64,000 nt of DNA from positions 1 through 64,000 of the IMG/VR virus record IMGVR_UViG_3300031760_004705; one strand, given 5' to 3'. The notes beneath the pieces are model-generated. The model had not been told where the DNA came from. It was given only the letters and a program-made list of their open reading frames with translations, and ran no database searches. The DNA is from a virus (taxonomy: Duplodnaviria > Caudoviricetes). This document shows, piece by piece, positions 1 through 64,000 of the stretch (within the stretch, counting starts at the first letter, position 1; each line of letters opens with the position of its first letter). The position numbers and the translations under genes are program-made.

Positions 1-51
1 GTCATCGTAAAGATATTACACTTGAATTTACAATTAATTAACTTAATTTTT

Positions 52-106
52 AATCCCGTTGAGATTTATTTTAAATCTTGACGGGATTTTTTATTTATGG
101 TATAAT
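52..106 (+). promoter_or_regulatory. sigma70/sigmaA promoter (TTGACG 78-83, 17 nt, TGG-TATAAT 101-106) whose -35 lies in the 3' arm of a 17-bp hairpin (52-88), probably an upstream terminator
   Basis: Consensus hexamers with 17-nt spacer and extended -10; inverted repeat aatcccgttgagattta/taaatcttgacgggatt with G-U pairs followed by a T tract. Confidence 0.8.
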
Positions 107-130
107 TATAGTAGAATGAAAGGAGGGCTA

Positions 131-2023
131 ATGGATAACCTTTATAAAGAAGATAGTATTGAATCTTTGTCCCCTCGTGAACACGTACGTTTGCGGCCAG
201 GCATGTATGCTGGCGATACCAGTGATGCTACTCAACTTGCAATTGAGATTCTTGGTAATGCAATTGACGAATATAATATTGGTCATGGTAACACTATTGA
301 TGTTATTGTTAATAAAACTCTAGTGTCTATTATGGATCAAGGACAAGGATTCCCAATTAATGTTATGCGCGAAGATGGAGAGACTGTCCTGCAAGCATCC
401 TTTGATGTTATCAATACTTCTGGTAAATATCGTGATGATGGAGTATATGAAGGTACTGCAATTGGCTTAAATGGTATTGGTAGTAAACTTACTAACTTTT
501 TAAGTCACAATCTTTCTGTAGTCTCTTGGAATGCAAAAGGTGAATATGAAATGATTCACTTTTCTGAGGGAGAATTTGTTACACGAGAAACTGGAAAAGA
601 AAATCATCACAGTGGCACATTGGTAACTTTTTCTCCTAGTGAAGAGTTCTTTGATTCTCCACAGGTAAATCAAAAAAAGTTGCTTAACTTTTGTGAAGAT
701 ATTACTTGTCTATGTCCAGGGTTAACTATTAATTTTAATGGTACAGATATTAAACATGAAAATGGAATACAAGATCTACTAAAGAAGCATCTTGGAAAAG
801 AGATTGAGATTATCAATAATCCTCTAATTATCCAAGAGAAGAAAGATAAGCAAGCGATTTCTCTTGCTATGAGTTATACTACTCGTGGTAGTTCTACTAT
901 TGTTCCTTATGTTAATTGTGGACTTACATCCGCGGGACCTCATATTACTTCAATTAAGTCTACAATTACTCGTATACTTAATAAGTGGGCAAAAGAACAG
1001 AATATACTTAAAGCAAAAGATAAGAATCTTGATGGTGCATCTTTGCAAGAAGGTATGATACTTGTAGCTAACATTACTGCAGAAGGTGTATCATATGATG
1101 CACAGGTTAAATCTACTATTACAAAAATTGATACAAGTTTTATATCTTCTACTCTTGGAGAACAACTTGAAATTTGGCTTGACAATAATATTGAAGATGG
1201 AAAAAACATTATTGAAAAAGCTCTTGTTGCTCGCAAAGCTGCAGAAGCCGCAAAGAAAGCTCGAGAGCGTGTTAAGGCTAAAGCTGCGACTCCTGTAAAG
1301 GCTAAAGCAATTCAACTTCCTACTACTCTTACGGATTGTTGGAGTAAAAATCGTAGTCAATGTGAGCTATTTGTCTGCGAGGGTAAATCAGCAGCCGCGG
1401 GTTTGGTAGCTGGACGAGATAGTGAGACTCAAGCTATCTATGGTGTTCGTGGTAAAATGCTTTCTGTTCTTAAAACTGCTGCAAGTAATATTTATAAGAA
1501 TCAAGAGATTAATAATCTTGTTCAAGCTCTTGGACTTGACGTAGATGAAAAAACTTGTAAACTTGTATATGACGAAAAGAAACTTCGTTATGGTAAGATC
1601 ATTGCCGCGGCCGACGCAGATTTTGATGGTTTTGCAATTGAAAATCTTTTGTTTAATATTCTTTGGTATATGTGTCCAGAACTAATTACTAATGGTCATG
1701 TATATTCTGCAGTTCCTCCACTGTTCCGCGTAACTACTAAGAAGAACGAATATGTTTACTTGCGGGATGCAGAAGCTCTTGCGGCATATCAAAAGGAACA
1801 TGGAGCACAAGTTCAGTCCATCGGCCGCCTAAAGGGTCTTGGTGAGCAGGACAGTGACGAGCTTAGTTATTGTCTACTTGATCCTGAGACTCGCAATGTA
1901 CTTCAACTTAAAGTTGAAGATTATGGTAAGACCGATAAAATGTTCCAAGATCTATACGGTAAGCGAGTAGAACCTCGTGTTCAGTTCCTCGCACAACATC
2001 TAGAGGAGGCCCGAGTTGATTAA
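131..2023 (+). CDS. Type IIA DNA topoisomerase subunit B (GyrB/ParE-like)
   Basis: GHKL motifs (EILGNAIDE, DQGQGFP, GLNGIGSKLTN), TOPRIM motifs (EGKSA, DADFDG), KGLGE; SD AGGAGG before ATG 131; no TGA. Confidence 0.95.
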   Translation: MDNLYKEDSIESLSPREHVRLRPGMYAGDTSDATQLAIEILGNAIDEYNIGHGNTIDVIVNKTLVSIMDQGQGFPINVMREDGETVLQASFDVINTSGKYRDDGVYEGTAIGLNGIGSKLTNFLSHNLSVVSWNAKGEYEMIHFSEGEFVTRETGKENHHSGTLVTFSPSEEFFDSPQVNQKKLLNFCEDITCLCPGLTINFNGTDIKHENGIQDLLKKHLGKEIEIINNPLIIQEKKDKQAISLAMSYTTRGSSTIVPYVNCGLTSAGPHITSIKSTITRILNKWAKEQNILKAKDKNLDGASLQEGMILVANITAEGVSYDAQVKSTITKIDTSFISSTLGEQLEIWLDNNIEDGKNIIEKALVARKAAEAAKKARERVKAKAATPVKAKAIQLPTTLTDCWSKNRSQCELFVCEGKSAAAGLVAGRDSETQAIYGVRGKMLSVLKTAASNIYKNQEINNLVQALGLDVDEKTCKLVYDEKKLRYGKIIAAADADFDGFAIENLLFNILWYMCPELITNGHVYSAVPPLFRVTTKKNEYVYLRDAEALAAYQKEHGAQVQSIGRLKGLGEQDSDELSYCLLDPETRNVLQLKVEDYGKTDKMFQDLYGKRVEPRVQFLAQHLEEARVD

Positions 2024-4115
2024 TGAAATTGACATTATCAGTGAGGTTCAACAGAACTTTATTGATAGTAGTTATGATACTAATACCAATCGTGCATTCC
2101 CAGATATTCGCGATGGTTTAAAGCCTGGACAACGAGCTTGTCTTTGGGAAATGTATACTAAGAAATATACTAGCAAAAAGCCCCATGTAAAATCTGCGAA
2201 GATTTCTGGCGGAGTTGCAGCTCTATGGTGGCCACATGGTACTACTGCAATCTATGAGACTTTTGCTCGTATGTCCCAACCTTTTACAAATAATATACCG
2301 GAGGTAGATTTTCATGGATCAAATGGTAACATCATCCTCGGAGGGGATGCAATCGCCGCAGATCGATACACAGAAGCTCGACTCAGCCCAATTGTTGAAT
2401 GTGGAATGTTGTCTGGAATCAATAAGAGAGTGGTTCCAATGCAAGCCAATTTTAGTGAAGACGATGAGTGGCCGCGAGTTTTTCCAGCAGTATTCCCAAG
2501 ACTTCTCGTCAACGGAGCTCAAGGAATTGGAGTTTCTCTATCGAATGTGTGGCTCCCGCACTCCTTCAGTGAGTCCGCAGAATTGCTCCTTCGTTATATT
2601 AAAACAGGAGAACTAGATGAAGATAATTTTTATCCTGACTTCCCCACTGGTGGAACAATTATTAATAAAGATGAACTTGCCACAATTAATAAGACAGGTC
2701 GAGGTAAAGTTATAGTTGAAAGTAAGTTTACTGTTTCTGGGCAAGAAATTGATTTTTATGAATTACCTTATCAAGTCTTTATTGAGCCTGTAATTGATGA
2801 AATTAAAAAAGCCATTGACGAAGAAAAAGTCACTGGTGTTGCAGATGTTTATAATAAATCTGATAAAAAGCGTATCTCTCTTGTAGTTACATGTATACCA
2901 GGAGTTGAACCTTATAAAGTTGTTGCTCAATTATTTGCGGCTACCAATCTACGCAAACAATTTAATGCTAATCAAAATGGAATTATTAGTAAAACTCCTA
3001 TTATGATTACGTTAAAGAAATATGTTGATACATATATTGAGCATAATACTGGTTGTATTAAAAAAGAATATGAATATGATCTTGCGGCTGCACGTAAGAG
3101 AATCCATATTCTTGAAGGATTATCAATTGCTCTTGAGAATATTGATAATGTTCTTGCTCTTATTAAACAGAGTGAAAACAAAGCGATTGCCGCAGTTAAT
3201 CTTTGTGAAAAGTATCATCTAAGTAGAGAGCAAGCTGATGCTATTCTCGCTATGACTTTAAGCCGTCTTACTCATATGGATCAAATTGCTATTAACAAAG
3301 AACTCCAAGAGAAGAAAGAGTTGGCTTTAATCTGTCAAGAAGTAATTGAGTCTTATCAAAAACAAAAAGATATTCTCTCTGAGAGATTGCGGGATCTTGT
3401 TAAGAAATTTGGAGACAAGCGCCGCACAGCTGTAATTCAAAAAGATATTCCTAAAACATCTACGGCTCGCAAAGCTAAAGAGCTTATCATTGAAGATGTT
3501 ATTGTCACTCGTACAATGCAAGGATATTTGAAGAGCACTCCTGTAAAAGCTTATCGTGAAGCTAGAGTTAATATTGAAAAGGTCAAAGCCCGCACAGATG
3601 ATATACTTTTACTATTCTCTTCTCTTGGAAAATTATATCGTCTAAAAGTTAGTGAGATTAAACAATGTGCGGCGGGTGATAAAGGTACTGCTCTTGGAGC
3701 AATCCTTACTCTTGATCCAACTGAAAAGATTTTGTTTATGACCAATATGAATATTGATCAGAAACATCCTTATATCACGGGAGTAACAGAACAAGGTCTT
3801 GTAAAGAAATCAGATAAGACTATCTTTATTGGTAGCACCCAGAATAAACGTGGTATGAAATGCGCTGGACTTAATGAAGGAGATAAGTTTATTTGGTTTG
3901 GTGAGACTAATGGCGATCATATGGTTCTTTATACTGAAAATCATATGGGTATCCAATTTAAACTTGATGAAATTAATCCTGTAGGTAAAACAGCTAAAGG
4001 TGTTAAAGGTATTAATCTTGGAGATACAGATAAAATAGCTAGGGTCACTGTAGGGCCTGAGTCCAAGAAATTACCGGTACAGCATAGAGCTGGAAAAGGA
4101 ATTAAGCTCTCCTAA
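2016..4115 (+). CDS. Type IIA DNA topoisomerase subunit A (GyrA/ParC-like)
   Basis: RDGLKPGQR, HGT, catalytic-Tyr motif AADRYTEARL, NGAQGIGV, C-terminal pinwheel-like repeats; TTG start with SD GAGGAGG. Confidence 0.95.
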   Translation: MINEIDIISEVQQNFIDSSYDTNTNRAFPDIRDGLKPGQRACLWEMYTKKYTSKKPHVKSAKISGGVAALWWPHGTTAIYETFARMSQPFTNNIPEVDFHGSNGNIILGGDAIAADRYTEARLSPIVECGMLSGINKRVVPMQANFSEDDEWPRVFPAVFPRLLVNGAQGIGVSLSNVWLPHSFSESAELLLRYIKTGELDEDNFYPDFPTGGTIINKDELATINKTGRGKVIVESKFTVSGQEIDFYELPYQVFIEPVIDEIKKAIDEEKVTGVADVYNKSDKKRISLVVTCIPGVEPYKVVAQLFAATNLRKQFNANQNGIISKTPIMITLKKYVDTYIEHNTGCIKKEYEYDLAAARKRIHILEGLSIALENIDNVLALIKQSENKAIAAVNLCEKYHLSREQADAILAMTLSRLTHMDQIAINKELQEKKELALICQEVIESYQKQKDILSERLRDLVKKFGDKRRTAVIQKDIPKTSTARKAKELIIEDVIVTRTMQGYLKSTPVKAYREARVNIEKVKARTDDILLLFSSLGKLYRLKVSEIKQCAAGDKGTALGAILTLDPTEKILFMTNMNIDQKHPYITGVTEQGLVKKSDKTIFIGSTQNKRGMKCAGLNEGDKFIWFGETNGDHMVLYTENHMGIQFKLDEINPVGKTAKGVKGINLGDTDKIARVTVGPESKKLPVQHRAGKGIKLS

Positions 4116-4153
4116 AAAAGGGACTTTACAAGTCCCTTTTTTTATTATATAAT
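4114..4153 (+). terminator. Intrinsic terminator overlapping a promoter (TTTACA 4125-30 in the loop, 17 nt, TATAAT 4148-53)
   Basis: aaaaaagggact-ttaca-agtcccttttttt directly after the topoisomerase A stop. Confidence 0.8.
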
Positions 4154-4176
4154 ATTATTAAAAGAAAGGAGAATTT

Positions 4177-5304
4177 ATGAGTGAACTTTATCCTGGCAGC
4201 TATCAATTAGAGCCTATGAAATATAATGGTAAACCATCACAAGCTCTTATTGATGAAGCTTTTAAAGGTAATGGCAAATGGGTAGCCCAGCAGAAGTATG
4301 ATGGTGCTCTTTATATGCTAGAAAAAATTGATAATGATCATATTTATTTGTTCGCAAGAACTAAATCTCGTAAGACAGGTGAACTTGTTGAGAAAAGTGC
4401 TAATGTTCCGCATATAGTAGAATGGGCCAAATCTCTTCCAGATGATACCGTTTTGCTAGGAGAAATTTATGTTCCTGGTGGTAAGAGCAATGATGTAACA
4501 AAAATTATGGGATGTACTCCAACCAATGCTATTGCTAGACAAAAGGGCAAAGGCTATGGTGGATTTATACATTATTATGTTTTTGATTGCATTCGTTTTA
4601 ATGGCATTGATCTTTGCAATACTGGATTTGTAGCTCGTTTTAAAAAATTCCAAGACTGGTTCTATACTCAAGATATTAGTGTTTACGTAGAAATGTCTCA
4701 TGTTTATACTGAGAATTTTGAAGAAAGACTTCATAGTATTCTTGCTGATGGCGGCGAAGGTATGGTATTTAAAAAGTTTGATGCCGTATATGAGCCAGGC
4801 AAGCGTCCAACTCGTACTTATTTCAAAATGAAACAACATATGGATAGTCTTGATCTAGTGTGCATTGGACTTGAAGATCCAATCCGAATCTATACGGGCA
4901 AAGAAATTGAAACTTGGCAGTATTGGATTCAGCGTGGCGAACAAGATCAAAATGGTGCATATCAATGGCATGATTATTATGGTTATCATTATAAAGATTA
5001 TCAGTATAATCCGCATCTTTGGGAACCTGTAACCAAGCCTTGGTTCTTCGGCTGGAAAAATGCTATGACACTTGGTCTTTATAAAGACGGACAACTTGTA
5101 GAAATTGGTAGAGTAGCTTCTGGACTTACCGATGCTATACGTGAAGATATGGCAAATAATCCAAATAATTACATTGGACATGTTGTAGAAGTAGAATGCA
5201 TGTCTACTACTAAGGATGGAGCATTGCGGCATCCTGTGTTTATTCGCATGCGAGACGACAAAGCTCCTGAGGATTGTAAATATGAGGAGGTGTTTAATGT
5301 ATAA
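4177..5304 (+). CDS. lig: ATP-dependent DNA ligase
   Basis: KYDG adenylation motif, LLGE, FDC, EGMVFK, KMK, C-terminal OB fold LRHPVFIRMRDDK. Confidence 0.93.
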   Translation: MSELYPGSYQLEPMKYNGKPSQALIDEAFKGNGKWVAQQKYDGALYMLEKIDNDHIYLFARTKSRKTGELVEKSANVPHIVEWAKSLPDDTVLLGEIYVPGGKSNDVTKIMGCTPTNAIARQKGKGYGGFIHYYVFDCIRFNGIDLCNTGFVARFKKFQDWFYTQDISVYVEMSHVYTENFEERLHSILADGGEGMVFKKFDAVYEPGKRPTRTYFKMKQHMDSLDLVCIGLEDPIRIYTGKEIETWQYWIQRGEQDQNGAYQWHDYYGYHYKDYQYNPHLWEPVTKPWFFGWKNAMTLGLYKDGQLVEIGRVASGLTDAIREDMANNPNNYIGHVVEVECMSTTKDGALRHPVFIRMRDDKAPEDCKYEEVFNV

Positions 5305-5590
5305 CGTAGAAGAAGCCTATATGGCAACTATTAAATCTGGAAGTGAGCAATTTAAAAAACTTTTAACTTATACTAAAAAGCAGATTCAGTCAGCTATCAA
5401 AAAAGGTATTTTTGCAACCGCTCTTGATCTAGGGCATAATATTTATCCTGTGCATGACATTGATCGGCTACAAGAGTTTTTACTTTTCTTAGGATATAAA
5501 GTTGAACGCACAGAATATACTAATGATATTACTCGGCTTTATATTCAGTGGACAGAAACTGAGTTTAAAAAATATCTTGACAATCAATAA
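5297..5590 (+). CDS. Hypothetical protein (97 aa)
   Basis: SD GGAGG before ATG 5297 overlapping the ligase stop; open to TAA. Confidence 0.7.
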   Translation: MYNVEEAYMATIKSGSEQFKKLLTYTKKQIQSAIKKGIFATALDLGHNIYPVHDIDRLQEFLLFLGYKVERTEYTNDITRLYIQWTETEFKKYLDNQ

Positions 5591-5662
5591 AATAAATGAT
5601 ATAATTTAATTAAAGAAGTTAAGAAAAAAGTTCTTGACTTTTTATCAAATAAGTAGTATAAT
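5577..5662 (+). promoter_or_regulatory. Two tandem sigmaA promoters (TTGACA 5577/TATAAT 5600; TTGACT 5634/TATAAT 5657)
   Basis: Both have 17-nt spacers; the second -35 lies in an inverted repeat aagttaaga/tcttgactt. Confidence 0.8.
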
Positions 5663-5720
5663 ATATTAAGAAATAAAATAAAAGGAACAAAGTTCCAAAA
5701 GAGAGAAAAGGAGTCTCATT

Positions 5721-5969
5721 ATGGCTAAACTATTTTCTGATAAAGCTCAGGCAGTTCTCGGTTTCCTCCAGGCTCATGAGGGCGAGGATCTAACTTCTAA
5801 GGACATCGCAGCCGCTCTCGAGATCGAGGGTCGTTCTATTACAGGTGTTCTTAATGGTCTACAGCGCAAGGGTCTTGTTGTTCGTGAGGTTGTAGAGGGC
5901 CAGAAGGATAAGCTCATTCGTCTTACTGCTGATGGTGTTACTGCCGATCCCAATGCAGACAAAGAGTAA
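5721..5969 (+). CDS. Small winged-helix DNA-binding protein (MarR/HTH-like)
   Basis: LTSKDIAAALEIEGRSITGVLNGLQRKGLV helix-turn-helix plus wing; strong SD; codon bias of a highly expressed gene. Confidence 0.7.
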   Translation: MAKLFSDKAQAVLGFLQAHEGEDLTSKDIAAALEIEGRSITGVLNGLQRKGLVVREVVEGQKDKLIRLTADGVTADPNADKE

Positions 5970-5990
5970 TTAGATTATATAAAGAGATAA

Positions 5991-6037
5991 AAGGAGAGCG
6001 GAGGTAGGAGTAATCTTATCTCCGCTATTTTATTATG
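5991..6037 (+). promoter_or_regulatory. 13-bp GNRA-capped hairpin between SD (AAGGAG 5991-96) and ATG 6035
   Basis: agcggaggtagga-gtaa-tcttatctccgct (5997-6026), then 8 nt, then ATG. Confidence 0.55.
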
Positions 6038-7042
6038 AATTGAGATAATCTAATTCCCATTATTATTTTTATTTTATATGCACTTGTTGGATGATTCTGT
6101 TATTGACTTGGTTGTGAAACAGTTCAACCTATTGAAGATATTAATGATAGAATTTTAGAGAGAAGAAAAGAATTAGAAGATGATATTTTCTCTTTAAAAA
6201 ATGAAGAAAAAGAACGTATAGAACGTAATAATATTTTAGATGAAGAGTTTGATCAAATTGGTAAAAAATTAGCTGAAAAAAGAAATGAAAAAATTTTACT
6301 TGATAATGAATTACTTTTAAAACAGCAACAAAAAGAAGAAGTTCAAGATTTTATAGATCAGTCTGAAAAATTAGCTAATGAAAAAGCTGATGCTATATAT
6401 CAAAAAAGACTTTTAGAATTAGAAAAAGACTTTAAAGATTCAAAAGAATATTATACAACAACATTAAACACTTTAACAGAATATATTCAAACTGAAAAAG
6501 AACAATTGGAATCTTTAAAAGCAACACGTGCGGCCGCAATTGAAGCAGCTAAAAGAGAAAAAGAAATTCAAGAAGATAAAGATGATTATTGTCTTGTTCT
6601 TCCAATAGAATATAGGAATGATATAAAAATCTTACGAAGTGTAAGTGAACAAATTGCAAAACCTAGATCTATTTTAATGGCTATCTGACAAGCATATTAT
6701 GCACCTTTAGCTAAAAAGAAATTCCCACAAATATTAAATAAGACCGATGTATGCGGCATCTATAAAATTACAAATCAAGAAACCGGTGAATGTTATATAG
6801 GTCAAGCTGTTGACATACGCCGCAGATGAATGGATCACTGTAAAGCTGGATTGGGTATTGATACGCCGCAAGGTAATCAATTATATGCCGCAATGCTAGA
6901 ATATGGATTAGATTCTTTTTCCTTTGAACTTCTCTTGGAATGTGAATCTAGTCAATTAAATGAAAAAGAAAAATATTTTATTGAATTGTATAATTCAGAT
7001 GCTATTGGATATAATATGAATAAAGGAGTAAATAATGGTTAA
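6035..7042 (+). CDS. Membrane-anchored coiled-coil protein with C-terminal GIY-YIG nuclease domain (335 aa, 5 TGA=Trp)
   Basis: Track ORFs 6506 and 6830 are in frame with ATG 6035; N-terminal hydrophobic LIPIIIFILYALVG, long E/K coiled coil, CGIYKITNQETGECYIGQAVDIRRR[TGA]MDH. Confidence 0.8.
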
Positions 7043-7703
7043 TTTTCAAACAATAGAAGTTGCGGGATTTGCACCTGCAATTATGGGTATGCGTCATCCA
7101 TTAAAGTCTTATGATAAGGCAGATAGTTCTTATGATGAAGAAGGCATCCTTCATATTGGACAAAATGATTATGATTTAGCTAGACGACTTTGTCAAGCAG
7201 GAGGTCCTGAACATGCAAAGTTTCTTCGACAGATTGAAGTATGAGTAAATATTACAGCACCAAGATTTTGGTGGGTAGAAGAAGCAACTTATAAAATCGG
7301 TACAACTGAAAATTCTCAGTCTACAATGCATACTCTAATGCGCGATGGGGTTAAACCAGAAGATATTTATTTTATTTTTGGTGAAGATGAAATTGCTAAT
7401 AATGCTATGCTTACTTATATTCAAGCAATTAATGATCTTATTGACCTTTATAAACAGCTAGAACCTGGTGATATTAAAGAACAATATTTCGAGAAGATTA
7501 AAGCTATGCTTCCTGAAGGTTTTCTCCAGACTCGTATGGTAAGTCTTAATTATCAAGTTCTTCGTACTATGTATAATCAGCGCAAAGGTCATCGTCTCTC
7601 TGGATGGAATACTGATTTTGTAAATTGGGTTAAAACACTTCCAGTTTCTGAGTGGATTACAGGTGATTTTCCTGAGCCGGAAAATGTAGTTGACGGGCAA
7701 TAA
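7035..7703 (+). CDS. ThyX-fold-like phage protein (222 aa, 1 TGA=Trp)
   Basis: Track ORFs 7035 and 7326 join via TGA 7242-44: KFLRQIEV[W]VNITAPRFWWVEEATYKIGT..NSQSTMH, a recurrent phage family; lacks the RHRx7-8S ThyX motif. Confidence 0.6.
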
Positions 7704-7718
7704 AAAATATATTATAAT
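7690..7718 (+). promoter_or_regulatory. sigmaA promoter
   Basis: TTGACG-N17-TATAAT. Confidence 0.75.
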
Positions 7719-7759
7719 ATAATTGTAATAAAGAGACAAGAGAAAGAGAGAAATTTTAT

Positions 7760-8716
7760 ATGCGACAGAATAAGAATGTAGTTTATGTAGAGGGTTATGT
7801 TTATAATTATAGTCTCTTTGCAAACGTAGCAGGTCCGAATAGTAAGAATCCTGGTCAGGAGTATATCAACGGTACTGTTAACATTGCAACTGACGAGGAT
7901 GGTATTAATATCGTAAGTGTTCGTTATACTTATGTTATTCCGACTTGGAAGAGTGGTAAGGAGAATGAGACTTATACTATTCTTCAGGCTCTTCTAAATG
8001 GTGCTCCTACTTGGGAGAAGGATGGTAAGGACAAGGCGACTAAGCTTCGCATTCAGGGTGATGTAGAAGTTAATGATTTTATGGGTCGCGATGGTAACAT
8101 GGTTGAAACCAAGCAAGTTCGTGGTGGTTTCACTCATTATGCAAATGATGGATTCCGTGATAAGCGTAATAACTTTGAAACTGATATGCTTATTACAAGT
8201 GCAGTTCGTGTAGAAGTCGAAAATGGAAATGATTATATGAACCTTTCTGGTTATGTATTTAATTTCCGTAATGACTTTATTCCTGTAACTTATACTCTTA
8301 ATAACGAAGCTGGTATCAAGTATTTTGAGAGTCTTGATATTTCAATGAACACCCCTTATTATACTTATGTTTGGGGTAAGATTGTTTCTTCCACTCAGCG
8401 TATTGAGAAGCAGGTAGAGACTGCTTGGGGAGCTCCGCAAGTTGAATATACTACTCGTACTCTTCGTATGTGGGAAGTTGAAGGATGCTCACCTGAGTCT
8501 TACGAATTTGATGATGATTCTACAATTACTCTTGCAGAGTTTAAGCAGGGTCTTGCAAATCGTGAGCAGCAGAAGGCAGAAGCTAAAGCTCGTCAGGAAG
8601 CTCGTAATGCTTCTACCACCGGTAAATCTGGATTCCCCGCAACTACTGATGCGGATCTACCTTTCGGTGCTCCAACTTCTTCTTCTCCAACCGCAGCTTC
8701 TAACTTCAAGTTTTAG
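7760..8716 (+). CDS. Single-stranded DNA-binding protein-like (two OB-like halves)
   Basis: Beta-rich, flexible low-complexity tail ending in Phe, high-expression codon bias, lies next to a Sak4-like ATPase. Confidence 0.6.
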   Translation: MRQNKNVVYVEGYVYNYSLFANVAGPNSKNPGQEYINGTVNIATDEDGINIVSVRYTYVIPTWKSGKENETYTILQALLNGAPTWEKDGKDKATKLRIQGDVEVNDFMGRDGNMVETKQVRGGFTHYANDGFRDKRNNFETDMLITSAVRVEVENGNDYMNLSGYVFNFRNDFIPVTYTLNNEAGIKYFESLDISMNTPYYTYVWGKIVSSTQRIEKQVETAWGAPQVEYTTRTLRMWEVEGCSPESYEFDDDSTITLAEFKQGLANREQQKAEAKARQEARNASTTGKSGFPATTDADLPFGAPTSSSPTAASNFKF

Positions 8717-8729
8717 GAGGTAACCACAT

Positions 8730-9734
8730 ATGGCGATTGACATTTTTGCAATTAAACCACATGAGGTCAGTCGCGACCTCTGTGGTTACACTGTTCTTCT
8801 TTATGGTCAACCTAAGACCGGTAAAACTACAACCGCGGCTCAGTTCCCGCAAGCACTTCTTTGTGCATTTGAAACTGGTTATCTTGCTATTCCTGGTGTA
8901 ATGGCACAGCCAGTAAATAAATGGTCTGAGTTTAAGCAAATTCTAAAGCAGCTTGATTCAGATCAAGCACGTCAGCAATTTAAAAATGTAATTGTTGATA
9001 CTGTAGATATTGCATATGATCTTTGTGAGAAATATATTTGTAATCAAAATGGTGTTTCAACTGTAGGTGATCTTGCATATGGTAAAGGCTATGCTCTTGC
9101 AAAGAAAGAGTTTGATGAAGCTCTTCGCAAGATTCCTCAAATGGGATATGGTCTTGTAATGATTTCTCATGCGCAAGATAAGACTTTTAAGGATGAAAAT
9201 GGCGATGAATACCAGCAAATCGTTCCTACTCTTGCAAATCAGCCTCGTCTTGTAGTTGACCGTATGAGTGATATTATTGGTTATGCACATCCCTTCCAAG
9301 AGGAAGATGGAACTGTTCATACTACTCTATTTATGCGCGGTACCCCTCGGTTTGTAGCTGGTTCTCGATTCAAATATACACCTGATAGTATCGAGTTTAG
9401 TTATGATAACCTCGTTAATGCAATTGGTGATGCAATCGATCGGCAAGCAAAAGATTTCGGAGGACAATACGTAACCGATGCCCCTACTCAAGCTCATGTC
9501 GCAGAACCAGAACTTGATTTTGACGCGCTTATGGCTCAGTTCAATGAACTCGTATTTAAGATTCAAAATGCAACTGGTGGAGCATTTGGTACGACATGGG
9601 CACCTCGCATTGTAGCTATTACAGATAAGTATCTAGGTAAGGGCAAGAAAGTTTCTGAAATGTCTCGTGATCAGGTAGAACAACTTGTACTTATTGTAGA
9701 TGATCTTACGGAAGCTGTTGGTAATGGACTATAG
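8730..9734 (+). CDS. AAA_24/Sak4-like ATPase (ssDNA-annealing recombinase family)
   Basis: Walker A YGQPKTGKTT, Walker B VIVDTVD, ISHAQDK, typical context beside SSB. Confidence 0.8.
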   Translation: MAIDIFAIKPHEVSRDLCGYTVLLYGQPKTGKTTTAAQFPQALLCAFETGYLAIPGVMAQPVNKWSEFKQILKQLDSDQARQQFKNVIVDTVDIAYDLCEKYICNQNGVSTVGDLAYGKGYALAKKEFDEALRKIPQMGYGLVMISHAQDKTFKDENGDEYQQIVPTLANQPRLVVDRMSDIIGYAHPFQEEDGTVHTTLFMRGTPRFVAGSRFKYTPDSIEFSYDNLVNAIGDAIDRQAKDFGGQYVTDAPTQAHVAEPELDFDALMAQFNELVFKIQNATGGAFGTTWAPRIVAITDKYLGKGKKVSEMSRDQVEQLVLIVDDLTEAVGNGL

Positions 9735-9735
9735 A

Positions 9736-9942
9736 ATGAATGTTGGTAATGAGCTTGCTCAAATAAAAAATTGTAAAACTATAGATGAAATTAAAAAATT
9801 TCTTGAAGATCATAATTTAAAATTTGATCATTGGTATCTTGATACAAGCACTTCTGAGAATACAGATACAAAAGGATTATATGTAGTTGCTTATTATCAA
9901 GATATTGATGGAGTATTCATTCAAATTAGTTTTAATTTTTAG
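9736..9942 (+). CDS. Hypothetical protein (68 aa)
   Basis: ATG 9736 just after the upstream TAG; open frame. Confidence 0.55.
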   Translation: MNVGNELAQIKNCKTIDEIKKFLEDHNLKFDHWYLDTSTSENTDTKGLYVVAYYQDIDGVFIQISFNF

Positions 9943-10032
9943 GGGTAGACAACTAACGGGGAGTTAGGACCGCCTGCTAAGCGGATCGTACTCTGAAAAG
10001 AGTATTGGTGTCGGATACCAGTTGCCCCGCCA
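9942..10032 (+). tRNA. tRNA-Ser(GCT)-like, long variable arm, encoded CCA, non-canonical core
   Basis: GGGGTAG../TTGCCCC-G-CCA acceptor, G73, anticodon arm CCGC-CTGCTAA-GCGG, variable arm TACTCT-GAAA-AGAGTA, T arm TGGT-GTCGGAT-ACCA. Confidence 0.8.
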
Positions 10033-10041
10033 GATTATTTC

Positions 10042-10072
10042 AGCCGTTCTCTTCGGAGAGCGGCTTTTTTAT
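10042..10072 (+). terminator. Intrinsic terminator after the tRNA
   Basis: agccgttctc-ttcg-gagagcggct followed by a T tract. Confidence 0.9.
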
Positions 10073-10101
10073 TTGACAGAAACAAAAATATATGTTATAA
10101 T
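10073..10101 (+). promoter_or_regulatory. sigmaA promoter of the helicase/primase operon
   Basis: TTGACA-N17-TATAAT with TGn extension. Confidence 0.9.
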
Positions 10102-10133
10102 AAATTAATAAAAATATCTATGAAAGGAGTGTA

Positions 10134-10610
10134 ATGGCAAAATTAGCACCTGTTAAATGCCCTTATTGCGGCCAGTCCTTTCAGAGAGAAACTACAGAAT
10201 TTGTTCAGCTTGGCCGCAGATATGCTCATAAAGAATGTGTAGATATGGTAAAACAAATTCATGATTATATGCAACATAAATTGGGAGAAGGATATTCAAA
10301 AACAAAAGTTGAAACTCAAATTAAAAATTTTGTTTCAAAAGAAGGAATGAGTATTGATTCTATATATAAAACATTAATATATTGGTATGATGTTAAAAAA
10401 TCATCAACAGATCAAGCGAATGGTGGTATTGGTATTGTACCATATGTATATAGTGAATATTTAACTTATGCAAAAAATCAATATGAAAATTCTCAAATAA
10501 ATAAAAATAAACATATTGATGATTTTGTAGGAAAGACTCCAACAGAAATAACTGCTAAAGCAACTCCAATTAGAAAACCGCGACATGTCAAGTTTTATGA
10601 ACTTAGATAG
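10134..10610 (+). CDS. Zn-binding protein upstream of DnaB (possible helicase loader/initiator)
   Basis: CPYC...HKEC motif; position directly before the helicase (function is inference). Confidence 0.5.
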   Translation: MAKLAPVKCPYCGQSFQRETTEFVQLGRRYAHKECVDMVKQIHDYMQHKLGEGYSKTKVETQIKNFVSKEGMSIDSIYKTLIYWYDVKKSSTDQANGGIGIVPYVYSEYLTYAKNQYENSQINKNKHIDDFVGKTPTEITAKATPIRKPRHVKFYELR

Positions 10611-10621
10611 GAGGTATACGT

Positions 10622-12133
10622 TTGAATGAACTTAAATATGTAGATACTCCTGCTACAGTTCAAGTGCTTGGATGTATTATTAATAATCTTGATATATTGA
10701 ATGATTCAAGATATGAATTATTTGATGATGATTTTCCAAAAGGGTTTCATAGAACATTATTCTCTGCATTAAGTAATCTTGCGATGCTTGGTACAGAATA
10801 TATTACTCCGCAAACATTAGAAGATTATTTAAGTGATAAACCACAAAGTTATGCAGAGTATAAAGCAGGAGATGGTCCAAGGTTTGTTAAATCATGTATG
10901 GCAAATGCAGATTTTCAAAATTTTGATTATTATTATAATCGAATTAAAAAACTTACATTGATGCAAACATATTGGGATGTAGGATTAGATGTATCTTGGT
11001 TATATGATCCAGACGAATTAGATATATCCAAGAGAGAACAACAGAATAAATATTTTGATAGTTTATCTTTGACTCAAATTGCGGACGCCGTAGATAATCT
11101 AATGCTTAAAGTTAGAGCTGAATATGTAGATCATACTACAGATGAAAGCATGTCAGCTTCCGCAGGTATTGATGAACTATTTGATTCTCTTGGAAAAGAT
11201 CCAGATGTTGGACAACCAATGTATGGTAGTATGATTAATACAATTACACGAGGGATGAGACTTGGAAAATTTTATTTGCGGTCAGCCGCAACTGGTGTAG
11301 GTAAAACAAGAACAATGGTTGCAGATTTTTGTAATTGTGGATGTAATAAAATTTGGAAAGATGGAGAATGGGTAGACAATGGACTTGCATTTCCTTCGTT
11401 CTTTTTAAGTACAGAGCTCGAGCTCGATGAGATACAAACAATGATGGTAGCTTTTCTTGCAAATATTAATGAGGAAAATATTCTTAATAATACGCTTAGT
11501 TTTGAAGAAAGAGAAAGAATAAAAGTTGCAATAGAAATTATTAAAGAATCTCCATTGTATATTGAAGTTATACCAGATTTTAGTCTAAAAGATATTGAAA
11601 ATGCAATTAAAAGAAGTATTAGAATTTATTCTACTCAATACTTTTTTATTGATTATATTCATACTTCAATGAAAATTCTTGAAGAAATTACTAAAAGATC
11701 TGGTGGAGTGAGACTTCGAGAAGATAATATTCTTTTCTTATTAAGTGTAAAATTAAAAGAAATTGCAACAGAATATAATGTATTTATTTTAAGTAGTACG
11801 CAGTTAAATCAAGATTGGAAATCCGCAGATATTCCAGATCAAAATCTTCTTCGTGGTGCAAAGAGTATCGCAGATAAAATTGATACAGGTATGTTATTAT
11901 TAGATGTAACAGAAGAAGATAAAGAAAAATTACAAAGTGTAGTTGGTAACAACGGTATGGGGATGCCGAATGTAAAAATGTCTATTTACAAAAATCGTAG
12001 AGGTTCTTATAATAAATGTTATCTCTGGATGTATGCAGATAAATCTACATGTCGATTTGACGGAGCATTTTGTACAGATTATAATTATGAATTAATTCCA
12101 ATTACAGATACAAGAATCCATATGAGAGTGTAG
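10622..12133 (+). CDS. dnaB: Replicative DnaB-like helicase
   Basis: Walker A SAATGVGKT, STELE, FIDYIH, STQLN, LRGAKSIADKID, YKNRRG. Confidence 0.9.
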   Translation: MNELKYVDTPATVQVLGCIINNLDILNDSRYELFDDDFPKGFHRTLFSALSNLAMLGTEYITPQTLEDYLSDKPQSYAEYKAGDGPRFVKSCMANADFQNFDYYYNRIKKLTLMQTYWDVGLDVSWLYDPDELDISKREQQNKYFDSLSLTQIADAVDNLMLKVRAEYVDHTTDESMSASAGIDELFDSLGKDPDVGQPMYGSMINTITRGMRLGKFYLRSAATGVGKTRTMVADFCNCGCNKIWKDGEWVDNGLAFPSFFLSTELELDEIQTMMVAFLANINEENILNNTLSFEERERIKVAIEIIKESPLYIEVIPDFSLKDIENAIKRSIRIYSTQYFFIDYIHTSMKILEEITKRSGGVRLREDNILFLLSVKLKEIATEYNVFILSSTQLNQDWKSADIPDQNLLRGAKSIADKIDTGMLLLDVTEEDKEKLQSVVGNNGMGMPNVKMSIYKNRRGSYNKCYLWMYADKSTCRFDGAFCTDYNYELIPITDTRIHMRV

Positions 12134-12142
12134 GATAATAAT

Positions 12143-12403
12143 ATGATTGATACAAGATTATGTAAATCAGAAGAAGAATTACTATTAGCGATGCAATATG
12201 AAAAAGATAAAGTATTATTATCCCAACATCGATCTAAGTTATTTAAATTAAAAGCACAATTGCAAAATTTAGATTATTTAATTTTCTATGAACAATCAAC
12301 TATAAATAAGTTAGAAGAAGATATTAATAATTTTAAAAAACAATATGGCTATATGATAGTAAAAGAAGGAGGGGATGTATCATATCTTACGACAAAGAGT
12401 TAG
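12143..12403 (+). CDS. Hypothetical coiled-coil protein (86 aa)
   Basis: Open frame with SD, heptad pattern. Confidence 0.6.
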   Translation: MIDTRLCKSEEELLLAMQYEKDKVLLSQHRSKLFKLKAQLQNLDYLIFYEQSTINKLEEDINNFKKQYGYMIVKEGGDVSYLTTKS

Positions 12404-13455
12404 TTAAAGAACAAATTGAATTAGAAGATGTATATAATTTGTTAGACTTTTTTGATGCAGAACCTCAAATGTTTAATACTTATATTATCGCAAGAACAAT
12501 TTGTCATGGTGGCGATAGCCATAAACTTTATTATTATGAAAACACTCAATTATTTAAATGTTATAGTGATAGTTGTGGTAGTTTTGATATATTTGAATTA
12601 GTTCAAAAAGTAGAAGATATTAAAGATTTAAATGCCGCAGTATTTTATATAGTAAATTTCTTTAATCTTCAATCTAAAATTGATGAAGTAGATGAAGATT
12701 TTGATTTAGATACATCTAAATATATTGCACAAGTTACTAAATTAGCGCAATTAGATGGATATAAAAAAGATAAAGTTATATTACCAGAATTTCCTATGGA
12801 TATGTTAGATCATTATCCGCAACCAGAAATATTAAATTGGACTAGAGAAGGTATATCTCACGAAGTGTGTAATTATATGGGAATTAAATATGATCCTGTA
12901 AATGGAAATATTTTAATTCCTCATTATGATGAAGATAGTAGATTAGTTGGAATTAGACAACGTACATTAGTCCAAGAGCAAGAAATATATGGTAAATATA
13001 GACCCGCGCGAATACAAGGTAAACTTTGTAACCATCCTCTAGCATTTAATCTTTATGGTTTTAATCAAGCACGGCCGCAGATTAAACAAGCTCAATTAGC
13101 GATTATAGTTGAAGGTGAAAAATCAGTTTTGCAATATATGTCATACTTTGGAACAAAGTCAAATATATGTGTAGCTGTATGCGGCAGTTCAATATCTCAA
13201 TATCAATTTCAACTTCTCTTGGATGCAGGGGTTAAAGAAATTGTATTAGGATTTGATAAAGACTTTCAAGAAATGCGTGGAAAAGAATATGACGATGTTG
13301 TTAAAAAAATTGACAACATTTATAATAAATATAAAAATAGAATTACAATTAGTGTATTATTTGATAAATGGAATTTACTAGGATATAAAAATTCACCACT
13401 AGATTGCGGAAAGGAGGCTTTCTTATATCTATGGAGGAACAGAGTTATGTGTTAA
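12379..13455 (+). CDS. dnaG: DNA primase (DnaG-like); start probably non-canonical ATC 12379/ATA 12382 rather than TTG 12439
   Basis: Zn motif ICHG..LYYY..FKCYSDSC, IPHYD..LVGIRQR, TOPRIM IVEGEKS and LGFDKD; frame open back to TAA 12334 with SD GGAGG at 12368-72. Confidence 0.88.
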   Translation: MISYDKELVKEQIELEDVYNLLDFFDAEPQMFNTYIIARTICHGGDSHKLYYYENTQLFKCYSDSCGSFDIFELVQKVEDIKDLNAAVFYIVNFFNLQSKIDEVDEDFDLDTSKYIAQVTKLAQLDGYKKDKVILPEFPMDMLDHYPQPEILNWTREGISHEVCNYMGIKYDPVNGNILIPHYDEDSRLVGIRQRTLVQEQEIYGKYRPARIQGKLCNHPLAFNLYGFNQARPQIKQAQLAIIVEGEKSVLQYMSYFGTKSNICVAVCGSSISQYQFQLLLDAGVKEIVLGFDKDFQEMRGKEYDDVVKKIDNIYNKYKNRITISVLFDKWNLLGYKNSPLDCGKEAFLYLWRNRVMC

Positions 13456-13652
13456 AATATAGAGAGAAACATCCTCGTTGTAGGTATTGTAAATTTAAAA
13501 GGCATGTCTGTCCGCCCGCAGGAAATTGTTGCGGATATAATAAATGTATTCTTAAAGATAGACATTTAACAGAATGAGATTTTATATTTTGGATATGGCA
13601 AGGATGTTTTTGCAAATGGTTTAAACCAAGGGAGGATGACATTGATATATAA
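13449..13652 (+). CDS. Small Cys-rich protein (67 aa, 1 TGA=Trp)
   Basis: GTG start after SD; HPRCRYCKF..CPPAGNCCGYNKC..TE[W]DFIFWIWQGCFCKWF; fills the primase-RecJ gap. Confidence 0.6.
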
Positions 13653-15432
13653 ATTATTTAATGAACCTACTCAAGGAACAATGCGGCAGATTTTATATAA
13701 CCGTGGTATAAAAACTAAAGAAGATCAAGATAAATGGATTAATGCCAATTATTGAACAGATGTAAATTCTCCTTTTGCTTTTGGTGAAGATACTGTTATG
13801 AAAGCTGTTGAATTTATGCGTACTTATGTTATGCTTCATATGCCTATTACAGTAGTTGTAGATGCAGATGCAGATGGTTTTACAAGTGCCGCAATCTTTT
13901 TAAATTATATGTATGATTTATATTCTTATAATCAGAGTAAAGCAGAAACTCTTACTAAATTACATTATATTTTACATAGTGGAAAACAGCATGGACTAGA
14001 AGATGTTATAGATCAACTTTTAGAAGATGATTCAAGTCTTGTCGTAATTCCAGATGCAGGAACCAATGATGTTGAACAAATGCAAAAATTAATTGATGCT
14101 GGAAAAACCATCCTTTGTATGGATCATCACGAATCGGATAATTGGCTTAAACATGACAGATGTGTAATTATTAATAATCAAATTTGTGATTATCCAAATA
14201 AAGATTTATCTGGAGCTGGTGTAACTTGGCGTATTTGTCGAGCATATGATATGGTTATGGGATTAACTGATCTTGAGGGATGGCCTGGTGCTTTACAATA
14301 CGCTGACCTCGCGGCACTTGGTAATCTTTCTGACATGATGGATTATCGTAGTGTAGAAACTAAAGCTATTATTGATATGGGTTTACAAAATATTAAAAAT
14401 CCTTTCTTCTATTATATGTGCGAGAAAAATAAATTTAGTATTGATAAAATGGGCGGAATTAATTATATGTCAATGGCATTTTATGTCACTCCATTTATTA
14501 ATGCAATTGTTCGTTCTGGCACAATGGAGGAAAAAGATTTAGTTTTTAAATCAATGTTAAAATTTTATGCTTTTGATAAGATTGAGAGTGGTAAACGTGG
14601 TCACAAAGGAGAATTGGTACCAAGAGTTGAAGAAGCAGTTAGAATTGCAGCTAACGTCAAAGCTAGACAAACAAAGCTCCAAGATGCTGCAATGGATTTG
14701 CTCGAGCAACGAATTCAATCTGACAGATTGACAGAAAATGGTATTATCATCTGTTGCTGCGAACCCGGAGAAGTGGAAAAGAATCTCGCCGGACTTGTCG
14801 CCAATAAGATTCAAGCGAAATATCAGCACCCATGTCTCGTTCTCACAAGGTCAAAAGGGAAAGATGATAAAGAGTATTATTATAGAGGAAGTGCCAGAAA
14901 TTATTCTATGTCAGAAATAGAAGATATGCGGCAACTCTGTGAAAATACTGGCGATGTAGAATATGCGCAAGGTCACAGTTCTGCGTTTGGTATCTCTATT
15001 CCTGAATCTAAATTAAAAGATTTTATTAAAAAGACAAATGCAATCTATAGTGAAACCGCACAAGAGCCTGTATATTGGGTTGACTTTGAATGGTTTAATA
15101 AAGACATTGATAGTCAAAAAATCTTAACGATTGCTCAAGGAAAAGAATTTTGGGGTCAAGGTTTACCAGAACCTTATATTGCTATACGTGATATTCCATT
15201 AGAATCTGTTCAGCTTTTATCTCCAGATAAGCATCCTACACTCAAGATACACTTATCTAATGGAGTAGATATTATGAAATTTAAATCTTCATATGAAGAA
15301 TATGAGCAGTTTATTAAACCAAATATGTATTTAACTGCGGTTTGTAGATGTGCTAAAAATGAATGAGCTGGGCGTGTAACTGCACAACTTATTATTGAAG
15401 ATTTTTATATTAATGAGAAGTGAGTGTTTTAG
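13642..15432 (+). CDS. recJ: RecJ-like ssDNA exonuclease (DHH/DHHA1), 3 TGA=Trp
   Basis: DADADG, IPDAGT, MDHHES, DLSGAG, GNLSDMM, GSAR, QGHSSAFG; C-terminus KNE[W]AGRVTAQLIIEDF; SD GGAGG 6 nt before TTG 13642. Confidence 0.9.
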
Positions 15433-15435
15433 TAA

Positions 15436-15464
15436 TTGACAGAAGCAAAATAATATGGTATAAT
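15436..15464 (+). promoter_or_regulatory. sigmaA promoter of dnaE
   Basis: TTGACA-N17-TATAAT with TGn extension. Confidence 0.9.
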
Positions 15465-15497
15465 TAATTTAGAAAATTAAGAGAGAAAGAGGTTTAA

Positions 15498-18400
15498 ATG
15501 GCGCGATTTGAGATGCATAGTCATAGTGATATGAGTAATATTCGTCTTATTGATTGCATTAATACAGTTGACTCTCTTGTTGATTATGCCATTGAAATTG
15601 GTCTTGAAGGTATTTGTTTAACTGATCATGAAGCTCTTGGCAATTGGGTTAAACTTGATCAAAAGAGACAACAAGTTCAAAAAGATCATCCAGATTTTAA
15701 GATTGGATATGGAAATGAAATTTATCTTGTGGATGAACGTGGGGCTGATAATATTCACAATAATGGTGGAAAATATTTTCACTTCATCTTAATTGCTAAA
15801 GACCCAATAGGTGCTAAGATGTTGCGGAAACTCTCTTCAAATTCTTGGATGAATAGTTATTTTGATCGTGGTATGGAGAGAGTTCCCACTCTTAAAAGTG
15901 AAGTTGAAGCCTGTATTCGAGAATTTGGTAAAGGTCATCTTATTGCATCTACTGCTTGTCTAGGTAGTGAATTAGATTATTGTATTCTTGAAATGGATAA
16001 GGCTGAAAAGCTAAATAATCTTGAAGGTAAAATAGAATATTATAATAGAATTGTTGATTTTATTGAGTGGTGTGAATATTTCTTTGGTGATGATTTTTAT
16101 CTTGAAGTACAACCTGCTCAGAGTAAAGAGCAATTAATTGTTAATAAACGTATGAAAAGTATTGCAGATTACTTTGGATTAAAAGTTGTTGTAACAACCG
16201 ACGCACATTATCTTCGTAAAGAAGATAGAGAAGTTCATAAAGCTTTTCTTAATTCTAAACAAGGTGATCGAGAAGTTGATAGTTTTTATAGTTATGCGTA
16301 TCTTCAGACAACAGAAGAAGTAATTCAAAATCTTGAAGGAACAGGTTTTGATTATTATATGCTTGAGTTGAATACTCATGAAGTAAAAAATAAGATTCAA
16401 AATTTTGGTTTTGAACATAAGCAACAGGTTCCGCAAGTTCCAGTAAAAGATTATCCTAAAGTAATGTCTAAAATGGGATATAAAACTCTTGATTATCTTT
16501 ATTCAAGTGATAATCCGCAAGAAAGATATTGGGTAAATTATTGTTGCGATAAACTTAGAGAATTAAATCTTTTTAATGATATTTATCTTGCACGACTTGA
16601 AGAAGAAGCTGATATTCAAAAAGTAATTGGAGATAAACTTGGAACTTGCATGTTCGCATATCCAATCTTTTTGCAGCATTATATTGATTCATTCTGGGAA
16701 ATTGGATCTACAGTAGGTGCGGGACGAGGTTCTGCATGTTCTGGATTGAATCATTATCTTCTTGGTATTACTCAGCTTGATCCAATTAAATATAATCTTC
16801 CTTATTGGAGATATAGTAATAAGGAACGTATTGAGCTAGGTGATATTGATATTGATATTTGTCCATCAAAGAGAGAAGAAATTTTTGCTTCAATCCGAGA
16901 AGAAGTTGGACAGCTTGGATGTGTACAGGTTTGTACATACGGCACAGAAACAACACGTTCAGCAATTTCAACTGCTTGTCGTGGTTATCGTTCAAAAGAT
17001 TTTCCTGATGGAATTGATAACGATGTAGCTCAGTATATGACAAGTCTCGCTCCAAGTGAACGAGGATTTGTTTGGCCGGTACATGATTTGGTTTATGGTA
17101 ATGAAGAGAAAGATCGTAAGCCAGTTAAAAATTTCTTGGCAGAGGTTAGAAAATATCCAGGACTTCTTGAAATTATTGAGAAGATTGAAGGATTGATTAA
17201 TCATAGAGGTATTCATGCAAGTGGCGTAAACTTTTACATGGATGATCCTTTTGATAGTGCTTGTTTTATGAAAGCGACAAGTGGAGCAATTGTAACTCAA
17301 TTTTCTCTTCATGATGCAGAGTATTGCGGCGACGTTAAATTTGATTTTCTTGTTACAGAAATTCAAGATGTAATTGTTCAATGTCTTAATATGTTAAGTG
17401 AATATAATGAAGTTGATCAACATTTGACTCTGCGACAATTATATGATAAATATCTTCATCCAGATGTTCTTCCAATAGAAGATAACAAGATATGGGATAC
17501 TCTTGCAGAAGGTAAAGTATTAAAACTTTTTCAGTTTGATAGTCAAGTTGGAAGTCAAACTGTAAAGATGTTGCGGCCAAGGTCACCACGTGAAATGGCA
17601 AACTGTAATTCTGTAATGAGATTGATGGCTGCGGAAAAGGGTGGAGAAACTCCAACTGAGAGATATAAAAGAATGAAAGATAATATGTCTCAGTGGTATG
17701 ATGAAATGCGACGATGGAGGATTTCTTCATCAGATCAAAAGATTCTTGAAAAGTATTATCTTGAAACATATGCGACGCCCGCACAGCAAGAAGATATGAT
17801 GATGATTTTGATGGATGAAGATATTTGTAATTTTAGTCTTAAAGAAGCTAATGATGCCCGCAAGATTTGTGCAAAGAAACAAATGAATCGTATTGAAGAG
17901 TTGCATGAATTGGTTTTATCAAAAGCAACTTCAAGACAGCTTGGTGAATATGTTTGGGAAACTGCAATTAAGCCGCAAATGGGATACAGTTTTAGTCTTA
18001 TTCATAGTTTGGCATATAGTTTTGTAGGACTTCAAACAATTTATCTTGCAACATATTTTGATCCTGTCTATTGGAATACTGCATGTCTTAGAGTAGATGC
18101 AGGACTTGATGAAGATGCAAGTAGTAATTATGGTAAAATTGCAAAGGCAGTAGGTAATATTATTCATCGTGGTATTCCAATGTCATTAATTGATATTAAT
18201 AAGTCTGGATATATGTTTGAGCCAGATGTAGAAACTGGTAGTATTGTATATGGACTTAAAGGATTAAATGGTGTTGGTGGAGAGATTATTCAAGAAATTA
18301 TTGAAAATCGCCCATATGAAGGATTAGTTGATTTCCAAGAGAAAGTTAAAGTTAAAAAGCCAGTTTTGATTTCATTAATTAAGAGTGGTGCATTTGATAA

Positions 18401-19340
18401 ATTTGGAAATCGAGAAGATATAATGCGGGAATACGTTTGGTCAATTTGTGAACCAAAAAAGAGAATTACATTACAAAACTTCAATGGATTAATGGAAAGA
18501 AATCTTATTCCTGCAGAATTAACATTTGAAAAAAGATTATTCGTATTTAATAAGGCTCTTAGAAAATATTGTAGAGTTAATGATTATCTTTTGGTAAATG
18601 ATAACTTCTATGATTTTTATGAAGAGTTTTTCGATGTAGATTTGCTTGAACCTTTTGAAGAAGGATTAGCAATCAAAGAAACAACATGGAAAAAAATATA
18701 TACAAAAGGTATGGATAAAGCTCGTAATTATTTTAGAGAACATCAAGATGAATTGCTAAATCAGCTTAATCAAACTTTATTTAATGAAGTTTGGAATAAA
18801 TATGCGGCTGGTACATTAGCTACATGGGAAATGGATAGTCTAGGATTTTATTATCATGATCATCCATTGAAAAATCTTGATAAGTTAAGTTATAATGTAA
18901 TTCCATACAATCAACAACCGGATACTCCGCCAGTTGAAAGAACTTTTAAACGTAATGGTATTGATATTCCATTGTTTAAAACTTGTAGAATTGTGGGCGC
19001 GGTTGTTGCAAAAGAAGATAATAAATCTTGTATTAGTATTCTAACTCCTGAAAGTGGAGTAGTTACAGTTAAAATGAGTAGAGATTATTATGCAAGATTA
19101 AATCGACAAATGAGTCAAGTTCAACCAGATGGTACTAAAAAAGTAATGGAAAAAGGTTGGTTTACTCGTGGAACATTAGTAATGGTGAACGGATTTAAAC
19201 GTTCTGGAATGTTCTTCACAAAGTCATATCGTCATACGAAATCTCATCAGTGTTATCGTATCTTGACGGGAGTAAAAAATAATGGTAAAATAGATATGAC
19301 AGCATGGAGATGGGGAGAAGAAGGTGACGATGAAAACTAA
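15498..19340 (+). CDS. dnaE: DNA polymerase III alpha subunit (family C, PHP domain)
   Basis: PHP HSHSD/TDH/TDAHY, GAGRGSA, DIDID, GIHASG, KFDFL, GYSFSLIHS; about 19 Trp, all TGG. Confidence 0.95.
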   Translation: MARFEMHSHSDMSNIRLIDCINTVDSLVDYAIEIGLEGICLTDHEALGNWVKLDQKRQQVQKDHPDFKIGYGNEIYLVDERGADNIHNNGGKYFHFILIAKDPIGAKMLRKLSSNSWMNSYFDRGMERVPTLKSEVEACIREFGKGHLIASTACLGSELDYCILEMDKAEKLNNLEGKIEYYNRIVDFIEWCEYFFGDDFYLEVQPAQSKEQLIVNKRMKSIADYFGLKVVVTTDAHYLRKEDREVHKAFLNSKQGDREVDSFYSYAYLQTTEEVIQNLEGTGFDYYMLELNTHEVKNKIQNFGFEHKQQVPQVPVKDYPKVMSKMGYKTLDYLYSSDNPQERYWVNYCCDKLRELNLFNDIYLARLEEEADIQKVIGDKLGTCMFAYPIFLQHYIDSFWEIGSTVGAGRGSACSGLNHYLLGITQLDPIKYNLPYWRYSNKERIELGDIDIDICPSKREEIFASIREEVGQLGCVQVCTYGTETTRSAISTACRGYRSKDFPDGIDNDVAQYMTSLAPSERGFVWPVHDLVYGNEEKDRKPVKNFLAEVRKYPGLLEIIEKIEGLINHRGIHASGVNFYMDDPFDSACFMKATSGAIVTQFSLHDAEYCGDVKFDFLVTEIQDVIVQCLNMLSEYNEVDQHLTLRQLYDKYLHPDVLPIEDNKIWDTLAEGKVLKLFQFDSQVGSQTVKMLRPRSPREMANCNSVMRLMAAEKGGETPTERYKRMKDNMSQWYDEMRRWRISSSDQKILEKYYLETYATPAQQEDMMMILMDEDICNFSLKEANDARKICAKKQMNRIEELHELVLSKATSRQLGEYVWETAIKPQMGYSFSLIHSLAYSFVGLQTIYLATYFDPVYWNTACLRVDAGLDEDASSNYGKIAKAVGNIIHRGIPMSLIDINKSGYMFEPDVETGSIVYGLKGLNGVGGEIIQEIIENRPYEGLVDFQEKVKVKKPVLISLIKSGAFDKFGNREDIMREYVWSICEPKKRITLQNFNGLMERNLIPAELTFEKRLFVFNKALRKYCRVNDYLLVNDNFYDFYEEFFDVDLLEPFEEGLAIKETTWKKIYTKGMDKARNYFREHQDELLNQLNQTLFNEVWNKYAAGTLATWEMDSLGFYYHDHPLKNLDKLSYNVIPYNQQPDTPPVERTFKRNGIDIPLFKTCRIVGAVVAKEDNKSCISILTPESGVVTVKMSRDYYARLNRQMSQVQPDGTKKVMEKGWFTRGTLVMVNGFKRSGMFFTKSYRHTKSHQCYRILTGVKNNGKIDMTAWRWGEEGDDEN

Positions 19341-19683
19341 ATATTATGTAGGAGATCCTATGATTCCTTGGTGGGTTGAAAAATTGGCCCACCAAGGGCT
19401 TATTAAAGCTGTTAGAGAATCTGCCGCAATTACTTTCTTTATGGTTTATAAAGATAGCTTTGATGATACCGACGATCATTATCTTTATGATGGAGATTAT
19501 ATTGAATTAGATGAAGAAACTGGAGCTGTTACAATTGGTCACGCAGATTGGGAAAAAGCTCTTGCAGAAGATTTTCAAAAAGTAAATTGGGATAAATTTG
19601 TAAGTTCTTTAAGAAAGACAGTCAAAGATAAAGAACGGAAGGAAGAAAATGAAACCAATTATTATAGCAATTACTGGGCCTAG
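19330..19683 (+). CDS. Hypothetical protein
   Basis: Open frame overlapping the dnaE stop, SD AAGGTG. Confidence 0.6.
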   Translation: MKTKYYVGDPMIPWWVEKLAHQGLIKAVRESAAITFFMVYKDSFDDTDDHYLYDGDYIELDEETGAVTIGHADWEKALAEDFQKVNWDKFVSSLRKTVKDKERKEENETNYYSNYWA

Positions 19684-20239
19684 TTGCGCGGGTAAAGATA
19701 CTTTAATGCGGCAGTTATATTGAGAATTTTCCAAAGACTATGAAAAATTAGTTAATTATCCAGATGTATATTATATAGTTAGTTCAACTACTCGGCCGCC
19801 AAGAAAAAATGAAATCAATGATAGGGATTATCATTTTATCACTAACAAAGAATTTCTACATAAGATTATTAATAATGAAATGTTAGAATGGGCTCCTTTT
19901 CATAATTGGAAATATGGAACAGAAAAAAGATCAATTAGTGATAAACCTAAAGCAATTAATATTGGAGTTTTTAATCTCCAAGGAATTGATAGTTTAAATA
20001 ATCAAACTGATTTTAGAATTATTCCAATCTATCTTCAAGTTCCTTGGAAAGAAAGATTGCGGCGATCTATTAAACGTGAGGGACATTTAACTTTTGAAAT
20101 GATTCGTCGCTTGTTCACTGATTATAAAGATTTTAAAAACCCATGGGAAATTTTAAATAAGAGTGGTAATCTTTTAACTTATTCTGGAGATTATAATATA
20201 GATGATGTCATGCGCGATGTTCTGGGCAAAATTAAATAA
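19649..20239 (+). CDS. gmk: Guanylate kinase-like NMP kinase (196 aa, 1 TGA=Trp)
   Basis: P-loop GPSCAGKDT, STTRPPRKNEINDRDYHF, MLEW..WKYGT; ATG 19649 is in frame with track ORF 19880 through one TGA. Confidence 0.85.
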
Positions 20240-20306
20240 TATATATAAATAAAAATACATTTAATAAGTAAGGAAAAATCATTCGATATAAAATGATAGG
20301 AGATTT

Positions 20307-20540
20307 ATGTTAATATTATTTTCTACTGGTTGCCCTAAATGTCGAGTGTTAGAGCAAAAATTAAATAAACAAAATATTGCTTTTGAAATTTGTGATGATA
20401 TGCAAGAAGTAATAGATAAAGGTTTTATGTCTGCACCAATTCTTAAACTTGGAGACGATTATATGGATTTTGTAACAGCTGTTACTTGGTTAAATGAAGA
20501 AGCTGCTATGAAATCTGACTGTGATAGTTGCCAAATTTAA
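20307..20540 (+). CDS. nrdH: NrdH/glutaredoxin-like redoxin with an extra C-terminal CDSC tail
   Basis: STGCPKC, MSAPIL; first gene of the RNR cluster. Confidence 0.8.
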   Translation: MLILFSTGCPKCRVLEQKLNKQNIAFEICDDMQEVIDKGFMSAPILKLGDDYMDFVTAVTWLNEEAAMKSDCDSCQI

Positions 20541-20549
20541 GGAGTATAT

Positions 20550-22463
20550 ATGAAGCTTAATGTAAAATTAAATAAGAATTTTCAAACTCAATTTAATAGG
20601 ATGGTTGAAAAATATGGTGAAGAGTTTCTAAAACTTCAAGGTTTTGATGAAGCTACTCTTAGTTTTACAGATTTTATTGAAGGATTTATTGATTCTGATA
20701 ACGTAGCTAATACTTCTATTGATGCTAATGCTAATATTGCTCAGAAAGATATTGTAACTTTACTTTCTGAAATGTCTAAACCAGATCAAAAATTATTAGT
20801 CTTTAACAAACTTTATTATGAGATTAATAAAAAATATGGATATAAAATTGCCAATGAAGCTATGGAAGCTATGTGGTCGTATTCTCTTTATATGCACGAT
20901 TTTAATACTGCCACTTTAGTTCCATATTGTTTTGCATATGATATTAAACCAATAGCAGAAAAAGGACTATTCTTTATTCAAGGTTATAATGCTAAGCCTG
21001 CGAAACATTTAGATAGTTTTATTCAAATTTTAATGGAAGCAATTGCTTTCCTTAGCCGCAGACAATCAGGAGCTTGCGGCCTACCTAATTTAATTCCATA
21101 TCTTTACTACTATTGGAGTAGAGATGTAGCTCAAGGATATTATACCAAAGACCCAGAAACTTATAAGAAGCAACAAATCCAGGCTCTTATTCATCGTTTA
21201 AATCAGCCTTGGGTTCGTTCAGATCAAGCTGCATTTACTAACGTAAGTGTATTTGATCATCCTTATTTTGAAGCTATCTTTGGTGGCGGAGAGTTTCCTG
21301 ATGGTAGTTTTATGATTGATGAAGAAGATGAAATCATTGAATTTCAAAAAGATTTTATTAATGTCGTAAATGAAATTCGTGAAGAGAATGTATTTACATT
21401 CCCTGTTCTTACTGCATCTTTACTTTATCAGGATGGAAAATTTGTAGACGAAGAGTTTGCAAAATGGGCTTGCGAAGCATCCCGCAAATGGAATATTTTT
21501 AATTTCTTTACTGATTCTACAGTTAATAGTCTTTCTAATTGTTGCAGATTAAAGAGTGATATTACGGATCTTTATTTTAATTCAATTGGAGGAACAGCTC
21601 TTGAAGTTGGTTCTGCTAAAGTGTCTACTCTTAATATTGCACGTCTTGCTTATCAAAGTGAAAGCGAACAAGATTTCTTAGTTAAATTGCGCGATTTAAC
21701 TAAACTTAATTTAAAGATTCTAGATGTTCAACGTAATATTATTTATCGTAATGTAGAAAAAGGTTTGCTACCAAACATTTCTTGTGGTCTAATGAATCTT
21801 GATGCTATGTACTCTACAGTTGGAGTAAATGGTATTTTTGAAACAATGAAGACATTTGGATATACAGAAGTAGATGACTTTGGTAATTATAGCTACACAG
21901 ACCAAGCATACGATCTTGGACAGCGTATTTTTAAAGTAATTCAAAATTGCATTGATAACTTTGCTTTAGATAAAGATTATAAAATTAATATTGAGCAAGT
22001 TCCTGCAGAGCAGGCCGCAGTAAAACTTCAAAAAGCTGATGAATATTTATATCCCGATCAAGTTGTTAAAGATTTACCTTTATACGGTAATCAATGGATT
22101 CCTCTTGGAATTAAGGCTACTATCCAAGAGAGAACAAAAATCTGTGCGGCATTTGATAGTTATTGTAATGGTGGATCAATCGAACATATCAATGTAGATG
22201 CACCTTTTACTAATTTTGATCAAGCTTGATACATGTTAAATTGGGTTGCACAACAAGGTGTTACTTATTTCGCTTTTAATGGTAAAGTAGCTCAATGTAA
22301 AAATTATCACAGTTTCTATGGAAAAGTTTGTCCAATATGCGGCGAACCTGTAGAAACAGAATATACTCGTGTAGTTGGTTTTTATACTCCAACAAAGAGC
22401 TATTCTAAACAGCGTAAAGCAGAGTTTAACCTTCGTCAATGGGATAATTTAAATGAAAATTAA
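20550..22463 (+). CDS. nrdD: Class III anaerobic ribonucleotide reductase (637 aa, 1 TGA=Trp at 22227-29)
   Basis: NCCRL finger loop, EQVPAE, NGGSIEHIN; FDQA[W]YMLNW joins to the Zn and glycyl-radical domain (CPICG..TRVVGF). Confidence 0.92.
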
Positions 22464-22929
22464 AGGTATTATTTTTGAAGATTTTATTAATTACAAAAAA
22501 CCGTCTATGGTAATTGAGTTTCCATATTGTAATTTTAAATGTGATAAAGAATGTGGACAACAAGTATGTCAAAATTCTAAGTTAGCTAAAGCTCCTAATA
22601 AAGATGTTTCTATAACTAATCTTGTAAAAACATATATGAATAATAATATTACTGAAGCAATTGTTTTTCAAGGACTAGAACCTTTTGATTCAAAAGATGA
22701 TCTCTATCAATTAATAAAAGTATTTAGAGAATATACTAATAATGATATTGTTATTTATACAGGATATACTGAAACAGAACTTGATTATGAAATTGAAACA
22801 TTAAAACGCTTATTTAAAAATATTATTATTAAATTTGGCCGTTTTATTCCAGATCAACAATCTCGTTTTGATGAAATTTTAGGAGTAACATTAGCGAGTT
22901 CTAATCAATATGCTAAAAAGATTTGTTAG
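22453..22929 (+). CDS. nrdG: Anaerobic RNR activase (radical SAM)
   Basis: CNFKCDKEC..CQN, QGLEPF, IYTGY, KFGRF, SSNQYA. Confidence 0.88.
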   Translation: MKIKGIIFEDFINYKKPSMVIEFPYCNFKCDKECGQQVCQNSKLAKAPNKDVSITNLVKTYMNNNITEAIVFQGLEPFDSKDDLYQLIKVFREYTNNDIVIYTGYTETELDYEIETLKRLFKNIIIKFGRFIPDQQSRFDEILGVTLASSNQYAKKIC

Positions 22930-23120
22930 GAGTTTCTATGGTTTGTTGTTGTGCTTTAGCTGGAACAGCAGCTTGTAATAATTGTTTTAATAGGACAGGT
23001 AGCTATAGTTATTCAACTAATACAACTTTTCCTGATATTAAAAAAACTCAAAACAATCCTATTATTATTAATTACAATTATATAATCCAAGAACAAAAAA
23101 AGAAGAAGAAAAAGAAATAA
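22923..23120 (+). CDS. Small Cys-rich, Lys-tailed hypothetical protein
   Basis: CCCALAGTAACNNC; poly-Lys end before a terminator. Confidence 0.45.
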   Translation: MLGVSMVCCCALAGTAACNNCFNRTGSYSYSTNTTFPDIKKTQNNPIIINYNYIIQEQKKKKKKK

Positions 23121-23124
23121 TAAA

Positions 23125-23160
23125 AGGGTAGATATTTGAAATATCTACCCTCTATTTTTT
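23125..23160 (+). terminator. Intrinsic terminator
   Basis: agggtagatatt-tga-aatatctaccct followed by a T tract. Confidence 0.85.
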
Positions 23161-23166
23161 TATCTA

Positions 23167-23195
23167 TTGACAGAAAAAAATTTTTTTGTTATAAT
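23167..23195 (+). promoter_or_regulatory. sigmaA promoter
   Basis: TTGACA-N17-TATAAT with TGn extension. Confidence 0.9.
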
Positions 23196-23226
23196 ATATA
23201 TAGAAAATGATGAAAGGAGTGTTTTT

Positions 23227-23592
23227 ATGGCTGATGTAGCACTTGGTAATTTATATGAACTTAATAAGCAAGTTATGGCACAACTTCCACCGCAGAGCGA
23301 TGAAATTTTAAATCGCAATTGAACAATTATTGGAGATTGATTTGGTAGAGATCAAGATCGATGGTTCATGCTAATGTGTAAAGAACGTTCTGATTTTACT
23401 TTATTTCATATTACAGACCATCAATTTGTAAAAGCTATCCAAGAGTTGAAAGAAGTACTAGAAGAGCGTGGTCAAATCCTTGCAATTCAATATTTACATG
23501 GTGAAGATGCTTTTGAGATTTGAGTAAAAAATGATGAAGAAGTATTTATGTTTATGCTTTTCTCTGCGGGATGAATGGTAATTGAAATTTAA
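23227..23592 (+). CDS. Conserved-looking phage protein (121 aa, 4 TGA=Trp), absent from the ORF track
   Basis: SD AAGGAG, MADVALGNLYELNKQ..WFMLMCKERSDFTLF..FEI[W]V..MVIEI-TAA. Confidence 0.75.
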
Positions 23593-23605
23593 GAAGGTGA
23601 CTAAA

Positions 23606-23863
23606 ATGTACAAACTAGTTGTAATAGCAGATCCTTTACAGGAAACAGAAATTTATGAAGTTACTTCAATGGGAGATTTACATAAAATTTCTCAGTTAAA
23701 AGTTCCGCAGGAGTCTGTTGAATTTATTAAAAATTATTCTAACAGTGTTAAAGAAAAAGTAGATGTAACTTATGTAGGACCTACAGATTATATTCGTTAC
23801 TTTATAAGTCAAGCTAATAATCTTGAATATGTATATGCGCATATGAATGAAATTGGAGGATAA
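23606..23863 (+). CDS. Hypothetical protein
   Basis: SD AAGGTG, ATG 23606. Confidence 0.6.
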   Translation: MYKLVVIADPLQETEIYEVTSMGDLHKISQLKVPQESVEFIKNYSNSVKEKVDVTYVGPTDYIRYFISQANNLEYVYAHMNEIGG

Positions 23864-24163
23864 ATGATTAAATATCTAATTAAGAATACTGCAGAAATTC
23901 GTGTAGAGTCCGAAGAAGATGCCAATGCTCTTCATAAAGAATATGAAGATTTTGCTCGTGATAATGCTTATATTCTAAATTCTTGGTCGCAAACTTATCG
24001 TACTAAAAAGTCTGGCGGAGAAATTGTAGAAGAATGGTGGATTTGTAAAGTTGTTCTAATCTTTAACGATGCTAAGGCTCCTGATATTCCTCTTGATAAT
24101 ATTGATTTTAATATGCAAAAACTTATTTCTATGGATAATATTTCTCCTTGGGATGAGGCGTAA
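23864..24163 (+). CDS. Hypothetical protein (99 aa)
   Basis: SD GGAGG; abuts its neighbours. Confidence 0.65.
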   Translation: MIKYLIKNTAEIRVESEEDANALHKEYEDFARDNAYILNSWSQTYRTKKSGGEIVEEWWICKVVLIFNDAKAPDIPLDNIDFNMQKLISMDNISPWDEA

Positions 24164-24627
24164 TGAAATTTATGAGAATACATTGCACAGATAAATCTGA
24201 TGATTTTATTATAAATATTAAATATCTTCCAGGTGCGCATGAGCTCGAGCAGGTAGAGTGAGGTTCTTGAATTGATCTTTATACTTATGAAGAAACGAGT
24301 TTAAAGCAAGGTGATCAGAAATATATTAATCTTGGTATTGCAATGAAATTACCAGAAGGATATGAAGCAATTGTAGCTCCACGTTCTTCTACATTTAAAA
24401 ATTGGGGAATTACTCAGACCAATAGTATTGGAGTTATTGACTCTACTTATTGCGGAGATAATGACATTTGGATGTTTCCTGCTCATGCAACTAAAACAAT
24501 AACAATTCCCGCAGGAACACGTATTTGTCAATTCCGAATCCAAAAGGAACAACCTAAAATTACATTTAATAAAGTTGAGACTCTTGGAGAGAAAGACCGC
24601 GGCGGGCTAGGGAGCTCTGGTCTATAA
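24163..24627 (+). CDS. dut: Trimeric dUTPase (154 aa, 2 TGA=Trp)
   Basis: [W]GS[W]IDL (motif I), APRSS, GVIDSTYCG, RICQF, RGGLGSSG. Confidence 0.92.
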
Positions 24628-25121
24628 TGCGGCGAACATTAGCATTAGATCAAGCTAGTCGTGTCACTGGCTGAGCTATTTACGATAATAAGAATTTAGT
24701 TACAAGTGGTCATTTTTCAATTGCCGCAAATAAAACTATGCAACAAAGATTGTTATCTTTTATTGATCATTTAAATGAATTAATTGATAAATATAATGTA
24801 GAAAAAATTTATTATGAAGGTATTCAATATCAAAATAATATTGAAACATATAAAAAATTAGCATATATTCAAGCTATGATTATATATAATACTACTGTTC
24901 ATAATTTGCCTATCTTAGAATTAACTCCATCACATTGAAGAAGTCTTATTAAAGATAAACATGGAGTTAAATTTGGTCGTTCACGAACTGAACAAAAACA
25001 AAAAGCACAAGAATTTGTAAAAGAACATTTTAATATTAACGCTACTGAAGATGAAGCAGATGCGATTTGTTTGGGGTACGCAGGAATATTAGAGGACGAA
25101 AAAAATAAATCTGCTTTTTAA
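24627..25121 (+). CDS. ruvC: RuvC-like Holliday junction resolvase (164 aa, 2 TGA=Trp)
   Basis: LALDQASRVTG[W]AI, IYYEGIQ, TPSH[W]RS, DEADAICLG. Confidence 0.88.
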
Positions 25122-25130
25122 AGCTAATAA

Positions 25131-25170
25131 AAAAGAGGGGTATACTCGTAAGAGTATACCCCTTATTTTA
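25131..25170. terminator. Bidirectional terminator at the convergence of the two arms
   Basis: aaaaaga-ggggtatactc-gtaa-gagtatacccc-ttatttta. Confidence 0.9.
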
Positions 25171-26724
25171 TTTTCAAGGATTATTCTTAGAATTAAGAGA
25201 CTTTTGTAATCCTTTAACTGAATTAGGACCAAAATAACCATCAGCACCATCTGGGCCAACACTAAACTTATGTTTAATTAAAAATTCTTGAATCTTCTTA
25301 GAAGTATCTGGTCCCCAATATCCATCTACATCTGCACCGACTTTCTTTTGAATTGCTTTCACTAAAGCAGATCCAGTGCGTTCTCATGTAACAGATACAA
25401 TACCTTTAAAATATTCTTGATTACCTTTAAGCTGACCAGAGATAACACCATCTACAGGTGTTCCTAAAGATTTCTGTCAAGCTTTGATTGTTTCATATCC
25501 ACCAATACCATCTACTGCAAGTTTAGTAGAGGTTGTAGTCTTATTAGTGGTGGTAGAACTAGAAGTAGTTGTTTTAGCTCCGCCCGTAGTAGCACCTTGA
25601 TAACGAAGAATGCAATCCCATCCATGACTATAGGTATAAATATTCTTTACATTAGTCTCATTACCAGACTGGTCACCGGTTTGGCCACCAGTTGCGCGAC
25701 CACGTTCATCAATAGATGCCTGAGCAATTTTAGCGTTTCAACCATTTCCAGAAATAACTGCGGCAGTATGGTAATTGTCATTTAATAGAATATCACCGGG
25801 CTGTGCTTTAGATAAATCTGCGGGAATACGTTTCCATCCTCGAGCTGTAAGATTACTAGACATATTACCAGTATAACTTGCGCTTCCAGTATCAAATCCA
25901 GCCTTCTTTAAAGCTCAAATTACAAGGGAAGAACAATCACATTCTCCACCATCATAAATATTTTGACGCTGATATTGGTCATATCCAAGAGATCATACAG
26001 CACATGCAGTATACATTCATTCACAAAACTTAGTAAGTTTATCTGAATCTTTAACTCTCTGTTCATTCTTATCATTCTCTAATTTATTTTGTTTAGCTTT
26101 AATACGAGAAGGATAATTAATAACACATCAATTAAAATCTGTACAACCAGATACGTCATCATAATATAAAGCACCATCAGTTAAACGTTTAGTGCCTTGT
26201 TGTCACATACCAATGTCACCCGCGGCAGTTGGTCAATCACGCTGCCATCAAGCAATTCAATTAGCATATTCATCTAATTCATCTTTGTTAACATTATTTA
26301 ATCAAGCAGAACCCTGTATATAGAGTCCCGCATAATATCCAGCTTTAATAAGAGTATCGCAGAAAGTTTTAATTATTGCAGTTAGTGTGCTCTTGGATAA
26401 TTTAAATTGACGAGGATCTTCTACATCCATATAGATGGGCATATCAAAATCATGTCCTTTAAGTAATCCAATAATATGCTCTGCATCTTTCTTTGCTTCA
26501 GCTACAGAGGTGCATACAGTATAATAATACGCTCCAACATGTAGACCTGCGGCTTTAGCTTTTTTGTAATTAGTTTCGTATTGAGAATCGGTATAACGAC
26601 CTAATTTAGTTTCATTACCACCACATTTAACAATTACGCCTCATAGATTATGTTTTTTTATCCATAAGGCGTAATTTACATTACCGTCTCAATGAGAAAC
26701 ATCAATAACGGCTTTACGTTCCAT
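25168..26724 (-). CDS. Three-domain endolysin: GH25 muramidase + Cys/His amidase/peptidase + peptidoglycan-binding repeats (518 aa, about 15 TGA=Trp)
   Basis: IDVSH[W]DG..GLHVGAYYY..IYMDVE; LGYDQ..GECDCSSLVI[W]..GDILLNDNYHTA; VDGIGG..[W]QKSLGTPVDG, DGYWGPDT; single frame to TAA 25168. Confidence 0.9.
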
Positions 26725-26726
26725 TT

Positions 26727-27083
26727 TTACTCCTTTGTGAAATGTTTTCCTTGAAGGAAGTCATCTGTATCATCTACAGAATCGCCATATTGAATTTCTG
26801 GAATAGCCATTGCATCTGCATATGTTGCAGGAAGGCCAATCATATTCTTAAATGCTTCGTACATACCAGTAGAAGCAAGACCACTAATCATACCAGTAAC
26901 GATAGTTGGTAAGTCTAAAGTTCCAAAACTTCAAACAGCAGCTGCAACTCCAAGAATTGCAGAAATAATAGGAATAAAACTATTTAAAATTTTATTGTGT
27001 AAAGTATGTAAGGTATATCCAATACCTAAGCACGCAATTAAAATAATTGGTGATATATAATTAGTTATAGTTGAGAGGTCCAT
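26727..27083 (-). CDS. Holin (118 aa, TGA=Trp at codon 51)
   Basis: Three hydrophobic segments, FIPIISAILGVAAAV[W]..GMISGLASTGMYEAFKN, directly upstream of the lysin. Confidence 0.85.
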
Positions 27084-27086
27084 AAA

Positions 27087-27284
27087 CTACTCCTCTTCTG
27101 GTAAATCTTCTTCCTCTTCTACGGGAGTGATATATCCTTCTTCTTCAAGCTCTAGAAGCATCTGTGCACGCTGAGTGTCAGAAAGTTTAGGATAAGAATC
27201 AATTACATCAACAGCATTTTCACCATGCTTGATTCGAAGAATAACAGCTTTTTTAATAATCTTATAAGCAACAGCAGTTACCAT
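27087..27284 (-). CDS. Small tail-region protein (65 aa)
   Basis: AYKIIKKAVILRIKHGE..IDSYPKLS; SD. Confidence 0.65.
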   Translation of the reverse strand: MVTAVAYKIIKKAVILRIKHGENAVDVIDSYPKLSDTQRAQMLLELEEEGYITPVEEEEDLPEEE

Positions 27285-27304
27285 AATTATTACCTACCTT
27301 TCAT

Positions 27305-27814
27305 TTATAATGGAATTGATACAGTTGGATTTTGTAATATGTAAGCAGAAGCTCTAAAATAATAATTACTAGAAGTACTAGTCATAGGCTCTGATGTCTG
27401 TCAGTATAAATTAGGCGTTAATGGAGTTGAATCAGTATATGCAGTTCCTCCATGTAAATATGCTCTATCTGTTGTTTTACCTGTTGATATATCTATTTCA
27501 AAAATAGGAGCTACTATATCTGTACCAGTAGCTATCGTGACTGTTTGATTTGCAGTTGTTGGTTGGCTAATCTTTAATATAATAAAAAACATACCTAAAC
27601 AATTTCATCTTGCAAAACGAATTAAAGAAGGAGTAATACCAGAAGAAAAATTAAAAAATGTATTTGTTATACCAGTATCACTATTTTCATTAAAAAGAAC
27701 AAAATCATTTTTATCTTGTATGTTATTTAATTTATCTCGAGCAATAGCATCACATATATCATACGTAGTATCCCCTACTTGAATTTGAGAAATTTTATTT
27801 GTATTTTCAGCCAT
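27305..27814 (-). CDS. Docking-motif tail protein (169 aa, 2 TGA=Trp)
   Basis: KISQIQVGDTTYDICDAIAR; track ORFs 27605 and 27401 join. Confidence 0.75.
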
Positions 27815-27815
27815 T

Positions 27816-27872
27816 TTATTCAATCCTTCCTATGTATGGCGGCATCGTTCCATATATATTTAACATAGGCAT
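27816..27872 (-). CDS. Possible 18-aa mini-ORF MPMLNIYGTMPPYIGRIE
   Basis: Strong SD AAAGGAG upstream; TAA ends just before the next ATG. Confidence 0.3.
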   Translation of the reverse strand: MPMLNIYGTMPPYIGRIE

Positions 27873-27939
27873 TATTTTCTCCTTTTCTTTCTTTAGTTTT
27901 AATCTAAATCAAATTCTTTATTCTTAATGTTGAAATAAA

Positions 27940-28500
27940 TTAAATTTCTTCTTCGGCTCCACCTAAGAGATCGGCCATAACAAGTAGAATATCATCAAGA
28001 GTTTCTTGATTTTCTGCAACTCTATCTTCAATATCACTACCAGCGAGTTCTGCTACGACTTCAAATAAATCATTAGTGTCAGATTCTATTGTATTAAGTC
28101 GTTCAGGACCTTTTGCTAAAAAGACATTATCAGCTAATTCTTTTTCTGTATAAAGAATATAGCGAAGAATAATCTCTTCTTCTTCATATGCTTCAACTTT
28201 AGGTTGATCAATTACATATCGAATAGAAGCACTTTTTATTTGAATAGAAGGATCTTCTTTACTAGGGAGATATTTGAAAGCACCCGTTGTTTCATTGATT
28301 ATTTTAATGCGAGGATCATTTTCTTTTAAGAAAAGAGTTTCTCCTGTATTTAATTCAAGATAACTAACAAAATAATGACCTTTTTCAGGAACCATTTCAT
28401 GATAATGAATAATTTTTTCTTTTTCTAAGTGACCCAAATTTAAATCGGGATCAAAAATTTCATTTCCTTCATTATCTAAAATTCGATATTGATTATCCAT
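27940..28500 (-). CDS. Tail-associated protein X2 (possible fibre-assembly chaperone), paralog of 30101-30628
   Basis: ILDNEGNEIFDPDLNLGHL..YTEKELAD..DILLVMADLLGGAEE. Confidence 0.7.
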   Translation of the reverse strand: MDNQYRILDNEGNEIFDPDLNLGHLEKEKIIHYHEMVPEKGHYFVSYLELNTGETLFLKENDPRIKIINETTGAFKYLPSKEDPSIQIKSASIRYVIDQPKVEAYEEEEIILRYILYTEKELADNVFLAKGPERLNTIESDTNDLFEVVAELAGSDIEDRVAENQETLDDILLVMADLLGGAEEEI

Positions 28501-28533
28501 TGGAACTATTAACTCCTCTCTTTTGCTTTAATA

Positions 28534-29082
28534 TTAATCATCAGAAATATCAACTACTCTAGCAGTTGTCTTTCATAAAAGCATTCTAGCTCTTATTTGA
28601 AATGAATTAGGAGTTATTGTAGTAGATCTTAAATTATAAAAAGATAACACACATCCTCCACCAGTGGATCCTGATTCTGATGCATTGGCCATTTCTGTTA
28701 ATACTAAATCTGTAGGTGTACCTTCAATACCTACCACTCCTAATTGATGATATCCCTTTTTTAAATATTCGTCTTGAATATTTTTTGTATGATCCGAACT
28801 TAAAGTTCTTAAAGTAATACTGCTTGTTGTTTTACTAGGAAAATGAGTAGAACTAGAATAATTACAAACTCTAACTCATTTAAAAAGAGTCTGATTTACG
28901 GTACCTGTAAGATTGCCTATAGTAGCAGCATTAGTAGTTGCTGTATCAAGAGCTTCTGTTGCTTTGTCAAAAGTATCTGATATTGCCTCATTTAATTGTA
29001 CCATACTTGCACGAGCTCCTGCATCTTGTATATCGTAGGTTGTATTACCCACTTTAATTTGTGAAATCGTTGGATTAGCCAT
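28534..29082 (-). CDS. Docking-motif tail protein (182 aa, 2 TGA=Trp)
   Basis: TISQIKVGNTTYDIQDAGAR, short coiled coil, beta-rich C-terminus. Confidence 0.75.
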
Positions 29083-29085
29083 AAA

Positions 29086-30081
29086 TTAATAACCTCCTTC
29101 AATTAATATTAATTTTGTAGTGCCAGAAACGATACTACCATCATTAGTTGAATTAATTACTAATTTATAACTTGAAATATCTGGAGTATCAACTGTAGTA
29201 TCAAGATTAGTTATACTATTATTATTTTTATCATATCTATATAATTTTTCAATACGATCAATTACATGATTATGAGGAATGGTAAAATTAAATCTATGTA
29301 AATCAGCATGTTTAAAATATAATACATGCGCACTTGAAGTATCTTCTAAATAATTTTCTAAATCACTACTATAAGCAATAATACTGCCTTCTCTTGGAGG
29401 ATTATCTCCTATAATTAGTTGATCTTTTAAATAGGATACTTCAATGATTTGTATAGGATCTAATCTAGAATCTTCATTACCATCAATTAAATAATCTGAA
29501 TTTTTAACTTGATTTTGTAAAAATTCTAGTCTAGATGGACACCCTGTTTGAATTGCATTACTATATTGTGCCACGTCTTCTGTTGCATCAAGTAAATTTT
29601 TAAGATAAGTTTTTCAAAAAGATTCTACTAATCTTGCAACAGAACTTATTTTAGATGTGGTAATTATTTGATTCCAATTATATTGATATCACTTTGATCA
29701 AGCAAGATCTTTATTTATTGCATAAATTATATAAGTAACTCCTGCATCATTATATTCTAATGTATGTCATATTTGAATAACAAGATTATTATTTAATGTT
29801 ATATATGTAGTATATTCTTCAAAATTTGAACTTAATTTATAACCAGTATAATCTTCTACATGAGTTCCACCCATATCTAGCAAATATTCTCCCCTATCTT
29901 CCTCTACGGGAATTATATTACTATTTATAGTATACATAGGATTATTATTTTCATCAACAAGTAAATCTAAATCTAATAAAGCATCATTATTTTCACTTGG
30001 AGACGTAATTCCAAACCAAGTAGGAATATGTAATCTTGGGAGGGGTAAATCCCCTAATTGTTCATATGGAGTTGCTGTCAT
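29086..30081 (-). CDS. Hypothetical tail-region protein (331 aa, 4 TGA=Trp)
   Basis: Track ORFs 29767 and 29086 share a frame and join via TGA. Confidence 0.7.
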
Positions 30082-30100
30082 TTTTACCCCTCTCAATTAT

Positions 30101-30628
30101 TTATTCTTCTGATCCACCTAATAAATCAGCTATAACTAATAATAAATCTTCAATTGTTTCTTGAGCTTCAGCTAACGATGTGGGACCATTAGCTAAAAAT
30201 TCTTTATCTGAAAGTTCTTTTTCTGTATAAGGAACATATCTATAAAAAGTTTTTATTTCATCTCATGCGGGAACTAGAACGTTATCAATTACAGGAGCAA
30301 TAGTTTGACCAACAATAGTTCGTTCTGGTTCACCATCTAGGGATTGATAATTAAAAATTCCCTTTTGACTATCAATAATTTTAACATGAGGATCATTTTC
30401 ATTTTCAACTTTATAAACTTCTCCATCAGTAAATCTAAAAGAGACAACTTTATAATGTCATTGTTCTGGAATAGATTCGTGATGAATATTAAATTCTTCT
30501 TTTCTAAGATAGCCAAGTTTAAGATCTGGATCAGTAATTTCTTGGTTATCTTGATCTAAAATTGGATACTCATATGAAAAACCAGTGTCTTCTACTGATT
30601 CAATATTTTCTTCTAAGAGCTCGTCCAT
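30101..30628 (-). CDS. Tail-associated protein X1 (175 aa, 2 TGA=Trp), absent from the track
   Basis: ILDQDNQEITDPDLKLGYL..YTEKELSD..DLLLVIADLLGGSEE; SD AAGGAG. Confidence 0.75.
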
Positions 30629-30647
30629 TTATAGCTCCTTTCCTTAA

Positions 30648-31148
30648 CTATCCTAAAACTATAAAAGCTTCTCTACTTCATGTATTAGCACCATCAATAC
30701 TATATTCATTTGTTGCTAAATTTCTAATAAATAAATTCGTTTGAAAACCAGAACTATGAGTAATATACGTAACCATTACTGTATTTACAGTATGTCATCC
30801 TAATGTTCCTAATCAAACACCTTCCGTACTTTCTTCGTAATCTTCATCAAGAAGGTATCCCGAACCTGGTGGATAACATGCGACTTGTCTTTGTACCCCT
30901 ATTAAACCTGCAGTAGATACTCCTGGAAGAGGTGTAACTCCTGATGCAAGAAATTTATTAACAGATATTTTAAAATTATTTAATCTGGTAATAGCAGTAT
31001 CACTTTTTGTTTTTGCATTAGAAGCATTAGTTCTAATTGTAGACAAATCAGAAATAGTATTTTGTTTTCCAGCAAGAGAAGCTCGTGCAGTAACATCATG
31101 TATATTATAAACATTTTCACTTATTTGAAGTTGTTTAATATATGGCAT
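30648..31148 (-). CDS. Docking-motif tail protein, tandem paralog C (166 aa, 3 TGA=Trp)
   Basis: IKQLQISENVYNIHDVTAR..GKQNTISDLSTIRTNAS. Confidence 0.8.
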
Positions 31149-31162
31149 TTTACTTCTCCTTT

Positions 31163-31633
31163 TTATCCTAATTTAATATAAACATCTTTACTATTAGCAT
31201 CACCTATTGCTACTGTTACTGTTCCAGTTCCGACTTTTCTTGAATAAAGTATTGTATTACCGCCAGAATAATATACTCTTTGTACAATAAGAGAAGCAGC
31301 GCCAGGATTAAAACCAGTAGCTCCTAAAAAAGTATATCCAGATGGAGCTGTTTTATCATCTAAAGTTATAGTTTTTGCAGTTCCCAATCGTCCTGCAGCT
31401 GGACCTGCAGCAAAAGTTACTTGAGCACTATTTTTTGCAGCTTTATAGGTTATATCAAAATTATTTAATCTATTAATTGCAGTTGTAGCATTTGTAGCTC
31501 CAGTAGAAGCATTACTTCTAATTGTAGATAAATCAGAGATAGTATTTTGTTTTCCAGCAAGACTTGTACGACTGTCAGCGTCACAGATATCATATACTGT
31601 ATTACCTATTTGAAGTTGTTTAACATCTGCCAT
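31163..31633 (-). CDS. Docking-motif tail protein, tandem paralog B (156 aa)
   Basis: VKQLQIGNTVYDICDADSR..GKQNTISDLSTIRSNAS. Confidence 0.8.
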   Translation of the reverse strand: MADVKQLQIGNTVYDICDADSRTSLAGKQNTISDLSTIRSNASTGATNATTAINRLNNFDITYKAAKNSAQVTFAAGPAAGRLGTAKTITLDDKTAPSGYTFLGATGFNPGAASLIVQRVYYSGGNTILYSRKVGTGTVTVAIGDANSKDVYIKLG

Positions 31634-31647
31634 AATTCATCTCCTTT

Positions 31648-32118
31648 TTATCCCTTTTTAAAATATACATCTCTACAACTTGCATCACCTATTGCTACTG
31701 TTACAGCAGATGTAGTCATATTTCTACCATTTATATAACTAATACCGGCTAAATGATTTAACTTTGTAGTAATTATTGCTGGCGATCCAGGATATCATCC
31801 AGCAGTTCCTAAAAACTTATGCCCAGAAGGCGCGGTTTTAGTACTCATTGTTAATCTACTTTCAGCGCCTAATGCTCCTTGAGCACTAGAAGCAGCAAAA
31901 GTGATTTTACTTGCATTTGTTGCTGTTACGGCACTAAAACTAAAATTACCAATTCTAGTAATTGCTGTTGCTGCTTGAGTTTTACCTGTAGAAGCATTTG
32001 ATCTAATCGTAGATAAATCAGAGATAGTATTTTGTTTTCCTGAAAGACCTGATTGAACAGTGGCATCACAAAGATAATAATTCATATCACCTATTTTAAT
32101 TACTTGAATATCTGCCAT
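31648..32118 (-). CDS. Docking-motif tail protein, tandem paralog A (156 aa, 1 TGA=Trp)
   Basis: IQVIKIGDMNYYLCDATVQ..GKQNTISDLSTIRSNAS; reading through TGA gives the same length and C-terminus as paralog B. Confidence 0.8.
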
Positions 32119-32127
32119 TTTAACTCC

Positions 32128-32904
32128 TTATGAAATGCCAGTAACAACAGTTTTTTTAGTAACTCCGGTTACAACAGTTTTCTTTGAAATATTTGGAATT
32201 GTAAAAGCAGTACCCAAAGTTGGAGCAGATCCAACAGAAGTAACATTTGGAATAGATTTTGCAGTATAAGATAAACTTGGCAATGTACCAACTGCAGTCA
32301 CATTTGGAATTGACTTTGCTGTATAAGATAAACTTGGTAAAGTTCCAACTGCTGTAACATTTGGAATTGATTTTGCACTATATGATAAACTTGCAGCTGT
32401 GCCTGCAGTTACGGTAGCAGAAGCTCCATTTGTAACCTGGTCTTCTCCACCATTTAAAACATATTCAGGGAAAATTACTCTTTCATTTGTTGAATCATAA
32501 GTAATCTGTACTGCATTAACACCAGAGACTACTGTATTTGGAGTTACTGCAGTTGGGGTATTTGTAGTTCAACCTGTAATGTCATCCGCAGGGATTGCCG
32601 TTCCTAATGTTGGTAATGTACCTGCACTCCATGCAGTAATATCATCTGCAGGAATCGCAGTTCCAAGAGTTGGTAATGTACCTGCAGATCATGCTGTAAT
32701 ATCATCTGCGGGAATTGCTGTACCTAAAGTTGGAGCAGAACCTACAGATGTAACATTCGGTACTGTAAAAGCTGTACCAACTGTGACTGAATCGCCAGTA
32801 GTTACAGTAACAGAATCTCCTGTAGATACTGTACCATGTATTGCACTTGAATCTTTAATATTATAGGTAGTGCTACCTAATTTTATTTTTGAAACATCAG
32901 CCAA
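32128..32904 (-). CDS. Short repeat fibre with docking motif (258 aa, 2 TGA=Trp)
   Basis: VSKIKLGSTTYNIKD; 3x20-aa and 3x19-aa tandem repeats flanking a central segment; TTG start. Confidence 0.8.
32220..32395 (-). repeat. About 3 x 57-bp tandem repeat (SLSYTAKSIPNVTAVGTLP)
   Basis: ataaact anchors at 32271, 32328, 32385. Confidence 0.9.
32565..32745 (-). repeat. 3 x 60-bp tandem repeat (TLGTAIPADDITAWSAGTLP)
   Basis: Exact 60-nt period; the Trp position is TGA/TGG/TGA in the three copies. Confidence 0.9.
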
Positions 32905-32917
32905 TTAATCTCACCAC

Positions 32918-33490
32918 CTAAATATTCATTGTTATTGTATCACTTGCATAAGTGAATAAATTCTTTCAAGAAGGACTTCAATCTGTTGCTTTGTGTCCTT
33001 TTTCTAATTTTACATTTTTTATAGTAACAGTGGTTCCCGCAGTTGTATTACCACTTGCACCTAATCTTCCAGCAATACAATTTTTTAATGCGGCTGCACC
33101 ACTATTAAAAGTTCATGTTACTCAATATTTTTTATATTCAGTTGTTAAAGTAAAGGTAGAATTACCATCAGAAGATGTTCCTGTAATACCTTGATTATTA
33201 ACACAAGAAGCATTTTGAACAATACCAGATGCGTTATTATAAAAATAAGAAATCATTTTTGTATTTGCTACAGATGCTTTTGCTTCAAAAGACAAAGTTC
33301 AAACATCATTAGGTTGAACCGTTGCAATATTACTTCAAACTTTAAAATCAGAATAACCAGAAGAAGGTACTGTTCCAGTAAATTCACCTTTCGAAGCAGG
33401 TAAATAATTGTATCCACCTCATTTAGAAAATCTATCAACAATAGAATAAGTAGTACCATTAGTACCTTTAATAGCTTTAATATCTGCCAT
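32918..33490 (-). CDS. Docking motif + carbohydrate-binding-module-like jelly roll (190 aa, many TGA=Trp)
   Basis: IKAIKGTNGTTYSIVD..GGYNYL..[W]TLSFEAKA..YKKY[W]VT[W]T..VKLEKGHKATD[W]SP. Confidence 0.7.
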
Positions 33491-33505
33491 ATGTACTACT
33501 CCTTT

Positions 33506-34159
33506 CTATTGGAAAAATGTAATCGTCTCATTAGCATAAGTTGCTAGGTCATAATAAGATGGAGTTCAGTCTGTAGGTTTATTGCCTTTTTCTAATTTTG
33601 CATGAGCAAAACGGCAAGTTAAACCAGTACTATTTCCAGTCACGCACATGCCAATTAAAAATTCTCAATCAAGTTTAGCACTACTGCTTGGTTGGAATGT
33701 GAAACGATATTGTGTTCAAGTATTAGCTGGAATAGAAACATTATTTTGTGAAGTTCATCCAGTATATCCAGCTGTTGCAGACCCATTTCTTCAACCAGTA
33801 TGCATATGTGCAGTTGTTGCAAGGCTAGACTTTAATCAGCAAGTAAAAGTATAAATCTCTCCAGCTTCAATTGCCCCAGGTTTGGAACATCAAGAACATC
33901 CTCTATTTCCTGTACCTGTATCATTATTAAGAACTAAAGAATTACTACTATTATCATATTCCTCTAAAGTAAATAATGAAATGGGCGAATTATATCCAGC
34001 AGTCTGTCCAAAAGTAAATGCAGCAGACATTGTAGTTGCTGGAAGTACATAATTATTAGTAGCACCTAAGAGATTTTCATTTCCAAAAGTAGAAACTTTA
34101 TCTTGTAAATCATAAGTGACATTATTTAGTCCTTTAATCTGTGAAATTAAATCTGCCAT
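33506..34159 (-). CDS. Docking motif + CBM-like domain (217 aa, about 7 TGA=Trp)
   Basis: ISQIKGLNNVTYDLQD..NENLL..YTFTC[W]LK..[W]TQYRFTF..AKLEKGNKPTD[W]TP. Confidence 0.7.
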
Positions 34160-34167
34160 AATGTCAC

Positions 34168-34788
34168 CTACTCACTATATAATTCAATTGTTTCGTTACC
34201 AATAAATTTTGCAATATCTTCTGGCGCAGGACTTCAATCAGTTGGTTTATTACCTTTTTCTACTTTAACTTTTGCCATTCAAATTTCATCTGCGGTAGTT
34301 GTATTGCTACCAATCATTAAATTAAATCCTACACAATTTGCAGGAGCAGTGTATACAGGTGAAACATAATGGGCAGAAGTAGTAGTTAAAGCTGGAGAAA
34401 ATCAAACCTGAGAAATAATACTACCAGAAGAATTCATTCAATGTATTCCCGCACAACATTTTTGGCCAGCCGTTTTAGCATATGCATCAAAAGATACTAT
34501 AATTTGATCTCCTTCTGCAACATCCCCATATCCTCCACGGTGAACAGAATTTTGAGAATAGCCTTGATATTGAGTTGTGGTTGAAACAATGTGCATATAA
34601 TTAATTCCATTAATTGTTACAACTTCTCTAGTAGTAGGACTTCCTCAATTTACTCAAGGTGCAGGTGGAGTAGCACTTAAAAATCTAGTATTATAAACAA
34701 GATTGCGGCCGCCCCATATAGAATAATCGTCTCTGATATTGTAATTAACATTATCAGAGGTGGCTTTTATCTGAGAAATAACTGCCAT
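34168..34788 (-). CDS. Docking motif + CBM-like domain (206 aa, about 6 TGA=Trp)
   Basis: ISQIKATSDNVNYNIRD..WGGRNLVYN..VSFDAYA..VKVEKGNKPTD[W]SPAPED. Confidence 0.7.
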
Positions 34789-34806
34789 TTAAAAGCCACC
34801 ACCTTT

Positions 34807-37443
34807 CTATGCAGGAACACTAGTTGTTGCAGATGTTCCAGTAAATGTCGAAGTATAAGTCTTAGGTACTGCAATATTACCAGTAACAAGTCGTACTGCT
34901 GTACCTGTAAAGGTAGGAGCACTAACACTACCAGCAGGTGTATAACTGCCAGTAGAAGTTATCGTTGCAGCTGTACCAGTAAATGCAGGTGCAGAGTTCG
35001 TTCCAGCAGGAGTATAATCTTGAAGGACAAGTCGTTTACCTGTGCCCGTAAATGTAGGCTGAGAAACTGTTCCGGCTGGAGTATATGATCCGGTTGAAGT
35101 AATGGTTGCAGCTGTACCTGTAAATGTAGGCTGCGTAGATTGATAAGCTGCATCTCCAGTTTTAACGGTTGTATTAGATCCCTTAGTAGGTAGTGTACCA
35201 GCAGACCAACCAGAAGCAGAACCGTTAGTTGCAGTTGTAAATGACATTACTTCATTTGAAACTGAAGTTCCTGTAATAACTGTTTGATTTGTAACTGTTA
35301 AAGTAGGTAATGTTCCAACAGCAGTAATACTATTAACAGTTGTAGTTGTGCCCGCAGTTTTAACTGAAATAGTTGGGGTACTAACTGTACCAGCTGGGGT
35401 ATAAGATTTACTAACTGAAATCGTTGCAGCCGTACCACTAAATGTTGGTTGTGATACTGTACCTGCAGGAGTATATGTTGCAGTACCGCTACTTGCAGGA
35501 CTAACTGTTAAACCAGTAGCTTTTGTACCTGTAAATGTAGGTGCAGCAACACTACCTGCTGGAGTATATGATTTGCTAACTGAAATTGTAGCGGCCGTAC
35601 CTGTAAATGTTGGTGCACTATTCGTACCCGCAGGGGTATATGTGGTAGTTCCACTAGAGGCCGCACTAACTGTAGCAGTTTTATTTTCAGTTGTAGCAGT
35701 ACTAGTTGCAACCGTACCAGTTGCAGTTACAGTATGCTTATGATTTCCCTTAGCAGCAGTAGATGCCGTATTTCCAAGAGCAAGAGAAGCACTAATTTCT
35801 ACATACCCAGCAGTTGATCCACCATAACGATAAGTTTTATTTGTAGATACATCTACATAAATTTTATCTGCGGCAGCTGCAATTTCAGTAGTATGTGCAG
35901 ACTCTGCATAAAATTTATTGTTATATAAATATCCTTCTTTAATTTCATCAATTGAGCCTGGAAGGACTGATGTAGGAATTGTACCAGTTAATTTACTTGC
36001 ATTTAATGAACTAGATGAAGTTAAGAATCCTGTCACTGTATGAGTATGAGTTCCTGTTGCAGTAATATGGCCCTGAGCATCATATGTTACATAAGGTACT
36101 GCTAAAGTAGAACCACTAGTTGCAGAAGATGTACCTGCGGTTCCCGCAGTTACAGCATTAGTATGTTGAATAACTGTTCCATTTAATTTAATGCCAGTAT
36201 TAGCAGTATATGTTGTATTATTATCAGGTACGGTAACTGTACCAAGACTTTCACCATTTTTATTTTTTAAAGTAATAGTATGATCTGAAATACTAAAACT
36301 AGCTGCATAAGAAGTCTTAATATTATTACCAGATTCATCCTGAGTTGCTTTAGTCGCGGTAGATGCATTTCCATTTAAGGGACCATTAAATTGAGTAGAA
36401 GTAACTTGCGCAGGAAAACTAGCATTTTGAGAATTATCGTAGGAATATAAATGACCCTCTTTTGCCATATTAGAAGGAGTTATCCAGCCAACGCCGCCGA
36501 ATCCCATAATTCTTTGAACTGTTAAGCCATTATAATTAGTATTTCCACCATTTGCCTTAAAAATAAATCTTATACGGCCATATTGAGAACCAGCTGTATT
36601 TCCATAAGTGGCAATACCACTTGTATTAATTATATTATATCCACTTCAACCAGAGATTCCTATATCTTCTGTTTCATTTACAAAAGTTGTAGGAGTAGAT
36701 TGTAGTGCTTTTTGAATTTGTACGGTACAAGAACTACTGCCATTTGTTGAAATATAAATAACAAATTTATTTAAAACAGTATAAACAGAAGCGGCTCCTG
36801 TATCAATTGTTATTCTTAATTGATATTTATTTGTATTTGCAGTTGCTTTATTTGTGTTATCTGCTTTTCCAATTAAAAAACTTCCGCCTGTTCCAAAAAG
36901 AGTAGCATTAACGTTTGCTCCAGCTCCATAATCAGTTCAAGTTGATCCTCCGTCACGACTATATTCAATTGTTACAGAAGAGCCTTTTATAAAAGCTAAT
37001 CTATTAGCTCCTAAATTTGGAACCATTGCTGCATCAATAGGGCCATACGATGCCGCAAAATTTTTACCTCCTCAAGTTAAATAAGCTTCTGGATAACCAG
37101 TTAAAGTATGAGTATGAGTTCCAGATTTTGTGATATGTCCTTGTGAATCATAAGTAACATAAGGAATATCTATTGTCCCATTTACACTTGAGGTAGCACT
37201 TGATGCTCCTGCTGTCGCGGCAGTAACATTATTTGAATGGTTAAAAGTTGTACCCGAAAGGCTTAAACCACTACCAGCACTATATGTAGTATTATTATCT
37301 TGTTGTGTAAAGGTAAAAGTTGTACCATCTCGTCTAGTTGCTGTAAAGGTGGTACCATTTCTTGTAATATTAGCTATTGCACTTCCATCTTTAATATTAT
37401 AGCTACTATTATTAGGAAGTGTAATTTTTGAAATATCTGACAT
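34807..37443 (-). CDS. Long tail fibre with docking motif, HxH motifs and nested YTPAGT/PTFTGT repeats (878 aa, 3 TGA=Trp)
   Basis: Track ORFs 37072 and 34807 join in frame; ISKITLPNNSSYNIKD, duplicated PYVTYDxQGHITxxGTHTHTxTG, Thr/Gly/Ala repeats. Confidence 0.85.
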
Positions 37444-37490
37444 TAATATTATCACCCACCTTTAGTGTAATCACCTAATTTGTTTCATAT

Positions 37491-37532
37491 AAAATAAAAA
37501 GGGCAACTCTGTAATTATACAAAGTTGCCCTT
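37491..37532 (-). terminator. Intrinsic terminator (minus strand)
   Basis: gggcaactttgta-taat-tacagagttgccc then tttttatttt. Confidence 0.8.
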
Positions 37533-37543
37533 GAAAGCATTTA

Positions 37544-39181
37544 TTAACTATAAGTAACAGTAGCGTCAGTATTGTTTTGAGTAAGTGTAACGTTAATTGT
37601 TCCTTCAGGAGTAAAGGTTGTATCTCCACTAGTTGCTTTACTAACTGTAGTAGTTTTATTAGCAGTAGTTGCGGTAGAAGTAGCAACCGTACCAGCAGGA
37701 GTAAAGTTTCCACTAGCAGAAATTGATCCATCAGTAAATGTTGAAGTATAAGTCTTAGGTACTGCGATATTTCCAGTAACAAGACGCACTCCGGTACCAG
37801 AGAATGTAGGCTGAGACACGGTACCTTTAGGAGTACCTTTGACAGTAACAGTTGCTGAAGTGCCAGTAAAGCTGGGTGCAGTATTTGTACCAGCAGGAGT
37901 ATAAGTAACCTCACCACTTGAAGCTGCACTAACAGTAGTAGTCTTATTAGTATTGGTAAGACCAATAGTACCAGCAGGTGTATAACTTCCACTCGCGGAA
38001 ACTGCACCATTAGAGAATGTTGGCTGAGATACAGATCCTGCAGGGGTATAATCTTGTAAAACAAGACGCTTACCCGTACCTGTAAAGGTAGGTGCGCTCG
38101 CCGTAATAGTAACATCTGTAGTTGTAATTGAATTAGTTTTAGTTGCACCAATTTGATATAAACTCAATGTTTCACCTGAGACACTATAATAAGTAATTGC
38201 ATTCGCAGGAGCAGTCGCGCCAGGTGCAGCCGCAGCTAAAGCATTGACAACATTTACTGCTGTTGGATTTTTAATAGTAGTCGCAGAACCTCCACTTGTT
38301 ACTGAAATTGTAGGTGCGGTAACAGTACCTTGTGGAGTATATGTAGCGGTTCCGCTTGATGCAGGACTAACAGTTAAACCTGTAGCTTTTGTACCCGTAA
38401 AGGTAGGCTTAGAAACTGTACCTGTTGCAGTACCAGTAACACTAACTGTTTCAGCAGTACCAGTAAAACTTGCAGAAGTAGGAACTGGAATATCTCCAGT
38501 TACTAAACGTACACCCGTACCAGTAAATGTAGGTGCGGCAACCGTACCGGCAGGCTTGAATGAACCTGAAGAAGTAAGCTCTGATCCAGTAAATGTTGGT
38601 TGAGTTACTGTTCCCGTAGGCGTATATGTTGCCGTGCCACTTGAGGCAGGAGATACAGTAGCAGTTTTATTTTCAGTTGTAGCTGTTGTAGTAGAAACAG
38701 TACCACTTGCGGTACCACTAACTTCAACAGTACCTTCTGTTCCAGTAAAAGTAGAAGTATAAGTTGCGGGTACTGGGATATTTCCTGTCACTAAACGAAC
38801 AGCCGTACCAGTAAATGTTTTAGCACTAATACTGGCTTTATCATATTTAACATTAACCGTATTCTTAGTAGCTAAACTACCATAGCTATTAAGAGCATCA
38901 AGTAAATGCCATTTTTCACCATCATATAAGAATTCTTTAGTTGATGTATCTCCCGCAGTTGTTGGAGCAAAAATTAAATCGCCTTTAACAGGAGTATATG
39001 CACTACCATTTACTTGTATAGAAGATGTAGTAGCTCCATCTGTTAAAGCTGTAGTAGTAACACCAACTAATTTAACACCATTATCTATTGCTTCAAGAGT
39101 TTCAATTTGACCTCGAGCTCAAGAGTCTTTAATATTATAAGTATTACCATTAGGTAATGTAATCTTTGAAATATCTGCCAT
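37544..39181 (-). CDS. Tail fibre with docking motif and nested repeats (545 aa, 2 TGA=Trp)
   Basis: ISKITLPNGNTYNIKDS[W]AR; same repeat modules as 34807-37443. Confidence 0.85.
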
Positions 39182-39217
39182 TTAAGGAAATTCACCTTCC
39201 TCTCATTAAAATTCTAA

Positions 39218-39679
39218 TCATAATTCTCGACTAAGGACCAGAGTTTCTCCTAATTCTGATTGAGAAGAAGGTATATTTAATCTTTCTGCTTGTTTTTGAG
39301 CAGTAGTTAAATTTGAATATTCTGTCCCTAAATAAGCATTAACTTTATTTCTAATCGCATTTGTAACAGCAGTATAATTATAAACTGGTAAATCACCAAT
39401 GTATGCACTACCATCACCAACAGCAATTCCAATTTTATTTGGCTCTTGGAAAATATATACTTGTCCAAGAGTGGATGTTTTTCCAGACATAGTTGAATTA
39501 TAAGTTATTAATTCAGAATCAGGAATTATGTGGAGCCGTTTTCCATTATCCATGTCAACATACATGTCACCAAGACCATCTGTGCCAGCTCGTTCAATTA
39601 TAAAAATAGCACCGTCTTGCCGAGTTTCAGGTAAGGAGGTCCCTTGCGCTCCACGATAAAATTTAACTTTTCCAGCCAT
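39218..39679 (-). CDS. Tail/head fibre-associated protein (153 aa)
   Basis: VKFYRG..DGAIF..; NKIGIAVGDGSAYIGDLP, a motif typical of phage fibre proteins. Confidence 0.6.
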   Translation of the reverse strand: MAGKVKFYRGAQGTSLPETRQDGAIFIIERAGTDGLGDMYVDMDNGKRLHIIPDSELITYNSTMSGKTSTLGQVYIFQEPNKIGIAVGDGSAYIGDLPVYNYTAVTNAIRNKVNAYLGTEYSNLTTAQKQAERLNIPSSQSELGETLVLSREL

Positions 39680-39706
39680 GCGGCCCTCCTTTGTATATGA
39701 AGAAAC

Positions 39707-39731
39707 AGAGGGGTACTAAATGTACCCCTCT
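39707..39731 (-). terminator. Hairpin downstream of the abundant 39756 gene
   Basis: agaggggtac-taaat-gtacccctct; weak U tract. Confidence 0.55.
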
Positions 39732-39755
39732 ATAAAATTTTATGAACAATAGAAA

Positions 39756-41543
39756 TTAGGCTAAGCTACCCCAAGTAAGAGCAGCGTCAGTATAATCCTT
39801 AGCGGCCTGTTCTGCGGCAGCAGCTGCACCAGCAACTTCAACCTCAGTAGAATCAACTGCGGTAAGTTCACCATCAACCTGGGTTACGCCAGAGACAACA
39901 AATACACCAGCATGCTGTGCAGTACCAGTAGCATCAAGGTCAGCATCAAGGTCAGCAAGACCGCCAGAAACAACGCTATCAGCATAAGCCTTTGCACCAT
40001 AGACGGTTGCAGCATCAGCAGTATCAGAAGCAGAACCAATTACAGCATTCTTTGCACGAGTTGCAGCACCAGCGAGATCAACATCAATGCTATCAACAGC
40101 AGTAATCTCACCATCGACCTGAGTTACACCAGTAACAACAGCAACTTTCTCAGTATCGGTTACGGTTGCATCAGTAGTAGCATCAAGATCTGCATCAAGA
40201 TCTGCTACAACGCCATCAGCATATGCTTTAGCACCATAGATAGTGTCAGCACTACCAGCATCGCCAGACTGACCAATAATAGCAATCTTAGCACGAGTAG
40301 CGGCTCCAGCCTTATCAGCAGCTGCAGAATCAACAGCGGTGATAACGCCTTCAACCTCAGTAACACCACTTACAACTGCGATAGCTTCAGTATCAGTTTC
40401 GGTAGCTGCGAGAGTAGCATCAACATCAGCGTTAAGAGCAGCAACACCAGCACCAGTCTTCTCATCAACATAATCAACTACAGTAGTAGCAGTTGCAGTT
40501 GCAGGAATAGTTCCGATTGTATCAAGAGCAGCCTTAACAGTAGAAGCACCATAAGCAACATTCTGAGCAGTTAATGCAACTTCATCAATACCAGTGATAA
40601 CGCCATCAACCTCAGTGATACCAGTTACAACACTACCAGCAGTAGCATCGAGATCAGCATCAAGAGCTTCTACAGCATTTTGAATCTTCTGGTCGACTGT
40701 TCCGCCAGTTCCAACAGCAGACTCAAGGGCATTGATAGCCTCAGCTACAGTCTGCTTAGGATTAGCACCCTCAGCAGCCTTATAAACGATCTTAGAAGCG
40801 GCAATCTCACCAACAGTAGCCTCAATCTTATGATTAGTATCTGTTAAAGTGATTTCATTGTTGCTCTGTACTGAATTGTACTCAATAAGATCTGCTACAT
40901 TGATGTAGAATGGAGTACCATTAGCAATAGTCATCTTGATAAAAGTACCAGAATTTCCGCTACCATCTTGATCAACTAATTCACCATTAGTAGCAACAAG
41001 ATCTTTACTGATCTCAATCTCACCATTAGTAATAGGAGTTCCGCCTTGACTAAAGGTGTACTTAGAAACAAAACTATCGTTTGCTCCACCGACTGTCTTA
41101 GTAACAGTAACAGCACCAGCTTCTCCACCACTTTCAATCTTAGAAACTAATTCAGCAAGAGCGGCTTCAACATTAGTAGCATCAAGCTTACCAGCAGTAT
41201 CCGCAACGCTTACATCTGCGGCAGCTCCACTCTTAGCAACGGCCGCAAGGCTATTGTCAAGAGTAGTAACAGCGTTCATAACAGTTTCGTCACCTGCGGC
41301 AATGCTCTTATCAATGTAATCAATAAGATCAGTGTAATCGCCAGAAACAGGTAAAGTGCCAATGTAAGACTCGAGAGTAGCAAGGTCCGCAGCTACATTT
41401 GCAGCGCCACCATCATAGAGGGTAGAGCCTTTGTAGATCTGACGAGGATTGCCGATAAAGTAAATAGTATTACTATCAAACGCGGCAATTTGCTCTGGAG
41501 TTGCACTAGCAGCATATACAAATTTAACTAAATTAGCAGCCAT
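39756..41543 (-). CDS. Ala/Asp/Thr-rich repetitive structural fibre (595 aa), probably abundant
   Basis: Four LDADLDAT..VVxGVTxVDGxITAVD repeats alternating with helical segments; higher GC and distinct codon bias; ends LTWGSLA. Confidence 0.7.
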   Translation of the reverse strand: MAANLVKFVYAASATPEQIAAFDSNTIYFIGNPRQIYKGSTLYDGGAANVAADLATLESYIGTLPVSGDYTDLIDYIDKSIAAGDETVMNAVTTLDNSLAAVAKSGAAADVSVADTAGKLDATNVEAALAELVSKIESGGEAGAVTVTKTVGGANDSFVSKYTFSQGGTPITNGEIEISKDLVATNGELVDQDGSGNSGTFIKMTIANGTPFYINVADLIEYNSVQSNNEITLTDTNHKIEATVGEIAASKIVYKAAEGANPKQTVAEAINALESAVGTGGTVDQKIQNAVEALDADLDATAGSVVTGITEVDGVITGIDEVALTAQNVAYGASTVKAALDTIGTIPATATATTVVDYVDEKTGAGVAALNADVDATLAATETDTEAIAVVSGVTEVEGVITAVDSAAADKAGAATRAKIAIIGQSGDAGSADTIYGAKAYADGVVADLDADLDATTDATVTDTEKVAVVTGVTQVDGEITAVDSIDVDLAGAATRAKNAVIGSASDTADAATVYGAKAYADSVVSGGLADLDADLDATGTAQHAGVFVVSGVTQVDGELTAVDSTEVEVAGAAAAAEQAAKDYTDAALTWGSLA

Positions 41544-41567
41544 TACATCTTCCTTTCGTCGTAAGTG

Positions 41568-41996
41568 CTAAATACCCTCTCAGGTATTAGCGTTTGCAAT
41601 TAGATTATATGTATTCAATTGAGGTTTTCAATTGTAAATACCATTATCAGTATAATAAAGTATTCCTTCTTCTCCAAGAGTAGGAAATACTTCTTTTGTT
41701 TCTCCATAAACAATAGGAGAAGCATTTGTAGGAGTAACTTGACGCCATATACGATTTGCAGTTAAGCGTCAAATAATATTAGTTTCATCTACATAATAAA
41801 ACCCAGGTGCGGCAAATGCTGCATTTAAACGATCCGCATCTGTTTCAAATGTTCTAATGGTTTTATATGTAAAACGTTGACTCTTCATATCAAGAGCTAT
41901 GATATTATCATCAGGACAAAAAATAATCTGTCCATCAACAATATCTAAAGCATCTATTCTTTTAGAAGTAGTGTAAACTAATTTCATTTGTGCCAT
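41568..41996 (-). CDS. Small tail protein (142 aa, 4 TGA=Trp)
   Basis: Track ORF 41769 extends through TGAs to TAG: ..FPTLGEEGILYY..NT[W]EGI. Confidence 0.7.
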
Positions 41997-41999
41997 ATT

Positions 42000-43061
42000 C
42001 TATTCACCATCCCCTGAATAATCTACAAACTGCATAGCTGCTCAAAGTTCATCATGTTCTCCCTGAGCTTCTTCTACAGCAACTCTTAGTTTTTCATCTA
42101 CTTCTCCAAGAGTGGCATACTCTTGAATTTGGTCTTGTGTTACATATCCAGCCAATTGCTGAATTGTAGCATAGTTAGCTATTTGATCTTGTGTAACGTA
42201 ATTAGCCAATTCTTGTTCAATTAATTCAAGAACTTCATCTTCATCAAGGCCGCAATCACATTTAATATCACCAATTTTTTCTGCGACTTCTCTAACCGCG
42301 GCAGCTACGTCTGCAACGTTTTCCGCAATGTTATCGGTACGATTAATTGCATCATCGACTGCATCTCGAAGTTCTTGTATTGCTTCTTCATTAGCTTGTT
42401 CTTTCTCTTGGATTTCATGAGCTAAGGTTGTAAAATCCTCAATTGTCTCAAGAGCTTCTGTTGCTACTCCTAAAGCATTTTCAGAAATTTGTTTTGCTTC
42501 TTCGGCAATATCTTTAGCTTCATCCGCTACTTGACGAACATCTTCAAATGCAAGTTGCATATCTTCAAATTCATTACGCTGTGCTTGCATTTGAGCTTTA
42601 ACTTGATCTTCTAATGTAGTTAAACTAATAACAGCTTTTTGGAACTCAGAAAAATCATCTGTTTCTTCAAAGTCAGAACCGTCATTAGGATCAATTAATA
42701 CGTGAATTGTAAAGTTTACTGAAGTTGAAATACTTACTTCATCAACAATCTGAATACAAGCTAAAACATTACCTTCATATAGCATTGATTTAGGATATTT
42801 AATTTCTCAAGTAGGAGGAAAATCTTCATCATCTTCATCCGTTATTTCTGTAAAAACATTATATCCTTTAATGTTTTTCTCTTGATGATACCAAGAGAGA
42901 TAAACTTTTGTATTAGGAGTAAAACGTGCGGCAGCTTCTTGTGTAAAAATAATACGCAAAGCACGCCCCGCAGCTTCACCGGCGCCAACTACTACAGGGT
43001 CTGTAATATCCTGGCTTAGTGTTTTCATGTTAATAACTGTTGCTTTTAACTCGTTAGCCAC
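42000..43061 (-). CDS. BppU/DUF2479-like baseplate upper protein with coiled coil (353 aa, 2 TGA=Trp)
   Basis: Track ORFs 42807 and 42042 join; GAGEAAGRALRI..T[W]EIKYPKSMLYEGNVLACIQI..FSEFQKA; QDQIANYAT repeats. Confidence 0.6.
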
Positions 43062-43078
43062 TTTGAATATCCTCCCCT

Positions 43079-43618
43079 CTATTGGTCATTAGTTAGCGAC
43101 GATTTTTCATAATAACTGACCCGCGGTAACTCTCTAACCTCTTCCATTAAATGATCTATAAAAGTATCACCGCCTGCAGTCTTGTAATATAAATAGCGTC
43201 TCTCTATTGATTGTAAAGACAAATCATCAATTTTCTTAAATTCGTAACAGAACTTATGATGGGCATCTAATAAATCACTTCTTGAGTTCTCTTGGAGACG
43301 CTCTTGTACAAGAGCTAAAGACCGATCTAGCTGTATCTGATGTTCATGTGTCTGTTCGTTTTGTATTTTAAGTTCATCAACTTTGCCTGCAAGATTATCT
43401 ATATGGTTGTCAAGATTAGTTGTTAAATCATCTATTTTTTTATCTAGATTATTTCAACGTTCTTGTTGTTTATATTTTTTTCCTACATGAACATCAATTT
43501 TTTCTAATCAATATTCTGCAAGAGATCAAATAGCTTTACCTACAGCCAATAACCCTACAATCAATAATAATAATTCTGATAGAGGGTAGGATGATAATAA
43601 ATTATTTAATTCATTCAC
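43079..43618 (-). CDS. Single-TM holin-like/membrane protein (179 aa, 3 TGA=Trp), absent from the track
   Basis: N-terminal TM, coiled coil, RSDLLDAHHKF..RYLYYKTAGGDTFIDHLMEEVRELP; GTG start with SD. Confidence 0.6.
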
Positions 43619-43681
43619 ATCCTACTCCTTTCTGTCATTTATAAATATTGTTTATTTAATTATTATTATATGTTTTTGCCC

Positions 43682-43864
43682 TTATGCTATCCGGACTCAA
43701 CTAGTATAAGTTGTAGTTCCAACAGTAAGAGTTTCAGATTTCTGAATTCAAGTTCCTCCAAGTACAACTCCTGGAGTGTTTGCTGTATCACTTAAACAAT
43801 AATAAAGAGACCCTACTGGTCAAAGAATATCTAAAATATTAACTCATATTTTTGGTGTAACCAT
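43682..43864 (-). CDS. Mini baseplate-type protein (60 aa, 4 TGA=Trp)
   Basis: ILDIL[W]PVGSLY..PGVVLGGT[W]..S[W]VRIA resembles the YPVGSIY..FGGTW..WKRTA family. Confidence 0.7.
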
Positions 43865-43879
43865 TTAAGCCTCCTGTTC

Positions 43880-44056
43880 TTATTCTGTTGGACTTAATCT
43901 ATGTCATACTTGAAAAGTTTCTCCATCTTTAACAATGGTTCCAGAATTAGCTCATTCTCCTCCAAATAAATCTTTTGGCTCGAATCCTCATTTTTCAGAG
44001 GAAAAATAAACAGATCCAACCGGTCTAATAAGGTCTACTAAACTTGCAAAATTCAT
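43880..44056 (-). CDS. Mini baseplate-type protein paralog (58 aa, 3 TGA=Trp)
   Basis: LVDLIRPVGSVYFS..PKDLFGGE[W]..V[W]HRLS; SD GGAGG. Confidence 0.7.
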
Positions 44057-44066
44057 TTAGACCTCC

Positions 44067-45137
44067 TTAGATTTGAACTCAAATACCACAATGTTCATAG
44101 TCTCATTCATTTAAATCATTAGAATTTAAATTTGAGGATGTATATAAATCACCTATGTTTTCATTATAAGAAGGAGGTACATCATCAATTCAAACACCTA
44201 ATAATTTAGTATTAAGCTTATTACCAGAAATAGAATTTTCTTTAAGCTTCTTATCTAATTCTAATTCATTAGCCATATGATCTACAGTAACCTTTGCTCA
44301 ACCAGGATTTTGCTTTGAGTCAGTAAGTCATGCTTCTGAAGTATGATCAATACCTGCGGCAACTATACCTGCATTATTTATAGTATTAGTGCTTACTGCA
44401 TCGTTTACTGCTGTATTAAAATTTGTGATTTGAGTAACTGGAATATTTTCGATATTTTCAGCAGGAAGTTTAAATTTTTTTCCTGAATTTGGATTATTTG
44501 GATCATTAAGAGTTGTTAAATCTAAATTATCTAATATAATTGTATGATCTTCAATATCTCCAGTTTCTATTTTTCCTAGAGATAATTTTATTTCTGTTCC
44601 ATTATTAGCGACTTCTTTAAAAGATAATTTTCCTTGAGGCCTTATTGTTACAGTATCATTTCCAACTTTAAATTGAGCATTAGAAGTAACAATTTCTTGA
44701 TCGTTTTCTTTAATTTTTTCAAGATCAACAGTGAAAGCTATTTCTGCTCATTCACCTCTATCATTTAAAAAATGCTGTCCATCTGCATTATTTGCAGGAA
44801 GTTTAGCACCTTCACTAATACTACCATTTTCATTAGTGATTGCAATATGATTTCCTTCTGGCTCTATAATTGAAACATTTTTTTGAGTTTCAGTTTTATT
44901 GGGATCTTCAGCAGTTGGAGAAGTTACATTACTTATTTGAGTTACTGGAACAGTACCTGTTAATTTATCAGCTGGGATTTCTCAATTACTTGAAGGTGTA
45001 ATCACAACTGTTTCTTTAGTACGATTATTATTTTCATCAAAATTAGCTGAAACATCAGCAGATCAAATATCTAATCAACTATCAAGATTTTGTGGATTGC
45101 GAACTTTATGAGTTAATGTCGCGGTTTTATTTGCCAT
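44067..45137 (-). CDS. Tail-region protein (356 aa, about 9 TGA=Trp), absent from the track
   Basis: SD AGGAGG, MANKTATLTHKVRN.. one frame open apart from TGA, ending at TAA 44067. Confidence 0.7.
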
Positions 45138-45149
45138 TTAGTTACCTCC

Positions 45150-45494
45150 TTAGTCCGCGTTTTGTTCTTCATAACTTACATTTATAGTTAAATAAGGATC
45201 ACTGTATATTTTTTTTGAAGAAAAATAAACAGTAATTTTTTCTAAAGTTAAATTTGAAAATTCTAAAACATCTTTTTCTGTTAAAACATAATATTCTGAA
45301 CTGTCATTTATATTAAAAATACCAGGATATGTAACTTTATTATTAGCATCAACTTCATATTCAGAAATAGGAATAGAATGTGGATATTCTATTCCTATTT
45401 GAAGATACCTTAATTTTATTGGACCAGATGGTTCAAAAACTGTTGTATTGCTTTCAAATGGTCCTCGTTTTTGTACAAAAATCATAGTAATCAC
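45150..45494 (-). CDS. Hypothetical tail protein (about 111-114 aa)
   Basis: QKRGPF..LQIGIE..YVLTEKDVLEF. Confidence 0.65.
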   Translation of the reverse strand: MITMIFVQKRGPFESNTTVFEPSGPIKLRYLQIGIEYPHSIPISEYEVDANNKVTYPGIFNINDSSEYYVLTEKDVLEFSNLTLEKITVYFSSKKIYSDPYLTINVSYEEQNAD

Positions 45495-45497
45495 TTC

Positions 45498-47711
45498 CTA
45501 TGATGATGAACCATAATTTAGATTTTCATCTGGTAAAATTAATCCAGTTTCAATATTACTATTTTTATTAACAATAAAAGTAAAATCGGTAATAGAAGCT
45601 CTATCATTAGGAGCAGTTGGATTTTCACTATAAAATGCTCCAGAGCTTGAACTATCACCTAATGTTCCACCAACAACTCAATCTGTTCCATTATGGTATA
45701 TAATATAGTTTGTAGCAGGTGTTGTATTATTATCTGTTACTGTAACAAAACCTTTACCCATATCAGTATTACCATTTTCAATATGTCCATCTTCTCAAAG
45801 TGTCTTACCATCATCTGTTGGTTCACTATTACTAGAACTAAGTTGATTAAGTTTGTTTAAATATTCTTCAATATTGGAAATATTGTCAGCACCACCAAAA
45901 GAATCACTTGCAGATGGTCCAAAATTAGGAGTTGTTTTAACTAATCCTAAGTCTACTGGGTTTGTAGAATCATCATGATAATAAACAATTAAATGACCAT
46001 TATCTTCATTAATTTCCATTTCTTTAATATCATGAATTGGACCTATAGTTGTTTTAATATCTAAAGGGTCTCCAGTATAGGTAAATGTAATTTCACCACT
46101 GTTTTTATCATAACTTGATTCTTTAATTAAAGGTAAAGTTGCTATAACTGTCGATTCAGCATTAGTTTTTTTAGTACCATCACTATTAAAATCAGTATTT
46201 TTATAAATAGTAACTTTACCATAGGTATTGCTTGCTTGATCTGTGTCAATATCAATTTGTTTTGGATAAACAATATTGCCAGTAACAATATCATTCATTC
46301 CAGAATATTCAAAAGTAAATTTACCTGTGGAATCATTATATGTAGCATTTTTAACTAAATGTAAATTAGTTTTATATGTAGTACCATCACTATAATTGAC
46401 AGTGAAATCACCATATGTATTGCTATTTATAGTTGTATCAATAGTTATTGTATCAATATCTTTGTAAGCTCCGAGATATTGATAAACAGTTTCAGGAGTA
46501 ACGTTTCCAGTTCTTGGATTATGTAAGATTCATTCTGCGACTCAATAACTTTCTTCATTTGGGTCATATTCTTCCGTTTCATCAGGAATATAATAATTAT
46601 CAGCTGGAATCTTAATTGTTCCATCTTCATTATATATACCTTCGTAACTATAAGCAATAGTATTAGTATTGTATAAAGGAGAAGGTGCAGTTTCACCTTT
46701 TTTCTCTCTTATGCAAATAATTGATTTTGGACCTATGCCACGAGCTCCTCTTGGAATATTAAACTCATATTTTTTATAAAATGGATGATATTCCTCGTCT
46801 GTTGGTTTAGAGGAATTATTTACAAAAACTTCTCCATCGTATGTAAAGTTTTTTTCATAATGTTCTACTTCATAAAAAGTATAAGGAATTTCAAATCCTA
46901 AATAAATTCAAGCATCACTATCATTTCCATTGGTAAGTGTGCGGCGAACATTACATCAAGTATAACGAATTTTATCGTTATATCCATTGGCATCTTTACC
47001 AGGAACTAAAGTAATATTATTACTATCACCACTATCTAAAACGGCTATATATTCATAATCATGTTCACGATTTTGAGGTTCAGTTCCAATAGTATCACCA
47101 ATTACCCCCGATTGTGTAATTAAATTTTCTGTTGAAATTGAATTTGAATTAGTGCTATCTGGATAAGAATAATCTCAACCAGTAATATCTGCGGGAGTAG
47201 TTGTAGAAAATCCTTCATTTGGTAAAGTATTTTGTAATCCCGCAGCTTGTTTTCTTACATCATCAATTGAACCAAAACGAATATTTGGCACGCCGCCAGA
47301 TGGGCCAACTATTTGCCCCATATATTCTGCTCAATTAGTATCTCCTGCGTTAAGGACTGTATCGACTCTTTTTAAAGTACGTCTAAATAATTTACCATTA
47401 TTAGGATTCATTTTATTTTCTGTATCAATAATACAAAATTCACTATATCAAACGTCTCGATATTCTGTGTCTTTAAAACACTCGTCCATTGTAAAATACT
47501 TTAAATAAGGACCTCATGTTTGATTTTCATTATTTTCAGTTCACCCAGCTCGTTCTAACATAGCTTTTTCTTTAGGACTTAAATTAGTTGAGTCAATAGT
47601 CATATTGCTTTTTGCTTGATAAGCCGGATCTTGATCATTAATAAACTTAAAACTACTACGAATAACGGGGGAAATGCCAGGCTTCCCGCCATAAAAACTT
47701 TCTAAAGCCAT
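45498..47711 (-). CDS. Tail/baseplate protein (737 aa, multiple TGA=Trp)
   Basis: MALESFYGGKPG..IDTENKMNPNNGKLFRR; includes track ORF 45795-46298 in frame. Confidence 0.7.
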
Positions 47712-47726
47712 ACTTATTTCCCCCTT

Positions 47727-48896
47727 CTATGAAGTTACTCTATATTGATAATCCATAACAAATCTGTCTGAACCATCTTTTGCAACAATTCCTAAAGTTT
47801 TAATTACAAAATCATCTAATTCATAAAAATTAGTTTGACCAACTTTTATTTCTTCTCCATTAATAGCTAACATTAATTCAGGATGACTTCAAATAGCAAT
47901 ATGATTTAAAACTCCATCTTTACCTATTTTTATCGGAGCATCAAAAATACTATTTTCTTCTGGTAATAAATTTGTAATTTCTCAAAGCTCACCATTTATA
48001 TAATTTACATCCATATATGTGCCATAATAAGTATTTTTATCAACAACATATTGAATTTGTGTATGATGACTATCATTACGATCTATTTCTAATAAGATAT
48101 AAGGATAACCTGCTGTTAATTTATATTGTGGAGAAAAAACAATATCAAATTTAGCTATTGAAACACTACTAGATGCAGTTAACCATCTTTTTTCTAGTTC
48201 TCCTATAGAAAACTCAGTAATAATACGAGCTTTATATTTTTCTTGTTCAGCTTCTCCATAAACACCTGCTACCGCAGCACTAACATAAGTACTTAATAAT
48301 CCTTCTTCATTTTCTGTAGGTTCTTCTTCATCGCCTGCAGATAAATAATAAAAAATATCTCCATTTGCAGAAGTTCCTCGATAAACACTTTCTTTTATTC
48401 ATTTTGGAGAATTAATATTATTAGTAGAACCAGGTCATTCAAAGATTATATTGGCAAAATAAGGAAGATTTTTAGGATTTTGTTTTTCAGCAGGATCTGA
48501 ATATAATATTATTTCTTCTATAGCTTGATCTCCCTTAATAGGAGGTGCTGGAGGAATAATTAATTCTCTAATTTCTTGAAAGGCTGATGTATCAATATCT
48601 GAATTTTGTGCCTCAGCTGAATTTACTTGTGCACATAATTTTATTCTTACTTTTGTTTCATACTGAATGTGTTGAGGTAATTCTAAATGTAAGTAATAAC
48701 TTTTACCAGAATAAATAGGCGATTTTAAATCAATTTCTACATCTCGAAATACAATAACACTTCCTTTATTTATATATTTAGGCTTTATATCTTTATTATC
48801 CATACCAATAGTTTGATGTACTTCATTATTAGTAAGGTAATTAAAACTATTATCATAACGATATTGACCCATTCCTTGTCCAGAAGATACAGGCAT
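47727..48896 (-). CDS. Tail/baseplate protein (389 aa, TGA=Trp)
   Basis: MGQYRY..; C-terminal HIAI[W]SHPELMLAINGEEIKVGQTNFYEL. Confidence 0.7.
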
Positions 48897-48912
48897 ATTT
48901 TACGCACCTCCT

Positions 48913-51900
48913 TTATAATCTTTCAGAAACTTCGTTTAATGTAACAGCCATATTTGCGCCAGGCCCTAAAGTTAGACTAATATTCTGAATCATATAGTCT
49001 CCATATATATTTGTTGAGTAATCTTTTAAAGTTACTCTATTATTTGGTTCTAGATAATAAACTGGTAAAGCTGTTATTGAAACTACTTTTTGATATTTTA
49101 AATGCGCAAATAATTCATATTTTATTTGTTCATATGCATCACTTAAATATTTTCCAGTGACTAAACTATTAAATATTTCATCAGAAACTTGAACATATGG
49201 TTGACTATTATTAATACATTCTTGTCTCTGCTCTTCTAATTTATTAGTAATATCTTGAGCGCTTCTTAACTCTTGAATCATAACATTATCAGATCAATTA
49301 GCATCTGGATTATCCATATTTAAAAATACAATATCTGGAATTTCAGGCTCAAATAAACAGTTAATATTTTCATCATTAACTACATCAGTTCTTCTACCAA
49401 TATTTTTAACACTAAATTCTCCAAGAGGTGAAGCACTTGCGTCAATTATATCAAAGAAAAAATTACCATTTGTTAATTGTTTATATTGAACTTCTGTATC
49501 ACCATCTAATTCATCTATAAAACATTGTTTATCTCTATTTAAATTATATTCATAGGGTCAAAATGCTTCTAAATCATCGTAGTAAGGACCGGGATCCGTA
49601 CCCATATTATTAGCATATTGTCCATATAAGTAAAGATAAGTTCTTCAATCTAGTGTATAATATTCTCCTAGATATTTTCACTCTCCAGTCTCAGGATCAG
49701 GATATTGTACTCCAGAAAAATTACTATCACTATAAGGAATTGGTTTTAATTTAATTTTTCCATCTGTACTTTGATTAGTTAAAACTAATCTATTCTTTAA
49801 AGTATAATCTTTTATAATACTTTGTAAAGATACAAACAAAAAATTATAACAATCATAAAAATCTTCAATAGCTTCAATATTAGTGTTAATTGTTCATCGT
49901 AATTCTTCAAATTCTTCAATTAACGACTTGTGTGCTATTAAATTTTCTTTAATAACATCCGCACTAATAGTATCATTTTTAAGCTCTTCTGTAATTTGAT
50001 CTGAAATATTTAAAACATAATCTACACAAGAATTTCCTTTTTCATATAAATTCTTTAATGTATTCATATTTCTAGGCCATTCTTGAAGATGCTTTTCTAT
50101 ATTACCAATTTTTCCATCTCTTTCTGATTTTCAATTTTCTAAAATTTCTTCTATATCAGTTAAAAAGGTTCTATCTGCAATAGCTTTTTCCGCTGGAAAA
50201 TTTTGATAATATTGCAAATATTCAACTTTTCTTTTCATGCTTGCTTGAGATTGTTCTTCTTGTGATAAACTTGAATCTATTGGATGTTGTATATTATATT
50301 CAGTTTCAGATATAGGTTGTAATATTTCTTTATAAAAAGCAGATTCATGAGAAATTGTTACTATTTTATTTTGATAATTGTTTAAAATATTTTGTAATTG
50401 ATTATAAACATTATCTTTATTTTCTTTATCTTTTATATATACTTTGGGTAAACTATTATAATTATCAAATCTAAAAGGATTTAAAATATCTGTTTCCCCA
50501 ACTAAATAATTTAATAAAGATTCAATAGATTCATTAATAGAAGATTCTCCATTTCAATTTGTAATAGCATCTAAAATTATTTGATATACACTTAATGGAT
50601 CAACTGATTCTATAAATAAATTTTTAATAACTGAACCAATATAACTATCAACTTCTTCTTGATTTTTATAAACTGTAATATCTCCATCACAAAAATTTAA
50701 AAGACTACTTAATTTTAATAAAGTAGGATACCTCTTAAAGAAATCCTTGTCAGATAAATTTAACGGATAAGGTACATGTAATTCTTCTAAATTACTTTCC
50801 TCATTTATATATTCTTTATCTAAATATTGAATTAAACAATCTGCAATTTCTTCTTTTGTTTTTAATGATTCTATTTTATCTAATAATAAAGATTCTATCG
50901 CATCAATATCTAAATATAACGGTTTTACCGCATCTTCTTTATCTTCTTTAGATAATTTTTCATAATTTATAAAATCTATAATATTAGAAATTGGTAATGT
51001 ATTTGGATATTTTATAAAGAAATTCATCATTTCGTCTAAGGTTTTATTCTTATCTTTGTTTATTGCTTCTTGATAAGAATCATATTGGTTATTATTTATA
51101 TCGACAGTAAAACGTGGACCATCTAATCATCAAGTTCGATTTTGAATAAATCCAACCATTAACTCTAAATTTTTTATAATATCTGCTTTGCTTACGGTTT
51201 CTGAATTTTCTATATTCTCAACAACAGTATTTTCAACAAAAAGCATGTCTGGATTTTTTGAAGGATCTATATTTTCATCTATCAAATATAATTTATGGTA
51301 TCCATTACCGGTTCAAAGATAAAATACATTTTCGCCGTTTTCTATTACTCGATAAATTTGATCCATATTTCCAATAGCTGGATATACTAATTTTTCATAT
51401 TTAATATTACCATCAATATCTTGATATGAAACCGCATCTTCATCTGATTCATCCGCGGGAACTCAATTATCATATCAAAAGCCTAATTTATTGGTTTCTT
51501 TTACAATTTTACCTTCATAATATTCTGGATAAGTATAATATAAGACATTATTAAAACTACCATAATTACCTTTTAAAATATCCTCTCCATTTTCATTTAC
51601 TCCAGTTTTAATTCAGTTAACAATTTCCGGCTTTTCATCAATTACAAGTCTATAACGAACTAAGAAGTCTGTGTTACTGTTGTCACTATGTCGAATTCCA
51701 TCAACAATAAAATCATTTTTAATATTGTCATAATTTGGAGTAACAGATATTGAGGTAATGTTACGATCAGAATCAAAAGCATATACGTTTTTATCGTTAG
51801 TCGTTTCTATTAAATATTGCTTTTCAGAACCGCTATCTAATAAAAATTGACCCTCTTTAAGATTTATGTGTCTGCCTGGGTTAGAAGACTCTTGTAAAAG

Positions 51901-52863
51901 AATAGTTGATTGATTTATATTTAAATAATTTTTTATTTCTCTGAAATGAAAAATTCCAAATACATCATAAAAATATTCATAGTTTCCTAATTGATTTTTA
52001 ATTGTATCTAAAACAGTACAAACCGTATCTCCTGCGGCTCCTACTATTTCAGAAGTTGGAACAAAATCATCATAGACATATCCTACTCGATCTCCACGAG
52101 AATATTTATTTAATATTTCTCCTTCAACCGGTTCTGTATAAATTTGTCTAGCACCATTTTCATCTGATGGTCCAAAATATATATCTGTATCAGCATTTCA
52201 TTGCATAACTCTACGAATACGTAAAGGCACATCTTGAATAATAATATTATTTAAATCTTCTCCACCTCAATGGGTTAATAATTCTAAAATTATATTATAA
52301 TATAAAACAGTTTGATTTACGATTTCGCCATTTGTTAATTGAGTAGTTACTTTATCAAACTGAACTGTAATAGGTAAAGTACCACCTACATCACCGTTTA
52401 ATAAGCACATTTTGTCTTTTAAATTAATAGTTAAATTAACTGCAGATGAAGTCGCAGAATTTAAACTAAAAGAATTAATATAAAATACACCTTGCGGAAA
52501 TCAAAAAATAGGATACTTTGGATAGTATTCTGTTTCATTTTTTATACCGATTTCAATAAAAACTTTTTTATTTAAAGCGAAATCCATTTCCATTGAGTCA
52601 ATATCATATTCTTCTTTACTTACTGAGCAAGAAAGGGAGCAAGTGCGCCGCACGCTACTGCTCCCATCTTTTGAAATTGATCCAGAAGCAATTATTCCAT
52701 GAATTTCTTTTAAAGGATTTTCTTGCCAGTCTAATAAAATTATATTTACATATTGACGTTGATTAATAAAATCATCAATGAAACTTAAAATAGATCGTTT
52801 TTGTTGTTCTTCATTTAAATTATACACATAAGGCTCTTCAAGATATGGATACTTCTTTCTCAT
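48913..52863 (-). CDS. Large tail (hub-like) protein (1316 aa, many TGA=Trp)
   Basis: Track ORFs 52501, 50554 and 48913 share one frame; GSISKDGSSSVRRTCSL, [W]FPQGVF, KDKMCLLNG, PVYYLEPNNRV. Confidence 0.75.
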
Positions 52864-52884
52864 TTTAACTCCTATCTATTCTTA

Positions 52885-55800
52885 TTATGTATAATATTTC
52901 TTAATTAAACTACCTTTATAGTTAATCATTCCATTAACTGGTACTTTAGCAAGCATAGTAGTTTTGTCTTCATCTTCAAATTCAACATCGTATCAACCAC
53001 CATCTATATAATAAAGTTTATAACTCATTATACGATTTTCATCTATGACGCCGTATACAGTATTATATTGAGGCTCTTTAATTTCTTCTTCTTCAAAAAG
53101 AGTTTCTTCCATAGTACTTCAATCATCATATATAACTCTGAAATCATCTGGTTTTCATACAACATATCTTCAATCAATATCTTGAGATAAATCAGAACTT
53201 AAAAAAACTCTAACTAAAGCATCTGTTTCTTCATTAGTTTCTAATTGATACCAATAAAAAGATCCGCCAACTTTATCTTTGTTTCCAGGAGTTATTTCAT
53301 AAACAGATGGATCTAAAATATATTCTCACTCATCTAAATAAGGCTGTCTGTCTGCAGTAGTTTTAAACATGCGGCGACCAAGAATCGCACAGTTACTCAT
53401 AGGATAATCAGATCCTAATCGTAAAGTTCCAGTTCTACCAACTACAATTTTTTGAAGTCCTAGTCCAGAATTTATTTGTTTAATACTAAGTACAGTATAT
53501 GGAGTTAAATCAAAATCACTTGCTTTTCAATATTCTAATTCTTGCGTTTCACCGACATAAGTTGATGCAGTTTCATTAACATGCTGATAATAATATTTAT
53601 GATAAATTAATTCATTAATATTAGAATTTGGTTGCCATCAACCAGAAACTTGACCAACTATATCAGTACCTACTTCATATTTTGAAGGATCTTTTAAATC
53701 TTTATATGTAACATCTCATTGAACTAAATAATCAATTGTTGCTATTTGATCATCAAATAAATAAACATCTAAGACATTAATATCAGAAGGAATTTGATAA
53801 TATCCATGCTCATTTACAAAAACAGTTCTTTTTAAAGAAGCGGCTCCGCTATCATAAGGTGATACTAATTCAAGTACTAGTTTATAACCTAGTCCATAAT
53901 TATAAATTTCTTTAAGATTTGTTCTTTGTTCATCTATTAAAGAATATACTGCAGAAGCATAAGCTGAAACAATATCTTCTTTTGAAGATCCTTCAGACGA
54001 TGTATAATCTGAAGATTCTACAGATGGTGACGATGTATAATATCATTTATTTTCTTTTTCAATTTCTATTTTTGTTAAAATATTGCCATTTACTATTTCA
54101 GTTTCTCAAGCACTAAGATATTCTGTAAGAATATCTATTGCAGTCATAGCACTTTCAGTTCCATCTTCATTTACATAATAAAATGAATTACTTGATTTTA
54201 ATAAATATTCTCAAGAAATGCTATCTGTTACTACCGATGTTCCTTGTGAATTTCTTTCAATAATTTTTAATTTTATTTGTTCATCTGCATTAGATAATGA
54301 ATCTAAATTATATCATTGTGGAACAGATCCTTTAATTCTATCATCATGAAATTGAATTTTAACACTATTTAAAGAAACAGATTCAGGAATGATTTGATAT
54401 TTAGAACCCAATCCTTCATAATTCATTTCAATCTTTTTTATAATTTGATCTCTAATAGAGTATCCATTAGTTGTTCCTTGAACTCCATACTGTTGACCAA
54501 TTTGATAATTTGTAACAGCAATTTGTTGAGTAATACCACTTATTAAATTTTGATTATAATCATTTTGAATTGGATATAATCCAAGAGTATCAAGAACTTT
54601 TAATGAGTATCCATCTTCAACTTCATAAACTGTAGCAGAAAAATTTCAAGTGCGGCGACCTAATTGAGTATTTGGAGTTAAAGATATTCCATCAAACATG
54701 ACTACCATATTACCTTCAGTCATAGATCGCCAAAGTTTAGGCTCGCCATTATTTAATCATTTAAGAACTTTTTCTCTAAAGACTCTTTCTCACCATCAAT
54801 TTTCATATGGATATAAATCATGCAGAGTCATTGAACTACCATTTTTACCAATTTTAGTATTTCTAACTCGCTCTTTGGTAGGTGTATCTGGTTTATCTAT
54901 CCAATCATGATATGTTCCATAACTTCCAGATTCGTTTTCAAGAACTGTGTCATTACGAATTAAATATTTTCCATTCATATTATTATCATATGCAATTAAA
55001 TCTGCTTGATATTCTTTAGCCATTTCATTTAAAAATGTTCTATTAAAATCACTTTCCGCAGTAATTAAACCATTAATTGTAAATTGTTTATAATCTAATC
55101 GTGCATTTTCTGCAAATTTAGGATATTTTCCTCCTAAAGTATCAATTTTAACTCTGGTTTTTACCGGAGTCATAGAATTAACTTGAGCATTATAACGAAT
55201 AGCCAATTGTCTATCTTTATCTCTAACTAAAATATCATGAAAATTAGGATATACCTCTTGACTTTCAACTAATCTTGTTCAAGCATTTTTAAGAGTTTGA
55301 TATTGAACGGTATAAACATATCTTATTAAACTACCCACAGTATTGTCTGTAATTTCACAATATACATTTTGTGGATCGTTTGAATTTTCTTCTTCACCTT
55401 CTTTTGGATTTCCTCCTAAGAAGCCTTTGCAATAAATTAATTCAGAAGTTTGAAATCTGTCTAAACTACTTTTTCTTCGAACATATAAATAGCCGGGAGG
55501 AAGATCTCCGCATTCAATAGTAAAGTTAATAATTCCATCTTCTTCTGTAACAATTTCATTTGTCTCTAATCCATGATCTGGAATAGTTAATGTTTTAAAA
55601 TTCCAAATTGGAAGAAATTCTACTGCATAATCTATAAGAGAAAATTCATATGTTTTAGTAAAAGTATAATTATTATTTGTTGTAAAAATTATTTGAATAA
55701 AATAATTAGCATTTACTGGATATGTAGTATTATTTGAAACATCTAATAAATAGGTAAAACTATCTTTTTCAGCTAAAAGCGCTGTATATTGAGTTTCACT

Positions 55801-56541
55801 TTGAAATAATATTTGCCCTTTGCTATTTGAAGTTCTTATATAATAACTTTTAAGATATTCTCCATGATTGGTTGTGGTATTAGAGCTTCCATCTGTAAAA
55901 GTTAAAAAACCTGTTAAATTAATTGTACCAGGCAAATATTGTGGAATAGACTGCTCTTCGTTAGCAGAATCATTTACATCTCCACTATTCTCTGCTTGAC
56001 TTCAAGCAGTCGCATCACTAAAGTTTTTAAGGAAGCAATCTACTCTTGGAATGGCTTTTAATAAACAAATACTAGACCATTCTGAAAAATATACTCTGTT
56101 TCTAGTAAGATAATCTGCACTATTTATAACTGATTGATTTGAAGAACTATCAAAACGTAATTGTACTTTATAATAATAATCTATTGTAAAGACTTTATTA
56201 TCAGTATTGTTTTGATTTTTTAATAGCATTCTTGGAATAGTTAAGTGTCATAAATTATCTTTATCACAATGTAATATATCTTCTATTTCTCTAAAAGGTA
56301 ATATTCAAACACTATTAAGTAAAACACCTGCGGGAATAGCTTGTTTTAATCCTTTATTTGATCCTTCAAAAGCATTTTGATTAGTTTTTTGATTTACTAA
56401 AGAAACATGTAAAAAATTTATCATATTAGCCGTATTATAAGGAGAAATAGAGAACTCTATTGTTGGATCTCCATCATACGGAAAAGCTGGCATGAAGGTA
56501 TCAATTAAAGGAGGATAAAGAGTATTTAATACTGTTGCCAT
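52885..56541 (-). CDS. Large tail/baseplate protein (1218 aa, many TGA=Trp)
   Basis: Track ORFs 56305, 56002, 55279 and 54796 share one frame; LYPPLIDTFMPAF, KIDTLGGKYP, FREKVLK[W]LNNGEPKL[W]RSMTEGN. Confidence 0.75.
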
Positions 56542-56559
56542 TTTATCCTCCTTTCTTTT

Positions 56560-56847
56560 TTATACATTTTTAACGTTTTGATCTATACCATCACCAGTAA
56601 CACAATAATATTCCATAATAGTACTTCCATTTACAGGTGTTTCTATAGCACCATGAGGCCGAGCATATTTCATAAACATTGGCTGTTTAAAAAAATCTTG
56701 AATTTGAGTAAAAAAATCCGCTAAAGAATATCCAGTATTATTGTTGTTTTCGCTATTTCCTCTAAATACTTGGTCAAATCCAATATAAAGATTAATATCT
56801 TGTTTACTACCATTTATGGTTGCTATTATCTTACGCAATAAAGCCAT
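56560..56847 (-). CDS. Hypothetical protein (95 aa)
   Basis: ATG 56847 with SD GAGGAGG; TAA stop. Confidence 0.6.
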   Translation of the reverse strand: MALLRKIIATINGSKQDINLYIGFDQVFRGNSENNNNTGYSLADFFTQIQDFFKQPMFMKYARPHGAIETPVNGSTIMEYYCVTGDGIDQNVKNV

Positions 56848-57073
56848 TATCATCTTCCTCCTCTTTATTATGAGCGGAAGATGCGGCTGCCATTTCATAT
56901 GCTTTTTGTTGTTCTAAAAGATAGTCTTGCAAAGCCTTATCTTTTAAAGATAATAAAATTTTAGACATAGCATCTTCCATCATTGCTGCTGAAATATTAT
57001 ATTGACTCATAGTTGAATCAATTCATTGTTGTAATGAATATTGTAATTCAAAACGCAATTGTAAATTATTCAT
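56831..57073 (-). CDS. Hypothetical helical protein (80 aa, 1 TGA=Trp), absent from the track
   Basis: SD AAGGA; MNNLQLRFELQYSLQQ[W]IDSTMSQYNISAAMMEDAM.. Confidence 0.6.
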
Positions 57074-57103
57074 ATCCTTTTATCTCCTTAATTTTTTAAT
57101 TAA

Positions 57104-60100
57104 TTAGTCTGTTGAAGTGGTTGATGAAGGTATAGAAACAGTAACTTTATTGTTTGTAACGCTAAATTCTTTACTGTATGCATCAACTGTATGAGTATGA
57201 CCATGAGCTGCATAAGTTGTACTACCAATTTTATTTTTAATTCAAGTGCTTCAATCGGTCTTAGTATCGCCAGTAATCAATTTTTTAACTCAATCGCCTC
57301 ATCCAGTCGTAGTGTCGCCTTTAACCGCGAGTGCTACTTCTCCTGCAAATCCATTATCACCTCAAGAAATATCACTTTTACTTATTGTAAAAGTTTGATC
57401 TGATATTGCGCTAAAAACTGGTCGTTCATTTGTTAATGTTATGTTTGTTCCGTGAAGAGTAAATGTACCGTTATATTTACTAATTGAAAAAGAATTAGTA
57501 GTACCAGAAGCTGTATTTGTTACAGCAGTTCCATCTCCATGAAGTGTAGCACCCTTTATTGCGCCATCAGCAGTAATATCGCCACCAATACCGCCCGCTT
57601 TAGTTACAGTAATATTACCTTTATTTGTAGCAATATCACCCTCTTTAGTAGTAATATTACCCTTATTCGTAGTAATATTACCTTTTTTAGTAACAATATT
57701 ACCTTCTTTAGTAGTAATATTACCTTTTCTAACTAATATCTGTTTACCTACAGTTAAAGTACCGCCAAAAATAACATTCTTGTTAACAGACAAACCAACA
57801 CTTGGATTTTTAAGTAATCCTCCTTGAACACTTAAACCATTTGAATTATATTGAGGGGCTGTTACATAAAAATTTTCTCTGTATTGTCTTGTATCTCCAG
57901 CAGTATAATGTTCTGGATAAATACCAATTCTTGCAGTCGCCGTACGCACTTCAAATACTGGATAAGAACTTGCTGCTTTTTTAGGATTATTATTTTTAAA
58001 ATCTGCGTTATTACTTAAAGCTGATGCTCAGCCATTATTAGAAGAATTTAAAATTAATTCTGCAGATGTTCCTGAATTTCCAGTAATGGAAGGGCCAGCT
58101 TTTAATAAAATTTGTGGATTAGATTCTGTATAAAGATTTCCTTCTCCAAGACTAGAAACATTAACTTCAAAATTATCTTGCATTTTTAATAAAATATTAG
58201 ATTCTGCATTTAATCCAATATTAGACTGTGTCATAGACAAGCCATTATAATTATTAGTATCTATAAGAAAACCAGCAATTAATGATTGACCTTCAAGTTT
58301 ATAACCCTCATCTGTAAAAAATCCAAAACGACGATTAACTTTTTCATCTTCATTAATTGTTTGAAGTTGTACATCAAAATCTGTAAATGTTTTTGCTTGT
58401 GAAATAATAGATATTCCACCACCAGTAGAATTAAATAATTGTATACCATTAGAATCGCCTATTAATTCAATTATATCATCTTCGTATCCAATACTAGTAT
58501 TATTGTCATCAAAAAGTTCTGTACGATTTGTAACTATTTTTCCATAATACTTACCCGCATAAAAAGAATAATCTTTTTGAGATATAAAATTTTCTGTCGA
58601 TACATATTTTACAGATTCTATTGGTTCAATACTACCTGTTATTTGAACATATTGTCTTTTTTCTGAATCTTTATATATATATCCAGGATTTAATTCTGAA
58701 TATACTAAATCATTTTTATTTATATAATAAAAAACACCATTCATACCACGAACAACATTATATTCTTTTAATGAATCATCATATTTTTTCATTGATGAAC
58801 CAGTTCAAAAATATAATGATGAGGTATTTAAATTATTAGCTACAAATGTATCAATAAGTTCGTTATTATCAACTCTAACAACACTTCTATATTTAGCATC
58901 AGGGTTATTGTTACTATCTTTTTCAATTGCCGTTATCTTTATAAATTTCTCCTTAATATTATCATAAAAATATTGGTCTATTGCAATTGATTTTGTCGTA
59001 ATAACATAACTTTCTTCTCCAGTATCGCTTATTTCTAAATCATATGTTGGATCGTTTTCTGCAAGATATATACTATTATTTATTTTATAATATTTTATAT
59101 TTTGATTAGACACTAAACAATAGTAATTAGTATTATTATTATTATTATTTATTTGATAATAAAATGGTATCGTAGTAGCTTTTTTATAATCTGTGCTATT
59201 AATTTTTACATATAAATCATTTTTATCTCAAGAATCTTTTTCAGCATAAACAGTTGTAGAATTTCCATTTTCATCAGTACCTACTGTAATAGATATATAT
59301 ATTTTTGGATTTGATTGCATATTAACAGTTTTATTATTAGTAGTATAAATAACAATATTTTGTCCTGCTTTTTGCTCTAATCCTATGTTAGTTTTAAAAT
59401 TACCAGCAGACATTAAAGATGATTCATAATTATCGTCTTTAAAAAGATTAAAATGAGCTTTCTTTACTTGTATTTGTAGTCCATCTTTATTTTCAGAGTA
59501 ATCATTATCTGCTCCTAATAATAAATATGTATCAGTTTTTTTAGAATTTTTAGGATCTTCTGCTGAACTAAAAGTTGGATTAGATGCTAATTTAATATTT
59601 TTTCCATATATACCAATAGGTCGAGTATATTCATTATTATTACCTAAACCACCTGTTATAAATAAAGTAGAATCTCCTCCACTATTTGGATTTATTCCAT
59701 CATTAGAAACGAATAACTGCCCAATAGTATTAGATCCTATTTTTATTTTTAATCCTGTATGAGTTGGAAAATCCATTGGAATAGGAGGTGTTACATTTAA
59801 ATTTTTTGCAAAGTCGTCGAAAGCTCTAAAAGTATTTACTGAAAATTGAGTCGTATAAACTGAATCTTCATTTTCACCAATATTTACAATACTACTAACA
59901 GTATTGGCAACAAATTCTCCTTTACCATTAATACCAGCTAAATAAGTTCTAGAACCTTCTTCATAAATCGTTCTAGTTGTAATTTCTCCATTTGAATTAC
60001 GACTAGATTGAGTTCAATTAGTACCGTTATGTCTAAAAATTGTAAATAAAGTAGGAGTCTTAGGATCTAGTTGAATTTCTAATGAATCTTCTGGACGTAA

Positions 60101-63100
60101 ATATATACCTAAATCATCCGGAGCTATATCTGTTTCTAATAATTGCCGACCTTTAATAGAAATATAGGGATCTGTTCCAGAATGCAATAAAATTCCAGAA
60201 TCTTTATAATCTATATCTTTTTCATGATGACCGCTATAAGGATCTGAACCAATTTGAGTTATTTTTCCTGTTCTAATTTCTGGAACATAATCATTAGAAT
60301 AACGAGGTCCAATCTCACCACTCTGAGTATAATAAAGACTTCGATGCCCTAATCTTCATCCACCTATTTTACTTACTCCACCTGGTCTTAATTCTATTCT
60401 ACCTTCATTGTAATCATCATTTTTTAATCCTATATAATTACCTTTTTCATCTGTTTGAATAGAATTGCCATTAGGTAATCCAAAATCTGCATTGCCAGTT
60501 TTAGCATCTAAGAAAATAGATTGGATACCATAAGAATATCCAAATAAACCTATTTGATTTTCTTCAGAAGAACTGCCAGTATAAGTATTAGTTTTACCCA
60601 TTAAAATACCGGTAAAACGATTATTAGAATCTTTTTCTCCCGCACCTACTTGCGGAGCAAGTATTGCACCACGTTCATCATCAATACTAATACTATTACC
60701 ATCTCATGCATTCACAGAATCTAAACCAAAAGTATTTAATGTCATATTAATAGGAGCATATACAGTTGCATATAATTTTATTTCTTCATCTGAATCAGGA
60801 ATATAAATTTTTGCTTCTATTCGATTATTTGTTACAGATCCATCATATACATCATTAGGTAAAACATAGATCATAGCTTCATTTGTATCATCATTTAAAA
60901 TTTGAATATTAGCATCAATAATCGCTTCTTCATATGGAGAATAAACAGATTTAAAATAAGCTTCAGGAGTTAATGCAACATTTGCTTTTGTATAAATTGT
61001 CTTGTAAAAATAATCTTGTTCTCCTATTTCAGATTTTTCAAGAGCTACATATCCATATTCATTATCTTGTTCATTAACAATAACATATTTATATAAATTA
61101 TATAGTTCATTCTCTTTTTCTGACTCTGTAGTTAATTGATAACGCGATTCTTCTCAAATTGGTAAAGGATAATATTTTTCAATAAGTTGAGATTCACCTT
61201 GTTCATTTTCTACTTGTGTAGTAATTTTATAAAAATAATTTTTATAAACAGCTTGAGAATCTCATCATTCATTCACATTTTTAGAAAATCATCAACATTC
61301 GTTTAAAGGTTTATCTTCACGTTCTTTATCTCTAATATCATTTTCTGTAAGGTCCGTTCTATGAGGAAGTTCTTCTTCAATAAATTTATTAATAGCTTCT
61401 TTTTGTAAAATCCGTAATCTTTCTTCTTTGAATTTAGCTAATAATAATTCATTTTGAGATTGAACCTTTGCTATATAATTGTCATATAGTCCAGTTCCTC
61501 CAGTTATTACTTTATTACCTTCTTCATCAAGTATTTCATTACCTTGTTCATCAACAGCTAAAGTACAATATAACTTTAAATTTTCATCTTTTTCTTTTTC
61601 ATATACTTGTCTACGCTGCTCTTCTTCTTTTTCTAATGTACTTTTTCTTTGAGATATTAATTTAGAAAAAGTATTCTTAGTATTTTTTTCTAATCCAAGA
61701 GTAAAACTAGGTTCTAATTCAAAACATTCTTGAATAATATTAGAATTATTTGATTTATTTACATCTAATCCTCCACGAGCTTCCCAATAGATGATAGAAT
61801 TTTCAGGAAGGTTCGTTAATTTTAACCCTTGATTATGATTAAAAATAGGATTGCGGCCGTCCGCATTATAAACAACATCGTTTAAATATGTTTTTTTATC
61901 AATTGCAATACGTTGCATTGGTAATAATTCATTGACTAAAGTTGAATTATTTTCATATTCAATAATAGGTAAACTAAAGAAACTGTAGTAAGTTTGTTCT
62001 GATTCTTCTTCTGTAATAGCATCTTTATTTTTTATTAAAATTTCTGATCTAATGTTCTGAAGTAATAAACTTCTAGTATCATTATGATAATTAGGATTTC
62101 ATTTAATTTCATTAGCAGTTATTTCAAAATATTTGCCCAGTTCATTTCCTCTTGAGTTTCCTGCTAAAATTCATCTTGGGTATCCCGAGGCAAAATTTAC
62201 TGAATCAATTTCTTCACCTTTTTGATAAACATGAGCTTTTAATACAGAATTTTTATTTTCAGCATTTGTAACAATTGTTTGTTTATTTTTTAGTACATCA
62301 ATATCACCATCTGAATCTGCAACATTAAACATTGCTTGAGTTTCAGTTGTATTTTCATCTATTGGAACATTTTTTTGTACATATAATGTTAGTGGTTGTT
62401 CATGAAGAACAAAATATTTATCATTTCCATTATAACTAATTTTAGAAATCATATCTGTACCATTAGTACCATTACCACCTATTTTATTAAAATAAAAATT
62501 AGTATCAGCATAAAGATCTATATCGTTAAAATTAGCATGGCAAGTAATTTGATTATTTTGCGCATCAGGATTATATAATTTTTCAATATCAAAAGTGCAA
62601 TCTGGTCCTTTTAATAATTGCTCTTGTTGTGTTGCGGGATTTAATACTAGTCCATCTGGAGGAATAATTAAAGAATTTTCTAAATTAAAAATTCATTCAA
62701 AATTAATATTTGAACTAGAAACAGAAAAAGATAATCCGGTTGGGCCTAAAATTTTTGCATGTAAAGGTTTAATTTCTAAAGGATCTTTTGTTTTAGTAAG
62801 AGTTGGAGCATTTCCATATTCATCATATTGAAATACCTGATCTCCATTTTCAATTATAATTCTATAATTTGAAGAAGCTCCCATTTTTAAATTTGTAATT
62901 TCAATAGAATCTGTACCGATATCATAATAATTAGCAGTAGTTTCTGAAATAAAGATTTTTTGAACTGTACACTCAACAGTAAAACCTGAGCTAGATAAAG
63001 AAACAGGGTATTGAATTCTTGTTGCTCTATTAGGAATCTTTGTTTCAACTAATTCATTTGTAGTTCTATCCAAATATCACATTTTAATTTTAGAAACAAT

Positions 63101-64000
63101 ATTATCTTTTAAAATATTAGAAGTGTTTTTTGAAAAAGCATCTTCTAAAAATAAAACAGATGAATTAGCACTATCTGCTATGCTTCATTGATATTTATAT
63201 AATGGAGTTTCTATACTATCATTATATCCATATTCTTGATAATTGTCTAAGTTTTCATTATCTTCAACAGAAAGAGAGTTCTCTTGAATTAAACAACTAA
63301 TTGTAGGGCTTCCTTCTGAAAAAGTAAATTCAGTGCCTAAATCAGATTCTAATTTTATTTTTGTTGAAACTGCATTATTATAAACAGTAAATGTTGTTGA
63401 TAAAGTAACTGTTTCATCAGAAGTTTTATATAAAGCTATACATTTATATAAATTTTTGTATGCTCAATTTTCATTACCGGTAGTTTGAAAAATAAATCTA
63501 CTAGTATTTTTTAATCGTTTCCATCCTATTCCCGCATAATGATAATAATCTGGATGACTAGCATTAATTACTTGTGAACTTTGTTTTAATCAAATATATT
63601 CAACATTTGCATTAGAAGTTAATTCTTCTATTTGATTTCTATAAACGTGAGCATTAAATGTAACTTTATCATCTGCAGATAAACTAGATAAAACTCCAGT
63701 ACTATTCTCTGCACATTCAACCTTTAAAGAAAAATTGTTAGATTCCGCATCAGATTCTTTCAATAAAAATAATTGAATGTTTTGACAAAATATATCATAT
63801 CCAGTTCCTTCATCTTTAGGAGCGTCACTAGGTGGCCATAATTGTTCTTGTTCTGCATCTTGATTAAATCCATCTTTAAAAAATAAAATATTTTTTATAT
63901 ATTTAAAACGAGAAAATTCTAATTTTTGAGATGGAATTATATATTGACTATTTCAATTCTTAAATGCTAAAGGATTACCCATCATTGAATCTGAAGTTAA
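57104..64000 (-). CDS. Giant tail protein (central fibre/spike-like), 5' end outside the window, more than 2290 aa with many TGA=Trp
   Basis: Nine track ORFs from 57362 to 63073 share one frame ending at TAA 57104; IGLFGYSYGIQSIFLDAKTGNADFG..GRIELRPGG; C-terminal AHGHTH. Confidence 0.8.
57610..57740 (-). repeat. About 6 x 21-bp repeat encoding (K/E)GNI(T/V)T(K/N) heptads
   Basis: KGNITTKEGNIVTKKGNITTNKGNITTKEGDIATNKGNITV. Confidence 0.85.

Follow-up and report, generated by a model that had tools for sequence, protein, structure and literature searches.

Why is an AT-rich phage genome so densely populated by a short G+C-rich word, and what keeps the word there? The DNA analysed here (the window) is a 64,000-nt stretch with a GC content of 32.1%. 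It belongs to an 88-kb record, itself a 59%-complete fragment of a phage of roughly 125-150 kb that reads TGA as Trp. The lineage is a large group of uncultured gut/rumen phages that look like the 'Agate' recoded phages. An earlier note on this DNA had counted about 90 occurrences of GCSGC by hand, about 50 in the first 25 kb and about 40 beyond, where 10-15 were expected from base composition. The count was exact: GC[CG]GC occurs 91 times (33 GCCGC and 58 GCGGC), with 51 occurrences up to 25 kb and 40 past it. The expectation was also well placed, at 13.7 by base composition and 14.0 by a first-order Markov model. The extended form, TGCGGC/GCCGCA, is present 64 times compared to 4.7 expected.

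To set the excess against coding constraints, synonymous codons were permuted within each gene with TGA read as Trp, a shuffle that preserves the protein and the per-gene codon usage. In the coding sequences of the window, GCSGC was found 87 times compared to 24.9 ± 4.2 in the shuffles (maximum 36 in 300; z 14.8), TGCGG/CCGCA 133 times compared to 43.1 (z 14.5) and TGCGGC/GCCGCA 62 times compared to 10.3 (z 17.1). The corresponding values for the 88-kb record were 121 and 39, 202 and 66, and 88 and 16. An amino-acid- and codon-preserving shuffle was the check that the earlier note had named as decisive, and the enrichment withstood it. Since the excess persists in codon shuffles of the window, the record and the relatives, an artefact of codon usage or amino-acid composition is ruled out.

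The informative core of the word is TGCGG/CCGCA, with C preferred in the next position (best form TGCGGC). GCGGC without the leading T is enriched about 1.4-fold and TGCGG without the trailing C about 2.3-fold. The motif as first named, GCSGC or TGCGGC, is therefore enriched as claimed but was drawn less sharply than the data allow. TGCCG is a weaker variant, so that the word can be written TGCSG. TGCGG/CCGCA stands about 3-fold over the codon- and amino-acid-preserving null and 5-8-fold over base composition. General clustering of G+C was rejected as an explanation; other all-G/C pentamers do not exceed expectation and are present in 3-46 copies, and the abundant ones all contain GCGG or CGGC. 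The 142 sites are dispersed over the window (1..64000), with 70 TGCGG and 72 CCGCA on the plus strand, and their mean spacing across the whole record is ~430 bp. Examples are TGCGGC at 192, 1780, 2936, 3083, 3668 and 5225, GCCGCA at 1247, 2355, 3189, 3421, 6533 and 6819, and the back-to-back palindrome TGCGGCCGCA at 6529. A second word, TCCAAGAG/CTCTTGGA, is scattered on both strands between 523 and 61701, with 17 + 17 copies in the window and 21 + 21 in the record; about 1.6 would be expected by composition and 4 by shuffle. It likewise occurs in all frames and both orientations.

Codon choice bends towards the word in all frames. The CGG share of Arg codons is 32% after nTG compared to 2.4% elsewhere, CCG is chosen in 39% of cases before CA compared to 4.4%, CGC in 68% in the context C_A compared to 7%, GCG in 21% in the context T_G compared to about 5%, and GCC in 34% before GCA compared to 5%. 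Odds ratios for the word range from ~5 to 28 across the three frames and two strands. Because synonymous choice favours the word in all frames and on both strands, the pressure acts on the DNA and not on translation. Outside ORFs of at least 50 aa, 146 sites were counted in six genomes where 25 were expected. The earlier suggestion that the motif forces the rare Arg codon CGG is correct locally, as the share after nTG demonstrates, but not as the main source of sites: an in-frame CGG is found in 11 of the 87 coding GCSGC, and the whole record has 38 CGG codons. Ala codons host most sites, as T-GCG-G and nCC-GCA.

The word has no polarity. The coding and non-coding strands carry equal numbers (100 and 102), as do the two DNA strands of the window and of the relatives G001 (328 and 326) and G003 (200 and 189). 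Both orientations had been reported on both arms, and this is what was found, with TGCGG at 35 sites on the plus and 39 on the minus strand in 1-24.5 kb and at 35 and 33 past 24.5 kb. Spacing analysis revealed near-exponential, Poisson-like gaps and no paired or regularly spaced sites, and neither iteron-like clusters nor enrichment at the genome ends was found. The density does vary between gene blocks. The annotated replication and nucleotide-metabolism arm (59..25121, plus strand) encodes GyrB, GyrA, ligase, a Sak4-like AAA_24 protein, DnaB, primase, RecJ, DnaE, guanylate kinase, NrdD/NrdG, dUTPase and RuvC, and ~20% of its protein-permitted motif positions are filled. A block of short tail-fibre-like genes (26549..32586, minus strand) has two sites only in 6 kb, at 30266 and 32586, and a filled fraction of about 0.03; for most of its genes, a comparison with seven relatives gave no homologue. 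The major capsid gene is almost site-free. That highly expressed genes resist the word shows that the effect is weak next to codon selection.

The word is shared by relatives. Six genomes were codon-shuffled whole or nearly whole, namely the present record, G003, G001, G006C1, G014 (complete) and G013 (96% complete), and TGCGG/CCGCA was the top 5-mer in all of them (z 17-30). When 5-mers were ranked against base composition, it also came first or near the top at most of ~90 portal-region loci. A link to TGA recoding was discarded, because the standard-code genomes G001, G014 and G013 are equally enriched. Across genomes of 31-50% GC the density is 1.9-4.7 per kb compared to 0.39-1.94 per kb by chance, and the enrichment drops with rising GC (rho -0.61). 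G at fourfold-degenerate sites is conserved at 62% within the motif and 21% outside it in G003, and at 36% and 6% in G001. Sites are gained at a polarised rate of 8/38 compared to 99/4114 for the control (Fisher p 4e-6), a difference of about nine-fold. The gains arise from A, T and C alike, with an unremarkable spectrum, and the rate of site loss is lowered only about 2-fold, which is not significant. Single sites turn over, so the pressure works on density and not on individual sites. Collectively, these results show that a weak, persistent DNA-level pressure maintains the word and that this is a property of the phage lineage. They bear out the earlier proposal of a selected, non-polar, genome-wide mark: it survives the codon shuffle, is strand-symmetric, uses all frames, is kept in relatives and is gained faster than the control.

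Two relatives, G011 and G012, have no such excess. CCGCA is found 141 and 134 times in these genomes compared to 159 and 161 in codon shuffles. They enrich TGCCG instead, about 2-fold (CGGCA 511 compared to 260, and 552 compared to 276). G011 and G012 are close kin, and many of their proteins are more diverged. The word is also missing as an excess from the putative host, MAG G006, assigned by co-binning only, where 84 occurrences compare to about 92 expected in 277 kb (0.96-fold); the density is 2.3 per kb in the phage and 0.30 per kb in this MAG. Host mimicry was rejected on these grounds. Unrelated phage contigs that share NrdD at 75-77% identity show little or no enrichment, and the cultured relatives VPE25, EF1 and Phass-1 have no TGCGG excess. 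A search for hosts by endolysin relatives in bacterial genomes found none. When 401 genomes of the putative host order were searched at the DNA level, the only hits were further co-binned phage contigs and weak short matches, and none was a convincing CRISPR spacer.

What might read the word? A candidate is the phage's own DNA primase (338 aa; 12439..13455, plus strand), which has a Pfam Toprim domain and an N-terminal DnaG-type CHC2 zinc finger with the ligands Cys22, His23, Cys41 and Cys46 (about nt 12502-12576). Among solved structures the best match is Aquifex DnaG (2au3, E 5.8e-6), to whose zinc ligands its own align. The gene lies in the same block as a DnaB-type replicative helicase (10622..12133, plus strand; Pfam DnaB_C and DnaB), and the order DnaB, primase, RecJ is shared with Enterococcus phage VPE25 according to the annotation of the latter. 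The Cys-His...Cys...Cys pattern is kept in 22 of the 22 motif-enriched genomes examined. Only G011 and G012 have lost the three zinc-finger Cys, which are replaced by Ser, Asp and Gly, and no alternative Prim-Pol was found in these finger-less genomes. A finger that differs where the motif differs is what reading by the primase would lead one to expect, and it was observed, as one evolutionary event only. We tentatively suggest, with somewhat less than even confidence, that the word marks preferred initiation sites of this primase.

DnaG and T7 primases recognise sites of 3-5 nt by way of their zinc-binding domain, and for M. tuberculosis DnaG a G+C-rich one, 5'-GC(G/C)-3', has been reported (PMC12839067, PMC2910064). 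The CHC2 finger of the phage enzyme may similarly read a G+C-rich site on the single-stranded template. The site could be 5'-CCGCA-3', with a cryptic 3' A and primers starting pppGCGG, or the finger could read the GC(G/C) core of 5'-TGCSG-3'. As a G+C-rich priming site would be rare by chance in an AT-rich genome, we propose that selection for enough good priming sites on either lagging-strand template would draw synonymous positions towards the word. T7 served as a control under the same codon-shuffle null. Its primase pentamers [GT][GT]GTC number 170 compared to 122 (z 5.6), the bottom strand has GACCC 51 times compared to 35 and GACCA 55 times compared to 37.7, and the main lagging-strand template shows the stronger signal.

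Several observations count against the primase as reader. The correlation between finger and motif is one event, and G011 and G012 are close to each other and broadly diverged; in an ortholog divergence profile several of their proteins drop and the ligase is absent. The same two genomes, though they have no zinc finger, still show a 2-fold excess of TGCCG. The effect (top word, z 17-30) far exceeds that in T7 (z about 4-6), and VPE25, at 29% GC and with the finger of its homologous primase intact, has no comparable pentamer (best CATGG, z 4.9). The 6 kb of tail-fibre genes and the major capsid gene are nearly site-free. The second word, TCCAAGAG, is left over. No polarity of the word relative to any direction of replication was seen; forks would need to run in both directions, for example in recombination-dependent replication, which we assume. 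Finally, primases are reported to use no more than a small fraction of their sites, and in T7 the size of Okazaki fragments was independent of the number of sites (PMC12839067), which weakens the case for selection on density.

The sites might instead be bound on double-stranded DNA by another phage protein, as a non-covalent self-mark (one that, for example, spares phage DNA from a phage nuclease recycling host DNA) or as a genome organiser, with a small benefit per site. We consider this unlikely, although strand symmetry, the absence of polarity and the Poisson-like spacing all suit orientation-independent recognition, the density is 7.7-fold over the putative host and partly buffered against GC content, and the nucleotide-salvage set (guanylate kinase, NrdD/NrdG, dUTPase) is typical of phages that recycle host DNA. 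The second symmetric word, TCCAAGAG, behaves alike and is also altered in G011 and G012. However, no nuclease/protector pair was identified, iteron-like clusters are absent, kilobases are unmarked, and binding of this kind does not predict the loss of the zinc finger in the motif-less lineage. Nor does any candidate double-strand reader track the motif. The earlier note had pointed to binding sites for a packaging or organising protein, with a winged-helix protein as the one to examine. Such a protein is possible but gained no specific support, and the winged-helix candidate itself, a MarR-type protein of 82 aa (5721..5969, plus strand; Pfam MarR_2, 7.7e-10), fits poorly. It is conserved at 34-95% tblastn identity in 8 of 8 genomes, the two motif-less ones included, and so does not track the motif. 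The motif tracks the primase zinc finger, which points to a reader of single-stranded DNA and not to a packaging or organising protein. A word without function is less probable still. It would require a sequence-specific mutation or repair bias in the lineage's own replication and repair machinery (a hot spot, biased mismatch correction or a drive resembling gene conversion) that turns neighbouring words into TGCGG. Turnover is as such a bias would have it, with 36-47% of sites retained at saturating divergence, close to the 21-34% probability of the motif in context; resident core genes are site-rich while the apparently recently exchanged tail-fibre genes are nearly empty, as in amelioration; and a 9-fold rise in gain with a non-significant, ~2-fold fall in loss is unlike simple symmetric selection. 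Against it, neither Vsr nor a clade-wide methyltransferase was found in the records searched, the spectrum of gains, which start from A, T and C, is ordinary, and highly expressed genes resist the word. The transition neighbour expected from deamination repair, TGCAG/CTGCA, is not depleted (1.02-fold in the present record). The neighbour depleted there is the transversion TGCTG (0.71); patterns vary by genome, and depletion of any one neighbour is not a consistent feature. We know of no enzymatic precedent for a five-base context effect on both strands, with odds ratios of 5-28, in the absence of a site-specific protein. VSP-type repair of the Dcm/Vsr kind gained no support, as PF03852 was not found in the records of five relatives (three at least 90% complete) and the transition neighbour is undepleted.

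We regard it as improbable that the sites are Chi-like, read by host AddAB or a phage helicase-nuclease for the protection of DNA ends and the promotion of recombination-dependent replication. The Chi site of B. subtilis is AGCGG, and the phage word is likewise a G+C-rich 5-mer with a GCGG core. AddA is encoded in the putative host order (4 of 5 genomes score over the TIGR02785 cut-off), RuvC, RecJ and a Sak4-like recombinase are among the phage proteins, and the word is altered in a lineage of very different GC, probably with another host. Yet the word is non-polar in the phage and stands at 0.96-fold in the putative host, assigned by co-binning only, where its strand skew is explained by composition. 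L049 and L050, which share the NrdD cassette and tail-fibre adaptor peptides and hence possibly the same hosts, show no enrichment. Least probable of all, and by our estimate very unlikely, is a covalent tag, placed at the word by a DNA-modifying enzyme of the phage or its host. Short, asymmetric, symmetrically distributed between strands and with a CpG inside, the word does resemble the sites of Type IIS or orphan methyltransferases, and two relatives encode a C5-methyltransferase. The self-methylation tag proposed in the earlier note is nevertheless not supported, as family searches gave no clade-wide enzyme. A profile search of the 88-kb record (59% complete) gave no match to PF00145 or PF01555. 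PF00145 is present in 2 of 10 relatives' whole records and absent from the strongly enriched G014 (complete) and G013 (96%). Searches of five relatives' records each for PF01555, PF02384, PF02086, Vsr PF03852 and TGT/DpdA PF01702 gave no match, nor did one of the present record for PF01702. A modification target also gives no evident reason for enrichment, and the putative host has no excess.

Recognition by the primase has its nearest parallels among known primase sites (T7 gp4 5'-(G/T)2GTC-3', DnaG trinucleotides and M. tuberculosis DnaG 5'-GC(G/C)-3'), which are likewise asymmetric words of 3-5 nt read by a zinc-binding domain on single-stranded DNA. In T7, as in the phage here, the primase is phage-encoded, and its known sites are enriched over the same null on both strands. 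The enrichment here is far stronger (top word, z 17-30) and non-polar, and priming at the word is here a prediction. In a limited literature search, no report emerged in which a primase site reshapes synonymous positions across a genome, and none of relevance on TGCGG, CCGCA or CCAAGAG. Cluster A mycobacteriophage stoperators are also asymmetric, lineage-specific, scattered, partly in genes and read by a phage protein. Each genome has about 25-35 of them, 13-14 bp long and aligned with transcription, whereas the phage word has 5-6 bp, hundreds of copies and no orientation. DNA uptake sequences (Haemophilus USS, Neisseria DUS) are present in thousands of copies, in both orientations and within genes, under a weak density drive with turnover of sites. 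These are words of 9-12 bp in competent bacteria with biased uptake, a step that the phage does not have. HIP1 (GCGATCGC) of cyanobacteria and the CCWGG excess ascribed to Dcm/Vsr in E. coli are hyper-abundant short words in all frames too, attributed to methyltransferase-linked repair. Both are palindromic and have cognate methyltransferases and Vsr; in contrast, the asymmetric phage word has an undepleted transition neighbour, and the records searched yielded neither Vsr nor a clade-wide methyltransferase. Chi sites (E. coli GCTGGTGG, B. subtilis AGCGG and, from PMC5443536, Caulobacter GCGGTGGT) are short, G+C-rich, frequent through synonymous choice and weak per site, with a recognition probability of about 0.2 (PMC5443536). 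Unlike Chi, which has polarity and is in excess in the host chromosome, the phage word shows neither polarity nor, in the putative host, enrichment.

Bacteria are known to have functional over-represented words, among them Chi, uptake sequences and KOPS. In a phage it is unusual to find a strong word that is lineage-specific, strand-symmetric and not accompanied by a covalent-modification enzyme. The word count separates the phage lineage from its putative host about 8-fold, which helps binning, as related phage contigs sit in several bacterial MAGs. More tentatively than for the candidate reader itself, we suggest that the template specificity of a primase may have sculpted a whole genome, holding a G+C-rich initiation pentamer at 2-5 copies per kb by synonymous-site selection in relatives of 31-50% GC, lost or switched as the zinc finger decayed; if the primase is not the reader, TGCSG and TCCAAGAG may form a two-word, non-covalent self-marking code read by phage proteins. 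In that event the two words would point to an unknown DNA-recognising system. If the primase does read the word, the specificity of replication initiation would shape codon choice in a large group of uncultured phages and could be read from genome statistics.

The motif GCSGC (S, G or C) occurs 91 times in the window, 51 times up to 25 kb and 40 times beyond, and is present in both orientations on both arms, exactly as the earlier note had estimated by hand. At a GC content of 32.1%, base composition predicts only 13.7 copies and a first-order Markov model 14.0. The remaining all-G/C pentamers have 3-46 copies each, and every abundant one includes GCGG or CGGC, indicating a specific word and ruling out clustering of G+C as the cause. 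The base preceding GCGG in the window is T in 142 of 230 cases and the base following it is C in 91 of 230. Accordingly, the counts were 142 (29 expected) for TGCGG/CCGCA and 64 (4.7 expected) for TGCGGC/GCCGCA. Relative to the codon-shuffle null described below, GCGGC lacking the leading T was only ~1.4-fold enriched and TGCGG lacking the trailing C ~2.3-fold; TGCCGC was enriched 2.8-fold. These flank-extension counts show that the word is TGCSG(C), with G much favoured over C at S in this genome.

For the shuffle, genes were called with TGA as a sense codon and synonymous codons were swapped inside each gene. The excess survived: GCSGC was observed 87 times in the window coding sequence compared to 24.9 +/- 4.2 after shuffling (maximum 36 in 300 shuffles), TGCGG/CCGCA 133 times compared to 43.1, and TGCGGC/GCCGCA 62 times compared to 10.3. 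Across the whole record the observed and expected counts were 121 and 39, 202 and 66, and 88 and 16, respectively. Permutation of whole codons gave expected counts that were lower still. Amino-acid or codon usage is thereby ruled out as the source of the enrichment, and the original observation is both confirmed and sharpened.

The effect is exerted on DNA. The coding strand and its complement carry the word equally often (100/102), and the majority of sites pass through Ala codons, as T-GCG-G on the coding strand (72 of 101) or nCC-GCA on the other (54 of 101), the synonymous position falling at the same motif position in both. In every other frame, too, codon choice is pulled towards the word in its context: CGG makes up 32% of Arg codons after nTG and 2.4% elsewhere, CCG 39% of Pro codons before CA (4.4% elsewhere), CGC 68% of Arg codons between C and A (7%) and TGC 55% of Cys codons before GG (21%), while GCC before GCA reaches 34% (5%). 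Both flanks are required, since GCG has no general preference before G or after T. Outside ORFs of at least 50 aa, in stretches that may contain small genes and tRNAs, the word was counted 146 times against 25 in six genomes, more often than almost all words of identical base composition. Site spacing was near exponential, and the spacing analysis revealed neither a preferred pair distance nor dense clusters.

The IMG/VR record is 88,423 bp long, of which the window covers the first 64 kb, and CheckV puts the completeness of the record at 59%. Under code 11, ORFs of 150 aa or longer account for 55% of this record; once TGA is treated as a sense codon they account for 92%. Sense TGA is mostly limited to the minus-strand lysis/structural arm (25168-64000, continuing to 88423), where it stands in for TGG, and the replication arm (59-25121) uses TGG; overall there are 228 TGA and 151 TGG. 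As TGA replaces TGG in the minus arm, it probably encodes Trp. The plus arm (1-25 kb) carries the genes for GyrB, GyrA, an ATP-dependent ligase, Sak4-like AAA_24, DnaB, a Toprim primase, RecJ, DnaE and RuvC, together with guanylate kinase, NrdD/NrdG and dUTPase for nucleotide metabolism. The minus arm encodes an endolysin (GH25 + Amidase_5), tail-fibre-like genes, two giant ORFs, the portal and the terminase. A GIY-YIG ORF at 6035-7042, with five in-frame TGA and no TGG within an otherwise nearly TGA-free arm, is probably a mobile homing endonuclease. Beside it, 7035-7703 encodes a divergent ThyX-like protein (phrog_6721) under the Pfam cut-off (E 7e-5), which is shared with relatives G003, G006C1, G011 and G012 and absent from G001, G014 and G013. 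No tRNA genes were found in the fragment; the relative G003 carries a cluster of 14 tRNAs, one of them with anticodon UCA, and the close relatives G001, G014 and G013 use an essentially standard code. In genome size, recoding pattern and habitat the phage resembles the 'Agate' phages (Borges et al., bioRxiv 10.1101/2021.08.26.457843).

A portal-protein search of IMG/VR returned 41 and then 353 related loci. Ranked against a zero-order expectation, CCGCA/TGCGG came first or near the top among 5-mers in the majority of ~90 portal-region loci (portal identity 48-100%). It was also the top shuffle-enriched word in each of six genomes, the present record and five relatives that are whole or nearly so, and was strand-symmetric in every one. 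Observed counts and shuffle means were 202 and 66 for the present record, 346 and 114 for G003 and 296 and 96 for G006C1, all TGA-recoded, and 604 and 193 for G001, 586 and 181 for the complete G014 and 422 and 121 for G013, all using the standard code; dependence on TGA recoding is thus ruled out. The preferred flanking base differs among subclades (GCCGCA, CCCGCA, CCGCAA, CCGCAC). Some words are instead depleted in relatives, namely TCCGG/CCGGA (0.10-0.11 of shuffle expectation in G001 and G014), TGCAG (0.5 in G014 and G013) and TGCGGC (0.2-0.3 of composition expectation in G011 and G012, the lineage in which both the word and the zinc finger of the primase are lost), likely reflecting restriction avoidance.

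The near relative G006C1 is a 104.7-kb contig, with a 98% identical NrdD, of a MAG labelled 'uncultured Clostridium sp.' (1.3 Mb, 30% GC, standard code). Related phage contigs are binned in several MAGs of the order to which it belongs, an order of small genomes (0.9-2.2 Mb); by co-binning, the MAG is the putative host. In 277 kb of bacterial contigs of the MAG the word occurred 84 times against ~92 expected, and its strand skew was accounted for by composition. The MAG contigs C2-C16 show a very strong strand compositional asymmetry of the chromosome; AGAGC/AAGAGC is 4-5-fold over-represented in the MAG, with a strand skew likewise accounted for by composition. Three further MAG-binned contigs (L048, L049 and L050), putative phages judging by their genes, carry the NrdD cassette at 75-77% identity. 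L049 and L050, which also share a tail-fibre N-terminal peptide with our phage, had no excess of the word, and L048, with a distant replication module, had only a 2.3-fold excess. The lack of excess in the putative host MAG and in L049 and L050 shows that the word is a property of this phage lineage and not of the putative host.

Individual sites turn over while the propensity is maintained. At amino-acid-identical sites the whole word was retained in 60% (G003) and 47% (G001) of cases, and G at 4-fold sites was conserved in 62% inside compared to 21% outside the word (G003), and in 36% compared to 6% (G001). Retention at saturating divergence comes close to the value expected from context (a 21-34% chance of the word), which suggests this turnover. 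With G003 as outgroup, the word was gained at 8 of 38 T-GCN-G contexts compared to 99 of 4114 4-fold sites elsewhere (Fisher p 4e-6); its rate of loss (4/20 compared to 52/136) did not differ significantly. The protein sequence permits the word at 1,712 positions, of which 202 are realised. The realised fraction was about 0.20 in replication genes, 0.28 in the portal, 0.50 in the terminase fragment, 0.08 in the giant ORFs, 0.03 in the major capsid gene and about 0.03 in the short tail-fibre genes (27.3-34.2 kb), most of which lack a homologue in the relatives compared. The block of short tail-fibre-like genes at 27305-39181 is nearly devoid of TGCGG sites, and hardly any of its genes has a homologue in seven related genomes, which fits a recent module exchange; its gene at 37544-39181 begins with a 26-aa peptide 73-77% identical in the otherwise unrelated L049 and L050.

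What may read the word is suggested by the phage's relatives. Two complete genomes among them, G011 and G012 (GC 46-47%, portal identity 57-58%), lack the CCGCA excess (141 against 159 and 134 against 161), and their top word is CGGCA/TGCCG, also symmetric (511 against 260 and 552 against 276). A subclade (L110-L125) is enriched in both TGCGGC and TGCCGC. Such a change of a single base, specific to a lineage, points to a protein reader, and the sole nameable clade-wide candidate for reading short asymmetric words is the primase (12439-13455, plus strand). It is of the DnaG type: its N-terminus aligns with Aquifex DnaG (2au3, E 5.8e-6) over the CHC2 zinc finger, with zinc ligands Cys22, His23, Cys41 and Cys46 and Toprim downstream. 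The finger would be predicted to differ where the word differs, and in G011 and G012, whose primase is still full-length, the three cysteines are indeed replaced (Ser-His ... Asp ... Gly). All four ligands are intact in the 22 of 22 TGCGG-excess genomes that could be examined. A small finger insertion is common to the both-variant subclade and to G426, G002 and G005, the latter three without raised TGCCG. Prim-Pol was not found in any of these genomes. In G005 (C1:78631-80702; L209, L210) the primase gene lies in two pieces ~1 kb apart, the first with an in-frame TAG, which may reflect the insertion of an intron, an intein or a homing endonuclease, or else recoding of TAG. The site reported for M. 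tuberculosis DnaG, 5'-GC(G/C)-3' (cited in PMC12839067), is the core of TGCSG. As a control, known T7 primase pentamers (PMC12839067, PMC2910064) proved to be enriched under the same shuffle null: [GT][GT]GTC, on the main lagging-strand template, gave 170 against 122 (z 5.6), and GACCC and GACCA on the other strand gave 51 against 35 and 55 against 37.7.

A second strand-symmetric word, TCCAAGAG/CTCTTGGA, is found 42 times in the record (21 + 21), where composition predicts about 1.6 and the codon shuffle 4 (z 21). Its copies occupy every frame and either orientation, and 34 of them lie in the window (523-61701). The word is 13-35-fold enriched in G003, G001, G014 and G013 but only ~3-fold in G011 and G012; in those two, CAAGAG by itself has a 4-fold excess. 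In 40 kb of the cultured Enterococcus phage EF1, CCCAAGAG occurred 10 times against 0.3 expected.

The primase is thus a specific, testable candidate reader, plausible yet short of probable. We hold back because the correlation between finger and word goes back to a single evolutionary event, in a lineage differing in much else, because the word has no polarity (under the primase reading, forks would have to run both ways) and an effect much stronger than that in T7, and because several kilobases are almost site-free. According to published work (PMC12839067), few primase sites are used and the size of T7 Okazaki fragments was not set by site number, which lowers our confidence further, as do the 2-fold enrichment of TGCCG that remains without the finger and the failure of the primase to explain TCCAAGAG. 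Moreover, Enterococcus phage VPE25 (L211, 1-50000; 29% GC) shows no comparable word, although its finger is intact and its replication module is homologous (DnaB, YorJ-like primase, RecJ, DnaE, guanylate kinase, gyrase). YorJ-like primases are a wider family, with 195 records from cultured phages. VPE25 has 45 copies of the palindrome CCATGG against 14 codon-shuffled (z 8).

A protein reader need not be the primase, and another DNA-binding or self-marking protein is the next contender, though an unlikely one. Site-specific repair or mutation drive is a little less likely again: a deamination-repair model predicts depleted TGCAG, but TGCAG stood at 1.02 and neighbour words lacked consistent depletion across genomes. 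Chi-like sites are improbable; the putative host order encodes AddA, and the word is not in excess in the putative host MAG. A covalent tag is very improbable. The earlier note's selected, non-polar, genome-wide mark holds, but its self-methylation tag finds no support: PF00145 (C5 methyltransferase) and PF01555 (N4/N6) were not found in our 59%-complete record, and PF00145 was found in only two of ten relatives' whole records, being absent from G013 and from G014, which is complete and strongly enriched. PF01555, PF02384, PF02086 and PF03852 (Vsr) were each found in none of five relatives' whole records, and PF01702 (TGT/DpdA) neither in ours nor in four relatives' whole records.

Returning to the primase as candidate reader, word density in the 22 finger-intact genomes was 1.9-4.7 per kb (CV 0.24), compared to a chance expectation of 0.39-1.94 per kb (CV 0.48), and enrichment dropped with rising GC (rho -0.61). 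In G011 and G012, density was 1.0-1.1 per kb, under chance. These results are consistent with a site that would be common by chance in GC-richer relatives and that selection would hold up in AT-rich ones.

Follow-up and report, generated by a model that had tools for sequence, protein, structure and literature searches.

Absence of TGA codons from the replisome genes of a tailed phage that reads TGA as tryptophan

Among TGA-recoded phages, the "Agate" phages, with genomes of ~127 kb, keep their replication genes in the standard code, whereas their lysis and structural genes are TGA-coded (Borges et al., bioRxiv 10.1101/2021.08.26.457843; published 2022). The reading of such recoding as a timer, which delays late and lysis genes, is a hypothesis already present in that work (10.1101/2021.08.26.457843). 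The crAss-like phages likewise show block-wise dual coding, early standard and late recoded, their late blocks using TAG for glutamine or TGA for tryptophan, and a suppressor tRNA is not always found alongside (review PMC10136315; proteomic validation PMC9523058). The lineage described here is unrelated to crAss-like phages, its DnaE being closest to SPbeta YorL (39%) and its endolysin carrying GH25 and Amidase_5 domains. With Agate it has in common genomes of ~127–154 kb, TGA as tryptophan, standard-code replication with recoded structural and lysis genes, and an early-region homing endonuclease strongly favouring TGA; in both, relatives that use the standard code are very close, and some members carry suppressor tRNAs. 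The likeness is one of genome size, code, and layout. Borges et al. treat the replication machinery as one block, whereas a gene-by-gene gradient, running from the replisome core through RecJ, Gmk, and NrdD to dUTPase and RuvC, and a comparison with neutral rates are added here. Because its pattern fits the published recoding-delay model, the genome is a good example of that pattern and not a new phenomenon. To our knowledge, the idea that stop-codon recoding acts as a brake on late and lysis proteins has been published without experimental test so far.

The window, that is, the whole stretch of 64,000 nucleotides analysed, belongs to a contig of ~59% completeness and, within an explanation that is probably right as a whole, represents a portion of a tailed phage genome of ~125–150 kb in which TGA is decoded as tryptophan. 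The decoding itself is shown by alignment with standard-code relatives. When TGA positions were masked, 53 of 102 fell on Trp, where the background frequency of Trp is 1.6%; of the TGG codons, 107 of 180 did so in the same comparison. Replacing table 11 by table 4 restores coding density from 0.71 to 0.97 and median ORF length from 118 to 196 aa; in the + strand block alone, the density rises only from 0.88 to 0.97. By DnaE, the closest GenBank phage is SPbeta at 39%, and no near relative was found among GenBank phages.

Gene identities were taken from Pfam and PHROGs, and tryptophan codons are given per gene as TGA/TGG. The features that define the core of the + block (59–25121) and the block opposite are as follows.

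59–2023, + strand: GyrB-like topoisomerase subunit (TopoB), 0/6
2016–4115, + strand: GyrA-like topoisomerase subunit (TopoA), 0/6
4177–5304, + strand: ATP-dependent ligase, 0/9
59–5304, + strand: segment of the topoisomerases and ligase, 0 TGA and 21 TGG
5721–5969, + strand: MarR-type winged-helix gene (Pfam), no Trp codons
7690–13455, + strand: TGA-free core segment with the phrog_2367 protein, Sak4, the phrog_4680 protein, DnaB, and primase, 0 TGA and 18 TGG, a total that counts orf9700 (0/1); orf12143 has no Trp codons
8730–9734, + strand: AAA_24/Sak4-type ATPase, 0/2
10622–12133, + strand: DnaB helicase, 0/6
12439–13455, + strand: Toprim primase, 0/3
15436–19683, + strand: segment of DnaE and orf19324, the latter 0/5
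15498–19340, + strand: DnaE polymerase, 39% identical to SPbeta YorL, 0/19
25168–64000, − strand: late block with the endolysin, tail-fibre genes, head genes, and very large tail proteins

The core replication genes of the + block, comprising topoisomerase B and A, ligase, Sak4, DnaB, primase, DnaE, and two unnamed genes, contain 0 TGA and 57 TGG, whereas the − strand block, counted across the entire contig, has 204 TGA and 54 TGG, TGA thus making up 79% of its 258 Trp codons (15/5 in the endolysin). This layout, which is that of Borges et al., is repeated in 14 relatives. A first-pass annotation had described the replisome as free of TGA and the lysis and tail genes as mostly TGA-coded, and both descriptions are borne out; its "SSB" label is unsupported, since no ORF could be confirmed as such, and the phrog_4680 protein, considered for this role, could not be identified as an SSB.

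The two blocks differ in TGA use with p=2.7e-30 (Fisher). Local AT content, which the annotation had named as the explanation to be checked, almost certainly does not fix the TGA fraction by itself. Both GC3 and the preference for A-ending over G-ending Lys/Glu/Gln codons explain some variance (p ~0.0015 within the + block), but the block effect survives control for either (p=2.2e-12 and p=1.6e-21, respectively), and DnaE, with 76% A-ending Lys/Glu/Gln codons, still has 0/19 TGA (p=1.2e-12). The + block genes are also heterogeneous among themselves (permutation p=1e-5; p=2e-4 after A-ending control).

The same codon preferences bear on the idea that efficiency and not timing is at stake, in which suppression would never be complete and TGA would be shunned where high or precise output is required, whatever the time of expression. 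In its favour, the TGA fraction follows A-ending preference in both blocks, and TGA is missing from late genes whose codons are strongly biased towards G endings, such as those at genome positions 82627–83682 (0/4; TGG in 4/4 recoded genomes) and window positions 39756–41543 (0/1). However, DnaB, primase, and orf19324 lack codon optimisation, with A-ending fractions of 0.89–0.92, and yet have 0 TGA in 14 Trp codons, and neither the block effect nor the heterogeneity disappears after the A-ending control. As a replacement for timing, efficiency is therefore rather unlikely; the TGA avoidance in some late genes points to an efficiency cost besides timing.

The relatives also contradict AT content as the sole cause, and their alignments strongly support the view that TGA is selected against in the replisome. 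Among Trp codons that are TGG here, only 4/335 (1.2%) are TGA in the 14 recoded relatives, whereas 601/1129 (53%) of the neutral G-ending Lys/Glu/Gln codons have changed in the same alignments. On gene trees, the TGG-to-TGA rate in the replisome is 0.03 of the neutral synonymous rate, with 1 change in 23 replisome Trp columns vs 1.43 per neutral column. The partition itself recurs in the relatives at 2% TGA in the replisome (8/404 Trp codons), 27% in an intermediate set, and 73% in a high set; the intermediate value compares with ~80% predicted from the A-ending Lys/Glu/Gln fraction, at a turnover rate near neutral. Graded classes, as the annotation suggested, are thus visible across relatives, but a third class cannot be demonstrated in this genome alone, where a three-class mixture model is not favoured over two classes (BIC 367.8 vs 365.4). 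The lineage offers a clean comparative case, in which replisome TGA is ~30–45 times rarer than neutral change predicts and a weakly constrained middle set stands beside it.

If the host itself used code 4, TGA would have no regulatory meaning. Consistent with this, no tRNA was detected on this contig by ARAGORN (plain or relaxed) or Rfam RF00005, a result of little weight in a fragment, and a canonical tRNA(UCA) was not found in the recoded relative G004 (90% complete). These absences, together with that of a suppressor tRNA from a 53-kb contig belonging to this lineage, also count against the timing explanation. A code-4 host is nevertheless highly improbable, as it gives no account of why TGA is depleted 30- to 45-fold in the replisome; moreover, the relatives G002 and G003 have a coding density of 0.93 under either code, with no code-4 gain, and relative G001 (DnaE 88% identical) carries its own tRNA(UCA) at 76722–76818, within a largely TGA-poor early region and with a 12/12 promoter lying 370 nt upstream of it. 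The region homologous to this locus is missing from the present contig, and the tRNA(UCA) of this genome would lie in the missing part. The host most likely uses the standard code, for which the TGA avoidance and the tRNA of the relative give indirect support; a search with the endolysin against bacterial genomes returned no relative. Neither RF-1 nor class-Ib synthetase domains occur in the five relatives examined, which therefore have no Jade-type code-change module.

The TGA-bearing genes of the + block, with the segments in which they lie, are the following.

6035–7042, + strand: GIY-YIG homing endonuclease, directly 3' of a terminator, 5/0, every Trp codon being TGA
7035–7703, + strand: ThyX-like protein (phrog_6721), 1/5, TGA at codon 70, intermediate class; the call is weak (Thy1 23.1 bits vs the 24.8 cut-off)
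13404–13652, + strand: small ORF, 1/3, intermediate class
13636–15432, + strand: RecJ exonuclease, 3/7, TGA at codons 40, 577, and 596 of 598, intermediate class
19649–20239, + strand: Gmk (guanylate kinase), 1/4, TGA at codon 25, intermediate class
20550–22463, + strand: NrdD, 1/8, TGA at codon 560 of 637, intermediate class
19649–22929, + strand: nucleotide-supply segment with Gmk, a thioredoxin-like small ORF, NrdD, and the NrdG activase, which has no Trp
23167–23592, + strand: orf23167 (unnamed), 4/1
24148–24627, + strand: dUTPase, 3/2
24627–25121, + strand: RuvC resolvase, 2/0
23125–25164, + strand: separate transcription unit of orf23167, orf23582, orf23864 (0/4), dUTPase, and RuvC

These counts agree with the earlier statement that GIY-YIG, ThyX-like, RecJ, Gmk, NrdD, dUTPase, and RuvC carry 1–5 TGA each. 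In RecJ, the TGA columns read TGG in standard-code relatives, and the single TGA of NrdD falls inside the NRDD match, which extends to residue 630. The GIY-YIG protein, previously counted among the accessory genes, is a mobile homing endonuclease rather than an accessory replication function. It is free-standing, a point of difference from the Agate description, and the Rfam scan of the window matched no family, hence no group I intron around it. Under a mosaic origin, either the replisome block without TGA or the genes rich in it would be recent imports from differently coded phages, a matter of history and not of selection. TGA-rich homing endonucleases do move (GIY-YIG here, and HNH genes in G001, of which there are three or four), the relatives L005 and L013 have an NrdD allele that is 49% identical and contains many TGA, and close standard-code relatives exist. 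Mosaic origin is improbable all the same, as the replisome is TGA-free in 14 relatives at 45–99% identity despite saturated synonymous sites, and TGA–TGG changes have occurred in situ at orthologous Trp positions in RecJ, Gmk, dUTPase, and NrdD.

The annotation regarded the + block as a single operon, which is not borne out. At least seven predicted promoters of sigma-A type, at or near consensus, lie in the block along with five terminators; several of these sites are conserved in relatives, and they contradict a single operon.

78–106 and 4125–4153, + strand: promoter-like sites
5577–5605, + strand: predicted promoter, perfect consensus
5634–5662, + strand: predicted second promoter, 11/12 match
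7690–7718 and 10073–10101, + strand: predicted promoters
15436–15464, + strand: predicted promoter before DnaE, 12/12, conserved
23167–23195, + strand: predicted promoter before orf23167, 12/12, conserved
4114–4142, + strand: terminator
5997–6026, + strand: terminator hairpin
10042–10065, + strand: terminator
23125–23151, + strand: terminator
25135–25164: bidirectional terminator

At intergenic positions of the late block within the window, no consensus sigma-A promoters were found. In the unit ending with RuvC, orf23167, dUTPase, and RuvC match the late-gene level of TGA usage, and the predicted consensus promoter is conserved in 13 genomes; therefore, its delay, if any, would be translational, although the promoter might nonetheless be repressed. 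With TGA-rich genes following a conserved consensus promoter, this unit allows control at translation to be told apart from control at transcription. In phage T4, gene 49 (endonuclease VII) encodes a Holliday-junction resolvase that is translated mainly late, its synthesis being restrained at translation and not by transcription alone, as an mRNA hairpin hides the ribosome-binding site. The block proposed here differs in consisting of in-frame TGA codons instead of a hairpin.

A standard-code replisome combined with delayed TGA-coded late genes is, on balance, the best explanation overall. AT-biased mutation would convert TGG to TGA wherever this is tolerated. TGA in late genes behaves as an ordinary synonymous codon, with a TGA fraction of 0.79 vs an A-ending fraction of 0.83 and a slope of 0.93 on that preference. 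Strong purifying selection clears it from the core replisome, likely because these proteins must be made by unmodified host translation, either ahead of any opal-suppressor tRNA from the phage or in its absence. Selection against TGA is weak in RecJ, Gmk, NrdD, and the ThyX-like gene and absent in orf23167, dUTPase, RuvC, and the homing endonuclease. A tRNA(UCA) made by the phage from a host-type promoter would build up and compete with release factor 2; the delay could be short, since in G001 the promoter before the suppressor resembles those of the replisome genes. Protein yield would scale roughly as (suppression efficiency)^(TGA count), one TGA giving a leaky delay and 15 a tight lock. The timing of expression is what we infer from these codons and promoters. 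An extension, tentative at this stage, is that recoding acts beyond on/off as a quantitative, multi-step translational delay, its stages staggered by TGA number and selection strength, with the replisome first, then leaky-early RecJ and dNTP supply, then late dUTPase and resolvase, in spite of their transcription from a conserved host-type consensus promoter, and lysis last.

For annotation, single-code gene calling either breaks the late genes or conceals the early/late boundary. Two antisense ORFs, 5666–5962 and 26692–27060, were discarded as shadow frames, the former overlapping the MarR gene, whose + strand reading has Pfam support.

The window covers the first 64 kb of a viral contig of 88,423 bp, recorded as linear and about 59% complete. 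Taking TGA as a sense codon raises the coding density from 0.71 to 0.97. The gain is small among the replication genes of the plus strand (0.88 to 0.97) and large among the lysis, tail and head genes of the minus strand (0.64 to 0.97), which are arranged as follows.

59-25121, plus strand: GyrB-like and GyrA-like topoisomerase subunits, ATP-dependent ligase, MarR-type regulator, GIY-YIG homing endonuclease, ThyX-like protein (weak match), Sak4-type ATPase, DnaB, Toprim primase, RecJ, DnaE, guanylate kinase (Gmk), NrdD, NrdG, dUTPase and RuvC-type resolvase
25168 onward, minus strand: first a GH25/amidase endolysin, then tail-fibre, head and very large tail proteins

The nearest match of DnaE is YorL of Bacillus phage SPbeta (39% identity). 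An antisense ORF over the MarR gene (5666-5962, minus strand), open in relatives too (81% identity in G001, a close and larger genome), overlaps that gene and was treated as a shadow frame rather than as a real gene. When TGA was masked before alignment to two standard-code relatives, it fell opposite tryptophan in 53 of 102 cases, as did the genome's own TGG codons in 107 of 180, the tryptophan background being 1.6%; column patterns in relatives agree. Judged from these alignments, TGA means tryptophan in this genome.

A recount upheld the TGA and TGG numbers of the first-pass annotation and its claim of a TGA-free replisome: the named replisome genes and two unnamed ones hold 57 TGG and no TGA. 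DnaE has 19 TGG in frame and no TGA, with 24 and 98 TGA in its other two frames. None of the ORFs could be confirmed as the SSB listed at first. The TGA/TGG counts of the remaining plus-strand genes are 5/0 for GIY-YIG, 1/5 for the ThyX-like protein, 3/7 for RecJ, 1/4 for Gmk, 1/8 for NrdD, 4/1 for orf23167 (an unnamed ORF labelled by its start), 3/2 for dUTPase and 2/0 for RuvC, and the minus-strand block has 204/54 (Fisher p=2.7e-30 between blocks). Pfam domain matches enclose several of the TGA codons, among them codon 560 of NrdD (whose NRDD match extends to residue 630), codon 25 of Gmk, codon 577 of RecJ and codon 70 of the ThyX-like protein. The three in dUTPase (codons 3, 38 and 41) come shortly before its domain match, in columns occupied by a Trp codon, either TGG or TGA, in most recoded relatives.

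The possibility that AT content alone sets the TGA fraction was weighed against the per-gene choice of A- over G-ending codons for Lys, Glu and Gln. In the minus-strand block, TGA makes up 0.79 of Trp codons, in line with the A-ending fraction of 0.83 (slope 0.93), and behaves like any other synonymous codon. In the plus-strand block, the A-ending fraction is 0.76 but the TGA fraction 0.18. The block effect holds with the A-ending control (p=1.6e-21) and with GC3 (p=2.2e-12), the plus-strand genes are heterogeneous among themselves (permutation p=1e-5; p=2e-4 with the A-ending control), and DnaB, primase and the unnamed orf19324 have no TGA despite 89-92% A-ending codons. AT content does not explain the pattern.

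The further proposal of graded classes fares differently in this genome and in its relatives. For this genome alone, two classes fit as well as three (BIC 365.4 vs 367.8; AIC 358.8 vs 356.9), and it is the comparison with relatives that argues for a third. From 18 related loci and five larger records, 14 recoded relatives were scored with classes set solely from the TGA state in this genome; a second test, confined to columns with TGG in this genome, is independent of its own TGA sites.

TGA in 14 recoded relatives, by gene set: TGA/Trp codons; TGG columns changed to TGA; neutral G-to-A change in the same alignments
Replisome: 8/404 (2%); 4/335 (DnaE 0/200); 53%
Intermediate (ThyX-like, orf13404, RecJ, Gmk, NrdD): 81/297 (27%); 36/186; 57%
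High (GIY-YIG, orf23167, dUTPase, RuvC): 94/129 (73%); 12/24; 86%
Late genes: 251/378 (66%)

A third test, based on parsimony counts along a separate tree for each family and so allowing for shared ancestry, gave the replisome a single change over 23 Trp columns, where neutral columns average 1.43 each (ratio 0.03), and ratios of 1.2 to 1.5 for the intermediate, high and late sets. Given that the intermediate set turns over freely yet keeps a TGA frequency of 27%, against about 80% predicted from the A-ending fraction of Lys, Glu and Gln, we read it as being under weak selection or a constraint that differs between lineages. The latter is favored by three related loci (L004, L005 and L013) with many more TGA in these genes; in L005, TGA is present even in DnaB and primase. 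NrdD of L005 and L013 is also another allele (49% identical, 5-7 TGA) in an otherwise syntenic block, which looks like gene replacement.

The idea that these classes lie within a single operon is mistaken. The plus-strand block has four perfect TTGACA-17-TGnTATAAT promoters (5577, 10073, 15436 and 23167), where about 0.08 per 25 kb would be expected by chance on a rough estimate from base composition, and four one-mismatch sites (78, 4125, 5634 and 7690), all eight within or bordering intergenic gaps and directed toward genes, together with intrinsic terminators at 4114, 5997, 10042, 23125 and 25135. In almost all relatives, the promoters before the phrog_4680 gene (TGA-free), DnaE and orf23167 reach 11-12 of 12, vs 7-11, mostly 8-9, for internal gene starts. 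TGA use thus goes by gene, not by transcription unit: RecJ is the final gene ahead of promoter 15436, Gmk and NrdD lie downstream of DnaE in the next unit, and the last unit, from orf23167 to RuvC, is TGA-rich despite its conserved consensus promoter. Near-consensus matches in the late block of the window fall inside genes only; beyond it, the contig has three 11/12 sites at gene edges. Perfect promoters mostly have an 18-nt spacer in the early region of G001 (61000-110000) and a 17-nt spacer in its replication block (32000-61300).

Borges et al. (bioRxiv 10.1101/2021.08.26.457843) describe 'Agate' phages, about 127-154 kb long and recoded at TGA, that have very close standard-code relatives. 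In the Agate genomes the DNA replication genes keep to the standard code, in-frame TGA occurs in the genes for structure and lysis, and an endonuclease located in an early gene shows a strong preference for TGA. Since these authors suggest recoding as a means of holding back late and lysis proteins until the code has switched, the reading of TGA as a translational timer is the published hypothesis; the motive for recoding is still unsettled according to later reviews. The TGA-free replisome is a genuine feature with strong statistical backing and is conserved, and it adds one more example to a known kind. Added here are the gene-level gradient within the replication module, the setting of TGA change against neutral synonymous change, the promoter map, and a TGA-rich dUTPase and resolvase behind a host-type promoter. 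TGA-bearing products would, by inference, come later than TGA-free ones. Withholding a junction resolvase until packaging would make biological sense, and may be likened to phage T4, in which early translation of endonuclease VII is limited.

No tRNA was found on the whole contig (about 59% complete), nor in the 17 kb by which a 53-kb contig from this lineage, there mainly TGA-poor, extends past the window start. Between its topoisomerase gene and its head genes, G001 (125 kb; DnaE 88% identical; same gene order) has about 50 kb of extra sequence. This region contains a tRNA array, numerous consensus promoters and small genes that are mostly poor in TGA; the decoding device of this phage probably lies in the corresponding region. 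A perfect promoter stands about 370 nt upstream of one member of the array, a 97-nt tRNA with anticodon UCA (L034:16722-16818, that is G001:76722-76818), labelled tRNA-SeC by ARAGORN. Its A1-U72 acceptor pair and G73 discriminator resemble those of tRNA-Trp; its long, 7-bp variable arm is of Ser/Leu type, unusual for tRNA-Trp. Five relatives yielded neither a release factor nor a Trp-tRNA synthetase, and the recoded, 90% complete G004 yielded no canonical tRNA(UCA). A weak tRNA-like 3' half in G004 (L043:15330-15460, that is G004:115330-115460; Rfam 21.7 bits) combines a Trp-like 3' end with a loop resembling CUCCAAA, and could be an unusual or split tRNA for Trp.

The replication block of G001 has four extra ORFs, absent from the window, that match homing endonucleases of the HNH or endonuclease VII kind; three are TGA-rich (TGA/TGG 8/1, 5/1 and 5/0), and that between the topoisomerase genes has 1/1.

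L033:3694-4641, minus strand: extra homing-endonuclease ORF
L033:11392-12138, minus strand: extra homing-endonuclease ORF
L033:18583-19362, minus strand: extra homing-endonuclease ORF
L032:13670-14398, minus strand: extra homing-endonuclease ORF

Four late minus-strand intergenic regions (window 56899-57103; genome 65159-65282, 74745-74888 and 76926-77019) share a terminator followed by a TTATTAGAGAT(A)AGGAG-like sequence, with GAGATATAAGGA in two of the four; this may be a late promoter or leader motif. Some late genes are free of TGA (window 39756-41543; genome 77020-78204, 82627-83682 and 83700-84194; all minus strand), with high GC and a strong preference for G-ending codons. They probably encode the most abundant virion proteins, and TGA seems costly even late in infection.

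Follow-up and report, generated by a model that had tools for sequence, protein, structure and literature searches.

TGA as a tryptophan codon in a large SPbeta/phAss-1-like phage, with a suppressor tRNA(UCA) on sibling contigs

Gene content and affiliation of the contig

The window analysed is a stretch of 64,000 nucleotides (positions 1 to 64,000 of IMG/VR record IMGVR_UViG_3300031760_004705), two thirds of an incomplete contig of 88.4 kb with 32.5% GC (CheckV completeness 59%). As listed in Table 1, a replication block on the plus strand is followed by a block of lysis, tail and head genes on the minus strand. The gene names that the initial annotation had proposed from the letters alone (GIY-YIG, RecJ, dUTPase, RuvC and GH25) were all recovered as Pfam matches. 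The first 6 kb, with topoisomerase II subunits, a ligase and no TGA, are part of this phage and not host DNA.

We assign the contig to a large, SPbeta/phAss-1-like tailed phage with hosts among the Bacillota, Gram-positive bacteria of the gut or rumen. Its placement among the SPbeta/phAss-1-like large siphoviruses is supported by two sets of genes. The portal matches phrog_2739 and shares 39.5% identity with the phAss-1 portal and 30% with that of Enterococcus EF1, and head and tail genes of the Yon/Yom type have precomputed Pfam matches (YonG_N, YonD_N, YonB, YomW and YomU_Tube).

Table 1. Features of the window, with in-frame TGA and TGG counts under code 4
Feature	Position	Strand	Remarks
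GyrB-like topoisomerase II subunit	59-2023	+	Pfam; no TGA
GyrA/ParC-like topoisomerase II subunit	2016-4115	+	Pfam; no TGA
ATP-dependent DNA ligase	4177-5304	+	Pfam; no TGA
GIY-YIG nuclease	6035-7042	+	Pfam; 5 TGA, 0 TGG; first recoded plus-strand gene
ThyX-like gene	start of 7035..13455	+	Pfam; 1 TGA
YorF-like and AAA_24 genes	within 7035..13455	+	Pfam; replisome genes, no TGA
DnaB-like helicase	10622-12133	+	Pfam; no TGA
Toprim primase	12439-13455	+	Pfam; no TGA
RecJ-like exonuclease	13636-15432	+	Pfam; 3 TGA, 7 TGG
DnaE-type Pol III alpha	15498-19340	+	Pfam; 0 TGA, 19 TGG
Guanylate kinase, NrdD, NrdG	within 15498..22929	+	Pfam; 1, 1 and 0 TGA
Distal end of plus-strand block, five genes	23167..25121	+	9 TGA, 7 TGG
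dUTPase	24148-24627	+	Pfam
RuvC-like resolvase	24627-25121	+	Pfam
Endolysin	25168-26724	-	GH25 muramidase and PG_binding_1 repeats (Pfam), Amidase_5 and endolysin-like domains; 15 TGA in 518 codons, the densest recoding of the window
Tail-fibre-like gene run	27305..39181	-	Trp mostly TGA
Tail-fibre-like genes	32918-33490, 33506-34159, 34168-34788	-	7, 7 and 6 TGA
Large genes of the run	34807-37455, 37544-39181	-	No PHROG match (the two genes of the run that were tested)
595-aa gene	39756..41543	-	No TGA, one of the late block's TGA-free exceptions; no homolog found in phage collection
Tail/baseplate-region genes	41568..56541	-	TGA-rich
Genes of this region	44067-45137, 45498-47711, 48913-52863, 52885-56541	-	9, 11, 16 and 20 TGA
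2684-aa gene	57104..64000	-	3' 2298 codons in window; continues to contig position 65158; 24 TGA in window, 28 in total

TGA is a sense codon

Gene cover was compared under three codes over positions 6035-64000, using a greedy choice of non-overlapping genes. Under code 11 the cover was 0.689, with 89 open reading frames of median length 89 aa. With TGA as a sense codon it rose to 0.975, with 55 genes of median length 182 aa; with TAG as sense it was 0.766. The rise in coding density from 69% to 97.5% agrees with the earlier proposal that the short reading frames join in frame across TGA. In-frame TGA is pervasive, with 183 codons in code-4 models whose start lies within the window (20 on the plus block and 163 on the minus block). 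All 76 gene models of the contig terminate at TAA (51) or TAG (25), and these two are the only stops. That no gene ends in TGA, also claimed at the outset, follows by construction under code 4, and the tight packing of the genes lends it support.

Decay of a defective phage, or errors of assembly, could in principle also place TGA codons within genes, and the fragmented look of the region under code 11 is the one point that speaks for this. We give it virtually no credence. TGA falls at the same positions in assemblies made independently from other samples and in relatives whose identity is as low as about 60%, the frames are interrupted by TGA alone and never by TAA or TAG, and TGA-bearing genes retain full-length homology.

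TGA aligns with tryptophan

To assign a residue to TGA, the window genes were aligned with four records in which TGA is not a sense codon and with part of phAss-1. At window TGA columns (201 cells, 90 sites) the relatives carried TGG in 81 cells (40%), followed by Tyr (24), Phe (14) and Leu (12). The window's own TGG columns gave a similar profile in the same test (TGG in 116 of 250 cells, 46%; Tyr 42, Phe 23), against a background TGG frequency of 1.1%. No enrichment of Gly, Cys or Ser was observed at TGA columns, and Cys occupied 4 of the 201 cells. Across 41 portal-region relatives, TGA columns held TGG 139 times and TGA 97 times, and TGA-recoded relatives interchange the two codons freely. 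When TGA and TGG are counted together, Trp frequency is normal in both the early block (1.46%) and the late block (1.27%).

Individual sites behaved in the same way. With TGA masked as X, residues X12 and X156 of the GH25 domain correspond to W in PDB 4kru, the latter also in 2ww5, and dUTPase X41 is matched by W in the PDB chains of YncF and YosS from B. subtilis. RuvC sites 16 and 104, RecJ sites 577 and 596 and GIY-YIG sites 218 and 265 are TGG in relatives in which TGA is not sense. The initial annotation had named these five proteins as having TGA where Trp is expected and had suggested aligning TGA columns with homologs; the sites hold up, and the columns behave as Trp columns and unlike those of Gly, Cys/Sec or Ser. 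Judged by these alignments, TGA is shown to be a tryptophan codon.

TGA and TGG are partitioned between gene blocks

The choice between TGA and TGG tracks the gene programme. The replication block contains 20 TGA and 95 TGG codons, compared with 204 and 53 in the lysis, tail and head block (Fisher p=3.5e-30). Trp is encoded mainly by TGG in the former and by TGA in the lysin, the tail fibres, the tape-measure region and many head genes. At the start of the contig (59..5304), codon counts gave 21 TGG and no TGA, so that TGG is the sole Trp codon there. TGA is avoided in the genes presumed to encode virion proteins of high copy number (capsid and tube candidates). The partition has exceptions: GIY-YIG, RecJ, dUTPase and RuvC of the plus block contain TGA, and several small genes near the tRNA array have a few. 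Apart from these, recoded codons are concentrated in late, structural and lysis genes, and the early genes can be read under the standard code, as in the phages of Borges et al.

A suppressor tRNA on sibling contigs

No tRNA was found in the window or elsewhere on its own 88-kb contig. A walk along sibling contigs (ENA ERZ27256903 k141_346764 and JGI 3300032038), which are 98.8% identical over a shared 12.8 kb, led to an array of 13 tRNAs on sibling L010, with a tRNA(UCA) of 95 nt at L010:115-209; L011 has the same array. The link of this suppressor tRNA to the phage rests on that 98.8% identity over the 12.8-kb overlap. Homologous long tRNA(UCA) genes are present in the recoded relatives G035 and G036. 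TrpRS/TyrRS (PF00579) and release factor (PF00472) are absent from records G000, G035 and G036.

The body of the tRNA is Trp-like: it has A1-U72 and G73, and the loop of its anticodon arm is CUUCAAA. Some points speak for other assignments: ARAGORN labels it 'SeC', G73 together with a long variable arm is also a SerRS identity feature (PMC9976931), and the resemblance of that arm to class II tRNAs raises Ser, Leu or Tyr as the inserted residue, for which nematode nev-tRNAs charged with Leu are a precedent (PMC3333845). We nevertheless judge it highly improbable that TGA encodes Gly (code 25), Cys or Sec, or Ser, Leu or Tyr. Trp leads at TGA columns, followed by Tyr, Phe and Leu in the proportions seen at true TGG columns, with Gly, Cys and Ser rare. 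About 180 sites per 64 kb do not resemble selenoproteins, and the tRNA, whose body has A1-U72 and a Trp-type anticodon arm, is matched better by the general 7/5 tRNA model than by the Sec model; covariation supports an acceptor stem of 7 bp and a T stem of 5 bp.

Two known recodings were also considered by name. The TGA-to-Gly code 25 of Absconditabacteria/Gracilibacteria phages does not match the rarity of Gly at TGA columns, and selenocysteine recoding, with its few UGA sites at Cys or Sec and a tRNA-Sec of 8/5 fold, does not match the count of in-frame TGA, the Cys cells or the fit of the tRNA to the general model.

Host and proposed code-switch mechanism

Recoding by a phage tRNA(UCA) on a standard-code host, with TGA read as Trp in late and lysis genes, is the best explanation and in our view a likely one. 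Early genes would be translated at once under the host's standard code. Phage tRNA(UCA) would then accumulate and receive Trp from the host TrpRS. The charged tRNA would out-compete RF2 and make the TGA-laden late and lysis genes translatable, a scheme equivalent to a Borges-type code switch.

The proposal of a walled, standard-code host, made at first from the peptidoglycan lysin, is supported but not proven by GH25 and the PG-binding repeats, by the near exclusion of TGA from replication genes and by the sibling tRNA(UCA). The hosts of known relatives are Enterococcus, Bacillus, Lactococcus and similar walled Bacillota. A relative that is syntenic and has a 93%-identical portal is contained in bin G001, although such co-binning is weak evidence of a host. 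In G001, TGA is the stop in 34 of 344 long open reading frames, with short extensions behind it, Trp is TGG, and cover under code 11 is 0.87. RF2 was present in three of four bins (G002-G004); G001 had no RF2 match above the cut-off, but 26 of 30 relatives of G001 possess RF2.

Alternatively, the host itself may use code 4 (TGA as Trp, no RF2), as Mycoplasmatales do, with the phage following its host and the early/late difference an accident of history or composition. The contig's want of a tRNA, TrpRS and release factor, and the missing RF2 match in G001, are in keeping with this. We consider it unlikely, as a phage of 32% GC whose host has code 4 would be expected to use TGA throughout, and the TGA/TGG split is extreme. 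The use of TGA as a stop in G001 and RF2 among its relatives, the sibling contigs' own tRNA(UCA), a lysin whose Pfam domains cut and bind peptidoglycan, and the occurrence of standard-code, TAG-recoded and TGA-recoded members in the same clade also point to a standard-code host.

A phage of a wall-less code-4 host of the Mycoplasma/Spiroplasma type is a poor match for a nearly TGA-free replication block and a lysin with GH25 and PG_binding_1.

An extra arm displays the tryptophan anticodon loop

Cellular tRNA-Trp(UCA) ordinarily has the usual length of a class I tRNA. The long variable arm of the phage tRNA(UCA) is a hairpin whose loop, UCCAA, copies the anticodon loop of tRNA-Trp (U-CCA-A). 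This hairpin was found in 26 distinct phage tRNAs, in which 96.3% of cells pair in five helices and all five pairs of the extra arm (5/5) show double changes. UCCAA is near-invariant in the loop, and the search pattern did not demand it. An analogous extra loop, reading GAU, is present in long phage tRNA-Ile(UAU) genes. We found no earlier description of such an arm in the papers searched.

We infer that the extra arm makes the altered tRNA easier to accept for the host TrpRS or for something else that reads the Trp anticodon loop. More broadly, and tentatively, some tRNAs of large phages may be 'two-armed': the wobble base is changed to U, and an extra covarying hairpin shows the original anticodon loop, either as an identity decoy or as a swappable second anticodon arm, so that host TrpRS or IleRS could charge the tRNA with no need of a phage synthetase. 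In the Trp case the anticodon goes from CCA to UCA and reads the stop UGA; in the Ile case it goes from GAU to UAU and reads AUA. The decoy may not be required for charging, because E. coli TrpRS reportedly has no need to tell C34 from U34 (PMC12135181) and short phage tRNA(UCA) are charged with Trp in E. coli extract, where 13 phage tRNA(UCA) are reported to insert Trp (PMC12636597).

A separate observation concerns geometry: the loop of the variable arm lies at a position different from that at which TrpRS expects the anticodon, which speaks against a role for the arm.

Implications and comparison with known systems

The phage adds a well-documented code-4 member to a group so far known for TAG recoding, in which a single clade switches among three codes, and the annotation of such genomes requires table 4. 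It also bears on the open question of how phage suppressor tRNAs are charged when the phage has no synthetase. The extra-arm hypothesis is concrete and testable by a cheap charging or suppression assay. If the decoy reading is true, a phage could rewrite the code without a synthetase of its own, and the extra arm may represent a natural design principle for engineered suppressor tRNAs that host synthetases still accept.

TGA-to-Trp recoding has been described in phages of Firmicutes (Borges et al., 10.1101/2021.08.26.457843), which bears out the initial annotation's statement that it is a known phage strategy on standard-code hosts; the present phage is an additional member of that class. With the code-4 phages of that study (from Firmicutes and Bacteroidetes, e.g. 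the Jade and Agate clades) it shares low GC, in-frame TGA aligned to Trp, recoding concentrated in structural and lysis genes with standard-compatible early genes, probably, judged from its sibling contigs, a suppressor tRNA(UCA), and a clade that mixes codes 11, 15 and 4. It differs in that the 'code change module' (TrpRS plus RF1) was not found, in its position in the SPbeta/phAss-1-like large siphovirus group, and in the extra Trp-anticodon-loop arm of the suppressor on the sibling contigs, of which the available papers make no mention.

phAss-1 of the proposed Phassvirus (OQ749652; Babkin et al. 2023, PMC10607447) is similar in its portal (39.5% identity), its large genome with a tRNA array and no dedicated aaRS, its predicted Bacillota host, and its recoded virion genes together with some recoded DNA-metabolism genes. 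However, phAss-1 recodes TAG to Gln with a tRNA(CUA) of ordinary length, whereas the phage described here recodes TGA to Trp.

The Mycoplasmatales tRNA-Trp(UCA) and the AP1/HF2 TrpRS:tRNA(UCA) pairs (PMC12636597) have the UCA anticodon, Trp identity and G73 in common with our tRNA, which in contrast is 95 nt long and bears a second arm resembling an anticodon arm; a phage TrpRS was not found here. Hairpins that copy a cognate anticodon loop as a recognition handle are known outside tRNA, as in the aaRS-bound arms of the E. coli thrS operator and of yeast aaRS mRNAs (PMC9976931); here the mimic lies inside a decoding tRNA, at the position of the variable arm, and matches the inserted amino acid. 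Finally, nev-tRNAs (PMC3333845) and allo-tRNAs (PMC5389517) also combine a long variable arm with an anticodon outside the usual class II set, but in those tRNAs the arm serves LeuRS or SerRS and the reassignment is to Leu or Ser, whereas here it is to Trp.

TGA is a sense codon

Dozens of ORF fragments had been reported in the initial annotation to join in frame across TGA, and this was borne out when genes were called under different codes. Under the standard code (code 11), positions 6035-64000 yielded 89 ORFs with a median length of 89 aa that covered 69% of the sequence, whereas with TGA as a sense codon the same region held 55 genes with a median of 182 aa and was 97.5% covered. The proposed comparison of codes 4 and 11 thus gave the rise in coding density that a sense TGA would produce, and the rise was far smaller when TAG was read as sense (77% covered). 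Of the 76 gene models in the contig, the whole record that contains the window, 51 terminate with TAA and 25 with TAG.

TGA encodes tryptophan

TGA codons were masked as X and the proteins were aligned to homologs. X12 and X156 of the GH25 domain sit on Trp in solved structures, and X41 of the dUTPase aligns to a Trp in B. subtilis YncF and YosS. The portal region was compared with that of 41 IMG/VR relatives (48-100% portal identity); columns with TGA in the contig held TGG 139 times, TGA 97 times and other residues 99 times, and columns with TGG in the contig held TGG 331 times and TGA 47 times. Genes of the window were compared with four entire related records, none of which reads TGA as sense, and with part of phAss-1. 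At 90 TGA sites (201 cells) these records had TGG in 81 cells, Tyr in 24, Phe in 14 and Leu in 12, and the same test of the window's own TGG codons (250 cells) gave TGG in 116, Tyr in 42 and Phe in 23, against a background TGG frequency of 1.1%. Gly, Cys and Ser were not enriched in TGA columns, and therefore code 25 (TGA as Gly), Sec/Cys and Ser are excluded. TGA and TGG are swapped freely among TGA-recoded relatives, and Trp content counted as TGA plus TGG is normal in both gene blocks (1.46% and 1.27%). The earlier reading of TGA as Trp is upheld by the structures and by TGG in the relatives; the column alignment suggested as a check gave TGG most often, and neither the Gly nor the Sec outcome.

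Genome organization

The contig, of which the window is bases 1-64000, is a single record of 88,423 bp (32.5% GC, 59% complete by CheckV) in which neither a terminal repeat nor a tRNA was found. Genes on the plus strand begin with GyrB-like and GyrA/ParC-like subunits, DNA ligase, a GIY-YIG nuclease, ThyX and AAA_24, followed by DnaB, primase, RecJ, DnaE, guanylate kinase, NrdD, NrdG, dUTPase and RuvC. The minus strand block continues past the window with SPbeta-type (Yon/Yom) head genes, the portal and the large terminase (TerL), the final gene, which is truncated by the contig end. The two opposed blocks and giant ORFs had raised the suspicion of a crAss-like phage, which was ruled out by DnaE, the SPbeta-type head genes and the portal relatives. 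The phage is a large siphovirus of Bacillota, because its portal is related to that of phAss-1 (39.5% identical) and to those of Enterococcus EF1/VRE9, SPbeta-like, Bacillus, Brevibacillus and Lactococcus phages. Most tail genes had no PHROGs match, a 737-aa tail protein had none in IMG/VR, and a 595-aa protein had none in the phage collection.

The GIY-YIG gene at first seemed to be missing from a sibling contig, L004, but L004 is collinear with window positions 1-8168 (99.07%), and it was only code 11 that broke up its gene calls. A code-4 ORF with two TGA codons at 5666-5962 (minus strand) overlaps 5721-5969 (plus strand), where a sibling contig has a called plus-strand MarR-type HTH gene; the minus-strand ORF is probably spurious.

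Features of the phage contig, its siblings and related loci
Feature	Location	Strand	Remarks
Replication and nucleotide-metabolism block	59-25121	+	gene content
GH25/PG_binding_1 endolysin, tail-fibre-like genes, giant tail proteins	25168 onward	-	
GIY-YIG		+	early-block exception; 5 TGA, 0 TGG
RecJ		+	early-block exception; TGA in 3 of 10 Trp codons
Distal early genes	23167-25121	+	early-block exception; 9 TGA, 7 TGG
595-aa gene	window 39756-41543	-	late-block exception; TGA-free
Presumed major capsid, tube and neighbouring virion genes	contig 77020-79785, 82627-84194		late-block exception; TGA-free; beyond the window
GC-rich stretch	L008:1-14500 (k141_346764)		40-54% GC, about 14 kb; directly past TerL, outside the window
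tRNA, anticodon UCA	L010:115-209		95 nt; start of array
Long tRNA-Ile(UAU) genes, examples	L121:752-842; L122:2503-2593; L235 (c2578-2667); about 20 IMG/VR loci (L285-L345)		

Uneven use of TGA

TGA and TGG were counted separately in the two blocks. The plus strand block has 20 TGA and 95 TGG codons and the minus strand block 204 and 53 (Fisher p=3.5e-30). Without the GIY-YIG gene, the genes at 59-22929 contain only 6 TGA against 88 TGG. As listed in the table, each block has exceptions, and the TGA-free genes of the TGA-rich block, presumed virion genes and the 595-aa gene alike, fit avoidance of an inefficiently decoded codon where expression is high.

Sibling contigs carry a tRNA array

Because the contig is without a tRNA, we walked along sibling contigs that encode identical proteins. 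ENA contig k141_346764 (ERZ27256903; 88,573 bp) and contigs of JGI 3300032038 are 98.8% identical to the contig over its last 12.8 kb, and the ENA contig reaches 36 kb past the contig end. The GC-rich stretch directly past TerL had no clear genes or long ORFs, and a search of the ORFs of this region gave no Pfam match. One ORF there carries a T5orf172 domain, two small proteins of about 118 aa are paralogous (L008 2167-2520 and 4223-4579, both minus strand), and 'AAAAGTTAGCCTTGGTTAACTT'-like motifs are repeated. Attempts to close the genome circle were unsuccessful: L005, the sibling contig upstream of gyrB, did not overlap the contig end, and its final ORF is not TerL.

Past the GC-rich stretch lie AT-rich small genes and then an array of at least 13 tRNAs, identical in both samples, that starts with a tRNA of anticodon UCA. 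Two recoded relatives, G035 (83% complete) and G036, have homologous long tRNA(UCA) genes; no TrpRS/TyrRS-family or release-factor gene was found in these or in the contig itself (G000). A tRNA-like element at L008:2593-2710 (minus strand) was also considered as the suppressor. It scores 36.6 bits on the Rfam tRNA model, above the gathering score, but was rejected for its 58-nt anticodon-arm insert, its non-canonical T loop and the lack of an ARAGORN call with or without the intron option.

Several other elements were observed on the sibling contigs. A weak YrlA (Y RNA-like) match at L010:466-589 (36 bits, below the gathering score) adjoins the tRNA(UCA), and the region upstream of gyrB encodes a TROVE/Ro60-like protein and an RNA ligase (L005:13578-17441); together these may constitute an RNA repair or quality-control module. 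Two further tRNA-like genes of the array, L010:2720-2799 and 2956-3035, had no ARAGORN call; the Rfam tmRNA model matches one of them with its tRNA-like ends, at 63.5 bits, and the tRNA model matches the other at 36 bits. A SpoU-family RNA 2'-O-methyltransferase gene a few kb from the array (L010:9346-9915) may encode an enzyme that modifies tRNA.

The suppressor tRNA has an extra arm

The body of the tRNA(UCA) is Trp-like (A1-U72, G73, anticodon arm CUGGU-CUUCAAA-ACCAG), and a hairpin, GGGG-CGUCCAAAA-CCCC, forms its variable region. An IMG/VR pattern search that specified nothing beyond the UCA and T loops and a long spacer recovered 25 distinct long tRNA(UCA) genes of 93-100 nt. All 25 have UCCAA in the loop of the variable hairpin, extended to UCCAAA in 21, and many of the loops are exactly CUCCAAA with the closing G-C and U-A pairs of tRNA-Trp itself. 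Of the cells in an alignment of 26 sequences, 96.3% were paired across five helices. Each of the five pairs in the extra arm had changes on both sides, and none of 500 shuffles reached the observed covariation. Several arrays have an ordinary tRNA-Trp(CCA) adjoining the long tRNA(UCA). Short loci that surround tRNA arrays with the long tRNA(UCA) had a median cover of 0.54 under code 11 and 0.83 with TGA as sense, no more than a weak signal of TGA recoding.

We read the extra arm as a mimic of the anticodon loop through which the host synthetase, or another reader of the loop, would still accept the altered tRNA. It could alternatively be a second arm able to occupy the anticodon position. Mimicry has its caveats: E. 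coli TrpRS is said to need no discrimination between C34 and U34 (PMC12135181), thirteen phage tRNA(UCA) inserted Trp in E. coli extract (PMC12636597), and the geometry of a variable arm would not obviously let it reach the anticodon-binding domain. A full-text literature search found no description of this architecture, and one beyond its reach is possible. The unusual suppressor tRNA of the sibling contigs is the part of this system that deserves follow-up.

The Trp case has a parallel in long tRNA-Ile(UAU) genes of 90-101 nt, in which the usual Ile anticodon, GAU, is found within the loop of the variable-arm hairpin. This was so in 23 of 24 sequences, or about 9 of 10 distinct arm types. 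TAG suppressors of the same loci are of normal length.

Host code and comparison with known recoding

Four MAGs contain binned relatives of the phage, and three of these MAGs have RF2. The fourth, G001, has a 104.7-kb contig syntenic with the phage and no RF2 match above the cut-off. The missing match, together with the absence of TGA from the ends of 60 long ORFs in the first 95 kb, raised the suspicion of a host without RF2 in which TGA is unassigned. When 411 kb of G001 were sampled, TGA was the stop of 34 of 344 long ORFs, with short extensions behind, so the earlier count was a sampling fluke. G001 uses the standard code, because it has TGA stops, writes Trp as TGG and is covered to 0.87 under code 11. 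It resembles related genomes that have RF2, and the missing RF2 match most likely reflects bin incompleteness. Although weak evidence for the host, the binning is consistent with a lysin directed at peptidoglycan, with early genes poor in TGA and with a tRNA borne by the phage.

The recoding itself is of an already known kind, and the phage joins a clade with standard-code and TAG-recoded members. Three codes occur within one portal clade: in a comparison with L024-L046, L050 (IMGVR_UViG_3300010974_000090) is TAG-recoded with 19 in-frame TAG codons, many members have no in-frame TAG or TGA, and about 17 are TGA-recoded. The overall picture matches the model of Borges (10.1101/2021.08.26.457843), in which a phage on a standard-code host switches code over time.

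Follow-up and report, generated by a model that had tools for sequence, protein, structure and literature searches.

An array of eleven phage genes sharing an N-terminal tag, and a candidate adaptor encoded beside it

Between the tail module and the lysis cassette (holin/endolysin) of an uncultured, siphovirus-like phage lies an array of minus-strand genes, 11 of which encode proteins that begin with variants of one short peptide, hereafter the tag. The window, i.e. the whole 64-kb stretch of DNA that was analysed, is the late region of this phage and belongs to an 88-kb contig. TGA is recoded as tryptophan, and the host is probably one of the gut or rumen Clostridia, to which the binning of metagenome-assembled genomes and the GH25 endolysin point. 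ORF maps drawn under code 11 and code 4 showed that the reading frames close only with TGA as a sense codon, and read-through products match known families, as in TGA-recoded (code 4-like) phages; the endolysin, which carries 15 in-frame TGA codons, matches GH25/ELLD when read through. A suppressor tRNA was looked for on the 88-kb contig, with a negative result.

A regular expression for the motif gave exactly 11 matches in the six-frame translation of the window (code 4). Each lies at residues 3-10 of an ORF on the minus strand, in the interval from 27.3 to 39.2 kb. Their starts are at 39181, 37443, 34788, 34159, 33490, 32904 (TTG), 32118, 31633, 31148, 29082 and 27814. A first-pass annotation of this DNA had described 11 genes with a shared N-terminal motif placed before different modules, and both points were borne out. 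When a looser expression was applied to the whole 88-kb contig, the extra matches were all non-N-terminal and attributable to chance. M1, Y15 and D19 are invariant in an alignment of the 11 N-termini. At the position of Pro10, five window tags have Gly (with a gap in the alignment) and four more have other residues. An "xxAR" extension, which the annotation had said often follows the motif, was found in four of the 11 window tags and not in the other seven, one of which has SR; elsewhere, about 83% of tags contain it. Most tags of the window are atypical when set against the canonical tag.

The first gene of the array, encoding tagged protein 1 (37544-39181, minus strand, as are all genes described below; 545 aa), was recognised by motif match and carries a canonical tag, ISKITLPNGNTYNIKD; the codon of W21 in the tag region is TGA. 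The tag is followed by a short coiled coil, a "GVTTTALTDG" domain and then repeated FTGT/YTPAGT modules. Within the family, this gene is conserved as the first of the tagged genes, and it has homologues in 80 IMG/VR loci. Tagged protein 2 (34807-37443; about 878-882 aa, with the ATG at 37443) consists of a tag and a long repeat-rich fibre. Three CBM-like tagged proteins come next, all with matches to PHROG tail or host-range families (E 1e-8 to 1e-13): one of 206 aa (34168-34788; tail and host-range families, E down to 6.6e-13), one of 217 aa (33506-34159; tail families, E 8.5e-9) and one of 190 aa (32918-33490; PHROG E 2e-9 to 1e-5). The 217-aa protein is the only one to match Pfam CBM_4_9 (E 9.6e-4, 20 bits, below the 25.9-bit cut-off). 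A tagged repeat protein of 258 aa (32128-32904) begins with TTG and contains 57-bp and 60-bp tandem repeats. It is followed by three paralogues built of a coiled coil and a beta sandwich, namely a 156-aa protein with hairpin, coiled coil and beta sandwich (31648-32118), a second 156-aa protein without TGA (31163-31633) and a 166-aa protein (30648-31148). The last two tagged proteins, of 182 aa (28534-29082, by motif match) and 169 aa (27305-27814, ATG at 27814), have bodies of other kinds. Three genes within the array lack a tag: two encode paralogues of 175 aa (30101-30628, with an acidic C-terminus, possibly an assembly factor) and 186 aa (27940-28500), and one a 336-aa protein that ends in ..TKLILIEGGY (29086-30096) and lies directly upstream of a tagged gene. 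Downstream of the last tagged gene are a 65-aa ORF, the holin and the endolysin.

An AlphaFold2 model of the 31163-31633 product (pLDDT 82) contains a hairpin (strands E5-9 and E12-16), a helix (29-56) and a beta sandwich (59-155), and this prediction agrees with the earlier suggestion that the tag is a beta hairpin. In a wide VIA-align search, the same protein gave Z 6.4 with the distal domain of KP32 gp38 and Z 6.3 with the R1 pyocin fibre, which suggests a weak resemblance of its predicted fold to the distal domains of KP32 gp38 and R-pyocin fibres. Foldseek searches with this model and that of p157 (see below) returned nothing at E <= 0.001, and a sequence search of solved structures with two tagged proteins and the tag profiles returned nothing meaningful.

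Across phages, the tag has the consensus M-A-D-I-S-K-I-T-L-P-x-G-T-T-Y-D-I-K-D-A-x-A-R, about 20 residues. Its profile matches 749 database proteins; among the 120 matches listed, the tag begins at residues 3-5, in one case at residue 17, and none has a Pfam family or a protein name. The fetched loci contain 156 distinct tagged proteins with unrelated bodies. Together, the profile search and the fetched loci support the view of the tag as a conserved module that is always placed at the N-terminus, in front of unrelated bodies. Tags of the same phage resemble one another hardly more (0.61) than do tags of different phages (0.595), as expected of a universal connector. By heuristic code calls for each locus (45 TGA-recoded, 21 TAG-recoded and 20 standard), the tag-bearing phages span three genetic codes. 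Most related phages carry two tagged genes, so the 11 of the window are a lineage-specific expansion. A shorter tag subtype (V/I-G/N-x-T-T-Y, no proline) occurs on the extra tags of the window lineage and of locus L086. A tblastn search of about 50,700 GenBank phage records, with two window proteins and the sequences of a canonical socket protein and a canonical first tagged protein as queries, gave no match.

The candidate partner of the tag, or socket, is p157 (39206-39679, 157 aa), whose gene lies directly upstream of the first tagged gene of the array. Its N-terminal beta domain is followed by a beta domain that is Mtd_N-like, then by a helix and, at the C-terminus, by a conserved strand, ..GETLVLSRELWLEF. 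The C-terminal domain was detected by jackhmmer, through which p157 aligns to a family whose C-terminal domain consists of an Mtd_N-like beta domain, an H..H/WNNK stem and a terminal "ETLV(F/L)" strand. The profile of this socket family matches 4,399 cluster representatives, and at E 7.6e-7 the stem motif of Listeria phage PSA Gp15 (PDB 6R5W). Mtd_N itself (PF18454) is matched by 10 of 38 family members (best E 6.6e-7) and not by p157, which is a divergent member without the HINN..IHVT motif; BppU_N gave no match to p157 in a profile scan. The gene of p157 is the only ORF of the genome that scores with both the socket HMM and a socket-tail position-specific scoring matrix (PSSM). Modelled alone by AlphaFold2, p157 reached a pLDDT of 69, which drops to less than 50 in the tail (136-153). 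The C-terminal strands of the 336-aa and CBM-like proteins are similar to the socket tail by eye; their PSSM score is at background, and they were rejected as a second socket.

In 69 of 83 loci, an ORF with the socket domain, found by jackhmmer from p157, stops 5-37 nt (mostly 13-18) before a tagged gene. These loci had been chosen through homologues of the first tagged gene, and therefore part of the synteny may reflect common descent of the gene block. The reverse test, with loci picked by the socket profile alone, gave a tagged gene directly after the socket gene in five of five cases, which lessens this concern, but the loci are few. Among loci from metagenome-assembled genomes, 17 of 24 contain the same pair. 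The N-termini of the socket-domain ORFs vary between loci. In nearly all short socket proteins the profile reaches the C-terminus, most often 18 residues after WNNK, so the break in the polypeptide between socket and tag is conserved. The socket domain also forms the C-terminal end of one Prophage_tail (Tal-like) protein and one BppU_N protein (P0233). At the BppU_N locus a tagged gene directly follows the gene of that protein, and at the Tal locus one directly follows a second, small socket gene. No protein in which socket and tag are fused was seen among the best 150 of the 4,399 socket matches. The sole case of a weak, partial tag-like N-terminus on a socket protein is P0220. An apparent fusion at L029 was rejected, since the TGA there is a real stop followed by a ribosome-binding site. 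Tagged genes without a detectable socket domain occur at L004/L005, L087, L088 and L069/L071.

The first-pass annotation had envisaged a plug-and-socket system in which the socket could be the 39756-41543 product (595 aa, repetitive, fibre-like and TGA-free) or a baseplate protein, and had also named the products encoded at 42000, 44067 and 45498 as partners to model. The general scheme gained partial support, in that the tag and a single partner family show a tight, reciprocal linkage, and the named candidates did not: the partner family is that of 39206-39679. Homologues of the 39756-41543 product were found, besides the window, in merely three closely related fetched loci, the other three products are equally lineage-restricted, and no similarity of the 39756-41543 product to p157 was found.

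We favour, with moderate confidence, the view that the tagged proteins are separate chains that dock through the hairpin tag on the C-terminal joint of p157. The 11 genes would encode separate, probably trimeric, distal tail-fibre or receptor-binding subunits of the virion, with receptor binding by each module, and their first 20 or so residues would serve as a standard connector in the form of a beta hairpin. This hairpin would attach non-covalently, by strand pairing, to a joint made up of the Mtd_N-like beta domain, the stem and the terminal "E-T-L-V-(F/L)" strand, which is disordered in the model of p157 alone, while the variable N-terminus of p157 would fix the adaptor to the baseplate. 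Since 11 proteins with the same plug face one canonical socket gene, they would have to share or compete for equivalent sites on the adaptor, and, by analogy with TP901-1, virions or the virion population would show a mixture of binding modules. The disparity between 11 plugs and a single socket gene, with a stoichiometry that this view does not explain, counts against docking on p157, as do the divergent sequence of p157, the atypical tags of the window, the missing fusion among the best 150 socket matches and the tagged phages without a detectable socket.

The two last observations would be accommodated if the tag were instead an autonomous N-terminal cap for trimerisation or nucleation of folding, with a small barrel built from three hairpins. 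The fibres would then join the virion via other surfaces, or via different partners in different phages, and the p157-family gene would be no more than the operon's conserved gene for a proximal fibre. Coiled coils or other trimer-forming segments directly after the tag fit such a cap. We nevertheless regard it as unlikely: conservation of the tag, across three genetic codes, far exceeds that of any body, which is easier to reconcile with an external partner common to all than with unrelated bodies that associate with themselves. Moreover, the break between socket and tag is conserved, their adjacency is reciprocal, and the socket is located at the distal end of Tal and BppU_N proteins.

Somewhat less probable still is that the fibre subunits are just the first tagged protein or the first two, and that the small extras (150-260 aa) serve as lectin-like accessory decorations, as decoys or as a store of alternative modules, and bind the long fibres (545 and about 878-882 aa) rather than p157, in a branched or chained structure. 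The two tagged genes of most phages, the lineage-specific nature of the additional ones and the shorter, proline-less subtype on the extra tags of the window lineage and L086 are in line with this arrangement, as are the many repeated modules of the long fibres and the C-terminal strand kept by the CBM-like members (..NETITFFQ / ..NETIELYSE). In the wider data set, however, tag subtypes are not split by gene position; the socket-tail PSSM gives these C-terminal strands no score above background, and binding sites on the long fibres are without support. As conserved gene starts could favour module exchange, and the bodies behind the tag are very diverse between phages, the shared 5' ends might also matter as nucleic acid, for instance as a site of recombination at which cassettes are exchanged or as a signal for translation, with conservation of the peptide as a by-product. 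This we consider very improbable. The DNA around the 11 starts is merely 56% identical, each gene has its own ribosome-binding site, and synonymous sites vary while the residues are kept; conservation of the tag is thus at the protein level, and it extends to distant phages with three codes.

Docking of tagged proteins on p157 would have precedents, as the principle of a shared docking peptide is already known (PMC6872550, PMC13352976, PMC4742702). In KP32, K11 and KP34, which are podophages of Klebsiella, a docking peptide on secondary receptor-binding proteins (RBPs) is paired with a branching domain on primary RBPs (PMC6872550), and this system has been tested experimentally (PMC13352976). 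There, as proposed here, a short conserved N-terminal peptide fastens an unrelated RBP to a specific domain of a tail protein, which permits several RBPs per virion and module exchange. The likeness is one of function, analogous at best; in Pfam and PHROG scans, the array proteins and their neighbours showed neither a sequence relation nor a T4 gp10-like branching domain. In contrast to the Klebsiella system, every tagged protein, including the first, carries the same plug, with up to 11 plugs versus one, the candidate partner is a small adaptor of its own, or else the end of a Tal or BppU_N protein, and the phages have Gram-positive hosts and alternative genetic codes.

A second parallel is the "tripod" baseplate of TP901-1/Tuc2009, in which the C-terminal 100 residues of BppU, present as one trimer, hold three trimers of the RBP BppL, with the CBM protein BppA as an accessory (PMC4742702). 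Both are siphophage systems of Gram-positive hosts in which an N-terminally anchored adaptor holds, or in our case would hold, RBPs through roughly its last 100 residues. The RBPs of TP901-1 are small trimers of the stem-neck-head type, accessory CBM or CBM-like proteins occur in both, and one socket-family member (P0233) has BppU_N at its N-terminus. Unlike the TP901-1 adaptor, p157 does not match BppU_N, the socket domain is Mtd_N-like with an H..H/WNNK stem rather than a BppU C-terminal domain, and many different putative RBP genes, in which no BppL homology was detected, share one plug; BppL gave no sequence match in the search of solved structures and was absent among the fold-search matches listed. 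Multivalent virions with several RBPs, mounted through conserved N-terminal attachment modules, are likewise a feature of K1-5, CBA120 and RaK2/phiK64-1. In K1-5, K1E and SP6, an adaptor, gp37, is combined with two tailspikes. CBA120 and RaK2/phiK64-1 have branched fibres with 4 to about 10 RBPs (PMC10253068). The N-terminal domains of these phages are larger (T4 gp10-like XD and anchor domains) and the branching is hierarchical, whereas here one hairpin of roughly 20 residues is repeated on all members. In Mtd_N tail fibres (PF18454) and PSA Gp15, the polypeptide runs on into the fibre, whereas proteins of the socket family end some 18 residues beyond WNNK, and the tag opens the gene that follows.

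By its sequence, the system of the window appears to be an unrelated and widespread variant of the docking-peptide principle, based on a connector that is apparently undescribed and common in phages of gut Clostridia. A bolder proposal, which we put forward tentatively and with some doubt, is that the tag and the p157-family joint constitute a connector standard used universally, across lineages, by phages of Clostridia in gut and rumen, with one terminal strand of the adaptor receiving one hairpin of the incoming protein. With the two polypeptides kept separate in thousands of phages and under three codes, tagged modules could be acquired and mounted without co-adaptation. Competition among the 11 modules might then yield mosaic virions with different receptor repertoires in each burst, a form of bet-hedging by assembly rather than by mutation or inversion. 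The socket is present in about 4,400 cluster representatives and the tag in hundreds of proteins, for which no name, Pfam family or GenBank-phage relative was found. If the pairing is real, it would provide a sequence-defined rule for spotting genes of receptor binding in the phages, for the most part unannotated, of gut and rumen Firmicutes, and would explain the transfer of very different binding modules between unrelated phages, including those that differ in genetic code. Binding modules could also be mounted there in plug-and-play fashion, at a natural site comparable to the Klebsiella-phage one already in use, and, for a siphovirus-like phage with a Gram-positive host, the 11-member array would represent a multivalent adsorption apparatus of unusual size.

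Under the standard bacterial code (table 11), the minus strand from 25 to 64 kb is fragmented into short frames in ORF maps; with TGA read as a sense codon (code 4, Trp), the frames close and give a late operon of densely packed genes. Genes on the plus-strand half serve replication (GyrB/GyrA, ligase, DnaB, a PolIII-alpha-type polymerase and NrdD), and the end of the minus strand carries a holin and a GH25/ELLD/PG_binding_1 endolysin, the latter with 15 in-frame TGA codons. No tRNA gene, including any TGA suppressor, was found on the full contig of 88,423 bp, which is possibly incomplete (a 101-kb contig is listed for the same proteins); this contrasts with late genes rich in in-frame TGA. 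Upstream of the window, the contig presents, in this sequence, terminase, portal, capsid and tail genes, and then two giant ORFs, of 3,117 aa (contig 65283-74636, code 4) and 2,684 aa (window 57104-64000, running on to contig position 65158, code 4). These two are adjacent and lie between the tail genes and baseplate-like genes, and a tape measure role would be expected for one of them at most. In siphoviruses of Gram-positive hosts, receptor-binding genes sit between the tail/baseplate genes and the lysis genes. The array considered here is flanked by the same gene classes, and therefore occupies that usual site.

The array comprises 11 minus-strand tail genes, starting at 39181, 37443, 34788, 34159, 33490, 32904 (TTG), 32118, 31633, 31148, 29082 and 27814, for which the first-pass annotation had claimed a shared N-terminal peptide followed by diverse modules. 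Both parts of that claim are confirmed. The motif's regular expression gave 11 matches in a six-frame code-4 translation of the window, all at residues 3-10 of minus-strand ORFs and none elsewhere, and a less strict pattern run over the full contig added only chance matches, none of them N-terminal. M1, Y15 and D19 are invariant across the 11 aligned N-termini of this tag. A nucleic-acid explanation for the shared 5' ends is disfavoured: DNA identity around the 11 starts is only 56%, with variation at synonymous positions and a separate RBS for each gene, so that conservation lies at the peptide level. Two of the tagged proteins are long repeat-rich fibres (545 and about 878 aa). Another three are CBM-like, have a terminal '..KLEKGxKxTDWSP..' motif and match tail and host-range families of PHROG; one is a tandem-repeat protein, three are paralogues that each combine a coiled coil with a beta domain, and the last two are other small proteins. 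A tagged 258-aa gene holds two in-frame, mutually unrelated tandem repeats, at 32231-32393 (57 bp x 2.9 copies) and 32574-32733 (60 bp x 2.7 copies).

An AF2 model of the TGA-free 156-aa member (31163-31633; mean pLDDT 82) shows the tag as a beta hairpin (5-9 and 12-16; pLDDT about 61), followed by a helix (29-56) and a confident beta sandwich (59-155). In fold comparison it came closest to distal lectin-like domains, those of KP32 gp38 (Z 6.4) and of the R1 pyocin fibre (Z 6.3), a Z range common for the tool. The CBM-like tagged proteins (window 32918-34788; relatives P0011-P0102) all have a conserved extreme C-terminal strand beyond KLEKGxKATDWSP (..NETITMNI, ..NETIELYSE, ..SETITFFQ). These strands and those of the socket described below are alike by eye, and the likeness was not significant with a PSSM; chaining or self-capping would be conceivable if they were of the same type.

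A profile built from the 11 N-termini matched 749 proteins at E <= 1 in a collection of 5.8 billion. Among the 120 matches listed, the tag lay at residues 3-5, save one at residue 17, and none had a Pfam match or a name. An IMG/VR scan, in which loci were selected via the first tagged gene, yielded 80 loci; in these and the other loci then fetched, the tag occurs on 198 ORFs (exactly at residue 1 in 161), which represent 156 distinct proteins whose bodies are very diverse. The tag consensus reads M-A-D-I-S-K-I-T-L-P-x-G-T-T-Y-D-I-K-D-A-x-A-R, where Y15 is conserved to 97% and D19 to 100%; most tags of the window belong to an atypical subtype lacking the proline. Tag likeness was barely higher within one phage (0.61) than between phages (0.595), a difference matched by 53 of 2,000 shuffles. 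A locus usually has two adjacent tagged genes and rarely 3-6, and 9-11 are confined to the window lineage (the window and loci L003 and L073). The array of 11 thus represents an expanded form of the common two-gene arrangement. Heuristic calls assign 45 loci to TGA-recoded, 21 to TAG-recoded and 20 to standard-code phages, and the binning of MAGs suggests Clostridia from the guts of ruminants, rabbits and humans.

The first-pass annotation had also proposed a plug-and-socket system, with the socket in the 39756-41543 product or a few other proteins. That choice of socket did not hold, as the proposed proteins have homologues in only three closely related fetched loci besides the window. The 39756-41543 product, confined to this lineage, is a TGA-free 595-aa protein with a fibre-like N-terminus and 4-5 repeats of a ~60-80-aa unit (..LDADLDAT..VVSGVTQVDGEITAVDS..AGAATRAK..YGAKAYAD..). 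The system itself is partly supported, with p157, the 157-aa product of a small gene immediately upstream of the array (39206-39679, minus strand), as the putative socket. In most loci, a jackhmmer search from p157 showed that the ORF ending just before the first tagged gene carries a conserved domain at its C-terminus. This domain, which has partial matches only, begins with an Mtd_N-like part (TTxxWNxQxxLIxExGxIYIYxDY...PGIKIGDGxAYLIDLPF; PF18454 matched by 10 of 38 members), continues with HINNxxIHVTxEERxFWNNK, a stem motif matching Gp15 of Listeria phage PSA (PDB 6R5W, E 7.6e-7), and finishes with ~10 residues, a terminal 'E-x-L-V-F-T-x-N' strand and the stop codon, after which the next gene begins MADISKITLP... 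The stop lies 5-37 nt ahead of the tagged gene in 69 of 83 loci, mostly 13-18 nt. At least five unrelated types of N-terminal part occur among the upstream proteins, as would be expected if the N-terminus suited each phage's own baseplate and the C-terminus were a joint shared by all. Within the family p157 is divergent: it lacks the HINN..IHVT motif, retains '..NKVNAY..GETLVLSRE..' and is the sole ORF of the genome scoring with both the socket HMM and the terminal-strand PSSM (16.8 bits versus <= 7.6 elsewhere). Its AF2 model (pLDDT 69) has two beta domains and a helix; the conserved last 18 residues score below 50, compatible with a segment that may become ordered only upon binding.

Because the IMG/VR loci had been picked via a tagged gene, a second search was made with the socket profile alone. 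At E <= 1e-3 it matched 4,399 cluster representatives (clustering at 50% identity), of which 531 reached E <= 1e-30, and in nearly all short matches the profile end coincided with the protein C-terminus, most commonly exactly 18 residues past WNNK. For five socket proteins chosen blind to tags (P0130, P0161, P0187, P0220 and P0233), a tagged gene follows a socket gene in all five loci, at 13-18 nt or overlapping the socket end, and the same pair occurs in 17 of 24 MAG loci. In P0187, a Prophage_tail (Tal-like) protein of 662 aa, the socket domain is C-terminal; the tagged gene of its locus comes not after P0187 but after a second, small socket gene. Two socket domains are present in one siphophage locus, L093 (4001-7536), one at the C-terminus of the Tal-like protein and one in a separate 164-aa protein, with a tagged gene after the latter and another ~1 kb further downstream. 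No fused socket-tag protein was present among the best 150 of the 4,399 matches, and thus a split into two polypeptides seems the rule; one apparent fusion proved an artefact. The pair occurs in apparently TGA-recoded, TAG-recoded and standard-code phages (loci L006-L085) on contigs of 40-184 kb, and has evidently spread among phages whose backbones differ greatly.

Docking peptides for receptor-binding proteins (RBPs) are already established in principle. KP32, K11 and KP34 pair a conserved peptide with a branching domain (PMC6872550, PMC13352976), CBA120 and RaK2 have branched fibres (PMC10253068), and BppU/BppL tripods are established RBP docking, the baseplate protein BppU of TP901-1 and Tuc2009 binding the hub through its N-terminus and holding three RBP trimers through its C-terminal 100 residues (PMC4742702). 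In P0233, BppU_N is N-terminal and the socket domain C-terminal (end '..NENIIFTTN'; the next gene starts MPDISKITLPSGTTYNLKD), so the socket domain lies where a known RBP-holding domain is located. The tag-socket system would work like all of these and appears to be a member of none: Pfam and PHROG scans of the array proteins and their neighbours gave no gp10-like domain, p157 is without BppU_N, and no BppL homology was found. Moreover, the tag matched no solved structure, Pfam family or GenBank phage record.

Three untagged genes are interspersed in the array, two of them paralogues with acidic C-termini (..LLLVIADLLGGSEE): 27940-28500 (186 aa), directly after a tagged gene, and 30101-30628 (175 aa), located after the ninth tagged gene and before a 336-aa ORF. 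Neither paralogue has family matches, and they may be fibre assembly factors. Some phages carry tags but no detectable socket domain; there, the genes upstream of the tagged ones end in strands of a similar kind, for example ..GQRLIFVEG (L069, L071, L088). The untagged 336-aa protein (29086-30096) ends ..GTTKLILIEGGY a few bases ahead of the tagged gene at 29082, and its C-terminus resembles that strand and the ..GTKLIMPTG of L004, another tagged phage without the canonical domain.

The gene pairing, conserved in both search directions, argues for docking on the p157 family. The tag could nonetheless be a self-contained trimerisation cap and the upstream gene a mere conserved neighbour, and the small extra tagged members could bind the long fibres, not p157. 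Under docking on p157, the joint would be built from hairpins of the incoming trimer and, on the adaptor side, the stem and terminal strand, making it a non-covalent, split version of a fibre that is continuous in phages such as PSA. The window has one adaptor gene for 11 plugs, so all tagged proteins would have to use equivalent sites. Given a 1:3 trimer ratio inferred by analogy with TP901-1 and several adaptors per tail, one particle might bear many kinds of tagged protein; alternatively, particles may differ from one another in the tagged proteins that they carry.

Follow-up and report, generated by a model that had tools for sequence, protein, structure and literature searches.

The gene that we refer to as fibre 1 lies in a window of 64,000 nucleotides (the whole stretch of DNA analysed here, positions 1 to 64,000 of the IMG/VR record IMGVR_UViG_3300031760_004705, a virus of the Caudoviricetes), and in its product a series of short modules leads up to a tip and is followed, beyond that tip, by partner types in the mirrored order; which arrangement raises the question of whether the chain runs outward and then folds back upon itself, each module finding on the way back a partner specific to it, as the first-pass annotation had proposed. 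The range of bacteria that a phage can infect is determined by its fibre tips, and most metagenomic fibres are without a structural or functional model.

The boundary first assigned to the gene proved to be wrong, having been taken from a standard-code ORF of 566 aa (34807-36507) that constitutes only the C-terminal portion. With TGA read as Trp, the coding sequence comprises 878 aa plus the stop, within a frame that remains open up to 37455 and contains three in-frame TGA codons, the one at W128 being the cause of the splitting of the gene by standard-code calling. The start is an ATG at 37443, located 9 nt downstream of an AGGTGG box, and the N-terminus consists of a docking peptide common to the neighbouring fibre genes. 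Throughout this text, the residue numbers refer to the 882-codon frame with TGA translated as Trp.

34807..37443, minus strand: full fibre-1 coding sequence in the TGA = Trp frame, its ATG following the AGGTGG ribosome-binding box
37384..37443, minus strand: N-terminal docking-type peptide, which also opens fibre 2, fibre 3 and the full-length homologs
37072..37074, minus strand: in-frame TGA, W128, at which standard-code calling splits the gene
36937-36939, minus strand: in-frame TGA, W173, from the TGA = Trp translation
36646-36648, minus strand: in-frame TGA, W270, from the TGA = Trp translation

The phage, whose genome amounts to 88 kb, uses genetic code 4, in which TGA encodes Trp. One and the same Trp position is encoded as TGA, TGG and TGA in the three copies of a repeat in fibre 3; ORFs of 2298, 1320 and 1224 codons emerge only when TGA is read through; and endolysin profiles match, over residues 3-418, a frame that carries 15 TGA codons. 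Standard-code calling likewise cuts the genes of the family at TGA, so that the databases contain truncated copies such as the 566-aa P0004.

Within the corrected frame the nested order that had been described for the last ~300 residues was borne out, since both the translation and the HMM parsing gave A-B-C-B, a tip (residues 699-780) and then B'-C'-B'-A', an order that in four-letter tokens reads ABAB|DPDP, an exact reverse complement. The spacers correspond to the linker type of the family, (Y/F)TPxGxVxxPTF(T/S)G, and are present as seven canonical 14-residue copies starting at residues 606, 630, 661, 685, 791, 814 and 838, which score 20-45 bits on a family position matrix; that matrix, applied to 122 proteins, gave 765 real positions above 5 bits versus none in shuffled sequences. 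From the base of the outgoing (N) arm to the end of the returning (C) arm, the features are the following:

35734..35742, minus strand: HxH motif (residues 572-574) contained in a B-like unit (residues 569-589) at the base of the N arm, from a motif search
35599..35688, minus strand: N arm module A plus linker, residues 590-619 (HMM 'A', 52.7 bits)
35527..35598, minus strand: N arm module B plus linker, residues 620-643 (HMM, 41.0 bits)
35434..35526, minus strand: N arm module C (a subtype of A) with its linker, residues 644-674 (HMM parsing and subtype pairing)
35362..35433, minus strand: second N arm module B, residues 675-698, whose linker turns into the conserved exit motif leading to the tip (linker matrix and HMM)
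35284..35340, minus strand: outgoing side of the tip, 19 residues (706-724), missing in P0003 and P0007 and resembling the C-arm module of fibre 3
35230..35283, minus strand: apex, residues 725-742, conserved in long- and short-tip relatives, the proposed turning point
35170..35229, minus strand: returning side of the tip, 20 residues (743-762), missing in P0003 and P0007 and resembling the N-arm module of fibre 3
35116..35169, minus strand: conserved return motif with the first linker on the C side, residues 763-780 (HMM and tip comparison)
35044..35115, minus strand: C arm module B' plus linker, residues 781-804 (HMM)
34975..35043, minus strand: C arm module C' plus linker, residues 805-827 (HMM and subtype pairing)
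34903..34974, minus strand: second C arm module B' plus linker, residues 828-851 (HMM)
34837..34902, minus strand: C arm module A', residues 852-873 (HMM)
34810..34836, minus strand: 9-residue C-terminal tail, a module head devoid of a linker (HMM)

The returning segment of the tip contains W750, no other Trp being present in the region, and a head-only C-terminal stub like that of fibre 1, of 7-14 residues, ends 83 of 121 family proteins. We also considered whether the modules were recent DNA duplications, which explanation we rejected: the copies are 63-75% identical at the DNA level and Tandem Repeats Finder detected no long tandem repeat but only one 21-nt array of two copies, from which combination it follows that the modules are maintained by selection at the protein level. 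Since the partner assignments were drawn from the sequence of fibre 1 itself, the test of the palindrome is supplied by the relatives.

Those relatives are numerous: a search for the linker repeat (of the type TPxGxVSxPTFTG) gave 342 matches, and the family comprises, at 50% identity, at least 631 clusters. As a typical member, fibre 1 has the same linkers, exit and return motifs and module types, and fibre 2 of the same phage belongs to the family as well. In fibre 1 the tip is flanked by both the exit and the return motif, as it is in 10 of 12 relatives examined for them; of the other two, P0013 is without the exit pattern and fibre 2 (P0002) without the return pattern as defined here. The number of rungs, the distribution of the types over the arms, the insert in the tip and the N-terminal domains vary from one member to another. 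The family has no functional name, 'hypothetical protein' standing on two of the 120 matches listed. For fibre 1 and fibre 2, Pfam returned only sub-threshold noise with no significant match and PHROGs no match. The PDB gave no match by single sequence and, by profile, only an antibody at E 0.1 and no fibre. A tblastn search of 50,697 phage records found no match either, which blank is a weak one in that the low-complexity filter may mask Thr-rich sequence. As for the literature, a motif-string search did not find 'tail fiber' and the linker core together, none of the matches listed for four motif strings was about phage, and no paired-module fibre was found by title or abstract, though the supplementary fold classes of RBPseg (PMC12143355) could include a similar predicted fold.

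We compared the order of the modules on the two arms in 230 metagenomic relatives divided into two sets: 121 proteins and, thereafter, 109 new 50%-identity representatives. In the first set, 68 of the 121 could be tokenised, yielding 38 unique architectures with at least two tokens per arm, and 53 had no usable architecture; in the second, 34 of the 109 were tokenised into 24 usable architectures, and 75 had none. The token patterns, based on a four-letter motif, were written after the first set had been seen, so that the second set alone is out of sample; many units of the distant members are untypable with such regex tokens; and the sequences being related, the counts below are not independent events. 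With three-letter HMM tokens, 52 A/A' pairs in register 0 were complementary versus 3 of the same type, and the count rule was obeyed in 26/50 architectures versus 3/50; these tokens suited the close relatives yet missed units with variant linkers and were replaced by the four-letter ones. A permissive linker pattern, applied to count the units flanking the tip, was too noisy and was dropped.

The order of the C arm is the reverse complement of that of the N arm (A with A', C with C', B with B') in both sets. In the first, 119 of 131 module positions agreed with that model, as opposed to 97 with a parallel-complement order, 36 with simple reversal and 40 with the same order; and when the C-arm order was shuffled, the agreement fell to 96.1 +/- 2.9 (maximum 105), none of 2000 shuffles reaching 119. 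In the second set the corresponding figures were 43 of 52 for the reverse complement versus 31, 20 and 22 for the other models, with a single shuffle in 2000 reaching 43. Exact reverse complements, as read by the regex tokens, accounted for 13 of the 38 architectures in the first set and 7 of the 24 in the second. The pairing extends to subtypes, with C opposite C' in seven of seven cases and A opposite A' seven times, five of them with A on the N arm and two reversed. The arms moreover bore equal numbers of tokens in 33 of 76 architectures, a count that none of 5000 permutations attained (mean 16, maximum 28). Nor are the types bound to an arm: certain relatives carry B' and A on the N arm along with B and A' on the C arm, and relatives that mix all four types are still exactly reverse-complementary (P0002, P0020, P0032 and P0037 being arm-swapped or mixed examples). 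The order of the modules is accordingly neither the product of chance nor plain tandem repetition.

One alternative is that the shaft is linear, a one-way beta-structured series of alternating tandem repeats interrupted midway by a knob domain, of which alternation the palindrome would be a by-product. The units do alternate, as x-b-x-b, and such patterns are accommodated almost equally well by a parallel model, which accounts for the tie between the antiparallel and the parallel order in 46 of 76 architectures; the parallel-complement order, moreover, attained 97/131 in the first set; fibre 2, if written in three letters, could even pass for a periodic repeat. Written with four module types, the informative architectures nevertheless favour the antiparallel order by 27 to 3, and identical flanks enclose B in one arm but B' in the opposite one, so that the choice is not set by a local repeat grammar. 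The protein, in addition, stops immediately beyond the C arm and lacks a distal domain, and the insertions and deletions come in pairs, one on each arm, at three levels nested within one another, as described below. We therefore consider a linear shaft to be quite unlikely.

The fold-back reading had implied that homologs should not gain modules on one side only, and, two relatives apart, they were found to change both arms together. Among the close relatives the arms (N|C) read Ab|bP, AbA|PbP, AbAb|bPbP, AbAbb|bbPbP and AbAbAbb|bbPbPbP; that is, 2, 3, 4, 5 or 7 rungs. In a more distant clade, which we read by eye, P0019 has eight double rungs per arm and P0030 five, and there Trp-type units, irregularly placed third and sixth as counted from the tip, are mirrored at positions 3 and 6 of the opposite arm by a special partner type. 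Within the tip itself, P0003 and P0007 lack the 19 outgoing and the 20 returning residues together, those segments flanking the conserved apex. Unbalanced arms were seen in P0017 and P0018, which in comparison with P0016 are without one and two N-arm units, respectively. These two proteins are encoded on contigs of ~6 kb, where a true variant and a collapse of repeats in the assembly are both possible.

On these grounds we consider it probable that the last ~310 residues of fibre 1 form a fold-back stem, the chain going out to the tip and back. It would run outward through A-B-C-B, turn at the apex and return through B'-C'-B'-A', the C-terminus coming to lie at the base of the stem, adjoining the HxH motif there. 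In each rung an outgoing module would then face the returning module specific to it—A/A', C/C' or B/B', along with one pair internal to the tip—and we infer from the sequences that the two arms are in physical antiparallel contact. If the partners are type-specific, the arms should associate in one register only, and the stem could consequently change in length only by the addition or removal of a rung on both arms. The earlier interpretation as a whole receives partial support; its core, a specific partner for every module, has in its favour all the sequence tests made here, those of the order, the subtype pairing, the paired indels and the balanced counts. By analogy with the usual build of phage fibres we assume a trimeric state, and receptor binding would presumably take place at or near the tip. 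The ESM Atlas contributed little: the ORF of the window was absent from it, the model of the homolog P0006 was poor (pTM 0.24, pLDDT 0.53), and the neighbours of that homolog there were unnamed viral clusters only.

An antiparallel pairing of the arms might also occur between molecules, with two extended fibres or trimers disposed head to tail about the tip; which arrangement predicts the identical reverse-complement rule and the same paired indels, none of the sequence tests used here separating it from a hairpin. The N-terminal docking peptide, however, being such as is found in ten neighbouring tail genes, implies an attachment to the baseplate by one end; the small conserved apex is retained even where its flanks have been deleted, as would befit a turn; and the precedent, T4 gp37, is intrachain (PMC6957217). 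We accordingly judge an intermolecular pairing to be very unlikely.

A further generalisation of the fold-back stem, whose truth and falsity we hold to be evenly balanced, is that the family employs a pairing code, in which the register of the hairpin stem, a trimeric one, would be fixed by complementary module pairs in the way that base pairs fix that of an RNA helix, with the length of the stem and the tip evolving through compensatory, rung-by-rung changes. At least five complementary pairs were seen: A/A', C/C', B/B', the tip-internal pair, which is common to fibre 3 with the arms swapped, and the Trp-type unit with its partner in the P0019 clade. If such a code is real, fibres of programmable length would be buildable from a small alphabet of paired modules. 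The family itself, which has no matches in Pfam, PHROGs or the PDB, displays a simple building rule that lends itself to checking, namely that each outgoing module needs a returning partner. From sequence alone that rule predicts how the chain is laid out in hundreds of proteins that lack annotation; it explains the paired indels, illustrates in proteins a compensatory evolution that acts on entire modules, and points to exchangeable tips and rungs in fibre engineering.

The first-pass annotation had further likened the protein to the needle of T4 gp37 and adduced its HxH motifs. Three such motifs do exist in fibre 1 and no others, at residues 114, 470 and 572, of which the first two have the following coordinates:

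37108-37116, minus strand: HxH motif, residue 114, from a motif search
36040-36048, minus strand: HxH motif, residue 470, from a motif search

None of them, however, is within the paired arms, and none of the 13 histidines of fibre 1 is located in residues 590-882, which comprise the arms and the tip. That the protein is a true homolog of gp37, with metal ions held by HxH stapling the outgoing and returning strands, is an already disfavoured reading that we regard as hardly credible, for although the topology we infer is likewise nested, the three motifs are present and seven iron atoms line the gp37 needle (PMC6957217), the arms are devoid of His, the best PDB match by profile was the antibody mentioned above, and an hhalign comparison of the 36-sequence family profile A1 with gp37 residues 811-1026 (L001:8973-9620) gave a probability of 0.07% over five aligned columns. 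The lack of His in the arms means that there is no gp37-like metal ladder, and the HxH motifs, lying outside the arms, are no argument for a metal-stapled needle.

A needle of the gp37 type is a homotrimer that requires the dedicated chaperones gp38 and gp57A. Its C-terminal region consists of a collar (811-881 and 1010-1026), a stem (882-931 and 960-1009) and a tip (932-959), the tip being inserted in the stem and the stem in the collar (PMC6957217). With that nested out-and-back layout fibre 1 would agree in its proposed succession of base, N arm, tip, C arm and a C-terminus back at the base, so that the link to gp37 would be one of topology alone; HxH motifs occur in both proteins, but those of fibre 1 fall outside the arms, which lack an iron ladder, and the comparison of profiles revealed no similarity. 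In the fibre 1 family, in contrast, the modules that build the arms recur, belong to three or four complementary types at the least and form a number of rungs that varies between relatives. To our knowledge, such repeated complementary modules with a variable rung number have not been described for gp37. The host of the fibre 1 phage, furthermore, is not of the T4 type, and this phage reads TGA as Trp. A second point of reference is gp5C of T4, a triple beta-helix with an octapeptide repeat (PMC3004832). Shafts of that kind resemble fibre 1 in being phage tail proteins composed of short Thr/Ser/Gly-rich units, presumably beta-structured; but they are unidirectional, have only one type of repeat and do not demand paired indels, whereas the fibre 1 family possesses two mirrored arms of complementary types.

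Under the standard code the locus of fibre 1, the tail-fibre protein under study, carries a 566-aa ORF (34807–36507, minus strand), and coding is poor across the full window in table 11. When TGA was taken as a sense codon, the summed ORFs of at least 100 codons in the window rose from 17,783 codons to 29,599, with new frames of 2298, 1320 and 1224 codons; in table 4 the fibre 1 frame occupies 34807–37455, with three TGA codons inside (W128, W173 and W270, in the residue numbering of that frame, which is used throughout). That TGA encodes Trp was shown from evidence inside the window, since one and the same Trp position in three copies of a repeat of the neighbouring fibre 3 reads TGA, TGG and TGA. 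The likely start of fibre 1 is the ATG at 37443, which codon is preceded at 9 nt by an AGGTGG box and sits downstream of a hairpin plus T-run, itself placed after the stop of the other neighbouring fibre gene, fibre 2; the N-terminus bears a short docking-type peptide common to fibre 2, fibre 3 and the full-length homologs. The surrounding genes are tail-like. Upstream there is a huge frame, and downstream a small protein with matches in tail and host-range families; an endolysin is also present, as are large proteins whose PHROG matches are uncharacterised. On the grounds of the table 4 frame, the start, the docking peptide and the tail-like neighbours, fibre 1 is a tail fibre of 878 aa from a phage that uses code 4. 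The first-pass annotation, whose coordinates were 34807–35760, was sound in its observation but not in its gene boundary, that interval being the final 317 codons of the 878-aa gene.

The G+C-rich hairpin and following T-run (window 37490–37530, minus strand, between the fibre 2 stop and the fibre 1 ribosome-binding site) look like an intrinsic terminator within the fibre gene array. The 566-aa standard-code truncation is present in the public protein collection at 100% identity (P0004), so that family members of TGA-recoded phages are systematically cut in databases. TGA-bearing frames cluster in the minus-strand late/structural half (window 24000–64000 versus 1–24000), several long early genes being without any TGA (e.g., the 1280-aa frame at 15498–19340). 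No tRNA or tmRNA gene was found by ARAGORN in the whole genome (88,423 bp, single contig), despite which the late genes are rich in TGA codons for Trp; there is therefore no phage-borne suppressor tRNA, and TGA reading must depend on the host.

The module order, linkers and tip attributed earlier to fibre 1 were recovered as described upon translation, module parsing and scoring with a family linker matrix; the seven canonical linkers score 20–45 bits each, with zero matches above 5 bits in shuffled sequence. The N-arm modules (A, B, C) and their putative C-arm partners (A', B', C') are bounded in fibre 1 as follows:

Residues 569–589: B-like unit with an HxH motif, preceding module A
Residues 699–780: tip, between the N arm (A, B, C, B) and the C arm (B', C', B', A')
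After A', at the C-terminal end: 9-residue stub

Residues 590–882 contain 27% Thr and no His throughout. The repeats are old and conserved as protein, since the module copies share 63–75% identity at the DNA level (periods of 165 nt in the N arm and 141 nt in the C arm) and Tandem Repeats Finder reported no long array in them. Elsewhere in fibre 1, by eye, a segment of ~68 residues occurs twice (residues ~53–120 and ~403–470; window 36046–37296, minus strand), each copy terminating in a THTHT-type HxH motif; between the two lies an inserted region of ~280 residues with all three TGA codons, and relatives such as P0012 have a single copy and lack the insert.

Because pairing within one protein is defined from the same data, the mirror order was tested in relatives. 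A word-index search with residues 560–882 matched 342 proteins, 120 of them listed, and when the representatives at 50% identity were searched exhaustively, 631 matched at E ≤ 1e-3, of which 297 passed 1e-10 and 35 passed 1e-30, nearly all the family matches being without a name or Pfam domain. Modules were typed by four context-free motifs, the same on both arms (A; P, comprising A' and C'; B; and D, equal to B'), and the tip was taken as the widest gap between tokens. This procedure tokenised 68 of the 121 proteins of a first set (48 unique architectures, 38 with at least two tokens per arm) and, in a second set unseen when the motifs were written, 34 of 109 (24 usable architectures), leaving many distant family members untyped.

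In the first set the reverse-complement model accounted for 119 of 131 C-arm positions in order, the parallel-complement model for 97, the plain-reversal model for 36 and the same-order model for 40. When tokens were shuffled within C arms the score was 96.1 ± 2.9 (maximum 105 in 2000 trials), and when C arms were exchanged among proteins it was 66.3 ± 4.8. The second set yielded 43 of 52 for the reverse complement and 31, 20 and 22 for the other models, with 43 being reached by one of 2000 shuffles. By architecture, the antiparallel model won over the parallel one 27 times, lost 3 and tied 46, and 33 of 76 architectures had equal token counts on both arms (permutation mean 16, maximum 28); because the sequences are related, fewer independent events stand behind these statistics than the figures suggest. 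The tokens are crude, exact reverse complements being a minority (13/38 and 7/24). The informative architectures are those with module types mixed or swapped between arms: as fibre 2 (PBADPBA|PDABPDA) and the metagenomic relatives P0020 (PBADP|ABPDA), P0037 (DAPBDA|PBDAPB) and P0032 (DADADA|PBPBPB) are exact reverse complements, they show, at the level of sequence, that the choice of B versus B' would be set by the opposite module and not by the arm or the flanking modules. The specific partners proposed in the first-pass annotation were borne out, C lying opposite C' in 7/7 instances and A opposite A' in seven (five with A on the N arm, two reversed), never crosswise; the two odd pairs left over in this count both belong to P0027, a protein whose typing is incomplete.

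Gains and losses were likewise paired. With the arms written on either side of the tip, proteins 70–90% identical to fibre 1 read Ab|bP (P0012, P0014, P0015), AbA|PbP (P0013), AbAbb|bbPbP (P0007) and AbAbAbb|bbPbPbP (P0003), and fibre 1, P0005 and P0006 read AbAb|bPbP. The tips of P0003 and P0007 lack 19 outgoing and 20 returning residues and keep the 18-residue apex between them (residues 725–742 of fibre 1, the proposed turning point). In fibre 1 the outgoing tip segment resembles a C-arm module of fibre 3 (BLASTP E 0.004) and the returning segment an N-arm module (E 1e-4), by which similarities the two are a further putative partner pair, with the arms swapped relative to fibre 3. By eye, the tips of P0019, P0021 and P0096 have the same out-apex-back layout. 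In a clade 37% identical to fibre 1 each arm carries double rungs (a rung being one outgoing plus one returning module), eight in P0019 and five in its relative P0030; counted from the tip, P0019 has by eye Trp-containing units at its third and sixth rungs, faced there by a special unit type on the other arm, and in P0030 the lone Trp unit and the unit facing it both occupy rung 3. The chain would end where the N arm begins, the last full module lying 7–14 residues from the protein end in 83 of 121 proteins.

The modules of fibre 3 itself (P0232, window 32128–32904) belong to another alphabet, and each arm carries three copies. The P0013 tip, of ~150 residues, contains by eye short repeats of the fibre 3 start type, so that rungs of different alphabets may nest within one another.

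Against pairing, the N arms of P0017 and P0018 are one and two units short with respect to P0016, which discrepancy may mean that bulges are tolerated, or that short-read assembly collapsed the repeats (the contigs are of ~6 kb). These three proteins are near-identical and share the same C arm, their N arms having 8 units in P0016, 7 in P0017 and 6 in P0018.

It is well supported by these comparisons that each module of fibre 1 would have a specific partner on the returning strand. The most economical model is a hairpin-like stem, presumably within a trimer: the chain would go out, turn at the apex and come back, every rung consisting of an outgoing module packed on its specific partner. Type-specific partners would fix the register of the arms, because of which only compensated indels would survive. 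Its geometry might be that of an unbroken needle of six strands, or small domains, each made of two pieces, might follow one another along the stem. Antiparallel pairing between molecules would be expected to leave the same sequence pattern, but it fits poorly with the one-ended docking peptide and the conserved apex. A one-way shaft of repeats, for its part, leaves unexplained both the pairing of indels and a complementarity that does not depend on the arm.

The nested out-and-back topology has a known precedent in the T4 gp37 tip, described with a collar (811–881 and 1010–1026), a stem (882–931 and 960–1009) and a tip (932–959; PMC6957217), and a recent structural atlas recognises T4-like needle tips as a fibre class (PMC12143355). 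The earlier analogy with gp37 would hold for this topology and fails for the metal, since the seven irons of gp37 are histidine-held (PMC6957217), whereas the fibre 1 arms are histidine-free. With profile similarity between its family and gp37 absent, the arms without histidine and no relative detectable by sequence in the PDB, fibre 1 does not, on these tests, belong to the gp37 family. Among the papers listed by literature searches for its linker and module strings, none concerned phage. New with respect to gp37 are the putative stem made of repeats, the several types of complementary module in it and a rung number that varies, all within a large unnamed family.
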